Shown piece after piece: positions 1-64,000 of a stretch of DNA of 64,000 bases (within the stretch, counting starts at the first letter, position 1; each line of letters begins with the position of its first letter). Source of the stretch: Cirrosporium novae-zelandiae (lineage: Eukaryota). The position numbers were made by a program, and so were the translations under genes. The notes under the pieces are model-generated. The model had not been told where the DNA came from, did no database searches, and worked only from the letters and a program-made list of their open reading frames with translations. The stretch is from contig JAPETS010000035.1 in the NCBI GenBank assembly GCA_026023565.1, positions 62,001 through 126,000 on the forward strand, read 5' to 3'.

Positions 1-45
1 TAGAGAGAGGTATTCATCATCTTTAGATAGTCGTAATATCAATAG

Positions 46-1209
46 TTATCCTTTCTCTCTTAACTTGGCTAGGGCTGCCTCAATGCCCTGGCTCATACTC
101 TCCTCCTCCCTTGCTGGCTTCTTGGGCTTTTCACCCGGTATAGTTGGTTGTGATCTCGAGGAACTTGCCTCAATCTCTGCGGCAGCCATGGCCGCAAGTT
201 CATCTTCTTCGGGGCCCCATGGGGATTCTTCTGCAGCCCGCTTAGGGGATCTCCTCCCCACCTCTGACTGCACTGACGTTGCGGGTGTCCCGCTCCCACT
301 CTTGCCCTTGATATTCTCTCTTGCTGGTACAGAGGAAATTGGAATAATATTTAACCGCCTTCTTTTTGTTCCTTCTTTAGCGGTCTCGAGGTTCGTTTCC
401 TCGCCTGATTTGCCTGCTCTTCTGACTCTAAACGGTTCTCTTACCGTATTGCACCATCTTACCACCTTGACCTCACCCCACCCCTCCAGCAAGCCAATCT
501 CTTCTTTGCCTGCATTAACGGCCGCCTTGATACTTCCGAATGCACCAACCAAGCCTACCGCATCTGTTTTATTCACACCCCTTGGGCCCGTAACAAATTC
601 TATCAGTCGTTCCGCATAGGTACCACCATCGTGCTTACGGATGCTGCCTGGCCCTGCATTCTCAAAGCTTTTGTAAAGCTCTAGATATCTTCCTGCTTCC
701 GTAGCACTCCAGCATAGTATTAGGGTTAGATCATTGACCAGCCCAGTCTTGGCCAATTCTCTCAGCGGGTCCTCATGGTTCTCGATGTCGACGAGGACCA
801 ATAATATTCGGAGGTTATATGTATGTCCTAACACTCGTATTCTTGAATATATGTATTCTGGGTGCAAGCGGTGATATTTCAGGGAAAGAAACAAAGCGCA
901 CGTCGTTGCACCAAGTACGTAGTCGGCGGGGATCGACGCCCATTCCCAGGGAATATTATGGATGTGCGAGAGAATTGGGTTACCCTTCTGGCGCGTTGAA
1001 ACGAGTATGGAGGAGCCTAGAGGGCGTTGGGGAAGCTTCTGAGGTGTGGGTTGCTGGATTTTGGGACCGGCGGAGGAGCTGGAGGGGGCAGCAGAAGGAC
1101 GGGATAGAATCTTAGCTGGAGGGATTGATTTTGGAGTAGTAGAGGCTTTTTCGGCGACTGTGAAGGCAGCAGCAAGAGATGCATCGTCACCATAGTCGTC
1201 ATCCATCAT
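46..1209 (-). CDS. RAD10: DNA repair endonuclease subunit Rad10/ERCC1/Swi10
   Basis: 387-aa single ORF with ERCC1 central-domain motifs (ILVSTRQKGNPIL, DYVLGATTCALFLSLKYHRLHPEYIYSRI, WSATEAGRYLELYK) and HhH-like C-terminal part (GVNKTDAVGLVGAFGSI, GWGEVKV). Confidence 0.95.
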   Translation of the reverse strand: MMDDDYGDDASLAAAFTVAEKASTTPKSIPPAKILSRPSAAPSSSSAGPKIQQPTPQKLPQRPLGSSILVSTRQKGNPILSHIHNIPWEWASIPADYVLGATTCALFLSLKYHRLHPEYIYSRIRVLGHTYNLRILLVLVDIENHEDPLRELAKTGLVNDLTLILCWSATEAGRYLELYKSFENAGPGSIRKHDGGTYAERLIEFVTGPRGVNKTDAVGLVGAFGSIKAAVNAGKEEIGLLEGWGEVKVVRWCNTVREPFRVRRAGKSGEETNLETAKEGTKRRRLNIIPISSVPARENIKGKSGSGTPATSVQSEVGRRSPKRAAEESPWGPEEDELAAMAAAEIEASSSRSQPTIPGEKPKKPAREEESMSQGIEAALAKLREKG

Positions 1210-1705
1210 TTAAGGTGTTTGTTGACTCGGTGGATAGCTATTCGTTAGTATATAGTCTAGTAGAAGTCGCTTACATATGAAGTGTGAAGCTATGTAAGCG
1301 GAAGTGAAATCATTGTTGGGTGCATTGTCTTCCACGACGAAAAACTACATCTCCTTCAACCCTGATGTGTATTACTTTTGAATGCACCTAGTCTATACTT
1401 ATATTATTTGCTGCTATGAGCACTTATATACAACCCAAAAATGTACTCGGTATATGACAACGGTTCCAATTAAGATCCAACCTGAACAATGCTTCTACCA
1501 GCACCCTACGACGGACAGATGCCTTTAAGCCATCATTTCATTTGTACTATACGTTTCTTGAGCTAATTTTTTTTACTGTTCACTTGCTATCATTGATATT
1601 CCTTGAGGTGTCTTTTTAGAGGTAGATAGGCTAAAAAAGCCACTGCCACATTGTTGTAAATATCAATGTAACGGACATCTTGACCTCGAGCCCTCCTATA
1701 ACGCC

Positions 1706-3550
1706 CTAATTCCACGTGCGCCGTCTATTTCCCAAAATTATCATGAATTTGGGTTTGGGTTCCACATAGTTAGACACCACGCTGCCATTGGCACGCCTTG
1801 CTCCATTGAAGGGAACAATAACGCGAGACATTCTTCCGACAACCCACCAAGCTCCATCGGTAGCTCGGCATACTTCAAACCACCTAAACAATTTCCCAGT
1901 TGGTCCAGCGGATAGTTTTGTATCATCAGGCCCCAGGTAAATGTACTCGCCTTGCCTTGGCCTTGATGGGGATGCATAGTAAGTGATTTTTGTGCCAGGC
2001 GTTCTGATGGTGATGACATTGTCATCATCCCCAGAGAAATCGATGGAGATGCTCTCTGTTGTAACCATTCGACAGGCGGATAGTGGTTGATGAGGAGTAG
2101 AATCAGGAGAAGTGACTATAGTGACGTTTTTGAAGTTCGAGAGACTGTCTATTGTGCAATCCCTAAGAGTAGTGTCACACACATTTGCAATATTTTTGAT
2201 CATGCAACCACGGAAGCCCCCCTTAGAGACCCCACGAACTGAGCTTATAGCACAGTCAAAGAATCCTGCTTCTGCAACATTCTTAGCCGAATATATGGTG
2301 CAGTTTGATATGCTTCCATTTCTATAACCATCAACTGTTCTGACAGTTCCGTTGACGAGCATACTACGAGACATGTTGTTCACGGTATTTATGATACAGT
2401 CATTGATAGCTAACTTCGTTCCGTTGGTGATAGCCCGGATAGTGCATTTCTTGAACACCGAGTCTGCAGTGTTGAGGATGACATGGTTTGTGCAGCTCTC
2501 GAACTCACTCTCCTTAATATCCTTGGCGTCTATTGTAGTAGATTGCTTCAACTTGCTTTTGGAAAGAGCCTTTAGGCGTTGGATCATGCAAGTTTCAAGA
2601 ATACTATCACTCAGGCCATAGATGTCCTTGACAGAACACTCGATCAATGTCTGGCTATTTTGCATCTCGATGGAGTCAATATTAGAACCGGAGATTGCCC
2701 AGGGAACCTTGTCGCCAGCGCCACTCTGATCTTTTGACCATCCCTTGTCATTCGAGGTATCTCTAGTAGATATGACGTCTTTACTAGGTACCTTAGAGTG
2801 CCTGTCCATGCCCAAATTTAGCTGGTCCAGGGTTAGGTCCATGGCCTTTTTATCTTGTTCCTGACTCTTCAACCTCTTGGTGTCTTGAACTTGCTTCTCC
2901 TTCTCTACCACATGTTCGTGGAATTCTTGGTCACTCATCTTGAGCACCAGTTCAGGATCCAAGTTCAGGTACTTGGACCACTCTATGAGGCCTGGATCTG
3001 GCGGCAGGGGACTTGGTGTCCTAGTCCTATCTTTTGGTTGCTGTGTGTGTTGCTGTATGTCATTTTGATCGGTGGGAGGAGGTTCTGACTCGTCGTCTGA
3101 AAAAGAAATCAACGGTTCGGACTCCTCAATTGCTGAGGACTTGGATGGTTTCGGAACGGGTTCCGCAAGAATGGAGCTACCTGGTTTTCCAATAGGATCC
3201 TTGGCTGGTGTTGGAGTGCTATGAACTATCTTAAGGATTTCCTCATCCCATGTTGAAGCGCGGTGCGCTGTATTTGCAAAAGGCCGTGAACAAGATTTTT
3301 GACCAGAATTCTTGATACCTTGAAAGGATCTGGCTGCATACGCAGCCTTCCTCGTATATTTGATGTTCCTTTTCTTTCTTACAACTTCAAGGCTTGGTTC
3401 GAATTCCAGTGGATCTTTCATCTTGATCACGAAGGCTATTTTTGGCAAGGTAAATAAAGGTGTAAGTAATAAGGTGTTGAAACGTGTTGTCGTGAGATGG
3501 ATTGAAATCGAAGCTGAGAGAAAATGCTGAGAATGAAGAAGCGGGTGCAT
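1706..3550 (-). CDS. Hypothetical protein with Cys-ladder beta-solenoid (16-aa repeats)
   Basis: 614-aa uninterrupted ORF; true start may be the Met near 3421. Repeats of [FIL]xxC[TAM]Ixx[IV]xN at an exact 16-aa period in the C-terminal half. Confidence 0.7.
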   Translation of the reverse strand: MHPLLHSQHFLSASISIHLTTTRFNTLLLTPLFTLPKIAFVIKMKDPLEFEPSLEVVRKKRNIKYTRKAAYAARSFQGIKNSGQKSCSRPFANTAHRASTWDEEILKIVHSTPTPAKDPIGKPGSSILAEPVPKPSKSSAIEESEPLISFSDDESEPPPTDQNDIQQHTQQPKDRTRTPSPLPPDPGLIEWSKYLNLDPELVLKMSDQEFHEHVVEKEKQVQDTKRLKSQEQDKKAMDLTLDQLNLGMDRHSKVPSKDVISTRDTSNDKGWSKDQSGAGDKVPWAISGSNIDSIEMQNSQTLIECSVKDIYGLSDSILETCMIQRLKALSKSKLKQSTTIDAKDIKESEFESCTNHVILNTADSVFKKCTIRAITNGTKLAINDCIINTVNNMSRSMLVNGTVRTVDGYRNGSISNCTIYSAKNVAEAGFFDCAISSVRGVSKGGFRGCMIKNIANVCDTTLRDCTIDSLSNFKNVTIVTSPDSTPHQPLSACRMVTTESISIDFSGDDDNVITIRTPGTKITYYASPSRPRQGEYIYLGPDDTKLSAGPTGKLFRWFEVCRATDGAWWVVGRMSRVIVPFNGARRANGSVVSNYVEPKPKFMIILGNRRRTWN

Positions 3551-5502
3551 AAGAAGTGGAAGATTAGTCTATTAAATAATCGAGCGAGAAACAGAGCAAG
3601 CCATTATTTTCCGTCTTCATATGTTCCGGACCAGGCTCTTTTCACTTCAGGCAGTGAATTGTTGTAAGGGTTTCCCAAAGACTTATAGCCATTCAAAATG
3701 TGTTAATGTAACAATAGACAAGGAAATCAAAGTATCAATACCACCAATGAGTGATCTTATATCTCATCACTTTACGGTCGATATATATTCCCACAAGTAT
3801 AATGGGGGGCAAACAGAGCTTGTTCTGATGCAATAAGCTCCTTTTTATGAACACTTTGTTTTATGTCATAACTTAGCATTGCACCTGAGAACAAAACATT
3901 GATAGCCTAGGATTGCTAGCTGTGTTTGCTAATGCAATCGGCTAGGCACACTGGCAACTAAGCTGAGGTATCTACACCTCTCAGATAAATAACTAGAGGT
4001 GGTACCGACTAGATACTATATCTAACACATGATGGTTCAAAGGATACCCCAGCATCTTGAGGTTATGTAAGTTTCCGATGCTGTTAAAATGGATGTAAAA
4101 GGTTCAAGTGATGGATGATTATCTATCTTGGATTGATTCTCTTAGCCTGTCTGCTTTGCTATACTCTTATTGATAGGCTGAATACTTTATATAAATGATA
4201 GTTGCCCTATTTCAAAACGATATACCAAGGACGGGCTAGCTGTTAAGAAGTATTAAAGATCTGAGCGGCTTGGCTATAGTGTATCTTTACCGAGAGAACT
4301 TGCTAAATAGAGATGTCTGAAGATAATCAGATGCAAAAGAGCATATCAAAGCAACTTGTATTGATCACAGCCAAGAGGTGTTTGAAGCCATTTATATTGA
4401 TAGGGATTTGTGTTAATTATTACAAAATAAAGCTTAGAGGAACATACAACAAAACTCTGAATCACTGAGCCGAACAAAGTGATGGAGCTTAAAAATGGAG
4501 ACTAGTGAATTAAATCCTCTACTCCTTTTCTATTGTTCCCTATCCCAACATAATTTTATATATCTACACCTTATTGAACTGATTAGATAATAAATTAGAC
4601 TAAAGTTGGTTAGCTTCGAGTAGTAGTCACATGACATAATTACCAAAGTACTGTGATTTTGTGTATGGTTCTTTATTAAATTTATCCAAAATATTCTAGT
4701 TATACTATCTAGTCTTGGCACGGCATCTTCCGAGATCCTTAACAGAAACCACAGTACCTCCCCTTTTGTTACTACAATGCTACTGATAATTAGAATCACC
4801 CATCTCATAAAGGTTGCTTAATGATTCCCATTTTTGATTCCTAAGCATCCAAAAGACTAGCTAAGAATGTGTCTATTTAACTTTCACTACCTTCTTCTAC
4901 CTTTCGCCTTTGGGGGCAAAGAAGGCAAACGATTGAGAATATACATTACTATCCCGCGATTTGAAATATAAGTTACAAACAAACATGGTTCTATGCCACG
5001 CGGAGAGAAAGCGTTGGCCTATGCCGCGTTTGTATTTCAGAAATTTCTCTTGAAATATGGTGCGCTCGCGAGGTATCTTTTGGGCCTTGCCTAATGCATG
5101 ACGAATGGTTGCACGATTGTCTATTTACCGTTTGTTATAAGGCATTATATTGGTAGATCGTGGGGAAGAGGAACCATCAGGCGACCGGTAAAGGCGATTT
5201 CGGCGGCGTCACTGTGGCATAAATGGATAAATCGCACTTTTGAAGCTTTGGGGTGTAAATGACTGCAGCTAATCATGGTTATTTATTGGAACTTAGAACC
5301 GTACTGAATGTGATACAGTGAATCACCGGATTTACCACAAACTGTTTAAATACCTGCCTTGACTACACTTCCATTTCTCTTCTTCATATATTCTATCTAC
5401 ACTACCCATCTTTTCCATCACTATCATCAACGATATTTTCTTTCTCGATACCTTTATTTACTACGAATATCTCGTTAATAGATTAAAGATATCATCATCA
5501 CG

Positions 5503-6342
5503 ATGCTTTCAACTATCACTTACCGTCGCCTTGGTTTCCAGGCCCTAAGATCCTTTCGTAAGAGTCCAGGTGTTGCTCCCAGGACCACCTCCCCCACCAT
5601 CACTACCCGTTCCCACATCAACCACTCCCGCTTTCTAGGCGCATTTCCCACACGCAACATTTCCTTGTTTCGTTCAACCCATCAGGCCAGAGGAGGCCTC
5701 TGTACATGTGGCCTGCACAAACCTGGGTACTGCTCATGCGGCATCAATATAGTACATACTCTGACAGGCAAAACTCACAGTCTTCGAAATACTAGTTCTT
5801 TCATCCAGCTGCAATCTAAATGGAAGACCGTCCATTTCTCAACCAGCAAAGAATCTGTCCCTCCGATGATATTTCCTTCGGCGCTGGATTTTGTATACGA
5901 GGGCGAAGATCCAGCCAACCCATTCGTCAGCAGCGAGGGGTTACCGACTACCGTCGATAATGGAGGTGACTTCAAGAACCAACATCCGAACACCACACCC
6001 ATGACCTTCCCATCCTCCCTAGACTATGTATACGAAGACAGCCATTCCAGCGACACCCCTCCCAACCTCGACGACCCCCCTGGTCCTGACGGTGGTGACG
6101 CCTGCTCAGACACCAAAAACAAAACCATCACCATGATATCCACACTAAAGTATCCATCCGCATTATCCTTGTATGGCCCAGAACGAAGCGAAATCCCTCC
6201 TATTGCAAACTTCTGCTCTCTCAGCCCCTCCAGCCAACCGCAGAAAGAACCCAGCACCATCACAACATCCATACCAAAGATACTCTCCTCCATAGAGCTA
6301 GACGATGCAGATCAAATCGCTAAATCACCCGAAACACAATAA
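5503..6342 (+). CDS. Hypothetical protein, possible mitochondrial presequence, internal FPS[AS]LDxVYE repeats
   Basis: 279-aa ORF; Arg/Ser/Thr-rich acid-free N-terminus; CTCGLHKPGYCSCG motif; three related internal motifs. Confidence 0.55.
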   Translation: MLSTITYRRLGFQALRSFRKSPGVAPRTTSPTITTRSHINHSRFLGAFPTRNISLFRSTHQARGGLCTCGLHKPGYCSCGINIVHTLTGKTHSLRNTSSFIQLQSKWKTVHFSTSKESVPPMIFPSALDFVYEGEDPANPFVSSEGLPTTVDNGGDFKNQHPNTTPMTFPSSLDYVYEDSHSSDTPPNLDDPPGPDGGDACSDTKNKTITMISTLKYPSALSLYGPERSEIPPIANFCSLSPSSQPQKEPSTITTSIPKILSSIELDDADQIAKSPETQ

Positions 6343-8407
6343 TCTACCTACCATAGCCCCTTAGAACAATATTAGAATAATATCGCATTGGGATTCTAGG
6401 CGTGCGTGCGGCTTTTCTGGATATATCATATTAATAGGTTTAGAAGGATAGGATAGAATAGGACATGACTATGATATGATATGACATGAAATGAGGATAT
6501 TGTACCTACCTAGCAAATAAATAAAATAATTCAGAAAGGGATTTTATCTTTCTCTCTCTCTCTCTCTCACACACATATATACACATAGGAACCACAATGG
6601 TGTGTATAAATAATCCAAATCAATCAAATTCTTTCTTCTCGTGATACTCTTCTCTGAGCTCCTTCCGAGTCCCAAGCAAATATCTATACGGTCGGTGGTC
6701 ATAGATCATCGTTCTGTAACCCTTTCAAAGGGTTTGTAGAAAAACAGGATCCGTGGTTATGGTTATAGTTTTTCGCCTTTCCCTAATCCTTCATCCTTCC
6801 ATTCTCCTCATTTATATATAAATAAGTATATAAATACCCAGAACTAAAAACCAAAATTCTATAAGTTGGGTGCTGCCCCCCCCTTGTCCCCCCGAAAGGC
6901 CTAATCCTATTTTCAAAGTCTCCGAAGGCTTTAACCCTAAAACTTTGGAAATTTCAAAATCCCGAAAAGCTTATATACCAAGTACCAACTATCTATACTG
7001 TACTGTTATACCTAGATACCTAGGGGCATTACCTATCTACCAACAAGCCGACATGATAGCATAAACGACTTGACGGCATACTCAAGTTAAAAAAAAAAGA
7101 AAAAGTGCCTATTGCCATCTCATCCCATACCCCTCCTTTCATACTTTTTCGTTTTTTTTTTAAATTAAGAATAAAGTTTGGGATTATAGAAACTACTACA
7201 AGTAGGAAGTAGAAAGTAATTAAGGGTTATTTATTTTTGGGATTATGGACGGTGGTGGTTAGGGTTGGGAGGTAGATATGTACGGGGTTTTGGTTGATGG
7301 AATAGGAATGGGCATGGGCATGGGAGGGGGGAAAGGGAGGGAAAAAAGGGGGGGGTTTATGGATTAGATAGACTATATGATATGATATACTACAAGGATA
7401 ATGAATGACTCATCCATAAGGCTGTAATTAAAATAACATACTCTATCCAATATCTAATATCCAACATAGCAAAACTTAAACATGTTCCCCCCTTCCCCCT
7501 TTGCTTGAGGTTTTTCCTTCTCCCTCCCTCTCTCTCTCTCTCTCTCCCGCATATACCTTTCCCCTACTCTCCCCTATACGTACATGTACATATAGATACG
7601 AGGTTCTAGCGCTATAGGCCGAGGGTTATTTTCCCCTTTAAGCTTTAAGTTTCATATATCATTCCATCTACCCTGATTTGATTTCTTTCTTTCTTTCAGA
7701 ATGTTGGAATGTTGGAATTCTAGCTACCTAGGTAGGTATGCAGTAGATGGGTTAAAAGGATTGAAAATTCTGGTATTTGGGTTAGGTGGAGTGGAATGGA
7801 TGGGTGGTGGGTGGGTAGGTTGGCATTATTGGGGTCGTTGGTATCTTGGATTTTAGGGTGGTTGGGAAGGGGAGGGGGGGGGATGTTTCGTATTGGGGAT
7901 GGGGAGTGTGAGGGTGAGGTTGACGGATTTTGTTGATGGGGGTAATGGGTATATGACGGAGAGATTGGAATGTTTGGAGTTGGGTGTTGGAGCTTTTTTT
8001 TTTTGGAAAGGGGGAGGTATATATGAGAATTTTTGGAGACCTTATTGGGGGAGATGATATTTGGTTATTAGTTTGAAGTGAACCGAGATTGTTTAGAATT
8101 TGATTGGGGAATGATGATGATTTATTCTATTGTCTGCATGTTGCTTCTATGTGGTTCGGGCATATTAATTTTTTTTTTTTTAGATTTTAGTGTTTCATTG
8201 TGCACATCGCTGGTTATGCAATAATCGGGGCCATTATTATAGCCTCGACTTAGGCATGTAGTAATCTTTGGTGATTGTTGCTTAGCTAGATGGTATTCCA
8301 TTTGCGAGAAAATTGGGCCGTCGTACCTTTTTCAAGAGCTACAGCGGCCTATAAGCTGAGTAAAGCCCCTAATAAATATTTTGTTGTTGTTCGACAAGAA
8401 TCTGTAC

Positions 8408-9115
8408 TTAGGTAAAATAAAGTTTTTCTCCTTGGGGTGTTGTGTTATTCCCAAATAGCTCTTTTATAGAGTTGTGTTTCGATATCTGCTTTTTTTGGCC
8501 CGTGCTCGACAGAATGTACATGCGGAGCTCATCTGGAAGCTCGAGGGATCGTATAATCTCGTGCCCGGTCATTTTGGGTGTGAGGACCGCGCCGATATCC
8601 ATACTGTGGTTGTGTACTTTGATGGTGATAGTGATGTGGTACAGAAATGGTGGGAGGATCAAGGCTTCGTTGGGCCCAACTGGCGGTTGGACTTGAGAGT
8701 CCTGGTTATGGAGGATTATAACTTGAAGGGACTGGTAATTTGGAAGGTTGCTGGGTGGAATGCAAGAAGGCGGTGGCCTGCGGTGACGAGGACGGGGTTG
8801 GCGATGGCGTCCTTGTCGAGATGGTTCAAAGTGCAAATTTTGAGAGTGAGGTTGTTGAGGGAGGCGGTTATAGGGGTGTTGCCAAGGGCCGTAACCTTGA
8901 ATATTAAGATATTCATTGGCACGATAGTAAGGATGCTGCCAGGGCTGATAGATTGGATAGTTAGGACGGGGCTCGCGATCCGTATGATGACGATGTTGGC
9001 CTGAATGATTGTATTGATGTTGGCCATGGGTATGGTTATATTGACGATTCTTATCGTATTCTGGACGGAGAGAAAGGTGTGGACCTTTGCGCGTTCCGAA
9101 TTTCCACCACGCCAT
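8408..9115 (-). CDS. Hypothetical His/Gln/Tyr/Pro-rich protein
   Basis: 235-aa ORF with AAAATGG start context; low-complexity N-half with duplicated PWQHPY and a globular-looking C-terminal ~80 aa. Confidence 0.55.
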   Translation of the reverse strand: MAWWKFGTRKGPHLSLRPEYDKNRQYNHTHGQHQYNHSGQHRHHTDREPRPNYPIYQPWQHPYYRANEYLNIQGYGPWQHPYNRLPQQPHSQNLHFEPSRQGRHRQPRPRHRRPPPSCIPPSNLPNYQSLQVIILHNQDSQVQPPVGPNEALILPPFLYHITITIKVHNHSMDIGAVLTPKMTGHEIIRSLELPDELRMYILSSTGQKKQISKHNSIKELFGNNTTPQGEKLYFT

Positions 9116-9975
9116 TTTGATATCTCAAGGTATGCGATTGATAGAAGGGAAAAGGACGATTGTGCTTATAGTATTGCAATTACAATAGAGAAAAACAGAA
9201 ATTTCATAAATATTTTGAGATAGGAAAGGGTCTCATGATATACATCAAGACAACCAAGCAAACACTAGAATGAGAAATAGCAAACGTAATAATATCATAA
9301 TTCTATAGCACTTCAAACAACTCCTTAGGGAGGGTGTTGATTGTGGAAATCTGACTGTTTGGTTTTCATATGCAAAAGCAAGAGGCAAACGCAAAGCATT
9401 GTTGGTAAAGAGATGCAATATCAAACCAGCAGATATTAGAAAGACTGATACTGCTAAGAATCTAGATAAGGTGATGTTGGTGTTTGAGTGGCAAGGCTAG
9501 GTAGGTTGGCTTGAGGAGGGAAACAATGGCATTCAGGAACCAAAAATAGAATACAAAGAGATGATAATGTTTCTTTGAGAGAAGCAAACAATTAGTTTTT
9601 GATTTCATAATTATAATTCTTTAATTGATGATTTGGCATTGTGCAGTCCCTTGTGGTGTTGAAAGAGGGGTGGGAGAAGTGGGAGAAGTGGGAGAAGATC
9701 TTTGTTCCGGCCGATGATTGCCTTAGACCCGCCAGTCGGCGTAGCGTCATTGTCCTACAAGTCGAGAGAAGTCGAGGACAAGGGTTTGATTGTTCTTGTC
9801 GCGAGTTCGCGAATGTTTGAGATGGAAACTATATAGATCTCATACATCCTTCTCGCTCCATAATGCTCAATCATTTGTATTTGACTTGCAGCCCCGAATT
9901 CTTAAACATTATTCAATACCATTTCCATTTCCACTTTTCCCTTCCACACCTACACCGATAGCTATCTCCACCGAG

Positions 9976-12900
9976 ATGGCTCAGAAACGCTTAGCTGCTG
10001 AGGCAGCACTGCTTGAATGGGTATGTAACTTCCAATTCTTTTAACATCACATAGTATTCCCCTGCATTGTACGGATGCATATCATATAAAGATTGTCTAG
10101 CTAATGTTTTCTACTCTTACAGGTCAACAGCTTATCCGCCGGTTCTCCCGCCACTAATGTGAGCTCTTTGACAGAGCTCCGCGACGGAATATATCTCTGG
10201 AAGGTCCTACGTGAGTTCCCCCACCCCCAATGATTAAGTACGCGCAATTGCTGAAACTGCTTATTAGGTGACATCGACCCCGACCACTTTAAAGAAGACC
10301 TTCCCGAACCTCAACCGAAGGAATGGCTCCCAAGATGGCAAAATAGTAAGTCCGCTTCGAATATCCCCTTTGAATACAGATGAATGCTAACAGCTGAGTA
10401 GTGAAACATGTACAAAAAGCCCTCTCGACATACGTGAGAGACAAGTGCAATCTTCCGTTACCCGAAGATGTCGCCGACATCAACGCTATAGCCACAGATG
10501 GCTCAGTTGAAGAGATGATCAAGGTAAGAATATGAAGAATACCATGTAAAAGGAGCCGTGCTAACTGTTCTGTAGCTTGTTAAACTCGTCGTAGCCGCCG
10601 CTATCAATTCCCCGAACACGAACCACTATATCGAAGAGATGATAAAGCTTTCAGAATCAAGCCAGGTGGCTATCAAGGAAGTCATTGAAGAGGTACTCCC
10701 TCTAACCTACGCCAGACCATCCGAGGACTATACTGATGACTCGTTTCAGATACATACAGTATCTGATGATAATCCCGAACTTACTGCATCCAATGAACCA
10801 AGCTCCGATGTTCTTGGAAGTGGCCTGACCGTCGACCGCGAATTAGTATTTGAGGAACGCATTGCTCAACTTTTATCAGATAACGACGGATGGAAGAGAA
10901 AAGTGACTGAACTGGAGGCTGACCTTCATGTTCTCCACAACAGACACTCCCGTCTTCAAGAGCATAATGCAAGAGACCCCATAACTATTGAACTGGAAAC
11001 CTAGGCTAACTTTTGATAGGAATTTTTACAAACTCGCCTCGCCGAGGCTGAAGACCGCGAAGCTATAAAAGCGAGAAGCGGCGATCATTCCACGAAAGCT
11101 TTAGAGGCTAAGTTGTAAGTATCCCTTGCTGTCAAGATTTCAGGGCTAACATCGAATAGGCAAAACCAAGAAGAACTTATTGCTCGACAAGAAATCCAAC
11201 TAGCCGATCAATCGGTAACCATTGACTCCTTGGAGAAAACGGTAAGTATCACTGAAAATCCGATATCCCCATTTTCATTCCCCATTTTTGTGCATTATAC
11301 TAACTTATTCAGGGCGAAACTCTTCGAGCAAAGGCCGACAAGGCACAAAAACTTCGCGATGAACTTGATGTTGTCAAAATCGAGAGAGACAATTTCGCCA
11401 AAAAAGCTAATACTGTTGACAAATATAAGCAGAAACTTCAGGCAAGCCAGGATATCGAAAAGGATAATCGAAACCTTCGTAATGAGCTCGAAGAAATCCG
11501 TGCAGAGAAACAAGAACTCGGCGCCAAGGCCGAAAAGGCAGCTGGTTATCAACTTGCCCTCAGTGGATATAAGAAACTGATAGAAAGGTTGGAGCAAGAT
11601 AATTTCGATGCATTAACACTTAAGAAACAGCTGGAGTTTGACAATATGACGTTATCACAGCGATTACAGAACCAGCAGGAACAAAGCGCACACGATGAAA
11701 GAACTATTGCTTTACTCCAAGAACGCAACAGAGAGCTTGAATCTGGAATTACCCCACAGCCAGCCGGCGACCTTCAGAGTGAACTCGATACGAAAAACAC
11801 GAGAGAAAAGACTATGAAGCAGCAAATTTCGATGCTCAAGTCACAAGTTGAAGAGTTGAATGCGCCTAGTGATGCGGCTGCACAAAGTGTGGTCCTTCAA
11901 GAGCTGCTGGAAGATGCTAACCAAAGATATGATACTCTTAACCAGAAGCACATGAAGCTCCTTGACGAGAAACTGGGGCTCGAGAACACTCTAAAGGACG
12001 TCCACGACGGAAATCCAGTTACAAGGCACGGCTCTCTACCACCTAAGTTAAGATGTCTAACTGACACTTTTACTAGCTCGGAAAGATACTACAAGATGAA
12101 TGAGGAACTTTTAGCCACAAAGAACAAGCTCTCCGAGATACAAAAGGAGCTTGAGGATACCAAGTCCGAGCTCGAAACAGCTAAGGCCGACCGTAAGTTT
12201 TTCAAACCCCTTAATTCTGAATTGTGCAAGCTCGCTAACGCCTCAATAGTATCCTTGGTTGGCAAAGACAAGCTCGACGTCCTGGAGGAACTTAAGAAAC
12301 AGGCATCTGCCGGTGTTGATAACCTTCAGGGTAAACTTGACAACTCACAGGAAAGAATGGAGGCTCTCAAAGAAGATTTGAAGCAACATAAAGCACTCTT
12401 GCGCGATGCTCTTCATGAGAAATCTCAGCTACAAAAAGCTCTTGAGTTTCAAGGAAATGAGGCCCAGGAACAGGACAAAGAAGTTCAACGCGCTATTGAA
12501 CTCATCAAGGCTGCCTCACCTCCCCTACCAGCTAGCACGAACCTTGCTTTTGAGAAACAGATGCAGACCGTTTCATCGGTGATTGAGACTGGCAGGCAAA
12601 GACTTGCAAAACGTGCAGAGGTACATTCTACTCTCCTACCTGCTTCTCCAACTCCCACAGCTTCCCCTATCTCAGAATGGCCTCGTCCGGCCGTTCCATC
12701 ACCTTATAGAAAGCCTAGACGGCCCCTTGTCATTTCGTCTAATATTCCTGCCCGCCCTTCCGCTGCTGCTATTGCCCCCAATCGTCATCATCCCCCATAT
12801 ATCCCAACTGATCCCTCGATTCCTCCTGCTATTCCCCAATTCTCTTCTCCTCAGCCTATAGCCACGCAAGCTCGCCTCAAGGCATTTTTTAGGAGTTACC

Positions 12901-13442
12901 GTCGTTAGCTTATTACTAATTTTAATGTAGTATATCAAAAAGCAGAATACCGCGCTCAAGGAATTACAAATGCGCCTCAAGGAAGCCGAAGAAGACAAGC
13001 TGAAAGAGACAGCTAGTGAAGCTCAACTAAAGGCCCAAGAGCAAGAAGTATGCTTAATATTTAATTTTAATTTTCGATATGCTCCGTCTTTTTGGCGGTT
13101 AATATACTCCATGCAAAGGGGGCTACTTGACTAACGCTATTATCCCCCACAACAGAGAGAAGAATTGCGAAACCTACAACGGGAGAATGCACTTATTGTT
13201 TCGGCATGGTACGATCTGACGACTCGGATCCAAAGCAACAATGTCACGGTTCAGCGTTTCAAGTATGAACCTCGAAGTTTCCTACACAAGCAGCGGCAAA
13301 TGCTGAACACTTTGGCGGTAAGCACTTCCTATGTGTTTGATATTTTGATTTCCTATTGTTTTTTCCCGCACTTGCCCCTTATTTATAGATAGCGATGAAT
13401 GGCTGATTTTATATGATGTGCCATGTGTAATAGAAACGATAG
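9976..13442 (+). CDS. hookA: Hook-family dynein/early-endosome adaptor (HookA/Hok1-like)
   Basis: About 13 introns; spliced N-terminus MAQKRLAAEAALLEW/VNSL...LRDGIYLWKVL..IDPDHF fits the Hook CH-like domain; long coiled coil (KLRDELDVVKIERD, KANTVDKYKQKLQ); C-terminal LQRENALIVSAWYDLTTRIQSNNV...PRSFLHKQRQ is typical of fungal Hook proteins. Confidence 0.88.
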
Positions 13443-14112
13443 CATTTTTATTTGGGACCTTTGAAGTGACGTTCTGGTATGAGTCAATTGTAGACGTTGG
13501 ATGTTATTTATTGATATGTGGAAGGACTTGTGTATGACGACCCATTGCATGCGGAAGGAGGCGTTTGTGTTCTAAAGCGTAAGACTCATCTGACTATACC
13601 CCATTTCTTCTACTAGATTTTCAACAAGGCGTGAAAATCGGATTTACATGGAGTAGACCAGTGATGGTGATGGCGATGGTGACGGTGATGGTGATGATGA
13701 CGATGACTTTCTCTCTTGGTGCATTTCCCCCCTTGTCCTCCGTGTTCTTGTTCATATTAATAGAGGGTACAGTTACATACGGAAGTATTCTAAGACGGGG
13801 ACTCGCACACGCTGTAGATTCCAAGAAAATGCGTAGACAGTAGATACATGTACAGTGCGGGTCGAGCAGCAAGTGAAATGCCCGCCCGGCAAAATAGTTG
13901 TTCCAGTAGAGCCAGAGGAAACGACTTGTTGCTCTCTTGCTCAGACATCTCCACTCTTCCAGGTTAATACTACAATTATCTTGTTGGGAAGCAGAATTTT
14001 AAAGAATACTGCCAATTGGGTTGCGGCTGTCCGAATCAGCGCATGGAGATGATCTCCAGGTCGCTCCAGGGATTGTCAACAAACCATGTTCTTCGTTACA
14101 GTGCCATTAAAG

Positions 14113-15556
14113 ATGCCCTGGTCCCAATTATGCTTACGGGCGCCACAGCAAATAAGACGTCTCCAAAGATTCAATTCATCTTCTCTTCTGCAATCCTCCC
14201 ATCATGTTCATAGACAAGCAGCTTTTTCCACGGACCCCGCTAGTTCCGGCCCACAAAAAGCACCTGATTCCACACCAATGCGCGGGGAGGTCCGCGGCAA
14301 CACCATATGGACCCCGGGTATGAGAATAGTAATTGGAAGCATTCTCATTGGAGCGCTGATGTACAGTATGGTTCGTCATATATCCTTCCTTTCTTCCCCC
14401 ACCTTCTCTGATATCCTCCTTCTTATCACCTCTCCCCTCGTGCTCTTTACCAACCCTGCTCACCCAAAGGAACCTCTTCTCCGCTTTCAATTGGCATTGA
14501 TCGAACGTTGATTTCTCTCTCAAAATGTCACAGCTCACATCCGAAGTTGAAAATGCTGCCCCGCCCTCGATCCATGAACGGGATCAAGCCTCGAAGCGCG
14601 AAAGCGGCGTGACTCCCTCCTCCAACATGCGACTGCGCATGGAAAAGTTCATAAAGGAACAGCAAAAAGAGATTGTTGCTGGACTGGAAAAAGTTGACGG
14701 CAAGAAATTTCGCGCTGATGAATGGACACGCGAGAACGGTGGTGGTGGAATCTCCTGTGTGTTGCAGGATGGGAACGTGTTTGAAAAGGCTGGTGTGAAT
14801 GTGTCTGTGGTGTATGGGACGCTTCCCCGCAAGGCCGTCGAGACTATGCGGGTGAATCACAAGGCCATGATGGCTCCCGGTGTCGATACACTCGAATTTT
14901 TTGCCGCAGGGCTTAGCATGGTTCTTCATCCCTACAACCCCATGGCGCCTACAGTACATCTAAACTACCGATACTTTGAAACGGCAGATGTGTCGGGAAA
15001 CACCACTGCATGGTGGTATGGTGGTGGATGTGATCTTACTCCATCCTATCTCTTCGACGAAGACGCCATACATTTCCATAAGACCATCAAGGAAGCGTGC
15101 GATAAGCATGACCCCGCCTACTATCCCCGCTTCAAGAAATGGTGTGACGAATATTTCTATGTCAAACACCGTGGCGAATCTCGTGGGATTGGTGGCATCT
15201 TCTTCGATGACCTCGACCAAACGGAGAAGGATCAGGAACAGCTCTTTGCCTATATCCAGGACTGCCTTAAAGCCTTCCTGCCCTCCTACGTCCCAATCAT
15301 CGAACGACGGAAGAATATGCCCTACACCGAGAACGAGAAGGCGTGGCAGCAGTTAAGGAGAGGCAGATACGTTGAGTTCAACCTAATTTATGATAGGGGT
15401 ACCAAGTTCGGGTTAAACACACCGGGATCGAGGATCGAGAGTATCCTGATGAGTTTACCTTTGACGGCCAGATGGCAGTATATGCATGAACCAGAAAAGG
15501 GAACGAGAGAGGAGAGGTTACTGGAGGTATTAAAGACGCCTAAAGAGTGGGTGTAA
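14113..15556 (+). CDS. HEM13: Coproporphyrinogen III oxidase (aerobic)
   Basis: Core ORF 14525-15556 has [69 protein letters not shown]. Inferred exon 1 (14113-14370) joins via phase-0 intron 14371-14533. Confidence 0.95.
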
Positions 15557-16509
15557 TTGATTGGGACGACGACGAATAAGAAATACTGTACTGTACAATT
15601 TAAAAAAAATACCTATGAACTATGAAGCATGAACTATGTCCCCATGATTTACATCCTTTGGTCAACGTCGTTGGGGGATGCTGTTGAGGATTAATATATA
15701 CGTATGTATCGATACAAGATGCATCGGCTTTACAAGTGTAGTTATAAGAGGATGGTAGATGGTAGATGGTAGATGGTACCTGCCTTAAGGCCAAAGCCAC
15801 ATTATCAAAGGACAAGTCAACAAAGGGCGAAAGGGCCAAAGGACTAAAGCAGTTCCCGTTTCATTTAGATAATTATCCCAATGGTATCTTTGCACTCCTT
15901 TGCAGGTGACAAAGAAAAAAGAGACCAACCCAAGTCAGACGATACGAGGGATGCGGCTGAGTGTATAGGTAACTAAGAACTCTGATTGTGGAAAACACGT
16001 CATTTGATGATACTTTGGATACTGAGACAAGATCTATCCAGTCAGTATTCCAGAGAGTCAGACAGATGATTCTGAATATTAATATTCACAGCAAATCTCC
16101 AACGAGCAAAGACCTTCACCTTCATTTTAAATTTCACTTGGTTTACCTAAAAAGCATTTAAGCGACTCAAGGCCACTCATCATTCATCACTTCATCACAT
16201 TCACCCAATCCATTACTTATTTGATTACGCGGGGTTCCTGCCTTCTGCCTTCTGCTTTCTGCCTTCTGCCTGCCTGACTCCGACCACCGCTCTCCCTCTA
16301 TTTCTCTCCCTCTCAACCCTCCAACTTCCCTTGTGCTTCAACCTATCCCCCCCCCCCACCCCTCCCAACCACCACCTCATCAACTCACCGACAATCCCAC
16401 CAACTAAACTACTCCCCAACACCGCTCATCCATCTACATCTATCCTCGTTGACATTTCACCTGTTGAATTTTCAAACCAAATCTCTAAATACCCTAAACA
16501 CCATTCAAC

Positions 16510-17110
<601 letters not shown>

Positions 17111-18043
17111 GCGCGCACACACCTCTCCCGGAAACCGGTACTCTTTGGGGATCTCTGTCATGGGCGTTAAAGGGAATCAGTCTAGTCTATCTATTTGTTC
17201 TTGTTTGCCGGGGAATGATGATTGATGGCATGGCTTAAATGGCATCACGGGGGATGGTAACTAGAATGTCTAACGATGAGAGGATGTGGAGGGGGAAGGA
17301 GAGCAAAGGGCTCGGCCTCTTGAGTTTATTGATTACTTTTTTCGGTTCCCTTTTTTTCCTCTTCTTCATTCGACTCGGCGTCATCTGTTACTTTGATGGG
17401 GCCTTTGAAACTCTCTACCGCTTTCTGGGGGTAGCAACATATTGAAGTCGAATGGAATACTCGATAAATCAGGGGCTGCTGTTTTCTTTTTCCTCCTCGG
17501 GATCGAGGATGACATTCCGAGAAGTCGATGAGGATGCTTAGTTCCAGATGGGTACTACTACTTCGATAATCTAAAGTGCAGTTCAAGCTTTATAGGAACA
17601 CCCATGATAGATCTGAAAAATAAGTAGCTTCTCTCTCTCTACTCGGCCCCGTATCAAAAAAAAAAAAGGGTCAGATAATCATGGGTAAAAAAGACGTCTC
17701 AGATACTATATTTCGCCCGAATCATGACGGACGAGGTTTGGATTTTTCATAGGAGCGACGGCGTTCGAAATAAGTGTATCTGACAAAAAAAGAACACAGC
17801 AGTAGGCTCTTTCCTCTCGCATCCCTTGCCACCAATCAATCCACCACCATTTTCAAATCGTCATATCAATCATAACCGTACTGATCGTCCCACCCTGATT
17901 GCCTTCTGCCACAACTCAAATCAAATCAACCAGGGGCCCTTTTTCGTGCCTTGTTTCCCCGATTCTAGACCAGAACCCCCACATTCTAAAAAGAGCTTTG
18001 TACGATGCGACGCTGAAGGATGGCCATGGGTGTGACCATTGGC

Positions 18044-18881
18044 TTAGTGCTTGCCCTTGCTGATCTTTCCGAGTACTTCCTCGTACTCGATTTCGGAGGG
18101 GTCGTTGGCTTGGACTTCGGCTGCGATGCCGTTGAGGGAGCGCTTGATGGCATCTTTGGAGGAGGAGTAGGTCATCTTGGGCTGTGGATTGGGAAGGAGG
18201 GGGAGGAGATGTTAGTGACTATTTTTTATTGGTCAAAAGTAGGATAGGCTAGAACTCACCCATGTTGCAGCATCATCTGGCGACCAGGCGATGAAGGTAA
18301 TCTTGCTTCTATGGTACAGTAGGATGCGTTAGCTCAAAATATCCCCATTTAGATATCTGCATGAAACTTTGTTTTTTTTTTGTTTATTTACCTTTTTCCC
18401 TCACCCTCAGCCAACTCGTAGTCGAAATCGTAGACCGCATATCGGGGGCCAGGACCCTCCTTGCCTTGCTTCGTCTTTGATTTTGCTTGCTCGAGTTTTG
18501 TTCGGAAGGTCTCCCAGTCGCCATCCTTGGATGTCTCCTCAACGATGATTTCTTTGTAGTCGTCGGATAATCGATAGATGATGTATTTTAGAGTGCCTTT
18601 GCCGAGTTTGAGCTCGTTGAAGGCGGTGATGCACTCAGGTGCGACAGATACGCTGTGGTTTTGATTATAGAGTCAGTGGGGGTTGGGTCATGGGGAAGAA
18701 GGCCATCTGGCGATTAGGATTTAGTGGGTTTAGGGGGCTAGAAAAAGTGATCTATCGATCAGGTGGATGGAGGACAAAGATAGAGAGGTAGGGGAGGATG
18801 CGTACCCGGAGGCATTCTATTGTTTTTGCATGTCAGTCTTCAACATTTACTGAACAAGGAGAGATAAAGAGAGCTCACCAT
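18044..18881 (-). CDS. COF1: Cofilin (ADF-H domain)
   Basis: Not in ORF track. Spliced exons 18881-18879 (ATG), 18816-18806, 18652-18392, 18308-18260, 18181-18044 give [32 protein letters not shown]...[10 protein letters not shown]...[12 protein letters not shown]...[18 protein letters not shown]. Confidence 0.95.
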
Positions 18882-19730
18882 GGCTGCTGTCTCGAATCGG
18901 TGAAACTTTGTATGAGAAGAGAGATGTGGATACTGGGAGGATGAGACAACGTCAGCCGTTGGGACTTGAGATGGGGTGATAACGGGTGTAGAGTGCGGAC
19001 AGGTCCAAAAGGTCGAGGGACAGAAATTGAATTTATATTACCTTTGATGTTTACGATGAGTCGACAGGGCGACGATGACGAGGATGGATTTTATGAGCAA
19101 TTAGGGACGTTGTTGAGTTTCCACGGGGTCTTCTCAAGGCGGCCAAAAATCTTGGAGGGGATAGTGGGGGGGGGGAGGAACATAGCGGTCAGGTCACGTG
19201 CCAAATATGGTGACGGATCTTACGCTTCTCTGATTCCATGTAGTAATAGCTACTGATCATCTTTTACTTGCCTATTCGGCTTCATTTCTTCTTTCGAGAA
19301 TAATATTCTTCTATTCTATCTGCCTGTTTGTTAGTGTGGACTGTTTTCTCAATCTTGTAGCGATGCCTCTTCAGAGCCCTTCTCTTAGACATCAAGTTTT
19401 TTCGACAGAGTCAATCTTCATACAAAATCTTAGCCAGGATACATCATATCCGTGAATAATAATAGATAATCTAATACTATTGATAGAAAGGGTGGTCATT
19501 TATATTTTTATTCCTTTTACTTCGTCCTAATTCTATGCAAAGCGCTCCGTCGCTATGATACAAAACGTATAATACAGTCGTCAACTCGCTTTTGCTTTTG
19601 GGTAATAGGAAAACAACCGTAGAAAAAAATAGAGTGGAGATTCCATCGGAGACATTCATTTATTAACATCCTCATTACCTTAATAACCCTACCACATACG
19701 CCTCGTTGCGAAGGAAGAGTTATTGGTTGC

Positions 19731-21685
<1,955 letters not shown>

Positions 21686-21861
21686 CTTGTATTAAACAAT
21701 GATTTGAGATGAGTGAAAAGAAAAGAAGAATCTGGAGTAATGATGGAAGAAGATTGATCAAGTGGAGGGGCAATTGTAGATCAAGAGGAAGAAAGAGGAA
21801 TGACGGTAAAAAGGAAAAATATAAGACCTAAAGCTTTTGAGGTCCAAAAATTTGCATCAAT

Positions 21862-21879
21862 GAATATCCGGAAGGTTCT
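21862..21879. promoter_or_regulatory. Heat-shock-element-like site upstream of HSP60
   Basis: GAATATCCGGAAGGTTCT: two perfect nGAAn/nTTCn units plus an imperfect one, ~180 bp upstream of the HSP60 ATG. Confidence 0.4.
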
Positions 21880-22716
21880 ATTAGTTTAGCTCCGAGGGGA
21901 AAGTCGATCTTTTTCTGTCCAGGGATTAGATTGCGGCTAAAGCCGCATTACATCTCTAAGCGAAAGTTGGAGATGAAGAAGTGAAGAAAGACAGCAGACC
22001 AAACATTTTTAAAGAGAATTCCCTCTTCAACTCCACAATAGTATCAAATTCAATAATTCAGTAATCCGTTTTCATAGTCAATATCAAAAGGAACAAAATC
22101 TAAAAAATGCCCTAAGAATTTAGAGCTTGTTTGTCTGCACTTTACCATGAACATTCTCATGAGAGTATCTACTACGCAGGGAGGTTTCAAAGCTGATGGT
22201 AAGCCTGTCTTGGAATCAAAGTACTAACATTTGCGCTGACCTTTTGCTAGTCATAAGGTAACGCTGGAAACTGTCTCATGGGAACCTTTATCGAGCATAC
22301 ACTCTCGCTCGCCCTATGATGAACGTCACACGCTAAGGTCAAGGAATAAAAAAGCCAGTCTTCCTCAAAGTGAGTGATATACCTCCGACAATAGAGAAGA
22401 TATCAAGCCATGAAAAGAAAACCGGAAAGATGCATCTGAGTGGGCCACATTGCCATTGGTAGGAGGATATACAGCCACGTCGTGAATGAAGAGGGAATGA
22501 AAGAAGATGTCCAGGCCCTAGCGATACTTCATTGTTTCCAAATGGAATCATAGGAATAACGCCGTCCGAATTTCCTGAATCCCAGATGAGATATACCTAT
22601 ATCGAGAGTCAGCGAATTCGTCACCAAATCAACAATCAAACATACGAATCAGCTCGTCATAAATCCGCTTTCGAGTTAATTGAGGCGTTGGTGACTGGCA
22701 TCAGAGTCCTTACTGT

Positions 22717-24151
22717 TTACTCAAAATCTAACTCGTCCTCGTACCCGAAGTTGTATGCATCAAGGTGTAGGTCACTTGCAGCGGAAAAGAGACTGGGAAA
22801 TGTGGGATCTGAAGGCATACTAGGCAAGCCATTGACCTCAGCATTCAGGCCAAGACTATCGAGAACCCCCAAGGGCGAAACCATAGGGATGTTGGCGTTC
22901 AATGTGTTGGGATATGCATGATATGCATGCATAGGCAAGAAGCCCGGTGAGGGCTGGGTCAGGCTACCGAAGGAACCATCTGATGTGTTTGCATACATAG
23001 CAGCAGGGTGGATACCATTAGTGCTGTTTGAATAGTCTATTTGGTGATGAGCATGTTGGGGCAAATTGCTGTTGAATAACGTATTGCGAGATACTGGGTT
23101 CTCATCTTCCACCTTCATCTCGTTATCTGGTATCTTGTCAGACTTAATTATTTGAGATTCCTTCAAAGATCATCACATACCTTTACCATTCTCTCCTGCT
23201 GGGAAATGCAATAGCCCTGCTGGATACTGCTCAGACCCTTTGCGGATCTTTAGCACCACCATCTTTGATGGCGACAAGGATTCGGAAGCTGGTGTACCTT
23301 TGAAGGAAGTGTCGCTGTCAGACTTGCTGTGCTCCACAGCTTCCTCGTCCTCGTCGTTTCCCATATTCCCGCTTTGCTCCTCGTTATTTCCGTCGTAACT
23401 TTCGTCATTCTCCTCGTTACTATCCTCCTTGAATGTGGTACGGCGCTTTTTTGCTTTGCGAGTTGGACGAGTTGGAGGAGCTTTCTTCCCTTTATGCTTG
23501 CGTTTAGGATAGTCCTCATCAGAGTCCATCGTCTCACTGGTGTCCTCGCTTTCGTCACTGGAAGCAGATGATGAACGAGCACGAGATTTTGGTCCCCTCT
23601 TGTGGCCTTGCTTTGGCGCTGATTTACGAATTCCGCCTCTCTTGATACTAGGGGTCTGCTCAGCCTCATGACCGGAACGTTTCTGATAGCCACCTCCGCT
23701 CAGATTCCCACGAATAGTTGCCGTACCGCCACGCTTTAATGGAGGAGGTACATCGAATCCCTCTGCAACCATACGCTGGCGAAGTTTTGCTAAATGCTGG
23801 ACGGCAGCGCCTCCGGTAATTTGAGGATCAACCTCTTTCGCAATCGCGTCCCAATCTAATTTCTTTCCCTGCTGATTGCAGACAGATTGGATGGCAAGTA
23901 GCAATTTCTTATCGTCAGAATCTATGCCATTCACCAAAGTTAGCCTAGATATACGAACCTTTTCCAGGTCTTTTGATCCAAGAGACTCAAGAGTCATGGC
24001 GGTGCATAACCTTTGAGATTTTTGCGAAGCCGCATACTTTAGACCTGAAAAAGGGTTTGGTGTATGACATTTACTTACCTTCCCAGCGCATCAGGTAGCG
24101 ACCACCATGGCGACTACTCTCAGCCTTTTTCTTACTGGTTGTCTCACTCAT
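22717..24151 (-). CDS. Myb/SANT-like cluster gene A
   Basis: Exons 24151-24079, 23921-23181, 23126-22717. MSETTSKKKAESSRHGGRYLMRWE/DSDDKKLLLAIQSVCNQQGKKLDWDAIAKEVDPQITGGAAVQHLAKLRQRM, then basic/acidic disordered tail. Confidence 0.8.
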
Positions 24152-25126
24152 TTTTATGCGGTATTGACCTGGATAACTAAATATAACAAGTTAGTCGTTG
24201 AACATCCCGAAATGGATAGCTATAGACAGCATTTACTGCCTTAGGATATCAATGCCAAGAATAGAGGCCGACAATATGCGAGACCAGATGAATACCAGAA
24301 TTGCGGGGTAGAACATGGAATAGAGTGAATTTGGGGATGTTCCATTCTCGGAGGGTGAAGCTAAGGTTGGAGAGGTGGGTTCAACACCAGTCGTGCTCTA
24401 CTTGAGCTCCGAATCTCGGTGACAGCGACAGCGACACCTAGCACAACTGATGGACTCGAGATGAGACTGTCGATGCTAAGGTTGCTGTCGCTTACTCCAT
24501 TTTGACGAAGCAAAGACATGAGGATTGATGAACATACCTTGTGTTATGGGTGGTTGAGTAGACTGGTGTTGCAGAAGTAGTATGGTGCACCCAATCAATT
24601 GAGGTTGTTGGCAATACTAGTAGTCAAGAAGATAAGTGATGAGGTGAAAGTGAGGTTGGTCAATACCCTGCTCCTTGGAGTAGGGTATTGAGCAACGGAA
24701 AAGTATTTGACTTGAGGTTGTGGGTTGCTAGGCTGTTGTGACAATGAAAATGTGTTTGTTGAGGATGGGGATGAGGAAAAAGAAGACCAGACGAAACCCT
24801 TCGAGCCCTCGAGCTTGCGCCAGCCAAAACTGGACTCGAGCACATGCGATGTAGTCAATTCATTATCTACAGGTCCTGTCTAAGTGAATGATATGGCTTT
24901 CTTTCAATAGTGCCATGAGATGGTCTTGTTTGTTCCCAATATCAAACCTGCATGTTGTAATCCCAATTTTGTCAGTAGACAATGGAAGTGTAAAAGACAC
25001 GTTATTCTCCTTATGATCTACCACTATTACCCATCTCCATACAGACATTCTCAATTTCCAGAGCCAGAAGGTGTTGATTCTAGAGCGCAAAGGGGGATGC
25101 TATCCGCCTTTGTAAATTTCATTGGT

Positions 25127-25163
25127 GCGCGTCTAGTTTAGGGTTGCCTAAATATAGACGCGC
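25127..25163. repeat. Imperfect inverted repeat with CGCG arms upstream of gene A
   Basis: GCGCGTCTAGTTTAGG-gttg-CCTAAATATAGACGCGC; arms are reverse complements apart from one bulge and one G.T pair. Confidence 0.7.
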
Positions 25164-25969
25164 GCTAATAATAGGTACCGCGCGACTACCCTATCGGCTG
25201 CCACTAAATAACCGCCCGCCCACCACATTTCGCATTGAACTTCCAAATCAGGTTAGTTTTCTACCGCCTTAGGCATCGAGTCATACATAGATAATTAATT
25301 AATTAGCCCTAATCTATTTCCACTTCAGGTTTTCATGGGGCTAAGCGACCAATGGCACTTTGTGGAATGAGTCAAGTATCCTATCTACCTATTATGCATG
25401 ACATGACATAGGTGAGTATTTTCTTCTACTACTGCCTTCTGGGCTTATTGCGCTCCCATAATAATTTGGTAATACATGGGATTTTCGGAGTTTACGATTT
25501 CGTCTTTACCGAAAATCATGATACCTCTCTCTGTATAATATTGAATGACAGAATTACGATGCAGTAGCTATCTTAATGATCCATGAAATCGCGATGGATG
25601 GAGGTATTGAGTCTGGGGATGCCAAATCATCACCCCTGAATAACTTCTCTGATATTACCAACCTGCAACTACAATGAATGAATGAATGAGCGCATGCCAC
25701 CCTCCTAGCTGTAACCTCCTACTGTACAAGATCAATGTTTTAGTCAATTACTTTGTATTTCGCTAGCTGTGCTATCTCTCTCCAGCACGAAAGCGGCGTG
25801 ATGTCTCGTGTATCTTTATCTCGTTGAAAGAAAAACAACCATCACAGCTCTGCTTCTTCCGCTGTACCATCTTCTATCTGTTGCAACGCTATGCCACCAC
25901 CACTCACCATAAACCATCTGGTTCGCAACAGCTAGATCGTGACGGCTATCATGCAGCTTGGCTGGCTGG

Positions 25970-26704
25970 CTACTCCAAATCAGAATTCACAGACTCAGCC
26001 TTAGGCTTCTTACACTTGGGCCCTTCTGCATCATAATCATCATCATCCTCACTGCCTTCATTTTCCTCGTTTTCTTTCTGCTCGCTTTTTTTCTCCTCGT
26101 CATCACCGCTTCCACCATCACTATCACTCTTGATTTCCACCTTCATTTCGGCAGCCTTTTTTCCACGTCCACGTTTCCCAGGGGATTTGACCACCTTGGC
26201 AGCCTGTTTTCCCTTCCCCTTCCCAGTAGCCGAAGCACCAGCACCAGATCCAGATTTAGAATCACCTCCCCTCTTAGCCTTCGTATTCGCTGCTGTTCCT
26301 CCTCCTACTCCCGCTCCTGCTCCTGCTGATGACGGTGCAGAACCCGAACTAATGTTCTTCATCTTCGAACGAGCGACATTGAATTTCTGCCTCGCGACAA
26401 TGCCGTTCTTGAACCCATATTCTTGGGCGACGGCGTCGAAGTCGATCTGTATTTGTTAGTATGATAATAGTAATATAACATAGTACGTATTGAGGTATGG
26501 ATTTCTTATTATTATCATAACAGTGATGATGAAGATGATGATGATACAAAAGAAATAAATAAAACTTACAGAGGAATTGGAAATATCAAGGTGCCTCAAG
26601 CCGAGGAGAAGAATCTTTGTTTGAGCGGGGGTGAGCTGGGACAGGATGTCGGTAGTGGAGGCTCCATCAGCGGTGCCGGTGGTGGTGGGAGTTTTAGTCG
26701 ACAT
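25970..26704 (-). CDS. Myb/SANT-like cluster gene B
   Basis: Exons 26704-26570, 26446-25970. ...LTPAQTKILLLGLRHLDISNSS/IDFDAVAQEYGFKNGIVARQKFNVARSKMK, then G/A/K-rich tail with KRGRGKK and an acidic end. Confidence 0.8.
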
Positions 26705-27241
26705 GGTTGTTGTTTGTTTGTTGCTGTTAGTGGTTTGGAAAGGGTTGATGGATGATGATAGTAAGGGATGAAATTTTGTTCTGATGGTTCGATCAATCAG
26801 TATGGAAGTTCAGGAGAAGAGATGAAAAGAAAAAAGAAAAAGATAAAAATAAGGAGAAGAGGGGAAGAGGAGGGGAGGGTGGAAGAGGAGACAAAAAACC
26901 AAAAGATGCTTCTTTACCTGATTAGAATCTGAGAGATGAGTATCGAGGGTTCTTAGAATTATTGATCCGGTATATGTTTTCGAGAAATCGCCGAGAGGTA
27001 AAAGAGAAGGAAGAGGAGGAGGGGATCAATATGGCTTGTGTTCGTTCTTGAATGATAGTGTGATGATGAAGGGTGACTGGTGAGTAAATCTTTGTGGTTT
27101 TGGATCCTCCAAGAAGATAATTTTATTCGAAGTTAGGAGAAGTAAGTAGATAGGTAGAACTGAGGATAAATGAACGAGAGTTTGCTTGATCTGAGTCACA
27201 CACCTAACTATGGAAAAGAAGAAGAAGAAGAAGAAGAAGAA

Positions 27242-27530
27242 TACCCCCCTTCTCTCCCTTATCCCCCCCCCAAAAAGCCCTATTCCTTAAACCTAGGAGG
27301 AGAAGAGAGCTACTTTTTATGTTCCTATGATCCCTTTCCCACAACCAAAACCAAACCCGACCTCAGCAATATACCCCCCCTCTCTCTCCATCTCCCTTAT
27401 CCCCCTCCAAAAAATCTACCTCCCCAAACCCGGGAGGAGAAGAACGCTACCTCCTACTCCTACTCCTACACTCCCCTTTCCCACAACTAAAACTAAAACC
27501 AAAAGTACCAGCTCAACAATCTATACCCCC
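27242..27530. repeat. Degenerate two-copy tandem repeat (~130-150 bp)
   Basis: Both copies run TACCCCCC..TCTCCCTTATCCCCC..CAAAAA..AAACC.GGAGGAGAAGA..GCTAC..CCCTTTCCCACAAC.AAAAC..CTCA.CAAT. Confidence 0.65.
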
Positions 27531-28335
27531 CACTCGAACTAAACCCTTATACGGTATCTATATTTATATATCTATACCCGGCTGAACTTTTCCTTAATCC
27601 CGAAATCAAGAGTTTTTTTTTTCCCTTTTCTTTTTGCCTAGATGCTAGGTGCCAGATGGGGTATCGATCTATCTATCCAGCCCTCTTTGCTTATTAATTT
27701 TGTTTTATGTTAGGTTACTTGAGGTTAGTTTATTGAGCGGTTGATTAGGGGGAAGGGAATGGGGAGCGAGGGGGGGAGAACTACGGCGAAGTTGGAAGTT
27801 GGAATTTGGGTGCGAGATTTTTGGCTTTCTTTCTTTGTGGGATGGAATGGATGGCTAGGGAGGGGGAATTTGAGAATGTGATTTGTGGGGCGGGATGAGG
27901 AAGGAATGGGAGTATGATGGGAGTGTTTGTTGGATTCTGGATGGATGGACTTGTTTGGGATAGGATGGGTGGAAGGGATTGGAATGGATTTGGGCATGAT
28001 ATGGTTTTTATATATATATATGGGAGGGTCTGGGGGGGGAGGGGGGATTAGATAGGAAGAAAAAGGGTGGATAATATGGAAATTGGGTTTCAAGAGTCGC
28101 AAGCTCATTTCATTTCATTCCATTCAACGACCATGATCCACTATCCTTTCATGTCGTTTCATTTCCCAATCTCGAAACTTCCAGATGAGTTTCCAACTCT
28201 CTCTCTCTCTCTATCCCACAAATCTACATACCAAGCCTGCTTATCTGCATGTGCATATGCGTCACCTCTCAAAAGCCGTCAGACCATCCAACTAACGTCT
28301 ATAAACCACCCCCCAATCTCCCCAATCTCGAGGCT

Positions 28336-29228
28336 TCAGATAGTATCATCATCATCTATAGCCTCATTCTTAACAACAACCTTCTCCTCATCACCGTCAA
28401 GAATCGTTTCATCGGAATCATACACCTTCGCCTTCTCCGCCTTCCCCATCTCCGTCCCCTTGCTCTCACCCCCACCACCCCTAGGTGTAGCCCTAATTTT
28501 CTGAATCTTACGGCCCCTAGGCTTAGGCTTCGTAACCTTAGCAGTCCCCAACACACCAGAACCAGAAGCGGTAGTCATCTTCCCCTTCTTCGCATTCATG
28601 GTGGTAGGCATAGGCGTAGGCGTAGCAGGAGCACTCTCAATATCAACCCCAGAATCAAATGGGGGAGAAGAAGGAAGAAAACCAATGCTGGCGGCGGTGG
28701 TGGCTTCTGCTACTGCTGCTGCTCTAGATTTGGCGGCATCACGGTTGAGGGTTGCATGAACGGGGATTTTGTATTTACGTCGGAGGAGGGCGATGCGGTT
28801 TGCAACAGAGCCGGAGTTCTTGTAGCCTAGGGCTTCGGCGACGGCTTTGACGTCGATCTGGTTGGTGGGGAAGGGGGGGGGGTTAGTGCTAGTGATTAAT
28901 GGGGGTGTTGAGGGGATGGGATGGGGGAGAGAAAGGGAGAGGGGGTAGAGGGGAAGGTGGAGGAGGCTTGGAAAAGGCTGTCCGTCCATCCGTCGCATGA
29001 GGGATGTGGAGGGGGGATATACTTACAGAAATAGCGCCGGTAGCTTGGCGGAGGCATTCTGCTAGGAAGCGAGTATCGGCACCATCGATAGCATCTTCTG
29101 CCGATTTAGTAGCTAGAGAGGTTGGAGTTAGTTCTGAAGGGTTTGGATGGAAGGGGGGAGGGGGGTGGTGTGAAGAGGATGAGAGTCGATCGAGAGACAG
29201 GGTTGAGGGGAGTTTTTTTACCTGGCAT
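28336..29228 (-). CDS. Myb/SANT-like cluster gene C
   Basis: Exons 29228-29222, 29112-29027, 28857-28336. MPATKSAEDAIDGADTRFLAECLRQATGAIS/IDVKAVAEALGYKNSGSVANRIALLRRKY, tail with KVTKPKPRGRK and VKNE. Confidence 0.8.
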
Positions 29229-30199
29229 TTTGAACTGTTGGGACTGCTGGAGAAGGTTTGGTTAGTTATTATTGTTGTGTATGAAGTATATGTGAGTTAT
29301 GTATAATGATTCGATGGAAGATGGATGGATGGATGGGAAAGATATAGATGATGTGTAGAACTTAAAAAAGGGAAAAGGAAGAAAGGTACTCAGAATCAAT
29401 GAAATAGAAAATAGAAAATAGATACATACCAAAACCAAGTCTCTCTCTATGCGTATGTATGTTCTCGCTATCGAGTTTTCGAGGGGAAGCTGCAAATGAG
29501 ACCAAAAGAGTTATGATGGTGTGGTGTGGGATGTGAGTAATACCAAAAACACACACAAGAAGGGAATCGAAAATTTTTGAAGAAAAGGATGAGGGCTTTC
29601 GAAAAGTTCCAAGTAATACTGGGGGATAAGGATTTTAGTGTTAGATGTAACGCGGTAAGGAATTGATGTCGAGCCAGGGCCAGGTCCTCCCCGTACCCTC
29701 TGGATTAGTGCGTGTGTGTGTGTGCTCGGCACCATTGAAAGAAAATGTCGTATATAAATATCCGCGGGGACGGGGGCGGTTTCGTACGGTGCCCAGGGGT
29801 ACGGTGAACTACAGGTACATTTCTTAACATATGCGTTTTGTATCTAAGGGTATTTTTAGGAGATTTCTAGGTAAGATAAGAGCGGAAGGAGAAACGTTGA
29901 ATTCCAGCTATGCTGCTATATGAGCAGCGTTCACATCCTCCAGAGCAAACTAGATACAAGGAAAGGTCATTGTTTGACCACTATTCATGTCACCGCACCC
30001 CCCACAAGACAAGTCTTCCCCACAGGCCAACTGGCTTCACAGCTTAAGAAAAATGGAATTGAAAAAAGAGTCACGTCTCCACCAAGATTCTGGAAGGCTC
30101 CCCCTAGTTCTCCTCTGTCTTGATTTTAGTGGCACCAGTCCTAAAGAAATTGTACTTAGTAAATTACTTATTTTAGTTATGAAAGAGATAAGGGGGATA

Positions 30200-30703
30200 T
30201 TACTCTTCAGCTTTGTCTTCAGTCTTGCCGTCCTTTTCTGTTTCAAGGTCTGGCGTGAGAACAGGGTTTGGAGCCTTTGTGACATCCATGTTGGAATCAG
30301 CCATTATGGCTTCATCCACATCCTCACCCTCAGTGTCCTCGCTGGCCTCTGTAGTCTTCTGGGCAGCAGGAGCTCTGGCTTTCCTGGGAGAAGCACGAGG
30401 TTTTGTCACCTTGGTGACATTGGTAGGCCTAGAATTGGTACCGGGGCGTTTCACCCCGTATCGTGTTTTCAACTGTCCGTATCGTGTCTGAGCGGTGCTG
30501 ATGTTTTTCATCCCAGTTGCCTTCACCACCTCACCCCAATCAATCTGTAATATCATAGATTAGTTGCTTGTAAACTTGAATTAGAACAGACTGGAAGTTC
30601 TCAGGTGTTTTACCTTTAGAGGTGCTTCAAGGTTTCCAAGGACAGCAAGGAAGAACTTGCCGTCCTTGTCAGTGAGCTGTGGTGTATTTTGTGAAGCAGA
30701 CAT
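30200..30703 (-). CDS. Myb/SANT-like cluster gene D
   Basis: Exons 30703-30614, 30544-30200. MSASQNTPQLTDKDGKFFLAVLGNLEAPLK/IDWGEVVKATGMKNISTAQTRYGQLKTRY, tail KVTKPRASPRK then acidic; probable 5'UTR intron ~30768-30705. Confidence 0.8.
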
Positions 30704-31302
30704 TCTGTAATACCAAGTGAGTTTAGTTTGAATATACATTCATGCTTGTTTGAAATGATATCACTTACTTAATTGAGAGAATATCACTGAGTTGTTTAAG
30801 AGTATATCACTGACTTAGGATGAGTTCTCAAGGTGAAAGTTAGTAGAGAGTCAAGTTATATTTTTTGGAAGAGATGTTTTTTATAGAGATCGTTGCCTAA
30901 TAGTAGTAGTGAATCATGTGGTGCGTGGAAATTGGGAGGGCTCGGCGACAGGAGGCTCGGCGGAGGGGTTATACACACCAAGAGTTGAAACCACTTTCGA
31001 AGAATATGCGGGACTTATCCTCGCCAACAGTGCTATAATTATCTGTCCTAGCAACAAGAATAATGAAAGATTTATACATGATAGTAAATAAACTACTTGA
31101 GTCAATAACATGACTCATAGCGTGCCATATTGCTATTGGCATCAAAATTTCTAAAATCACCACCACCTTCTAAGTCCTTGAAAATTGAGAAGTTATTAAC
31201 ATATGCTCTCTTGAGCTGCCTTCCTAAAGCACAAATATGAAGCCCATATTTGATCATTAACATAAGAAGATGCCACAGATCTAACGAACTGTAAGGATCT
31301 GC

Positions 31303-31545
31303 TAATGAGTGAACCAATCTGTCAAAACGTAATATTAGCACTAGTAGTGTGAGTACGACACGGAAACTTGACACGAGAATACGCACGTGATAGTTTGACT
31401 CCAGTGAGACAAGAGTATCGCGGGGAAGATAATGAGTGAACTAGTCTGTTAAAACCTAATATTAGTACTAATAGTGTAAATACGACACGGAAACACGACA
31501 CGAGAATACGCACGTGATAGTTTATGGCTCCAGTGAGATAGTATC
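31303..31545. repeat. Direct tandem duplication (~110 bp unit, 127 bp period)
   Basis: Copies start at 31303 and 31430 (TAATGAGTGAAC...); shared core TACGACACGGAAAC..GACACGAGAATACGCACGTGATAGTTT. Confidence 0.9.
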
Positions 31546-32842
31546 ATCATGAGTAAGATATTTCTTTCAAGAAAGTCTCCTGGTCATTCAGTCATGGTTC
31601 GTGAAACCACTGACATTTACATGTACCATAGGAACATTCTAATCAAAGATATTTAATAATTCTTCTTGTTGACTTCAGCTTTTTTGTTGCAAAATTGTTA
31701 TGTCAATCAGAAACTGATGTGAGCAGGTATTATTCAACTTGTTAGGAATGTCAAAATTTCCACCGGAATTTGACTTTGGCATACGTTTAAGGGTCAATAG
31801 CTTTCAAACAAAGGAAGATGAAGTCTTGGGACCCTTGCTGCTGGTGTTGGAGACTTGGGGCTGAATATGGCTGTTGGAAAGAGCCATTAGGTAGCATACT
31901 GTAAGGTATAATGTTAAACCATGTATGAAACTTCCGCTTGGATGCCACTTACTAAATAGCTATTGGAGAGCTCTTGGAGAGATAACCTTCAATGTCTGGA
32001 TTTTTTTGGGAAGCATAAATAGGTCGAACATTGCTTTAATATTCTAAGCTTGAATGTTTAAGATAGCGTGAATAGGATATGGATATTAAGTTCGAAAGCT
32101 TTTAGGTAAGAGTTGACTCGCTTGGTAGAATGGTATGGTAGGGGTTATCACCTAAGTAGCCGTCAACAACGTCGAATGAACTTTCTAGTAACACACTCTT
32201 GTACACAAAACAGCTAGAAGAAGGTTGGGAAAGCAATGAACTTGGCTTAAGGTTAAGCTTGCTTAGACTTAGCCAATATATACGAATTTCTCTGTGTTGA
32301 TTATATATGGTTGGACCAGGTGAGATAACAAAAACGAAGGAAACATCATGTAATCTGATAGATCTGTACAACAATAGGAAAAAATCCTTACCCATAACCA
32401 AGGTACTAGCTTTCGTCATGACTACGGCGAGTTCCTAGATTGTCAATATCCTACTCTGCAAGCTTGCTTCTATAGCACAGAACCTTGGATGAAGTATTCG
32501 GAAGAACATGACAATGGACCAGGTGTCAAACTCTAGGCCACAGAGAGGACGGTTGCAATGGGCTGAACGGATGAGTTGCATTGATGACTTGAGAAAAGAA
32601 GTAATACAAATAGCAAACACGATATATTGTTTCATGCCCAATGAGATTCGAAAACCTAAAAGAAAACTGGCAAATCCAGGGATAATCTAGTGTACAAAAA
32701 CAGTATTAGTACACAAAGAGGTACATTATAAGCCCCAGATACAGATAGAAAATCTCCTGAATTCTTTTATTACTACAGCGAGGTTGAAAATATTGATCCC
32801 TAGATTCTTGTTCCACCCAAAGAGAACACCTTCCAAAGAACT

Positions 32843-33690
32843 CTAAGCATCGAGAGGTTCGATCTTGATTTTAATATCATTGGCTAGAGGTCGGCGTTCC
32901 TCGCATTTCCGAGGAATCGGGTTTAATAGCATAGTTGAACTGGGCGAGGCAGAATGGATAGACGGTTCACTCTTCACCCTAGTGAGATCGGCGAGCATAA
33001 GGTTGGAGGGATAATGCTGTGACAAGTTCTCGGATGACGCCGAATCGATAATATTACCCAGGGAAGGGGTGGTGTGGGTGGTATGAGATATAGCCTGGTG
33101 CTGCAACAAGGCTGATGCTGGGGGTTTCTTGTCCTCTTCAACAGAGCCATTGATGGAGAAGGGCGACGCAAAGTTGAAAGGAGCTAAGTTATTGGCATTC
33201 AAATTAGGAGAATTGATAGGAGGTAACGTGGACGAAAAAGAATTGAAATCAGATATATCGTTATGCTGATTTTGGTGAAGCCCACTAGATGAAGGATCTG
33301 CAAGCTCCTGCTTGACTTTTTTGGGTGGAATAGGCGCTGGCTCCTCAACAATTTTAGATATCTCCCCGGCAGCCCGTTTCCTACCACTCGTTTCTGCTGT
33401 CGACTTTTTGACTCGGTTCCTAGGGGTAGAAGGGATTCCCTCCATGTGGGCCCTAAGTCGATGAAATCGCATTCTAGCAGCATGACCATTGGGAATGCAA
33501 AGTTCAGATGCAACCGCGCTCCAATCAACCTAAAAGATCTACCATTAGTTCAAGAAGTCAACGATAACAGCTGGCCCTTAAAACTGCTACATACAGACTT
33601 CATGTCAAGTTGCTTATTGATGGTATAGAGGAACTTGGCTGTTTGGCCATCGGCCAGCATAGTCTTGCTTCTATAGAGACCTAGAGGCAT
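32843..33690 (-). CDS. Myb/SANT-like cluster gene E
   Basis: Exons 33690-33595, 33529-32843. MPLGLYRSKTMLADGQTAKFLYTINKQLDMKS/VDWSAVASELCIPNGHAARMRFHRLRAHMEG resembles, from memory, the fungal Myb-like domain family (Pfam Myb_DNA-bind_8); tail has VKQE, VKSE and IKIE. Confidence 0.85.
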
Positions 33691-35351
33691 TTTGGGTATA
33701 GATGAAGGCTGCTCGAAGGTATGAGAAGAGCCTAAAGGTAACTAACGAAGCTAGTGATTGGAGATATCTGCGGCTCCTGCTCTGGGGAAGGATCTCTTAT
33801 GGGGGAGGTGAAGGGGGGTGATTTGTAGCTTTAGTTAAATGATTTGTGTGAAAAGTCCATGTAAGAAAAGATTGTGGGGGCCATGCTGACAGCAAGTTTT
33901 TTGATGCGTGTGCCTCTCATGGTTGTTTGATATATGAAAGTGGAAAATGGAAACAGATGTGTCAAGCCGAAAGGTGTTTGTCCTTATATAAGGACACATG
34001 CACTCAACATAAGGGAATTTGGCTGGGAGAACAAGATGGCTGGAAGTGAATGGACGCGTCAGCCACTGCATTGAGGGGATATCTGATAAACAGATTATAG
34101 AGCAAGCGTGAATGATATAAAGGTGGAACTGAATAGCCCCTGATGAGTGAAGGAAGTGGAAGTAGTCTTGGTCCAAGCGTCTAGATACAGAGAAAATAAG
34201 CGAATCCGCTAATACTCTGATATGGTCTAGCGTCATTCGCTTAACTCAACCACACTCCTCCTTAGATCCCTAATTACTCTTTTCAATCATCTTCAAGAGC
34301 TCTGGACAAACAGCAACATAACACCCCCACTCCATTAGCTAGTACTGGTTAGCAGCATGTCGGATCCCATCACAGCAAGACAGTAGCAAATGAAAACTAA
34401 TCCTTGTCCTGGTTCAACTTTGACATTGAGGGCTGGTACTAGGTTCACAATCTCAAGATTGGCCCCACAGTGGCTTGTTCCTTTGCCCATGTTATCTAGA
34501 AATGCAGTGACATGCTTAAGGCTCTCACTTTGGATAATGCCATCGCCATGTCTTTCACAGGGCTACACAGGGCCCCCAGTCATACGTTTCTGACCCCTGA
34601 TAAATGTTCCATGCAATTATAGCAACTCTTTGAGATTTTGTTGCAGTACCCCTTTATAGAAAGAATATCATGAATGAAGTTATAGCACAGGTGCACATGC
34701 AGCAGTGATATATATAATACATTAGTGAAAATTATGGAAAGAAGACAGTGCAGCTAGTTATTTTTCTTTGTTGTAATTTTCAGGGCTAGGCACAATGGCC
34801 TGGGAACGTGGCTCATACATGGATCTGCTGCAGAGCCTTTGATACCACAACGGATAGAACTGAAGGGTTGGCGATCAGGGTTCCCCTTCCACACTAGAGG
34901 TACGTGCGAGTTTTTTTGATAGTCTATCTGATGCGCTGCCATGTTTGTCCCAATCAATGTGGATGGCTGCTTTACTGTGAGAAATATCGCTTTGGTACAT
35001 GCATCGAGGGGCCTTTGTTTTTTGGAGAATATCCTTGACCCCTGTTGAGTCTCGAAATCTTTTCTCGTTTTCAATTGAACGTGTCGCTATGGGCAAGTAT
35101 GATAATTCCGAATGGATGCTCTACCTAGAGGGGTATTGATGTAAACGAAACAAACAGAAACCGTATACATGTTGTCGAGAGCGCACTAGCCCCGCAAGAA
35201 ATCTCTTCAACTGTTATTTCTCTGTTTACTTTTCACCATTTGATCACCTCACATCTTTCTTACATCCATCCACCAGTATTACCCAAACATATACAAACTT
35301 CATACAACTACATACAAATACTAAAAAATACTATCAAGACTAGTTGTCACC

Positions 35352-35947
35352 ATGGTTCAGTGGACACAGGCCGAAGAGCGCAACCTCTTCCTCGCAATCA
35401 TTCAGATTGCAGGGCTCAAGAGCGTCTCATGGCCCGAAGTCTCGGCCATAATGGGTCCCGGGTTCTCGTCGGAAGCTTGCCGGTAAGTTTAATACTCTTA
35501 CATCTCCCTCTCATCCAACCCCACCCTACGCTGACTCGATTCTTTCTCACCCTCTAACCCGATCATCCCACTACCTATGCCCTATCCTTTCCCCCAAACC
35601 CAAGATCATATCTAATATAACTTAGCCAGCACTTCGGGAAGATCAGGCGCGATGGCCAGAAAGGTAGCACCAGCTCCACCCCCACCACCCCCTCCAAGCA
35701 AGCAAAGTCGGCTCCAGCCAAGACACCCACTCCTCGGCGCAAGCGCAAGGCAGCTGAATCAGTTGACTGCGCCGCAGAGGACGACTCGGAGCCTGACATC
35801 AAAACACCAGTCAAAGTCAAGACCGAGCCTCCTGTTTCTGCTGAGCCTACCCCGAAGAGGGCCAGGAAGCCCGCAAGGCTCTCTACCATCAAGGTAGAAG
35901 ATGCCGATGAAAACGGGCGCATTTATCTTGACGAAGACGAGGAGTAA
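35352..35947 (+). CDS. Myb/SANT-like cluster gene F
   Basis: Not in ORF track. Exons 35352-35482, 35626-35947 (or to 36023 via a further intron). MVQWTQAEERNLFLAIIQIAGLKSVSWPEVSAIMGPGFSSEACR/QHFGKIRR, tail TPSK, TPTPRRKRK, VKTE, TPKRARK, IKVE. Confidence 0.8.
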
Positions 35948-36780
35948 GCTACTCTTAAAAACTTACCTTTACTTTTGGAGATCCAAACTAACACCTCTTA
36001 GAAATAATGACATCTCTCTCTAGGGTCACAATCAACAAACCAAAAGATCGCTGGTGGAAGTCCCGTGTGTTGGCTATTCTCTCTAGGGTATTGGTTATTC
36101 TCTCCATCGTGCCGGTGGTCCTCCTATCCTACTAGTGCTCCCCCTTCCCATCCCCAGCGGTTTTTGATAATCCCTTCCCTTTGCCCTGTTATATCCATCC
36201 ATCCCATTTCAATCCCCTCCCGAGTGCTATAAATAAGCACATACATAAATAAGTCTTTAGAAATTCCTACATCTGACAAGCTCTTTTTTAGAGCTTACAC
36301 AGAGGCAAATAAATTTTTTGTGCGTGTTTTCTTTTTTGAACTTGACTTGGGAAGAACCTTGTAAGGAGTGAGTGTAAGATTTTCTGGATCAAGTGGTTAG
36401 CTGGTTAGCTGGTTGAGTAATGAGATAGGTGTACACTCTTCTAGGTAAAAGGGGGGTTTTCTTTCGTAGATATCTAGTCCTACTTACATATACCCCCTCC
36501 CCCTTTAACCATACCAATACCAATACTAATACCAATACCAACACTATCACACACAAAAAAAAACTCCTAGCCTTTTCTTTCATTTCTAGGATTCATAGTA
36601 TCCATAATATCCACTGCGTCCCCTTATTCTGGAAAAGCTATTATAGTAGGGAGGTTTTGGTTTGGTAAAATGGAATGGAGTGAAAGGAAAATATATTGGT
36701 ACTAGTCGTTGGTGGACTATCAATCTAGGCGATGCATCTAGGTGAGGATAAAGGTATCGAATATCTACCATTTGCCAGGG

Positions 36781-36982
36781 CCAACTACCAAGTCAACTAC
36801 TAAGCTGATCCGCTCGATCATATTTCCGTTTCATTCCATTCTCTCCCCAGTTAGGTAGTTAACTGAGAAGGCTATCAACTATCAACTATCAACTATCGAC
36901 TAACTACCATGACCAACTACCCGCCAAAGAACCACCAGACCAACTACCAAGCCAATCCGCTCTGTCCTACTTCCATTCTCTC
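36781..36982. repeat. Short duplication and (TATCAAC)n-like array just downstream of gene G
   Basis: CCAACTACCAAG..ATCCGCTC..TTCCATTCTCTC at ~36781-36845 and ~36940-36982, with a heptamer array between. Confidence 0.55.
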
Positions 36983-36994
36983 TCATTTTCTCCC

Positions 36995-37876
36995 CTAAAC
37001 AATAACATCAGCCCCCAACCCCCACTCACTAAAATCGCTCATATCCCCCTCCCCATCACTCTCATACTTCTCAACCTTAACGGCTGAAACTCTCATTTTC
37101 TTCCCCACCTTGGTCTTCGAAGGGGTCTCCAACCCAAACGCATTACCATCACCATCACCAAAATCCTCACCCTCACCATCATCATCCGACGTGGAGGGGG
37201 TCCTGGCGCGCTTGCTGCCAGTAGAGGGGGTAGATTGGGTGCTAGTTTCTTTGGAGGTCTTGAAGGGGGTTGTGGCGTAGAGGGTTTCGATGTCGGTGGT
37301 GAGGTTGTCGACTTCTTTTTTGGTGATTGTGGGGGAGGTGTCGGAGTCGTCGGAGATGTCTAGGGGGAGGGCTTTGGATCTGGGGGTGCGCTTGGGTCTG
37401 GTGCTGGGGGTGGTACCGTTGCTGTTAGAAGTGTTGGTGTTGGCTTTGCCGGCACCGTTAGGCTTGCGTGGGGTGCGAGGGGCGCGGGGAGTGGTGTTGG
37501 TGGTGGTGGCGGAGCCGCTGGTGATGGAGAAGTGGGCTGCGCCGTCTTTTTTGGCCTTTTCACGGATCTTCACCAACCGTTCTTGGATGGCACGTTTGGT
37601 TGGCTTGTCGCCGCCCATGGTGGATGCTAAAGGAGATGGTTAGTGGGGATGGTTTGTTAGGTAAGGTAGGAGAGAACTTACGCCAGGTCTCGGAGATCTT
37701 GGCTGGGTTGATGTTGACATTTGAGGTTTCGAGGATTTTGAGGAGGAGCTGGAAGAGTGGCGGGTAAGTAAGTTGTGGGAGATATGGTTTAGTGGTATGT
37801 GTGTATGTGAGGGGGTCGAAATAATGGGAGAGTTGCTTACCATTTGATCTGCCTCGGGAGTCCATTTCATAGGCAT
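36995..37876 (-). CDS. Myb/SANT-like cluster gene G
   Basis: Exons 37876-37841, 37748-37682, 37626-36995. MPMKWTPEADQM/LLLKILETSNVNINPAKISETW/PSTMGGDKPTKRAIQERLVKIREKAK, tail with many TPR/TPS sites and VKVE. Confidence 0.85.
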
Positions 37877-39849
37877 GATGGCGATGATGCTGGTATTAAC
37901 CAGAGCAAAGTCTTGACTGTTCTGATAAGTATAGAGTGAGGGGTGAGTTCGAGTTGAGTAACGAGGAGTCGAAGGAAAGGACATACGAGTTGAAACTTGG
38001 AAACTTGAGAACACTTGAAGGATGCTCTACTGGACTTAAAGTAGAGTGCGAAAAGTGGTGAGAGTTGAAGAAAGAGAAAGAAAATAAAGAGGAGAGACAC
38101 TTAGATGAGTCTCGAGTAAGCATGAGAGATTGAAATATGGGGATCTAAATCTTTGAGATCGGAAAGTTCCTCGTCATGGGATGGAAATTTGGGAGCGGCT
38201 TAAAAGGCCGCTCCAATAACACGTTTGCCTATGTATCTCAGAGCGTTCAATCCAAAATTCCCTCGGTGCTTTTTGGTACAGATATTAACTGTCGCCGAGG
38301 ATACAGTACTACGGGGAGATGCAGGTGGTATAACTGCCAGGGGTTCGTGGAATACGGAACGCGTCATTAGGACGTTGATGAAATAGATACATGATTATTA
38401 TCCTTGGTTGGATCAAACATGATGTGCTTCCTCTCTATCGTGCAGTAGACTCGAGGAAAATTGGTAGAAGGATGTCGATTTAGCTTTGTCCTGGTACATG
38501 CATAGAGACTTGAATACCATGAGGCTTGGCAGGGACAACATCCACTTAAGTCGTGATGATGGACAGTGTAGTATACGGAGGAGAGGAACAGACCAGCATC
38601 CCAACGCTCAGACCATGTACCACTTAGCGTCCCATAAGATCCCAAAAGCTTACGCCAACCTCTGTGAAGTTTAATCAGACCACTTCACATTAATGCATCA
38701 TTCACGTTTAAAATTATTAACTTGACAGAAAATTCGGAAGCTAGAAAAATACCTGAAGAGATCGGGAGATTAAATACTGCTCCGTATCCAAAGAAAAAAT
38801 ATTTCTAAAATATTTCTAAAATATAAAAAAATTACCTTACAATATTGATGCTGTGAGACGACAGAGATTTTCATTGTTGTTTATTCTCTTTGTTTTGTTC
38901 ATTTCCTTGTCTATACCATATGATTCCGCGATATTACATATACTGCTGCATTAAGACTCTACATGAATTTGACCAGCCCCAAACTATACCAACCCAACAT
39001 TATCAATTCTAAAGTACACAGGTATTATTAGCCATGTAACATTTCTATTCGTATATGTTTATGACATGATCACTAGAGCTGGCAACTGGATTCTCTTATT
39101 TCTTTAGTTAAGGCTATCGGTTTATCATAATATTGGTAACCAAATGACATTGTCGAATACCAAGACCAAATCCCAACTACACTACCATAGATGCAGGAAT
39201 ACTGTTTCTGTGACCGGTACTCCGTATTCTACAGACGTACCAGACGCGAATATGTCACCACGTACTCCTTATAATGTATGTAAATCTATTGTGGGGTTTA
39301 AAAAGGGCTGTCAGACACTTGTTTTTCCCCTCATGCGATCTTTACTAAAGAGAAAATGTGCGTTATAAATACAACTTAGAAACTTCACCTGGTTCCATTC
39401 TGTTTGGGTGAAAATGGATACTATGGTTTTGGTATATTCTTGACATTAGAAGTGCGGTACTAGGAAACGATGCTAATCCGAAGACTTTGCACTCGAGATC
39501 AGACGTAACCTTTTTGCCTTACCGAGAAACGACTAGGCAATTTGCTTTTCGGGGGCGAGTATATAGATAGCTCTTGAGGGGCATACTATCTCTATTTGCC
39601 AGCTAGTTTCACCTCGTCTTACTATCCACTGATGTGACTCGACAGTGAATAAATCGAGAGACAATCAGGCTCCTAAGGCAGCGAGTCCGGCGTTACTGCC
39701 CTGGGTGCTCCTTTTATTTATCTTCCAATTCGAAAGGGAAACCCTCTTTCTTTTCTTTCACCCACGTTTCATTCACATCACACCCAAACAGCCACTACCT
39801 CACCACAATCCATCGAAAACTTCAGTGCTCAAGCTAAATCATTTCTATT

Positions 39850-40471
39850 ATGCCTAAAGGACAGCCTACTATTACGTGGAACGATTCTAACCACACTAAG
39901 CTTCTCTATGCCCTCCTTCATGAACACAGAGAAATGAAGCTTGATCTGGCGGCTACTGCTAGTCATTTTCGTAAGTCACTCCTATCTAAGCCTTGAATGA
40001 TACCTTCCCGAGGTCTGCAATCATCTAACCTTCTACTAGCTGATGGAGTCGATGAGAATGTTCTTGCTCGTCGCATTACCAAGATCAAAGCGGCTATGAA
40101 TGATAATTCTGCCACCATTATGGGCAGTTTCGATGCTGGTGGTGCCAATGCCCCAGCCACTCCCACTTCCAAGGCTCGCCGCAAGAAGTTAACCCTGAAG
40201 AAGGTCGTCGAGGACAAAGAAGATGGCTCTGCTGATGTCGATGACTCCCCTACGAAGAAGCGTAAGCTTTCCAAGGTAGTAGTCGAGGAAGGTAAGTGTA
40301 AGACCCCAGCCTTGCAATTTAAATTACTGACTATTTCAGAAATCCCTAGTGAAAAGAAAGAGTGAAGTTTTGGAGGATGTGTCACTTGGAGGTTACTTGG
40401 ACGAGCTTTCTGAGGTAACAAAGCCTCGAACCTTGCTGGTTGTCTTCATTGGACACCGTGTACAGCTGTGA
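39850..40471 (+). CDS. Myb/SANT-like cluster gene H
   Basis: Exons 39850-39970, 40040-40291 and a last exon (end 40365 or 40471, uncertain). MPKGQPTITWNDSNHTKLLYALLHEHREMKLDLAATASHF/PDGVDENVLARRITKIKAAM, tail TPTSKARRKK and SPTKKRK. Confidence 0.75.
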
Positions 40472-41461
40472 AACTAGATAGCGAGATAGTAAGGTTGTTT
40501 TCTAGGGGTGTCTTGAGTCCCCTTAGGAGATGAACAAGGAAACATGCAGCTACTGATCAATCCATGTCGCTTTATCTTCACCTTTCAGCATTGTAGAAAG
40601 TACATTTCCTCTTCAAAGACTAAGCTTTATAGTATTAGAAGTCTGCAGTAAATGATTCGTATTATTCCCAACAATTGGACTCTAAGTTTGGGGTACTTGT
40701 GTACTATCTTCTGGAAACAGTGCTGTTCAATTCTCCGTTAAAGATGTTGCTCTGGAATGGTATTTTTGTAAAACGGTCGATCTTCAACTTGAACCATACT
40801 GACATATGTCGAATAATCTCCTAAAATTCCATACTCATAAAAAGATTAGAGTGTCCCTTTCCGATAGTCTGCTCTTTAAGCTCTAAAGTGTTAATCTATC
40901 CTCTCTTTTGTTTGAATGTGTGAAGATTTGAATATTAAACATCATAGAATAATATCTTACAATACTGGTATCCTATCTCCCGTATTCTCACACCCATACC
41001 AGTAGCGAAAAGCAGTAGGATCACTGAAACTAGGGAACCATGTAGGTACATGTAGAAGAGTTTCCCCGGTTTTAGGTATGCTAGCCATCTAGGCAGCAAC
41101 ACTTGAATCCATATAACCGTTTATCAGTTTACTCAAATGTTTGCTCTTTCATGCGTCCGTTGTTCACCGCTACATTGACTACTGCAATCACTTTATGCAG
41201 CCACTTTATTAGTCAATCTAGGGGGTTGGGGTTGGGGGAGGCATTTAGTAAACCTTTGCCAGGGACGGAAGCATCTTCCCGTTGCTAGAAAAATTTCTGT
41301 TCCTTGCAGATTGATAGAAATAATCCTTGAAAATGCCTCGAAAGCGGGGAGGGGGGTGGAGGGCTATTGATTGATGCAAATGCTTGTTTATTTTTTGACT
41401 AAAAACCAAGTCAATTGACTCATATCTTAGGTTGGTGATGTTCATCGGCTACAAGTCATTA

Positions 41462-41481
41462 GCGCGTTTCACGCGTCGCGT
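41462..41481. promoter_or_regulatory. Cluster of three CGCG cores including a perfect MCB (ACGCGT) upstream of gene I
   Basis: GCGCGTTTCACGCGTCGCGT in CpG-poor surroundings. Confidence 0.4.
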
Positions 41482-42226
41482 GTACATGCATTAAGCGAGT
41501 GGGGGCGCTAATCCCCCACCACCTAGTAGATTGTATTATGGCTTCTCTCTCAAGGAAGAAGTCCGTTGTTGTTAAATACAACGACAATGCCATACGGATT
41601 TATTTCAAGTTGTATAGGGAACGTACCTTGCAATATAATGCCTGCAGTATAATGATAAGGTTGTCTGTTTTATTTTTTTCACGTCAATAGTGATTTTGGG
41701 TGGATGGAGAAGCATCCCGGATATCTAGTATAATGTCGTCGTCGAGGGCAGCAACATGTTTTGATAGCATTCACAGACAACGAGGCTCGAGAGGCTTTTT
41801 GGCTGTGCCCCCCGTGAAGAGCATGTCGACCAAGAGACAGTGTTGTCGTGTTCATCTCCGAGGCGATATAAATTCAGGCATCTGTTCCTATAAGTTGACC
41901 ATTGTTTTCTCTTCTACTTTCAGTCATGTCATGCTCTCAAGGATAAAGCTCAAGTCCAAGTCCAAGTTTTGATTTCTCTGGCTTTCAAAGATCCTCTCCC
42001 TCGAGAGTCATCTCAAAGTTCGGTATCAGCTCACTCATCTCACTTACACTGGGACTTCTCTTGAACTATTTCCTCTCCACTCTATTTCGAACCCAGTTCT
42101 TCAAGTCTTTCGAAGTATCCAGCCACCTCAACAGTCGCCACCTTTTCATCTTTCCTCTTATTACATTCATTCCTCATATCTTCAACTACTAAAATATCCT
42201 TCGACTATCAAGCAGCAACATTCACC

Positions 42227-43033
42227 ATGGTCAACTGGAAAGCTGCCGACTCCTACGATCGTTTGATCGCCGCGGCTGTTGCTTGTAACAGCGTCGTAAG
42301 TTCTCCATTCCTTTACTCTCAACTGGCATCCAGCTATGCCATCTCCTTACTTCATTACACCGAGACCTCTTTCTCTACTTTGATACTTCCATCCCTCACA
42401 TCCCGTTCATTATACTACCGCCCATTTTCTTCCTCAAACCAAATCCTCACTCCACAATCCAATCTCTCCTCAACCCCCCCTTAAAGCAAAACTCACTAAC
42501 CTCACTAGACCGACTACAGAACCATCGCCCACTTCTACGGCAGAGATGCAACCTACAATGCCATTGAAGCCCAGTTCCGCAAATTCCGCAGAACGGCTGA
42601 AACTCTAAAGAGCGAAGCTGCATCTCGTGGAAACACTGCTACCCCTGGTGCTGCTTCCGCGACCCCTACTGGAGCAAGCTCACCTGTAACCCCCACGCCC
42701 AAAAGAGGTCGCCCTGTCGGCAGCACCTCCGGCAGCGGTCGTAAGAAGGCCACCACCACCCCCAAGGCTACCACGCCTGCCGCTTCCAAAGATGGAGTCC
42801 TCTCTGGTCGTGTTTCGAAGCCAAGTACTCCAACCAAGCCTCGTGGAAAAGCAAACGCTTCTGCTGCTGCTGCCAAAGGCAATGAGAGCAAGGATTCCAA
42901 GGACACTGCTGTCAAGATGAAGGCGGAGGGTTCTGATGCTGACAAGGATGAAGATGAAAAGACGAGTGGGTGGTTGGGTCCTGATGTGAGTTTACTAATC
43001 CCTTTTCCCTTCCCCTCCCCTCTCTTACCCTAG
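42227..43033 (+). CDS. Myb/SANT-like cluster gene I (with AT-hook)
   Basis: Exons 42227-42295 and 42509-~42985 (3' end uncertain; possible donor at 42986). MVNWKAADSYDRLIAAAVACNSV/TDYRTIAHFYGRDATYNAIEAQFRKFRRTAETLK, tail TPKRGRP (AT-hook core), GRVSKP, MKAE. Confidence 0.8.
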
Positions 43034-45880
43034 AGAGAAACAAAGAAACAAAGAACCAAGAAGACTAAAACCAAAGACAAAGATTCCTAAACCCAACCCC
43101 CCATTCTTGCTCCCTCGTCATCTTGTTGAACAAAATCCCTTACACGCACTTCTGAATTCCGAATTGTAATCTCCCTTTAGGTTTTCCATTAATCATGTCT
43201 TGATATCAACATGATATTGGCCAACACTGTTACGAAGTCTTGGCATTCAGGAAAACAAAGTACAGGAATGGAAAGCAGGTTACAAGTTGTATGTTATTGG
43301 CCATGAGGCGTGAAGGAAAGGTGGGAATCATGGGCAGTAGCAAGAAAGCAAGGGGAGGATGGGCTGTGCTCACGAAAACCCAAATAGCCTAGTTTAGTTA
43401 GTTGACTAAAGAAAAAATCATAAAAGTGGATTGAATCCAAAAAAAAAAAGAAATGTTACTTCTTCTTGTTTGTTATCTTTCCTTCCTCTCTTCATGTAGA
43501 CATACATACATCCATCTATCCCATGCCACCTTTCTCGGTTTAAAAAGTTAAGTTAAGTCGGTACTATACTATACTACACTACATTCCTTTTAATAATTTA
43601 TTTTATTTCTTCTCTTTCTTCTTTGCTTACTTTGCTACTATAAAAGCCCAAAAGGGGAGACGTGAGGTTTTTTTATCTGTTTGTTCGTTACCTGAGTGGA
43701 TTATATGGGTATGGATGCCTGGGGGTTGGGGTATGGTATTTCTGTTTTCTTCCTAAAGGGGGGAGGAGAAGGAGGGGGGGGGAGGGCTTGGCTATCCTTC
43801 TGTCGTTCTGTCTTTCTTTTCCCTCTCCTTTTCCTTTTTATTCATAGATAGGAAGGTAGATAGCTATACCCCCTCTCCCCCTCTCTATTGCCCTCTCTAC
43901 CACCCCCCTCTTTCTATTATTCTTTATCCTCTCATTATCAACAAATGGGCAAAGGAACAAATAAACAGACAAAGAAAGGAACAAAGAACCCCCCCCCCCC
44001 CTTCCCTTCCCCTCGCTCTCCTTCCACCTCTACTAAAAAAATAAAAAATAAAAAATAAAAATCAAAAAAGGAAAGGGACATTTATTACATGATAGTATAC
44101 TAACATACCAACTGCGATCCCTTCACAACCCATCCTCTAATTACCCTTCTACCCTTCTACCTCCCCAACCCTCCACTCTCTATCCCCCTTTCCCCTTCTC
44201 ATGAACCCTATCATCTCCTTACGCACAAGTAATTTAACCTACAAACTCCCAGTAGCAATTCTAGTTTGTAATTTTAGTAGTAATTAACCCATAACCACTC
44301 ACCATCACTAGCACAGGTTATATATCCATTCTTCCCATATCATATCATATTTTATTTTATTTTTGATCCCGGGCAACCAATTTTATGGGTTCATGGGTAT
44401 GTAAGAGAATTCTTTATTTTTACTTTCTAGGTTTTTTTTTTTTTTTTTACGTGGATTGGGATTGGGATTGGGATTGGGATGGGATATTTGGTCTTTCGTA
44501 TTTCGTATTTTGTGATATTTCATATCATGTGGAATGGGAATAATAAGGAAATGGGGGCACTAGGGGAAGGGGGAAGGTAGCTAGTCCAGTCTCATAAGTT
44601 CTATAAGAAGCAAGATCAAGCAAGAGGAAGCAAGATCCAATTACAACATGGAGTAAGTAAACCCATACATACCCCCCCCCCCAACTCCCACCTTCCCTTC
44701 CTTCTCCTTCTTCTTGCCCCAACCCCCCCTTTTCCACAAAACCGAAAAGAAAAGTCAAAAAAAAAAAAGCCAAAAAATGGTTAATAAAATAGCTATCTAT
44801 AGCTATTAGCTAATTACCCCATCCCTATAGGTAGGTAGTTAGTTTTTAATACATTCATTCATTCATTCATTAAAAAGTTTACAAGTTACAAACTTTTCAA
44901 AACCTCTTTATATAATAAAATAAAAAGAACCTTAAATCTATATGAAATCAGGGCTAAGAAGGTATATTATATATATATATATATACTTGGGAGATTTTTT
45001 ACATTTGTTGAAAAAAAAGAAAGAAAGAAAGAAAAAAGATCATTCCTATTGTTATTGCTATGCAACCAAGTATAACTTACCTGTACTTACCCTTTCTTTT
45101 TTTTTTTTTTTTTGTGGTTTCCGAGTTTTTCTTCTTCTATATTCCATGTTCCATTAATTCCATCCCATCTGAAAATCAAACAAAAGATAAGAAACAAAAG
45201 ATAAGGGGTAGATAGGACATAGGATATAGGAATTAGTTGGTTAGTAATGAAGATGGAAGATGGATATAGAGAAGAAGGAAGGGGAAGAAAGGAAGAAAGG
45301 GAAGGGTTTAATAAAATAAGACTTGTTTACTTAGTTAGAGGTTAGGGCATATCAGGGGAGAGGGAGAGGAGAGTTTCAAAAAAAAAAAAAAGAAAAAAAT
45401 ATCATTATCATTATTGCTATGTATTATGCACAATGTATACCTACCTATCCTTACCTTTTTTTTTCCAAGTTTCCGAATTTTTTCTATCCATTCCCAAAAC
45501 CAAAAAAAACGTACCTGCCCATAGTCCCATTCCAGAATCCTATCTCATCCCAATCGTTATTGGAAGAAGGCCAGCTTCTTACATGGAGTGGGTATCGGTA
45601 TCGTAAAAGGGTAAAATACCTCGTCTAAAAAGACTGAGCTAAAAAAAAAAGAAGCAATGGAATGGATAGAGGAATTAAATATGGATAAGAAGAAAATGAA
45701 GCGGATTAAAAAAAGTAGAAAGAACTTTTTTTTTGGGTCATGATGTCGTTAGGTCGTTAGGTGAGTTTTTTCCCCTTCCTTACCTGTGTTTAGCTAACTT
45801 ACCTTTTGGATAAAGATCGGACCGAACCTAAAGGCTTAGTTTTTTTTAAAAAAAGGAAGTAGAAAGGGGGAAGAAAGAAA

Positions 45881-45955
45881 AAGAAGAAGAAGAAGAAGAA
45901 GAAGAAGAAGAAGAAGAAGAAGAAGAAGAAGAAGAAGAAGAAGAAGAAGAAGAAG
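45881..45955. repeat. (AAG)25 microsatellite
   Basis: Perfect trinucleotide array read directly; source of the spurious poly-Phe ORF. Confidence 0.95.
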
Positions 45956-46020
45956 AACAAGATCTGTAGCGCATTAGCCGTTCCAACACCATCGGGAAGG
46001 AAAGACTTACTTTTCAAACC

Positions 46021-47649
46021 TCAAACCGTATGTGCCTTAGGCCTATTCGCCAACCTCCTTACCAACATCTCATCCTCATCCTCCCTCAACCCCAACTCCA
46101 CCTCAATCCAAAACCCCGGATCCTCCACATCCACAACCCCATCCCTCGCCACCGCCCACTCCGGCAACCCCACCGGCCGCCCCCTCTCAAAAGTAAGCGC
46201 CTCGCGATCTCTCTCCATCCCCCTGAACAGATTCAGGGCGGACCTGGTTCTGATTCTTAGGTCTGGGGAAAGGCATTTTTGGATGCGGTAGGAGAAGAGG
46301 GTGGAGTATCTGTGGGTTGTGGGGGCTATAATGCCGCTGGTGGTGGAGAAGGTGAAATCGGGTGGTGCGTAGTAAGAGGAGCGGGTGGTCGGTTTGGGGA
46401 AGCCCTTGGCGAATTGCCAGGCCGTGACGTACATGGTGCAACCCGCCGACCAGATGTCGCCTTGTTCAGATGCAAAGTCCTCGGGGGGTGCGTACTCTGG
46501 TGTGCCGCCTGGGGGTGGCGTTGGGTGGTCTGGATCTGGGGTGGTGCATGCGAGGCCGAAGTCTCCGAGTTTGACTTGGGGGTACTTTTGCCCTGGGACG
46601 AACTTCAGGAAGATGTTTTCGGGCTTGATGTCGTTGTGCAGCAGGCCCCGCCAGCCGGAAATGCAATCCGGGTCCGAGGAGGAGGGGTTGGGGTTTCCGG
46701 GGAGGTAGCCTGAGTGTAGGTATGCAAGGGCTTCGATGAGCTGGAAAAATACTTGCCAAAGGAAGGTTTCGGGGATTGGTTTGAAGCCGTAGTGGTGCGT
46801 TTTGTTGTGGCAGATGTATCGGTCGATGAGGTGGCAGAGGTCGCCGCCGTCGCACCAGTCGAGCACCAGCTCGCATTGCCGGTCTATGGTGTCGAGGTTG
46901 GCTGTGAAGCCCTCGTGTAGCTGTACGATGTTAGGATGGGAAGGCTGGAGGAATTCTAGGAGGAAATACAGTTCTCGTGGCATGTCCACCCCCGGTTCCA
47001 TTTCCACCGAGTGGAATGTTTTGCGTGCGTACAGCTCGCGGGTTTTTCGGTGGATCATCAGGTCCACTGTCGCCTGCCCGCCTCGTCCTAGTTGGACCAC
47101 GGGGCGGTATGTTGCATCGGCGAGAGGCCCCGACGGTTCTTCTTCGGCTGGATCTGGTACGGGCAAGGGGATTTTTTCAAAGGTGATGAATGAGATCTTG
47201 TTTCGGTCGAGAGCGGCTCCGATTTCGGATAGGGTTTTCTCGCTCTCGTCTTCTTCCACCTCGTAAGGTTCCGTTTCTCCCTCAAATGGCCGCCAAGGCT
47301 CGGATGCTATTCTCCAAGTGCTCTCGGGTACCATGATTGCTTGATCCCACCATTGCCATGGATTGGCCGGGGAATCTGTTTTGGGGTAGGGACCTCTATT
47401 GAGTATGATGACATCCGAATCTTGCTGCTTATTTTCTGTATCTAAAGAAATGGTATCCATTGGTTCGCCGTCTAGATCATCCATTGGTTCAAGAAATAGA
47501 CCATCCATCGGTTCACCATCAAGAGCAGAACGGTCTGATTTACCAGAAACCAGGTCCTGCATCTTCATATCGGACTGGGATAATTCTTCCTCTAGAGCCC
47601 GCTCGCGGGCTTCGTTTGTGAACATAGAGCTGCTTAATCCGCCTGCCAT
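46021..47649 (-). CDS. Ser/Thr protein kinase, NimA/Nek-like, non-RD
   Basis: Intronless 542 aa: LGRGGQATV, YARK, HPNIVQL, DWCDGGDL, HNDIKPEN, DFG, GTPEYAPPE, DIWSAG. Confidence 0.9.
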   Translation of the reverse strand: MAGGLSSSMFTNEARERALEEELSQSDMKMQDLVSGKSDRSALDGEPMDGLFLEPMDDLDGEPMDTISLDTENKQQDSDVIILNRGPYPKTDSPANPWQWWDQAIMVPESTWRIASEPWRPFEGETEPYEVEEDESEKTLSEIGAALDRNKISFITFEKIPLPVPDPAEEEPSGPLADATYRPVVQLGRGGQATVDLMIHRKTRELYARKTFHSVEMEPGVDMPRELYFLLEFLQPSHPNIVQLHEGFTANLDTIDRQCELVLDWCDGGDLCHLIDRYICHNKTHHYGFKPIPETFLWQVFFQLIEALAYLHSGYLPGNPNPSSSDPDCISGWRGLLHNDIKPENIFLKFVPGQKYPQVKLGDFGLACTTPDPDHPTPPPGGTPEYAPPEDFASEQGDIWSAGCTMYVTAWQFAKGFPKPTTRSSYYAPPDFTFSTTSGIIAPTTHRYSTLFSYRIQKCLSPDLRIRTRSALNLFRGMERDREALTFERGRPVGLPEWAVARDGVVDVEDPGFWIEVELGLREDEDEMLVRRLANRPKAHTV

Positions 47650-48528
47650 TTGTGTGTTAGATACTTCCAGAAGGGGGATTAGGGATCCGGGTTCTGTCTG
47701 TATCTGCTAGTTGTCCGATGCTATTCAAACATTGGGATTTACCCTCATTATATAGACAGGAGATACTCGACACAGGGAATAATGATGAAAGGAATGAACA
47801 TAAAGACCAGTTTGATTGTTTGATGGGTCTTTGTTATAATTGCTTCGCTGGCTTTATCTACATAAGGCCATTGTTATGAAGAAAGAAACGCGTGAAAGAG
47901 ATCGGGAAACAATGTCATCCTTTCGAGCCCTCGACTCGGGAACAAAGAAACAAACATTATAGCGACGGGACATGACAACTGGGACAATAACGAAATTGCA
48001 ATTCTCTTTTTGCTTCGAGACTGCTCTCTAGGACGCATCTTCGTTGAAACTGGGATTGTAAACGTCGTTTGGACTGGGCTGTTGATTTCGGCCACCAAAG
48101 ATCAAACATTTTCCTAGATATATGCCCGACAGCGATATTGAAAGGGAAATCTGTACGAAATGCTGGAGGGAATGGCCATTTCGTCCGTCGGCATGGAATA
48201 ATACAAAGGGCTGGCAAGTATTCCCAAGTCGGTAGGGTCGGCACCAATCAGCGGAAGCAATTACTAATCGCAATAAAACTGGTCATTGTATCCAATAGGA
48301 CAGTCCAGATGACAGAATATTCGCAGTTCCACAAAGCTGCGAGTTTTGCTTGTGGGATTTGCTCACTTACCAAGTGCCGAATGCTTCCTCATCTTGAGTG
48401 GAATTGTATTACTCGATCAATCGAGGTTCTTTGTTTTATACAGCTCGGGAAAGCGATCTTGCATGTGAGAACATATTTCATTGCAGTCTTGATATTTCTG
48501 TTAGGTGACCTGCTTCAAAGTAGGTAGC

Positions 48529-49575
48529 TTAATTAACATCTATTGCAATTCCCAAGTCTCCATCTTTAACAGCATTCTTCAAATCTTCTATATCTTCACC
48601 TCTCTCATCGAGCACCCACTCAAGAGTTTGACCAAAAGTCTCCCCGTTGTTTTCAAACCAATCGCCAAGATTTCTAACAAAGGCTTCCACTTCTTGTTTG
48701 AGTAGTGCATTGTCTCGAAGCCATAGTATCTGCCCGGGATCAAGCTTCAACATGTCCTCCACAACATAATGGTGAGGTATCTCATCTCCCCAACCCTCCC
48801 CACCTATTTCATGATGTGGTGCAATGTGATATCTGCTTTGGTATTTGTTATTGGCGTTGACTTGTTGTACGGTGTAGAAATGTTGTTGGAAAGTGGTGGG
48901 CGGTGGAGGGTAGTTCAGATGGATGTTGAAGAGAAGTTGCTGATCTGCCTCAGGATAACGTTTTCTAAACTTTCGTTGTATCGTGCCGTTGCTTGGACAA
49001 ACATGATGTTGAAGCACCTCACGAAGAACATCTCGAACATCTTCAATCTCTGCCAGTTCTTGTGAATTCCAGTTGTGCAGGAGCTCAGCTCGTTCTTGAA
49101 CAATGGAACGAAGGACACGCGTCGTTCGAGGGTAATTGCGATTATGAAAAGCACGATTATACAACCAAAGTCGATATATAGCGCGACGAAGGTGGTATCG
49201 CTCTAGGTTACGCAACAGACGACGCTTCTCGAAATTTAGCTTCCATTTTTTGACAGGATAAATATCCTCCCATTTCTTTGCGGCACGTCCCACTTCGGCA
49301 ATTTGTTTCAAGAGGGCAATCGAGAATGGAACGTTTCGAATGATGTGGGCAGGCTGGCTTGAATTGTGGGTGACCAATTGAATGGCGTCCTTCAGTGGAC
49401 CGTATTCTCGTTCGGCAGCGGCAGCAAGAATCGGCAGCTTCCGAGAGGTTGTGAATATAGTACGAAATTTGTGGCAGGTAAATGCGAGGTTCAGGACGTC
49501 ATTGACTGTACAGCAATGGCCCATCACTTCCAGAACGAGCTCGACGGGCCAATCCTCGAAGAGCATGGTGAACAT
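48529..49575 (-). CDS. F-box-like domain protein
   Basis: 348-aa ORF; N-terminal LFEDWPVELVLEVMGHC..VNDVLNLAFTCHKF is F-box-like. Confidence 0.7.
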   Translation of the reverse strand: MFTMLFEDWPVELVLEVMGHCCTVNDVLNLAFTCHKFRTIFTTSRKLPILAAAAEREYGPLKDAIQLVTHNSSQPAHIIRNVPFSIALLKQIAEVGRAAKKWEDIYPVKKWKLNFEKRRLLRNLERYHLRRAIYRLWLYNRAFHNRNYPRTTRVLRSIVQERAELLHNWNSQELAEIEDVRDVLREVLQHHVCPSNGTIQRKFRKRYPEADQQLLFNIHLNYPPPPTTFQQHFYTVQQVNANNKYQSRYHIAPHHEIGGEGWGDEIPHHYVVEDMLKLDPGQILWLRDNALLKQEVEAFVRNLGDWFENNGETFGQTLEWVLDERGEDIEDLKNAVKDGDLGIAIDVN

Positions 49576-50183
49576 GATGATTGGAGAGAAAATTGAATTG
49601 ATGTAATAGTAGGGTTTGTATCTTGTGACCTCAAAGTCGAAAATTAATACAATATGTCCTGAGAATTGAGAAATCTAATGGTATAACAATAGCGACGCCG
49701 ACACTCTCTATGGGCAGCACTCGCTATCGACAGGAAGAAAGGAATCAATATAGATCAACCCCTCCTTTGGGGCTATCAAGAGAAGTAAATAACACAAATG
49801 GAATCATGATGGAGAGGCTACGGGGCCTATCTCGGCCCGAAAGCTTCTTGGATATCATGATGGTATTTGGTTGTTGACGATGGCGAAGGAAGAAGAAGAA
49901 GAGGCAAGCGGAGAGGAGCAGATGGGGGAAAGGAAAGTGTGGAGAAATAAGGTGAATGGGGGTGTCTCCGGGGTGTATGGTGTGTGGTTGGTGCGGGTGG
50001 AACTAATTTGCTGTCCAGCCGCTGAGTCATGAACACGTCCTCCCCTCTAATTTCACCGACTTTATTATCGGACCATGTCCACCCGAATAGTTTTTTTTTA
50101 AAAAGATACACTTACCAAAATGTACCTCAAAATTATTTCAGCAAGATATATACTTTCAGGGATAGTTCTACTTGGAACCTCTA

Positions 50184-50900
50184 ATGAACCTCCTAGGTCC
50201 CAGGGAGGGGAGGGACCTCCCCAAACCCACGTCCCATTTCCTACGGCTCCCTCTTGAACTACGAAACATGATTTATTCTTACGTCTTACCACACACCATC
50301 TGCACCAAGAGCAATCGTATATTCTGGGTCCGAGGAAACACCTCAATCCTTGCAGTCAACAAGCAAATCTCCGAAGAGGCTATAGACATGCTGTACGGGG
50401 ATAGTACTTTTGTCATTGATGTTATGTTTGATGATCACGGCATTCGATTTGACTATCAATGGATCCTTCCTAACGGTCTTTGCCCTCGCCGAGCCCTGAC
50501 CTTCCCAGGAGACCTAGCCCTATCAAACGTTGCTAAGATCAAGAAATTATATGTCAGGATACACCATGTTGATAGCTATACCGGCTGGGTGAAATACAAC
50601 TGCGGAGCCCACGGCTTCAACGATGGCCTCAAACATAGGGTCGAGGAGCTCTGTACCCATTTGCAGAAGCTGAATGAGCTGTGCGTTCTGAAAATCGAAT
50701 TGCGTGACTCGGAGAGATCCAAGCTGGCCGAAATGGGACAGGTGGTGTTGGAACCTTTCGGCCAGCTTCAACACGTTCATCAGGTCCATTTCTTTGGCTC
50801 AGTGCTGTCCGGATTTGCTAGTCAGTTGAAGGCGAAGATGCAAGGTACCCAGGGATGTGGTGGTGGATTCCGGAGCAGTATTATTTCAAGCAGCCTCTGA
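50184..50900 (+). CDS. Fungal protein with F-box-like N-terminal motif
   Basis: ORF from ATG 50184 with FLRLPLELRNMIYSYVL and ILAVNKQISEEAIDMLYG, a common Pezizomycotina family pattern. Confidence 0.7.
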   Translation: MNLLGPREGRDLPKPTSHFLRLPLELRNMIYSYVLPHTICTKSNRIFWVRGNTSILAVNKQISEEAIDMLYGDSTFVIDVMFDDHGIRFDYQWILPNGLCPRRALTFPGDLALSNVAKIKKLYVRIHHVDSYTGWVKYNCGAHGFNDGLKHRVEELCTHLQKLNELCVLKIELRDSERSKLAEMGQVVLEPFGQLQHVHQVHFFGSVLSGFASQLKAKMQGTQGCGGGFRSSIISSSL

Positions 50901-51037
50901 TGAGGCAGGATAAGTCATTTGTGCAACAATCCTCGGACGCTTCTATAGACAGACCTTCCAAGTGCCGCAACACCATAGACCAGACGCCATAAAACGCCGA
51001 TCTCAAAAGTTTTTTTTTTTTCAATCTCCTCTCCAGC

Positions 51038-52428
51038 TCAAGCAAACATAACCTCATTGTCCAGTTCACTTTTCTTCTTCTTCCTCCCACCTTCTGTCCT
51101 CAGTCCCAACTCTCCCACCTTGGTCTTTCTCTCAAATCGGGCCTCACTCCGCTGTCCGTACCTGGCAGCCTTGCTCAACTTTAACTCGGCACGTATCTGG
51201 TTCGGCGAAACGAATTCCTTATTCTCATAGATGACTGGACCTCCGAAACTGGATTCTAGGATCACGATAGGCGTCATGACAAATCGGGGACCAATTTCGA
51301 CCAAACTTATATTCGTTTCACCTTTCTGTCCCGCAACCGCAACAGGAGCAGCCTTGTTATTATTCCCATTCATCTCCACATCCCCGTCCGCGTCCTTGTT
51401 GCCATTGCTCTCTGTCTCATTAATCTGATAACACCGTACCCAAATCTTATTATCGGCAACTGTAAATCCCATGACATGGTCAATGAAGGGTTTCGTCTTG
51501 CGAGCGCCTTTGGGCACACCAAACACATTCTGGAGAAGCTGCTTAATGACGCGGAGATGAGGCTGAGAATCGAATGTCGCGTCAAAGGACAATATGGGCC
51601 GGGATCCTTTTAGACAGTTTCCTGTGAAATGAAGTTCTTCCATGGTGTGCACTAGCAGAAAGAAGAAATATTAGTCCCATTCCTTGAATCCAAAGAATAA
51701 AAATAAATAAAAGATATCCCACTCTCCCTAGGAGGAAAAAAAACCTCCAAAAACATAAAATCAAAAAACCAAAAACCAAGCCCCCCCCAAACAAAGAAAC
51801 CCACAACTCACAATTAACAACATTAAATTTAACCGTCGGTCCATTCGGCGCCCTCGCCATCCAAACATACAAATCCTTCCCCTTGCGCGCCTCAAAGAAC
51901 ATGACATTATTACAGTTATAAAGATCCGCGAGCTCGTTGAGCTGGTAGAGCTTTGTTTTTGTGTCAAGTTTTGCGTCTTTGCGGGAGTGGGGTAGCAGGG
52001 CGTTGAGATCGGAGAGGAGGTGGCGGTGTCTGTGTTTGGGGTTAGTTTTTTTTGGTTTTTGGTTTTTGGAGGGGTGGAGAAGGATGGGAGAGAGATTGGG
52101 GTTTGGAAGGGGGGGGGGGTTGTTAGGTATGATGAGTAAAATAGAATAGATATAAATCAAATCAAATCAATTAATTCATCCCTCACTCACTCACTCCAAC
52201 CACCCCTCCCCTTCCCCCCAAAAACATCACAACACACATTCTCTCTCCCCCTCAAAAAAAAAGTAGAAAAACTCACCTATACGTAACTCCCCTAGAACTA
52301 AGCATCAAAACCCTCTGTTTATTCCTCCTCACTGGATCCTCCCCCTCTTGCATTCCCGCAGATGCCTTCTTGTCTCCACCATTAGCATCACCTTTCGAAA
52401 CCGAAAGCGATTTATATACTGCTGCCAT
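51038..52428 (-). CDS. BRX1: Ribosome biogenesis protein Brx1 (Brix domain)
   Basis: Exons 52428-52277, 52029-51812, 51651-51038: QRVLMLSSRGVTYR/HRHLLSDL...PHSRKDAKLD...LHTMEELHFTGNCLKGSRPILSFD...EIGPRF. Confidence 0.96.
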
Positions 52429-53077
52429 TTTTTGGGACGGGTAGTAGGGTTGGGTAATAATGGTGAGGGGGGTGGTGAGATAGGTAGTTTGCTGCTGGTG
52501 GTGGTCGCAGTGGTGGTCGCAGTGGTGGTCGCAAACTTTTTGGAGCTGTATGTTCCGTAGAAAGAAAATCCGGTCGCTTGGATTGGATTGCTTTTTTTTG
52601 CTTGCCATGGGCAGAAAAAAAGTGAGAAAGGGAGCTAAGTAGCTAGCGGGTTCACCGCCTTTAATGTGGTTGGGTGTGGGTGGGTTTTGCTCTTTAAGCG
52701 AGAGAGCCCACAGTATGCAATGTTTTGTGTGCCAGCATTAATTATGCTGGACAAGTAACTTATCTCCAATTCATATTTTTATATCGCATAATCATGAAAT
52801 AACTCCAAGATTCAAAGTCAAATTCCTCAGAAGATGAAAATGTGTGAGAAATGGCTACATGTATGTTCAGTGATCATACCCTTTTACTAACCCATTAAAT
52901 CTCACCCCATAGAACCAAAGCTCATAAACGCACCTCGACTAAAACAAAAACAAAACGCCATGCTATATTGAATAATTTCCTTCTTAACAATACCGGCCAC
53001 TCGATACTATATTGCTTTCCCTCGTGATGATTCACAAAATACCTTCCCAATGCAGATAAATAAATTTGTTTGTCCTC

Positions 53078-54773
53078 CTAATACCAATTTGTGTTTCTTC
53101 TCATAGAATTCTGATAATCAAGAGCCCCCGATGCCCTCGGCCTCATCGATGGAGCAGTATTGGAACAATCCTCCAATCCAGACATGAAAAGTGGATCTTG
53201 TACTGGATATTCTGAATTATCCCATTTGACCGTAGCATCATCCGGTTGCAATAGTGATAGTCTCCAACTACTATTGTTGGGTTGACTATACATTTGCTGG
53301 CTTGCAAGGGAAGTGGGGGTCTGCGGTAATTGACTATCGGGTAGAGAAGAAACATCTTCCCGACTTCTTTCCCGACGATGATGCATACACTGCAAATAGT
53401 CTTGTAGCGCCCCACTCTGTGGGAGGTGTTGTGCTGACGGAGCTTCATGCCCGTGGTGCCTGTGGTGCCCGTGTTGTCCGTGGTGTTCCTGATTCGGTGG
53501 AAGATCTGCTGAGGCCTGAAATGACCTGTTGGGTGTTATCTGTCGTACGTAGCCTTGCTGGTCCAATCTTGCGGCAGGAATGTTGTTCAACTCTCCACGA
53601 GGTCGAATGCTTGGATCCATCCCCGACATCTGCGGAATAGGCGTGTCATGATGCCCTCTCTGTGGTGTACCTAATTGCCAGTACATACTTGTATCTTCGT
53701 GATTATTTCTAATCACTTGGGACATTTGAAGATTTGGCTCTGGTTCATGATCGAATCCTCGATCTTGGGACCGACCGGCAGAATATCCATCAGGGCGACT
53801 TGGTTGATTCACGGGGTGGCCATGAAAAAGCGTTTGTCGTACCTGAGTCTGATTCTGGGTCTGAAATGGGCCTGGAAGCGAAGGTCCACCGTAATCATGA
53901 CCTCCGGCCACGGCTGTAGGTAGTCCTAACGCCGGCTGTCCATACATACTTTGATCGATTCCAGACATGGTTATGCCCTGATACTGTCCAGACCCATATT
54001 GGCCTGGAGCCGGATAGGTCGGATAGGTCTGTTGCGGAGGTTGAGTATAGGACTGGAAAGGCGGGTTCAAATCACTAAACCCAGCATGTGGACTCAAAGA
54101 AACTGCAGAATCACCATCATCTTTTCGGTGTTTTAGGCCATGAGACACATAGATAGGACTTGTATCCATATGAGAATTTCCATAGTCTGTTTGTTGATTC
54201 TAAGCCGAGTTAGCAAATATACAGGTTGGTCCGGCAATAATCAACAGTGTGGGATCCGTCATGTAGCTCACCAAAGGGATAGGAAGTTGGTTTCCTTTAT
54301 ATCCTGAAAGTTGATTCCAATCATAATGATGGCTTAAGCCAGGTATTGATCCAGAGGAGGAGGAGGTATGCTGCAGATTTGTATTCAGTCGAGTCTATGA
54401 ATTAGCATTCCAAACACCTACACTTGTACCCTCGTCATCCCGGTCATTTTGTGCCCGGAGGGTGTTCTCGATCCACGACTCGACACTTAACGGTGATTTT
54501 GGAGTTGATCGAAAGTCTGGTTGAGGGGTAGCGATAGGCGTTGCACCAGAGGGGCTTCGGACGGCCTCTGTGGGCACATCCCAAGTGGAATGGCCGGTTG
54601 ATCGTTGAACGTAGTAATATCGTCGTGATCTCCCATCCCATTGTGCAAGCCTGGCCAAAGGTATCAGCTAGTCTTCTTCGTGACAGCATCTGGCGGTGGG
54701 AGACTTTATAGACTTACCAGCCGTCGGGGAGCTTTGGGGGACCGGAGGTGGGACCGGCGTCATCATCGGCCAT
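53078..54773 (-). CDS. WW-domain protein with Q/P/G-rich disordered C-terminus
   Basis: Four exons join in frame: MADDDAGPTSGPPKLPDGW/LAQWDGRSRRYYYVQRSTGHSTWDVP (WW signature), then a small exon and ORF 54169-53078. Confidence 0.8.
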
Positions 54774-55429
54774 CTGGGGCAGAGTCGGAGGGGTTGACTT
54801 GGGGGTTCCGTCTTCGAACTTGTAAAGCAAGAAACGCCGCTGCAAATAACGGCTGCAGGTGATTTATTTTGTTCAGCAGAAAAATAGATTGAATAACAAC
54901 CTCCGGAAGACGCTGGAGGGCTCCAAATGAAGTGTGACTGTTATTCGAAGATAAATAGAGTGATGCCCAATAAACTACTGCCAAAGAATGATCTGCTCCT
55001 GATGATCTAGCCGGCAGATCTGGACCAAGGTATTATGGTCGAGGGGATCATGTCTAGGTTTGTCGCTGAAAGGCTCCATCCACAGATGCAAATGGAATAT
55101 GGGTTGGAAAGGACAGGAATGGTGATCCAGCGATGAGACTGTACGTGGCTGGCTTTGTTGAAGTTTTCTGACCAAGGCAAAGTGTGATTCCTACGATTCG
55201 CAGTAACTGAGCTTGGGGCGAGGGGCGCGCATGCCACCGATAAGTCACCAAAAGTCCAACAGCTAAAACAATTCCCATCAGGTTAATTACAACACATGCA
55301 GTGCTACAGCATTCATTTATACAGCATTACCCATGGGTCAAATAATATCCTCTAACGGCATTGAAGGTTAAGTATTTGCTTCTTAAAATAATACATTACC
55401 CTTGAAAGACCATGAAAAGAGAGAGAGAG

Positions 55430-55466
<37 letters not shown>

Positions 55467-55598
55467 CTGTACAAATAAACCAACCAACGAACATCCTTGC
55501 TCCGTGTCATGTCACCCAACGTTTGTCTGACCTGAACGTTTGAACCTCCACCCTCCCCCCCACCCCCCCCCCCAAGACCCAAGACATCTGGTCTCTAA

Positions 55599-57674
55599 TC
55601 ACCAGGCAGGATCATCATCTATGAGGATCGGGTCAGTTCCATCCCATTCCTCATCTCCACTTGCTTCCTCATCTAGGAAATCGCCTTCGTTAAATTGTTC
55701 TTCCGCAGGCCTGAGATTGTCAATCCGGATATCAACTATCTCACAAAGACCTTGGATGTAATCATTTCCCTCCTCATCGACACTTTCATGACTCTTGGAA
55801 CTTTCGATACCTCTTGTTGTTACACCTGCTGCCTGTGCGCGGCCCTTGTGATCGGCCTTGGTTTCTGCTGCGCGTTGAACCTCGGCCAGTTTTGCCAACC
55901 GGATACTCTTTCTTAAGTGCCTCTGAGGTTCCATGTCCGAATCCCCCACATGCTCGTACTTTCTTTTACGACTGTCACCGCTCTCATCCTCGGTTATCTG
56001 GCTTGCTTTCGAAGAGCTTTCTGAAATTTCCTTTGCGTCGGTGGAATAGTCCCAATCTCGGTTGGGTGGAGGGGATTTTCGGAAATAAACCTTCCTGAGC
56101 CGCTCAATCCATCTTTCTCTGAAACTCGCACGATCTCGCCACCCGATTTTCAGTATCGCCTTGAGCACCAGACGTCGCAGCTTGACCAACTCCTCCGATG
56201 AGTCAATGAGTGAGGTGAAAAAGCTCTCTGCCGTAGAGACATCCCAGTTACGTAGCTGAACCATTTCCACAACCTGCAAAGAAGATGGCCATGTTGGTAT
56301 CTCGTCTGGAAACAGGAGATCTTCATACAAAGGCTCAGAATCATCAAAGTTGGCAGACGAGCTATAGTACTGTAGATCCATCTTCAAAATTTCTAGCTTG
56401 GGACATGATTCTGCGAGATTAACCAGGAATGACATGCTTAAAGATTGATTGTGGTCGAGGATAAGTTCACGAAGATGTGTCCCATGGGTGGAGAGAAATA
56501 GTTGGAGCATCTCAGAAGTTAGGTTGGTACAGTTAACTAATGCAAGATACTGTAGTCCATTTGGTAGCCCAGGTAGCAGTTTCGAGTTCACCGTCGGGGA
56601 TGACTCAAAAGTCAAGCTTTTGAGATCTTTCAGCGCCGCAAGAGCTTGGTTCAGCTCATCAACCCCGTCATCGGGCTTGTTGTTGTTGAAGTTGATAATC
56701 TTTAATACTTTCAGATTGCTGAATGCAGAAATTGTATGTACATTTTTGAGGAACGACATGTCATGGTGAGTCCCCATTATTCTCGCATTCCATGTAAAAC
56801 TTTGAAGACGTATCCCAGTGGATGACAATGCCTCAAACAGGTCATCAGGATATAGCCATTTATTGGTATGTGGGCGACCAAAATCTCTGTACGGAGGCCG
56901 ATCATGCATATGCTGCATGTGTAGATGCTTCAGCAGAGGCGTGCGCTTCACCAGATTTACCAAATCAAAATGTCCCATCCCTGCCCCCATCGAGTATGCC
57001 AATGTCGACCGGACTTCGATATCCAAACGTTTGATTTTTACTGCATAGTCGAAGGTCGGGTTTGACTGTCCAAGTAATTCCAATAGTGACTGCGCTCTGG
57101 TAGCAGGGTTGAGAGGAGGGGAATAAAAAAGGGCTGTTAAGGCGGGTTCAAGGAAGGCTTTACAAACCAACGAGGTATCCAAAAGCCATGAGAGGGAAGA
57201 AGTTGGTAAATATGTTTGATGATCGTACAAAGGAGTAGAGGCATAGTTGAATATCTGAACAAGGATCTCGTAAGGCAAGGTGTGCCATGGAGGTATCTTC
57301 TGAGTTGTTTGGATCTCCTGGCGAGGGATGGTGTAGGTCTTTTTGCCAGAGACATCCTCTATCGGTTTCTTACATCTAAAGTTGAGACGTAGCTGTTGAT
57401 GTTTCCTTGGTGGCTCCCGCTTTGTTTTGGGCCTTGGATTAATAGATTCCTCATCCGAAACCTGAAACTCCTCGTCGCTAGAATCTACCTCTCGATAAGA
57501 AATTCTTCGAGTCGTTGTACGGGTGCGTCGACGTGGGTTCCTTTTGGGTGCACCCTTATCGGAGTCATCATCGTAGCCTTCCTCGGAGCTAGATTCATCA
57601 ATATAGACTGGATTGCTGGTGCTGCTGCTACCAGTAGTAGCAGGCCTTGTACTCGAACGGAGTTGGACCACCAT
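55599..57674 (-). CDS. F-box/leucine-rich-repeat (RNI-like) protein
   Basis: 691-aa ORF; WHTLPYEILVQIF F-box-like start followed by LRR-like LxxLxL units (LKSLTFE, LQYLALVNC, LRELILD, LEILKMD). Confidence 0.8.
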   Translation of the reverse strand: MVVQLRSSTRPATTGSSSTSNPVYIDESSSEEGYDDDSDKGAPKRNPRRRTRTTTRRISYREVDSSDEEFQVSDEESINPRPKTKREPPRKHQQLRLNFRCKKPIEDVSGKKTYTIPRQEIQTTQKIPPWHTLPYEILVQIFNYASTPLYDHQTYLPTSSLSWLLDTSLVCKAFLEPALTALFYSPPLNPATRAQSLLELLGQSNPTFDYAVKIKRLDIEVRSTLAYSMGAGMGHFDLVNLVKRTPLLKHLHMQHMHDRPPYRDFGRPHTNKWLYPDDLFEALSSTGIRLQSFTWNARIMGTHHDMSFLKNVHTISAFSNLKVLKIINFNNNKPDDGVDELNQALAALKDLKSLTFESSPTVNSKLLPGLPNGLQYLALVNCTNLTSEMLQLFLSTHGTHLRELILDHNQSLSMSFLVNLAESCPKLEILKMDLQYYSSSANFDDSEPLYEDLLFPDEIPTWPSSLQVVEMVQLRNWDVSTAESFFTSLIDSSEELVKLRRLVLKAILKIGWRDRASFRERWIERLRKVYFRKSPPPNRDWDYSTDAKEISESSSKASQITEDESGDSRKRKYEHVGDSDMEPQRHLRKSIRLAKLAEVQRAAETKADHKGRAQAAGVTTRGIESSKSHESVDEEGNDYIQGLCEIVDIRIDNLRPAEEQFNEGDFLDEEASGDEEWDGTDPILIDDDPAW

Positions 57675-58281
57675 TTTTTTTTTTTTTTGCCGAGAATGGC
57701 CGATTTCGACCGACTGCCACCCGAGGGATGGTTATGCAGGTGAGAGGAGACAGAAATAAAAAAAAGAGCGGTTTGTGTGGAGGGAAAAGTGTTGCTTGCG
57801 CCCAAGGGGCCTTGAATGAGCTTGTACTGTAGCTTCAGTTGTTGTCAGTGCGACAGGACTGGGGCCTTGGGAGTGAAAATGGTTGGGTGGTCTTTTCCCG
57901 GCCGATTTGAGTAACGTGACGGGCTAGATCGAGATGCCAAGTCGAGCACACTTGGGGGGGGGGGGGAGGATCCGGAAACTTACGATGGCGACTTTGTTTC
58001 GCTAATATATTCGCTAATATATTCGCTATGCCCATTTGGGTAGTCGGCCTTCTACCTCAAAAACCCTATGTGCTTGATATACCGACTCTCACACAGTCTG
58101 TGCCAGAATAAAATAATAATTCTGCACTTCTCTTCGAGATTGGATGGATATACACAGATGTGGCCTGCACATTCTAGCTCTAGATAAAATACATATTTGA
58201 GGAAATTCACCCGCTCCTAACTCTTGTCATCCCAAGGGTATCATGTAGTTAATCATCAAAACATTTTCTTTGGCCTATTCC

Positions 58282-60637
58282 TCAAGCCAGAGTAGCCTCG
58301 AGAACTCTTCGTCTGAGCCTTGCAAGCTTCTGTTCTTGCAGGATGACCGTCTGTCGAAGACTTTGGTATTTCTCTTTCCATGACTGCCCCAGTGCGACAT
58401 CACTATCTCTTAAAGCGAGGTCATCCTCGGATTCGCCACTCCTTATCCTTCGCTCCTCTACCTCCAGACTCGGCTTCATGGAATATCCCTCATCCAGAGT
58501 GATGTCAGCAAAGCTGCATGCGGCGTGTAGGGGACCCTTGGTGATATCCCACTCCAGTGAAAACTGTTGTCTATTCTCACCTCCGTGTACTGAGAGCTGG
58601 GATCCCGTCCTTGTCACTCGGATTTGGCCCAGCGCTGCCCCATCGCTGAGGCCAAGGTTTTGTGCCACCCCAAGTAATGTTGCATAAGTCACTAGCTCAG
58701 CATTCCTAGACTGTGAAAGGTCTCGCCCAGATGTCAGTTTCTTCAAAACTTCGTTTGACAATCCTTTAGCCTCCTCGAGAGTCAATAGTTTTTCACGGTT
58801 CTTCATGGTTGCTCCTAGAAGGCGGCCAGCAAAGGCCCGTTGGATGTCTTCAATATCAAACGGCAATCCTGATCCAGTCATCTCATTAAGCACCACCTCT
58901 GGGGTGGATGTTCTGCTATTCACCAGGGTAGAGTCCCTGAGAATATCCGAAGTTGTACTTTCGACGGTGATCCTATTATCAGAAGGGAGGTCACTCCGTC
59001 CATTAACAAGCAATGTAGGCGGCGTCGCTAATCTGACCGGGGCTCCAGTATGCTGTGGTACCTGTAAATGGAGTTTACCGGGTCGGCCTTCGAATTCCGT
59101 GCCTCGAATCGTCCTCGAATCATTGCTTGAGCAGGAAAATCTTTGCTTTGCTGGTGCCTCTTTTATTCTAGGAGGAACCGAAAAGGCTGAAAAGACCCCC
59201 ACCCCCGATGATTGGAGACCAGGAGGTCTACCACGATGACTGCTTGCGGAATCACCGGAATTCAACCAAGCCGAGGAAACCATTCTTCTCGCCCTTTTCC
59301 GAGGATGACTGAAGCGGCTTGGCAATGCGTCAACCGCTGACTGGGGCTCATTTCGTATAAACTGAGGTGATCGGGAAATACTTGGTGTCAATGCTGACCG
59401 TGGATAATGTATAGAAGGGGAACTATCACGACTTTGGGATCGAAAATGGGTCGCATCGAACATCTGGTGGCTATTGTTAGACGCCCAGCGAGGTGCGGAG
59501 TCCAATGAAACAGCCGTTATTCCTGAAGGGTGTGCCCAAGGAGGAACGTCGTCCGGAACGGCACTCCAGGGAATTGCACTCTGGGGGAAGAGACTAGCAT
59601 TCTGACTATGGAACTCTTCATAGCTCAAACTTTGGTCTGATGTATCCAATCTCGGATGCTTCAGAACCCTATGATCAGTATCCTTTTCTACACTTTCAAG
59701 TTTCCGACGACCTCTTTTTGGTCTCCACTCAGGAAGGAGAGCACGAAGGACAAGGTCTTCTTCTGCGGGCACGCCATCTCGAATAGAGCCTGACTGTGGC
59801 TCATTTGGTAAAGGTATTTGGGTATAATAGTTGTGATTTTTGCCTAGGCAATATTCAAAAAATGCATCAATATGCATGGCATGCATCCATCGCTAAGTCA
59901 ATGTCAGATTGTACTCTTAGCTTGCTGCTTAAAATTGCACTATAAAAAGATTGAATTGATACTAGGATTCTATGAAAATTTCTAGAAGGTCCGAAAGTAG
60001 TAAAACGTACTATTCCCAGGAAAATATTACTAACCTTTAGACGCACAGCATATTGCTGCAGCTTCTGCGTGCTTTGGTTCTTTTCAGTTGAAGGAGGTTC
60101 CACACCCAGCTCAAGTACTAGTTGTGTCCAGGTCTTAAGCTCTTTCGAACCAAGCTTCCCGACCAGCACCCATAGCTTATAGGTGGGAAAGCTCTTTCCA
60201 TCAGATTTTGGAGGGTGGCGGAAGCATTTCCGAAGTTCCAGAGAATCCGTAGAAGTCGGCATGCCTGGATTGCAGTAGAGTATAAATGCTACATAGGCAT
60301 CTTCAATTGAAGATTCCGATATGTCCCTTGGTGGTAGAGATCGTTGTTCGGAATCTATTCGGGATGGAGAACGTGAATTTCTAGAGAGACCTGGGTTTTG
60401 GCGTGGCGACATTGATAACAGTGAAGTCCGAGGACTCAGCGACTCACTCATGCGGGACCATCGAGAAGAGTCTTTGCTTCGCCCAAGATTCGGCCATTGT
60501 GCTGGGGGTGACATAGAAGGGCGTATCAACCCCGTCCTAGGTTGAGATCCAGGTTGAATCTGAGCCATCAGGCCTAGAGAGGTATTCAATTCAGAGAATC
60601 CGCTGATACTCGACTTGGGACTTGGATGGGCTAGCAT
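58282..60637 (-). CDS. abp2: ARS-binding protein 2 (Abp2) family
   Basis: DAYVAFILYCNP, PPKSDGKSF, WTQLVLELGVEPP, QKLQQYAVRLK/RWMHAMHIDAFFEYCLG (intron 60034-59893) and AT-hook-like RPKRGRRK. Confidence 0.88.
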
Positions 60638-61769
60638 TTTTCAAACTAGGTACTTTCACCGTGATAGCCATTCACCATTTCTATAATGATAGATTTAAAG
60701 ACAATTAGGCTCTCAACACAAATAATGAGCAAGGCTGATTAAGAACACGATTGTGAGTAATTGGGAGAATTGCAAATCGAGCGAAATTAAGCATAAGTCG
60801 TTTGAATAATGTTGAAGTCGCTGAATACCAAATGTTCAAAGAAGGAGCAAAAATAATGAAATTTTCGAGCTAAACTGGGATGCGAGCTTGATAATATCTA
60901 TTGTGGTAGAGTGCCGAGTTCTGTCAGGGACAAGACACAAAAAGAAGCTCGTCCAACTATAATTAGAACCCCCCTCCCCCACAAACCCGCTAGAGTTACT
61001 AAATTTAGCACATCACAAGGCACATTTCGATAAGGCCTATCAAGTAAATGACCAATGCTATCGATGATTTGCTCTCCATGGAAAATATGAAATCCTCTGA
61101 TCAAGAGTCTACTATTATATTTTTCCCGTTGGCTAAATAAATGTAATAACTAGTAACACATCACTACCACATCAAACTATCTTGTACATAAAACCTTGCA
61201 GCCGTTCGTCTCATCAAATCATCCAAGTCTCTAATGAAATTAAAAATCATACTAAATGGTGCTGGAATAAGCATGCACTCTTCTTCAATGCGTAAACAAG
61301 TACATAGTGATTCACACGAGAAAAAGAAACCGACAATATGTTGTACATCCCATTCTTATTTTTTTTGTCTTTACGGCTACCTTATCCGCAGATCGCGTAC
61401 TATTGTTTCAGGAAGGTGGCCCTTTTCCATGATCGTCCTTGAAAAGTGGTAATACCGTCCAGTAGTGGAAAATTCACCTGTTCCTCAGTAATTATTATCC
61501 AAGGCAAGTAAAAAAAACCTGGCTCGTGGATTTTATGGAGTCTCTCGTAGCTGCCTATTCCCATGAAAAGATAGGCAAATATACCTTTGTTTCAGTAATA
61601 TTCGCCTATAGTTTCTAAGATAGCTACACAACTCTTGGTACATTCAAGAATCTTAGCTTAGCGTTATGAGATACCATTTATAGATATCTCTACTTTATTG
61701 TATAGCCAAAGGGCTTGTCGAGTGGCTCGAATCGACTTGAAAAGTATGGCGTAAACCTGACCGGCGGAA

Positions 61770-64000
61770 TCAAGTAACGAGGTTATTGCTAAAGAAAGTA
61801 GCCGACTCATCCTTGAGATACGAAAGTTCGGGAAGGCCATTCATCTCAAGATTCTCCATTAATTCATGCTGCTGTTCAAAATCGAGCGTTGTCAGCTGTT
61901 GCTGCTCTGGGGAATATTGGGCATGAAGGTACTGAGAATACTGATCTCCGATCGATGAGAGCCAAAAGTCTTGGTCTGCTGTTGGTGGTAGGAACGACAC
62001 GTGAGCCGTACCAGGGGGAGCAGAAGAATAACTTGGGTCCCAATGCCGCACCCCAGAAACAGTCGATGGAAGCTGATTGTCGAAAGATGATGGATTGAAT
62101 CGTGGCATACTATTGGTTGGTGCCGAATATTGAATATTGGGCTGAGTAATAGGATTTTGAGCGTAATGCGCGGGAAAGTATTGTTGATTTGGTGGTTGAG
62201 ATATTTGAATGTAAGGCGCCGACGAATTAACCTGGCGGATATCATAATCGAATGAACCACCGCCAGCAGCAGGTGGACTACTGGCATCGAAGTATGGAGG
62301 AGAATTTGCATGGCTATGAGTAGAAGCCGTTGACAACGGAGGAGGGGTAGGAGCTTCCGGGGTAGGGATATTTGTAGGTCCGTTGCAGGGTGACTGGCCT
62401 ACTTGGGAGTTCGTAGAAGGTTCGTCGTAAGCTTTGAGGCAGGCGTTTATGAGATTTCGATAGAGCATCAAGGCCGAAGTTACACCAGGCCATCTCTCAG
62501 AAGCAGTGGAAACGGCTTCTAGCACAGTTTCCAAATGCTTGGTGACCTCTTCCTTTGGGTTTTCGTGCCTAACTTCAGGATATGAAAGTGACCAAAGCAG
62601 CGTATTGAGAGCCATGAACATTGACTGTGTGAATATCCAGGTCAGATCCACGGATTTCTTGGCAATCTGCCCATGTTGTAGATAGATGTTGAATCGGGAG
62701 GCTTCAAAGCAAAGCTTAGCAGCTCGGACGGAAGGGTTGGGTATTTGAGGAGAAGGTCGAAATAAAAGAACGATCATTGTGTTTAGTCTTCCCTGAAACC
62801 TAACCAATGTCAGTAACATTTCACCCATAACCTCGGACGCGAATAGACGACGTCTTGTCCTAAGAGAAAGAGGTCTTACCACGCGTCACTAAGGCCGCTT
62901 CCCTCATCATTCTTAGGGCATGAATCCTTCCAGGTTCTTATCTTTTGTTCCATCTCGATAAACCATGAATGCTGGTCATTCTGTGGTTCTGGTCGCTTCT
63001 TGAGATACAGCATCCTTCTCATCTCTGCTTGAAGTAATCTCATTTTGAAGAAGTGTATTGCAATTCTCTTTTTCATAATTGGAGGGCTTCCTGGAATAAC
63101 TCCATTGGCTGTAATGTTCCTATCATCCACCGGCTCAAAGAAACCAACATTGATATGATCAAAAGAAATCCCGAAAGCACTTGGACGGCCTAGACTATGG
63201 GAAAGGCCAAATTCCATGGACGTAATGATCCAGAAAAGCCTCCGGCGCATATCCACTTGAAGGGGGTTCAGCTTTGTTCCTGATGGATCGTGAGTAATGG
63301 TAGCCTCGTCATTGATTCTCAACTCCTGACAGAGTCTAGCAGCGAGTCCAATTACCCAGAAAGCCGCAGTACGAGTTGGTGTAACCATAGAATATTGAGC
63401 AATTAGTGCAAAGCACTGTAAAGTCCCTAGATCCATTCTCTTGACTACGTCTTCCATATAAGGTAATGCTGCAACATAATAGCTGTCTGCCAAGCCCGCA
63501 TATTGGATATCATGCTTCTGCAAGCTAATAGCAATAACCATCCGTACGATAAAATTCTGATAGGCATCGGGCGATCCATTGTAGACATCTTCCACGTCTT
63601 GGCGAAAAGTAGGTTCATGCAGCGTCGGTAACATATATTGAGCTGAATACATTGTCAGTGTTGTTTTCTTAGCAGACTGTGACTGTATACGGCATTGTAC
63701 GAACCTTTGACATTGAAAGCAGCCACAAGCGTATCGGTTAGTTCACGCTTAGGCAAATGTGGGGCTGCAACTGAGCTGGTCAGGGGATAAACCTTTGAAG
63801 TAGGTTTCTGGCTCTCCTGTTTGAACTTATCCTTGATCGCCTTGGCTTTGGTATCTGGTACGATATCTTTAATGGTATGGGCTTTCATGTTTTTCTTCGC
63901 AAAGTCCATCACAAGGCGAGTTATGGCTATCCCACTTGAAGGACCTAGAAACCTCGATTCCTCATTTTCTTTGAATTTGATTAGACCAGCGCTTCGTACC
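61770..64000 (-). CDS. Fungal-specific transcription factor (Zn2Cys6 class, Ppr1/UaY-like), 5' end outside the window
   Basis: RFLGPSSGIAITRLVM, AQYMLPTLHEPTF, DMRRRLFWI...SHSLGRPS (Fungal_trans middle homology region); introns 63704-63643 and 62879-62800. The zinc cluster itself is not in the window. Confidence 0.85.

What the first reader, a model, noticed from the sequence alone, without database searches (positions are those of the whole stretch)
22717..43033. Uninterrupted array of nine diverged single-Myb/SANT-like genes: candidate undescribed chromatin/regulatory gene cluster
Seen: the nine consecutive genes recognisable over ~20.5 kb (A-I; strands -,-,-,-,-,+,-,+,+) each encode one N-terminal ~50-aa domain. 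The domain has helix 1 ([W]x5-7[KR]LL/FL), a [IVL]D[WFY]xx[IV]A helix 2 and a basic helix 3 (AxxxR[FYL]x[KR][LIF][KR]), followed by a disordered charged tail. No unrelated gene was recognised between them. Their DNA shows no obvious similarity by eye, so this is not a recent tandem expansion. Introns split every domain, so the ORF track hides the pattern. Established: Myb/SANT helix-turn-helix domains bind DNA or histone tails. Inference: an old, deliberately retained paralog cluster acting jointly (heteromeric chromatin complex or stage-specific regulators). I know of no functional description, but cannot confirm novelty.
Basis: partly seen in the sequence, partly recalled or inferred. Interest (0 to 1): 0.92.

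Follow-up and report, generated by a model that had tools for sequence, protein, structure and literature searches.

The report
Conserved array of nine Myb-like genes
Nine neighbouring fungal genes each encode a small protein with one Myb-like three-helix domain and a long disordered tail; parts of this old gene row, next to the hsp60 gene, recur in distant fungi, but nobody knows what these proteins do.

Summary
Window 22717-43090 carries nine intron-split genes, on strands -,-,-,-,-,+,-,+,+. Each starts with a ~50-residue three-helix domain followed by a charged, disordered tail.

All 11 introns I modelled are GT..AG. Four NCBI models agree with mine across the domain.

In leave-one-out profile tests, 9 of 9 domains rank first against shuffles and against the rest of the window. 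A profile built only from other fungi also scores all nine above 2,700 shuffles. No further member lies in the window.

The domain is not unknown. It is Pfam PF22980 (Myb_DNA-bind_8). D and E pass its cut-off. A, H and I do not. B, C, F and G could be scanned only as separate exons.

The row is old. In metagenome contigs the gene-A orthologue sits upstream of hsp60 in 9 of 10 sequence groups. In 6 of 7 groups with enough flank, 1-4 further family genes lie upstream of it. Named fungi of two other classes show adjacent or fused members.

Function is untested. A DNA-binding regulator role is my inference. Joint action has only one weak in-silico hint. No RNA run was listed.

The parts
22717..24151 (-). 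Gene A. The NCBI model (locus tag ...765, P0014, 483 aa) starts further upstream, at 24316. A phase-1 intron (24078-23922) follows the R-W-E. A second intron lies near 23170. This is the most conserved member of the row and the neighbour of hsp60.
   Evidence: PF22980 scores 17.0-17.6 bits, below the cut-off of 27. Leave-one-out HMM 39.5 bits. AlphaFold gives three helices, with block-mean core pLDDT 85-93.
25970..26704 (-). Gene B (203 aa by my model). A phase-0 intron (26569-26447) lies just before helix 2. The tail holds an RGRG motif.
   Evidence: The exon holding helices 2-3 scores 17.3 bits on PF22980. Leave-one-out HMM 28.5 bits.
28336..29228 (-). Gene C (204 aa by my model). It has two introns; the second is phase 0 and lies just before helix 2. 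The tail holds an RGRK motif.
   Evidence: The exon scores 14.9 bits on PF22980. Leave-one-out HMM 27.9 bits.
30104..30703 (-). Gene D (locus tag ...768, P0009, 155 aa). A phase-0 intron lies just before helix 2.
   Evidence: PF22980 scores 32.3 bits, above the cut-off of 27.
32843..33690 (-). Gene E (locus tag ...769, P0007, 260 aa, identical to my model). A phase-0 intron lies just before helix 2. It is the second conserved anchor of the row.
   Evidence: PF22980 scores 55.5 bits. Orthologues lie 7.5-9.5 kb upstream of the A orthologue in 14 of 26 loci. AlphaFold gives three helices at pLDDT 63.7.
35352..35947 (+). Gene F (150 aa by my model). A phase-2 intron lies inside helix 3. F is transcribed divergently from E.
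   Evidence: Leave-one-out HMM 35.1 bits. External HMM 35.0 bits. Its exons scanned one by one gave no Pfam hit.
36995..37876 (-). Gene G (244 aa by my model). Two introns lie in the domain: phase 0 after the Trp segment and phase 1 after helix 2.
   Evidence: Leave-one-out HMM 21.8 bits. External HMM 24.5 bits. The G-like gene at L003:6809-7366 scores 28.9 bits on PF22980, and gene G is its best match in the window.
39850..40365 (+). Gene H (locus tag ...772, P0010, 132 aa). A phase-1 intron follows helix 2, at the same aligned place as G's second intron.
   Evidence: No Pfam hit at E <= 1. Leave-one-out HMM 26.6 bits. External HMM 30.0 bits.
42227..43090 (+). Gene I (locus tag ...773, P0008, 200 aa). 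A phase-0 intron lies just before helix 2, as in B-E. The tail holds one exact RGRP (AT-hook core).
   Evidence: No Pfam hit at E <= 1. Leave-one-out HMM 15.2 bits, the weakest of the nine. External HMM 22.3 bits against 12.3 for the best shuffle.
19731..21311 (-). Main exon of the hsp60 chaperonin gene. It lies downstream of gene A on the same strand and serves as the syntenic anchor of the row.
   Evidence: One search lists the ORF; the name is my reading of its translation. In the 19 loci that hold most of the gene, tblastn finds it 87-92% identical, downstream of the A orthologue on the same strand; two more loci hold short end fragments (21 of 26 loci; 9 of 10 sequence groups).

Best explanation
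What it is. This is an ancient tandem row of nine diverged paralogs of one fungal family of small proteins. Each protein has one N-terminal three-helix Myb-like helix-turn-helix domain. Four genes (B-E) look like core Pfam PF22980 Myb_DNA-bind_8, though only D and E were shown to pass its cut-off. Five (A, F, G, H, I) are more distant relatives. After the domain comes a 79-208-residue tail (measured on my models) that is rich in K/R and S/T/P/G/A and looks disordered. Some tails carry RGR-type AT-hook-like motifs, and many end in an acidic stretch.

How it arose (shown or strongly inferred). The row arose by old tandem duplications. It predates the split of the window's class (Xylobotryomycetes, by the name sources give the identical proteins) from Eurotiomycetes and Lecanoromycetes. 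It has stayed beside hsp60 while members were gained, lost and reshuffled.

How it most likely works (inferred, not shown). Each protein is nuclear and binds DNA. The uniformly basic third helix would act as the recognition helix, and the basic tail would add phosphate or minor-groove contacts. The differences between the third helices would give the paralogs different targets. The proteins would then act as transcription or chromatin regulators.

What remains open. Whether they act together is not known.
For: Gene models.
- All 11 introns are canonical.
- NCBI proteins match my models over the domain for D, E, H and I.

Family membership.
- PF22980 scores 55.5 bits for E and 32.3 for D, against a cut-off of 27.
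- 9 of 9 domains rank first in leave-one-out HMM tests.
- An HMM built from 15 domain segments of 7 proteins from other fungi scores all nine above the best of 2,700 shuffles (12.3 bits). Scores: E 45.0, A 38.5, F 35.0, C 34.8, H 30.0, D 29.0, G 24.5, I 22.3, B 18.8.
- hhalign of the A-type profile (153 segments) against the non-A profile gives 96.7% probability, E 3.9e-10.

Shared intron positions. A phase-0 intron lies just before helix 2 in B, C, D, E and I. A phase-1 intron lies after helix 2 in G and H.

Fold. AlphaFold gives three helices for E (residues 15-27, 35-42, 47-61; pLDDT 63.7) and for A (residues 2-16, 23-30, 36-52; core block means 85-93). The top VIA rows for E include Myb-type domains: ZZZ3 2yum Z 5.6 (rmsd 3.6, 63 aligned), GT-1 2jmw Z 5.6 (rmsd 6.4, 63 aligned), Cdc5 6jui Z 5.2 and RAD 2cjj Z 5.0.

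Charge. The helix-3 region has net charge +2 to +5 in 9 of 9 genes. Tails are 11-22% K/R and 37-61% S/T/P/G/A.

Age and synteny.
- 26 metagenome loci fall into 10 sequence groups.
- hsp60 lies downstream of the A orthologue in 9 of 10 groups.
- In 6 of the 7 groups with at least 6 kb upstream, further family genes lie upstream of A, nearly all on its strand; L009 also has one on the opposite strand.
- Named records agree. Fonsecaea monophora has adjacent tags ...00481 and ...00482, annotated as one fused protein in F. pedrosoi. Aspergillus nanangensis P0138 has three PF22980 stretches (134.9 bits). Squamulea and Xylographa have models joining a G-like domain to an A domain.
Against: - No experiment or RNA data bears on any member.
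- Structural likeness to Myb/SANT is not significant. Foldseek gave no match at E <= 0.001 for either model. The better model (A) has a best VIA Z of 3.9 with no Myb domain among the 50 rows. Bacterial winged-helix regulators score as well as Myb domains for E.
- A, H and I, scanned as full proteins, fail the Pfam cut-off.
- The classic three-tryptophan pattern is incomplete. The first Trp is present in 5 of 9 genes, an aromatic residue at the helix-2 position in 6 of 9, and at the helix-3 position in 5 of 9 (read).
- A single Myb repeat often binds DNA poorly on its own (my knowledge).
- The row is not universal. One of 7 informative groups (L018/L024) has only A beside hsp60.
- Gene order differs between lineages. 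A G-like gene lies next to A in L003 and L019, whereas G lies beyond E in the window.
- No shared upstream k-mer stands out above random sets.
Confidence: 0.6

Rival explanations
1. The domains act as SANT-like protein-interaction modules, not DNA readers. The paralogs pair through them into one hetero-oligomeric chromatin complex, and the genes stay linked for balanced dosage.
For: One structure-prediction test of the A domain (90 aa) with the E domain (70 aa) gave 'weak support'.
- Score 0.44; best of 3 controls 0.00.
- The tool's counts: the mark was reached by 51 of 78 solved complexes and 2 of 108 mismatched pairs. At 0.60 or under it was reached by only 5 of those 78 solved complexes and by all 4 mismatches that passed (of 180).
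- The runs agree in at least 82% of contacts, and the partner's pLDDT is at least 64.

Single-Myb proteins that pair through their Myb domains are known in plants (RAD/DIV/DRIF; my knowledge). The RAD domain 2cjj is among the VIA rows for E, at Z 5.0. The row is conserved across classes.
Against: - By the tool's own text, such a weak pass is more often wrong than right unless the guess was likely beforehand.
- The two chains are paralogs of one fold, which may favour side-by-side placement.
- Only 1 of 36 possible pairs was tried.
- The helix-3 region is basic in 9 of 9 genes, which fits a nucleic-acid surface better than an acidic SANT surface (my knowledge).
- Membership of the row varies between lineages, and one lineage keeps A alone. 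That fits poorly with a fixed complex.
Confidence: 0.15
2. The linkage has no functional meaning. The genes are independent regulators left side by side by old tandem duplications in a chromosome stretch that is seldom rearranged.
For: - No shared upstream motif stands out above random sets.
- Order and membership differ between lineages.
- Strands are mixed.
- Housekeeping neighbours such as hsp60 are themselves syntenic.
Against: Several members persist together across at least three classes, although fungal gene order is generally scrambled over such distances (my knowledge). No co-expression data exist either way. This reading is compatible with the best explanation's account of what the proteins are; it differs only on why they stay linked.
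Confidence: 0.3
3. The genes are domesticated or decaying remnants of a mobile element that carries a Myb-like accessory protein, as PIF/Harbinger elements do.
For: Myb/SANT-like accessory proteins of such transposons exist (my knowledge). An IS-type HTH protein (TnpE, 2rn7, Z 5.4) is among the VIA rows for E.
Against: - No terminal inverted repeats or DNA repeats link the genes.
- No transposase ORF was seen in the ORF lists.
- The position beside hsp60 is fixed across lineages.
- Intron positions are conserved.
Confidence: 0.04
4. Some or all of the nine are mis-predicted ORFs or pseudogenes.
For: No RNA evidence could be obtained. The tails are low in complexity. Public 3' models differ from mine for D, H and I, and the 5' model differs for A.
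Against: - All frames are open with canonical introns.
- The domains are recognised by profiles built from other fungi.
- Orthologues of A, E, D and G exist elsewhere.
Confidence: 0.03

Closest known systems
Pfam PF22980, Myb_DNA-bind_8 ('Myb-like DNA-binding domain'), as carried by hypothetical proteins of Ascomycota
   Same: D (32.3 bits) and E (55.5 bits) pass the family's cut-off. The exons of B and C that hold helices 2-3 match the corresponding half of the model. Relatives in Fonsecaea (73.9 bits) and Aspergillus nanangensis (134.9 bits, 3 stretches) are clear members.
   Different: A scores 17 bits. H and I have no hit. F and G have none on single exons. These five are linked to the family only by custom profiles and hhalign. 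I found no paper that uses the family's name or accession, so the name is an annotation and not a tested function.
Single-repeat Myb / SANT / trihelix domains with solved structures (human ZZZ3 2yum, Arabidopsis GT-1 2jmw, Cdc5 6jui, Antirrhinum RAD 2cjj)
   Same: Three helices of similar order and length. These are the top VIA rows for the E model, at Z 5.0-5.6. ZZZ3 is also Foldseek's first row for the A model. The third helix is basic.
   Different: The scores are in the range the tool calls uninformative, and bacterial HTH regulators score alike. A sequence profile finds no solved relative (best E 0.25, an Lrp regulator). The aromatic triad is only partly kept.
Tandemly arrayed families of transcription-factor genes (for example KRAB zinc-finger clusters of mammals and tandem R2R3-MYB clusters of plants; recalled, not tested here)
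   Same: Paralogs of one DNA-binding-domain family stand side by side and arose by tandem duplication.
   Different: Here the copies are old: no DNA similarity remains and protein identity to E in the domain alignment is 14-28%. They are very small, have mixed strands, and are conserved as a row across fungal classes beside a housekeeping gene. They are not lineage-specific recent expansions.
AT-hook proteins
   Same: Gene I has one exact RGRP core, B has RGRG and C has RGRK, all inside basic, proline-rich tails. The ESM Atlas's nearest structural cluster to H and I is auto-named 'AT hook motif protein' (TM 0.58-0.65; a lead only).
   Different: Six of the nine have no such motif. Pfam reported no AT-hook family for the proteins scanned.

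Membership tests
Pfam PF22980 Myb_DNA-bind_8 | Whole-protein score at or above the curated cut-off (27 bits): genes D and E | tested here: met
   P0009 (D) scores 32.3 bits and P0007 (E) 55.5 bits, covering model positions 2-49 and 3-49 of 50.
Pfam PF22980 Myb_DNA-bind_8 | Whole-protein score at or above the curated cut-off: genes A, H and I (full annotated proteins scanned) | tested here: not met
   P0014 (A) scores 17.0 bits. P0010 (H) and P0008 (I) have no hit at E <= 1. A-type homologues P0001, P0002, P0006 and P0160 also have no hit.
Pfam PF22980 Myb_DNA-bind_8 | Whole-protein score at or above the curated cut-off: genes B, C, F and G | tested here: inconclusive
   Only separate exons could be scanned. 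B scores 17.3 and C 14.9 bits on the helix 2-3 exon. F and G give none. The spliced proteins could not be handed to the tool.
PF22980 superfamily (homology at profile level) | Significant match of each of the nine domains to a profile built from members outside this genome | tested here: met
   The external HMM of 15 segments gives 18.8-45.0 bits for all nine, against 12.3 for the best of 2,700 shuffles. hhalign of A-type against non-A profiles gives 96.7% probability, E 3.9e-10.
Myb/SANT three-helix helix-turn-helix fold | Three alpha-helices in a ~50-residue domain | tested here: met
   AlphaFold models of E (pLDDT 63.7) and A (core block means 85-93) each show three helices. The other seven genes were not folded.
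Myb/SANT three-helix helix-turn-helix fold | Clear structural match to solved Myb/SANT domains | tested here: inconclusive
   E model: VIA Z 5.6 to ZZZ3 and GT-1, tied with unrelated HTH proteins. A model: best Z 3.9 with no Myb among the rows. Foldseek gave no match at E <= 0.001 for either model.
Myb/SANT three-helix helix-turn-helix fold | Three regularly spaced Trp or aromatic core residues (feature recalled from knowledge of Myb repeats) | tested here: inconclusive
   Read from the alignment. The first Trp is present in 5 of 9 (A, F, G, H, I). An aromatic residue at the helix-2 position is present in 6 of 9 (A, B, D, E, F, I). An aromatic residue at the helix-3 position is present in 5 of 9 (B, D, E, F, I). 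The rest have aliphatic residues; G has a proline at the helix-2 position.
Myb-type DNA-binding proteins | Binds DNA through the third helix | not testable with these tools
   The only indirect evidence is a net charge of +2 to +5 in the helix-3 region in 9 of 9 genes.
Tandemly arrayed gene family | Paralogs adjacent on the chromosome with no unrelated gene between them | tested here: met
   Nine family genes lie in 20.4 kb with gaps of 971-2,139 nt (on my models). No other fragment of the window scores above 8.2 bits. The source locus tags seen (...765, 768, 769, 772, 773) leave room for exactly the four genes not retrieved.
AT-hook proteins | R-G-R-P core in a basic context | tested here: inconclusive
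   One exact RGRP in I. RGRG in B and RGRK in C. None in the other six.

The most novel reading that the evidence does not exclude
The row encodes the subunits of one fungal-specific, modular DNA/chromatin-binding assembly. The single Myb-like domains would pair with each other (A with E, and by extension others), so that two or more weak one-repeat readers combine into a specific one. The genes would be kept together beside hsp60 across classes of Pezizomycotina because their dosage or timing must be balanced. Lineage-specific gain and loss of members would then retune the assembly's targets.
Probability: 0.12. Interest if true: 0.7.

Novelty: new member of a known kind. Interest (0 to 1): 0.42.

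Why it matters
These proteins belong to a fungal family that Pfam lists but for which I found no study. A profile search found 1,024 representative clusters at E <= 0.001.

Two things may be new. First, members form an old, conserved row with a fixed chromosomal anchor (hsp60). Second, five divergent subtypes that Pfam misses belong to the same superfamily.

This gives a concrete handle for study. One locus could be deleted, tagged or profiled as a whole in a tractable mould. Improved profiles would annotate many 'hypothetical' small proteins.

It would matter more if the members prove to work together. Conserved rows of regulator paralogs are uncommon in fungi (my knowledge).

Tried and rejected
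Data that were not available.
- Whole genome of the window: none is held.
- RNA evidence: no RNA holder was listed for window:28001-38000. The splice models therefore rest on sequence and on public gene models only, and read laying was not used.
- Extending the metagenome contigs beyond 10 kb: the genome search by handles answered that the records are not held. The F-I side of the row could therefore not be examined in other fungi.
- Earlier notes of this scan: nothing by place, by sequence or by words.

Literature (search listings and abstract starts only, plus passages of one paper).
- 0 papers for 'Myb_DNA-bind_8' or 'PF22980'.
- 187 papers for the Myb-like/Pezizomycotina/cluster/paralog terms. 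None of the 15 listed is on this family. I read passages of PMC8396895; it treats zinc-cluster paralogs, not this family.
- 13 papers for the 'AT hook motif protein' and related terms, all on plants or protists.
- 5 papers for the single-Myb terms. The closest, PMC11199622, concerns a two-repeat MYB-like protein of Aspergillus nidulans (seen as an abstract start only).

Structure and sequence searches with no clear result.
- Foldseek against PDB gave no match at E <= 0.001 for either model.
- VIA-wide for the A model gave best Z 3.9.
- A PDB sequence-profile search gave best E 0.25.
- ESM Atlas for H and I gave nearest clusters at 0.85-0.86, carrying PF22980 in 17% of members. These are leads only.

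Other features looked for and not found.
- Shared promoter words: the top 7-mers occur in 6 of 9 and the top 8-mer in 5 of 9 upstream regions, within the range of 200 random sets.
- Rfam: 0 matches.
- tRNAs: 0.
- DNA repeats joining the genes: none.
- Transposon origin: rejected, with no inverted repeats and no transposase ORF.

Flawed steps.
- My first regex scan for the motif was too strict and found only gene E.
- My first leave-one-out run wrongly left the training genes' own fragments in the database. I redid it.
- My first 'non-A' external set was contaminated with A-type segments. I redid it.
- I first called the minus-strand hit at L009:1-93 'F-like'. Its best window matches are all weak, so I now call it an unassigned member.

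Full report
**1. What is there**

The window is fungal. Introns have GTAAGT-type donors and CTAAC-type branch sites.

Between 22717 and 43090 I modelled nine genes, on strands -,-,-,-,-,+,-,+,+. All 11 introns in their 5' parts begin GT and end AG, are 55-213 nt long, and give frames open to a stop.

Database searches returned proteins 100% identical to the window, which NCBI lists as hypothetical proteins of a metagenome-assembled genome of Cirrosporium novae-zelandiae:

| Gene | Protein | Locus tag | Length |
|---|---|---|---|
| A | P0014 | ...765 | 483 aa |
| D | P0009 | ...768 | 155 aa |
| E | P0007 | ...769 | 260 aa |
| H | P0010 | ...772 | 132 aa |
| I | P0008 | ...773 | 200 aa |

- E equals my model over all 260 residues.
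- D, H and I agree with my models over the domain and differ only by extra 3' introns.
- For A, the public model keeps part of what I read as the first intron. My splice puts the acidic stretch and helix 1 directly after the R-W, as in homologues from Aspergillus and Fonsecaea.
- The tags leave room for exactly B and C (766, 767) and F and G (770, 771). No other gene is therefore annotated inside the row. I did not see those four records, so this is inferred.

The flanks hold ordinary genes, named from my reading of the translations: ERCC1-like, coproporphyrinogen oxidase, hsp60, a protein kinase, a Brix-domain protein and an F-box/LRR protein.

**2. Is the shared domain real?**

The nine N-termini align collinearly: an optional Trp, helix 1 with an LL/FL core, helix 2 opening with [IVL]-D-[WFY], and a basic helix 3.

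- Pairwise phmmer links are modest. The best are B-E at 4e-7 and A-F at 4e-6, in a database of nine.
- Leave-one-out profiles are clear. Each left-out domain ranks first against 2,000 shuffles of itself plus all six-frame fragments of the window outside the nine genes. Scores run from 15.2 bits (I) to 39.5 bits (A). The best shuffle scored 7.1-13.3 and the best non-gene fragment at most 8.2.
- The window therefore holds exactly nine members, all contiguous.
- An independent profile, made only of 15 domain segments from 7 proteins of other fungi, scores all nine at 18.8-45.0 bits against 12.3 for the best of 2,700 shuffles.
- Intron positions add evidence of common descent. A phase-0 intron lies immediately before helix 2 in B, C, D, E and I. 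A phase-1 intron lies after helix 2 in G and H.
- No DNA-level repeat joins the genes, so the duplications are old.

**3. What family is it?**

Pfam already holds the domain as PF22980, Myb_DNA-bind_8.

- E (55.5 bits) and D (32.3 bits) pass the cut-off of 27.
- The helix 2-3 exons of B and C match the matching half of the model, at 17.3 and 14.9 bits.
- A scores 17 bits, below the cut-off. H and I have no hit as full proteins.
- F and G have no hit as single exons.
- hhalign of an A-type profile (153 segments) against a non-A profile gives 96.7% probability, E 3.9e-10.

I read the row as four probable core PF22980 genes (only D and E shown to pass) plus five divergent relatives in one superfamily.

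A profile of 12 domain sequences found 1,024 representative clusters at E <= 0.001 and 273 at E <= 1e-10 among 1.84 billion representatives. That profile was weighted towards the A type.

**4. Fold**

- AlphaFold of the E domain (12-row alignment) gives three helices at mean pLDDT 63.7.
- AlphaFold of the A domain (66-row alignment) gives three helices with 10-residue block means of 85-93 over the first 60 residues.
- Foldseek found nothing at E <= 0.001 for either model.
- VIA-wide for E puts Myb-type domains at the top (ZZZ3, GT-1, CDC5L, Cdc5, RAD; Z 5.0-5.6). Bacterial HTH regulators score the same, and the tool warns that such Z values are common.
- For A the best Z is 3.9.

'Three-helix HTH' is therefore supported. 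'Myb/SANT specifically' rests on Pfam's name and on weak structural rows.

The helix-3 region is net +2 to +5 in all nine genes. Tails are 11-22% K/R, 9-23% D/E and 37-61% S/T/P/G/A. RGR-type motifs occur in B, C and I.

**5. Is the row conserved?**

A scan of metagenome contigs with the A-domain alignment gave 26 loci. They fall into 10 groups at >= 90% DNA identity around the A gene.

- hsp60 (87-92% identical where most of the gene is held) lies downstream of the A orthologue on the same strand in 21 of 26 loci, or 9 of 10 groups. The tenth group is a 1-kb contig. This is the window's arrangement.
- Seven groups have at least 6 kb upstream of A. In six of them, further family genes lie upstream on the same strand.
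- An E orthologue lies 7.5-9.5 kb upstream in four groups, or 14 of 26 loci.
- A three-exon gene of the Fonsecaea P0161 type lies upstream of A in six of the eight representative loci tested.
- A D-like gene occurs in L009 and a G-like gene in L003 and L019, with weaker B-like and C-like hits.
- Counting these, I see 2-5 members within 10 kb in these six groups.
- One group (L018/L024) has A and hsp60 only.

Named records agree.
- Fonsecaea monophora has a P0161-type gene and an A-type gene under adjacent locus tags. In F. pedrosoi they are annotated as one 726-residue protein.
- An Aspergillus nanangensis protein has three PF22980 stretches: E-type, C-like and B-like.
- Models from Squamulea and Xylographa join a G-like domain to an A domain. 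I cannot tell whether these fused models are real proteins or merged neighbours.

By NCBI taxonomy the window's species is in Xylobotryomycetes. Fonsecaea and Aspergillus are Eurotiomycetes and the two lichen fungi are Lecanoromycetes (my knowledge). The row therefore predates these classes.

Order and membership are not fixed.
- The G-like gene lies next to A in L003 and L019, but G lies beyond E in the window.
- The window has no clear orthologue of the P0161 type.
- Clear one-to-one orthology holds for A and E, for D in one group, and for G in one group.

The F-I side could not be examined elsewhere, because flanks stop at 10 kb and the contigs could not be extended.

**6. How it probably works**

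Shown: nine expressed-looking, intact, conserved genes for small proteins with one Myb-like HTH and a charged, low-complexity tail.

Inferred: the proteins are nuclear and bind DNA through the basic third helix, helped by the basic tail. The diverged third helices would give different targets, and the acidic ends might recruit partners.

I put about 0.6 on this as a whole. The identity and conservation part is near certain; the DNA-binding part is roughly even odds or a little better.

Joint action remains open.
- One prediction of the A domain with the E domain gave 'weak support'. The score was 0.44 and the best of 3 controls 0.00.
- By the tool's calibration, the mark was reached by 51 of 78 solved complexes and 2 of 108 mismatched pairs. 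At 0.60 or under it was reached by only 5 of those 78 and by all 4 mismatches that passed (of 180).
- The runs agree in at least 82% of contacts, and the partner's pLDDT is at least 64.
- The tool states that such a pass is more often wrong than right unless the guess was likely beforehand.
- No shared upstream word exceeds random expectation.

**7. Novelty and verdict**

The domain family is catalogued, and the proteins are annotated as hypothetical or 'Myb-like domain-containing'.

My searches found no paper on the family or on such a row. These cover open-access full text and bioRxiv only.

I rate this a real, ordinary-in-kind but uncharacterised feature: a new, deeply conserved member of the class of tandemly arrayed regulator families. 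Interest is moderate.

Noticed in passing
window 31303-31560 and 27252-27500: Two local tandem duplications lie in intergenic DNA of the row. One is a ~127-nt unit repeated twice (89% identity over 94 nt) between D and E. The other is a ~137-142-nt unit repeated twice between B and C.
   Followed up: no
window 24079-24316 (gene A 5' end): The public model of gene A (P0014) starts 165 nt upstream of my start. It reads through part of the 157-nt intron, inserting about 40 residues between the Trp and helix 1. Homologues in other fungi lack this insert, so the public model is probably mis-spliced.
   Followed up: partly
window 44001-46000: This stretch has the lowest G+C of the window (0.349). 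It includes a long A-run that reads as a poly-lysine ORF at 45863-46291, just beyond gene I and before a protein-kinase gene (46021-47706, minus strand).
   Followed up: no
P0034 (Phlyctema vagabunda, 539 aa): One protein has an I-like N-terminal domain followed by several repeats of the helix 2-3 unit (6 matched stretches). The family therefore also occurs as internal repeats within one polypeptide, not only as separate neighbouring genes.
   Followed up: partly
L003:4810-5171, L005:4306-4601, L006:5810-6143, L009:5901-6120, L019:5408-5765, L026:3848-4130: A very well conserved three-exon family gene of the Fonsecaea P0161 type lies upstream of the A orthologue in six lineage groups. It has no clear orthologue in the window: its best window matches are E, D and C at E about 1e-4.
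   Followed up: partly
L018 and L024 (A orthologue at ~10001): In this lineage the A orthologue and hsp60 are kept, but no other family gene was found in the 10 kb upstream. That DNA is G+C-rich and full of long spurious ORFs on both strands.
   Followed up: no
L009:1-93 (minus strand): A fragment matching helices 1-2 of the family lies on the opposite strand, 1.5 kb beyond the E orthologue. This is where gene F lies relative to E in the window. The contig ends there and the best window matches are weak, so I could not assign it.
   Followed up: partly
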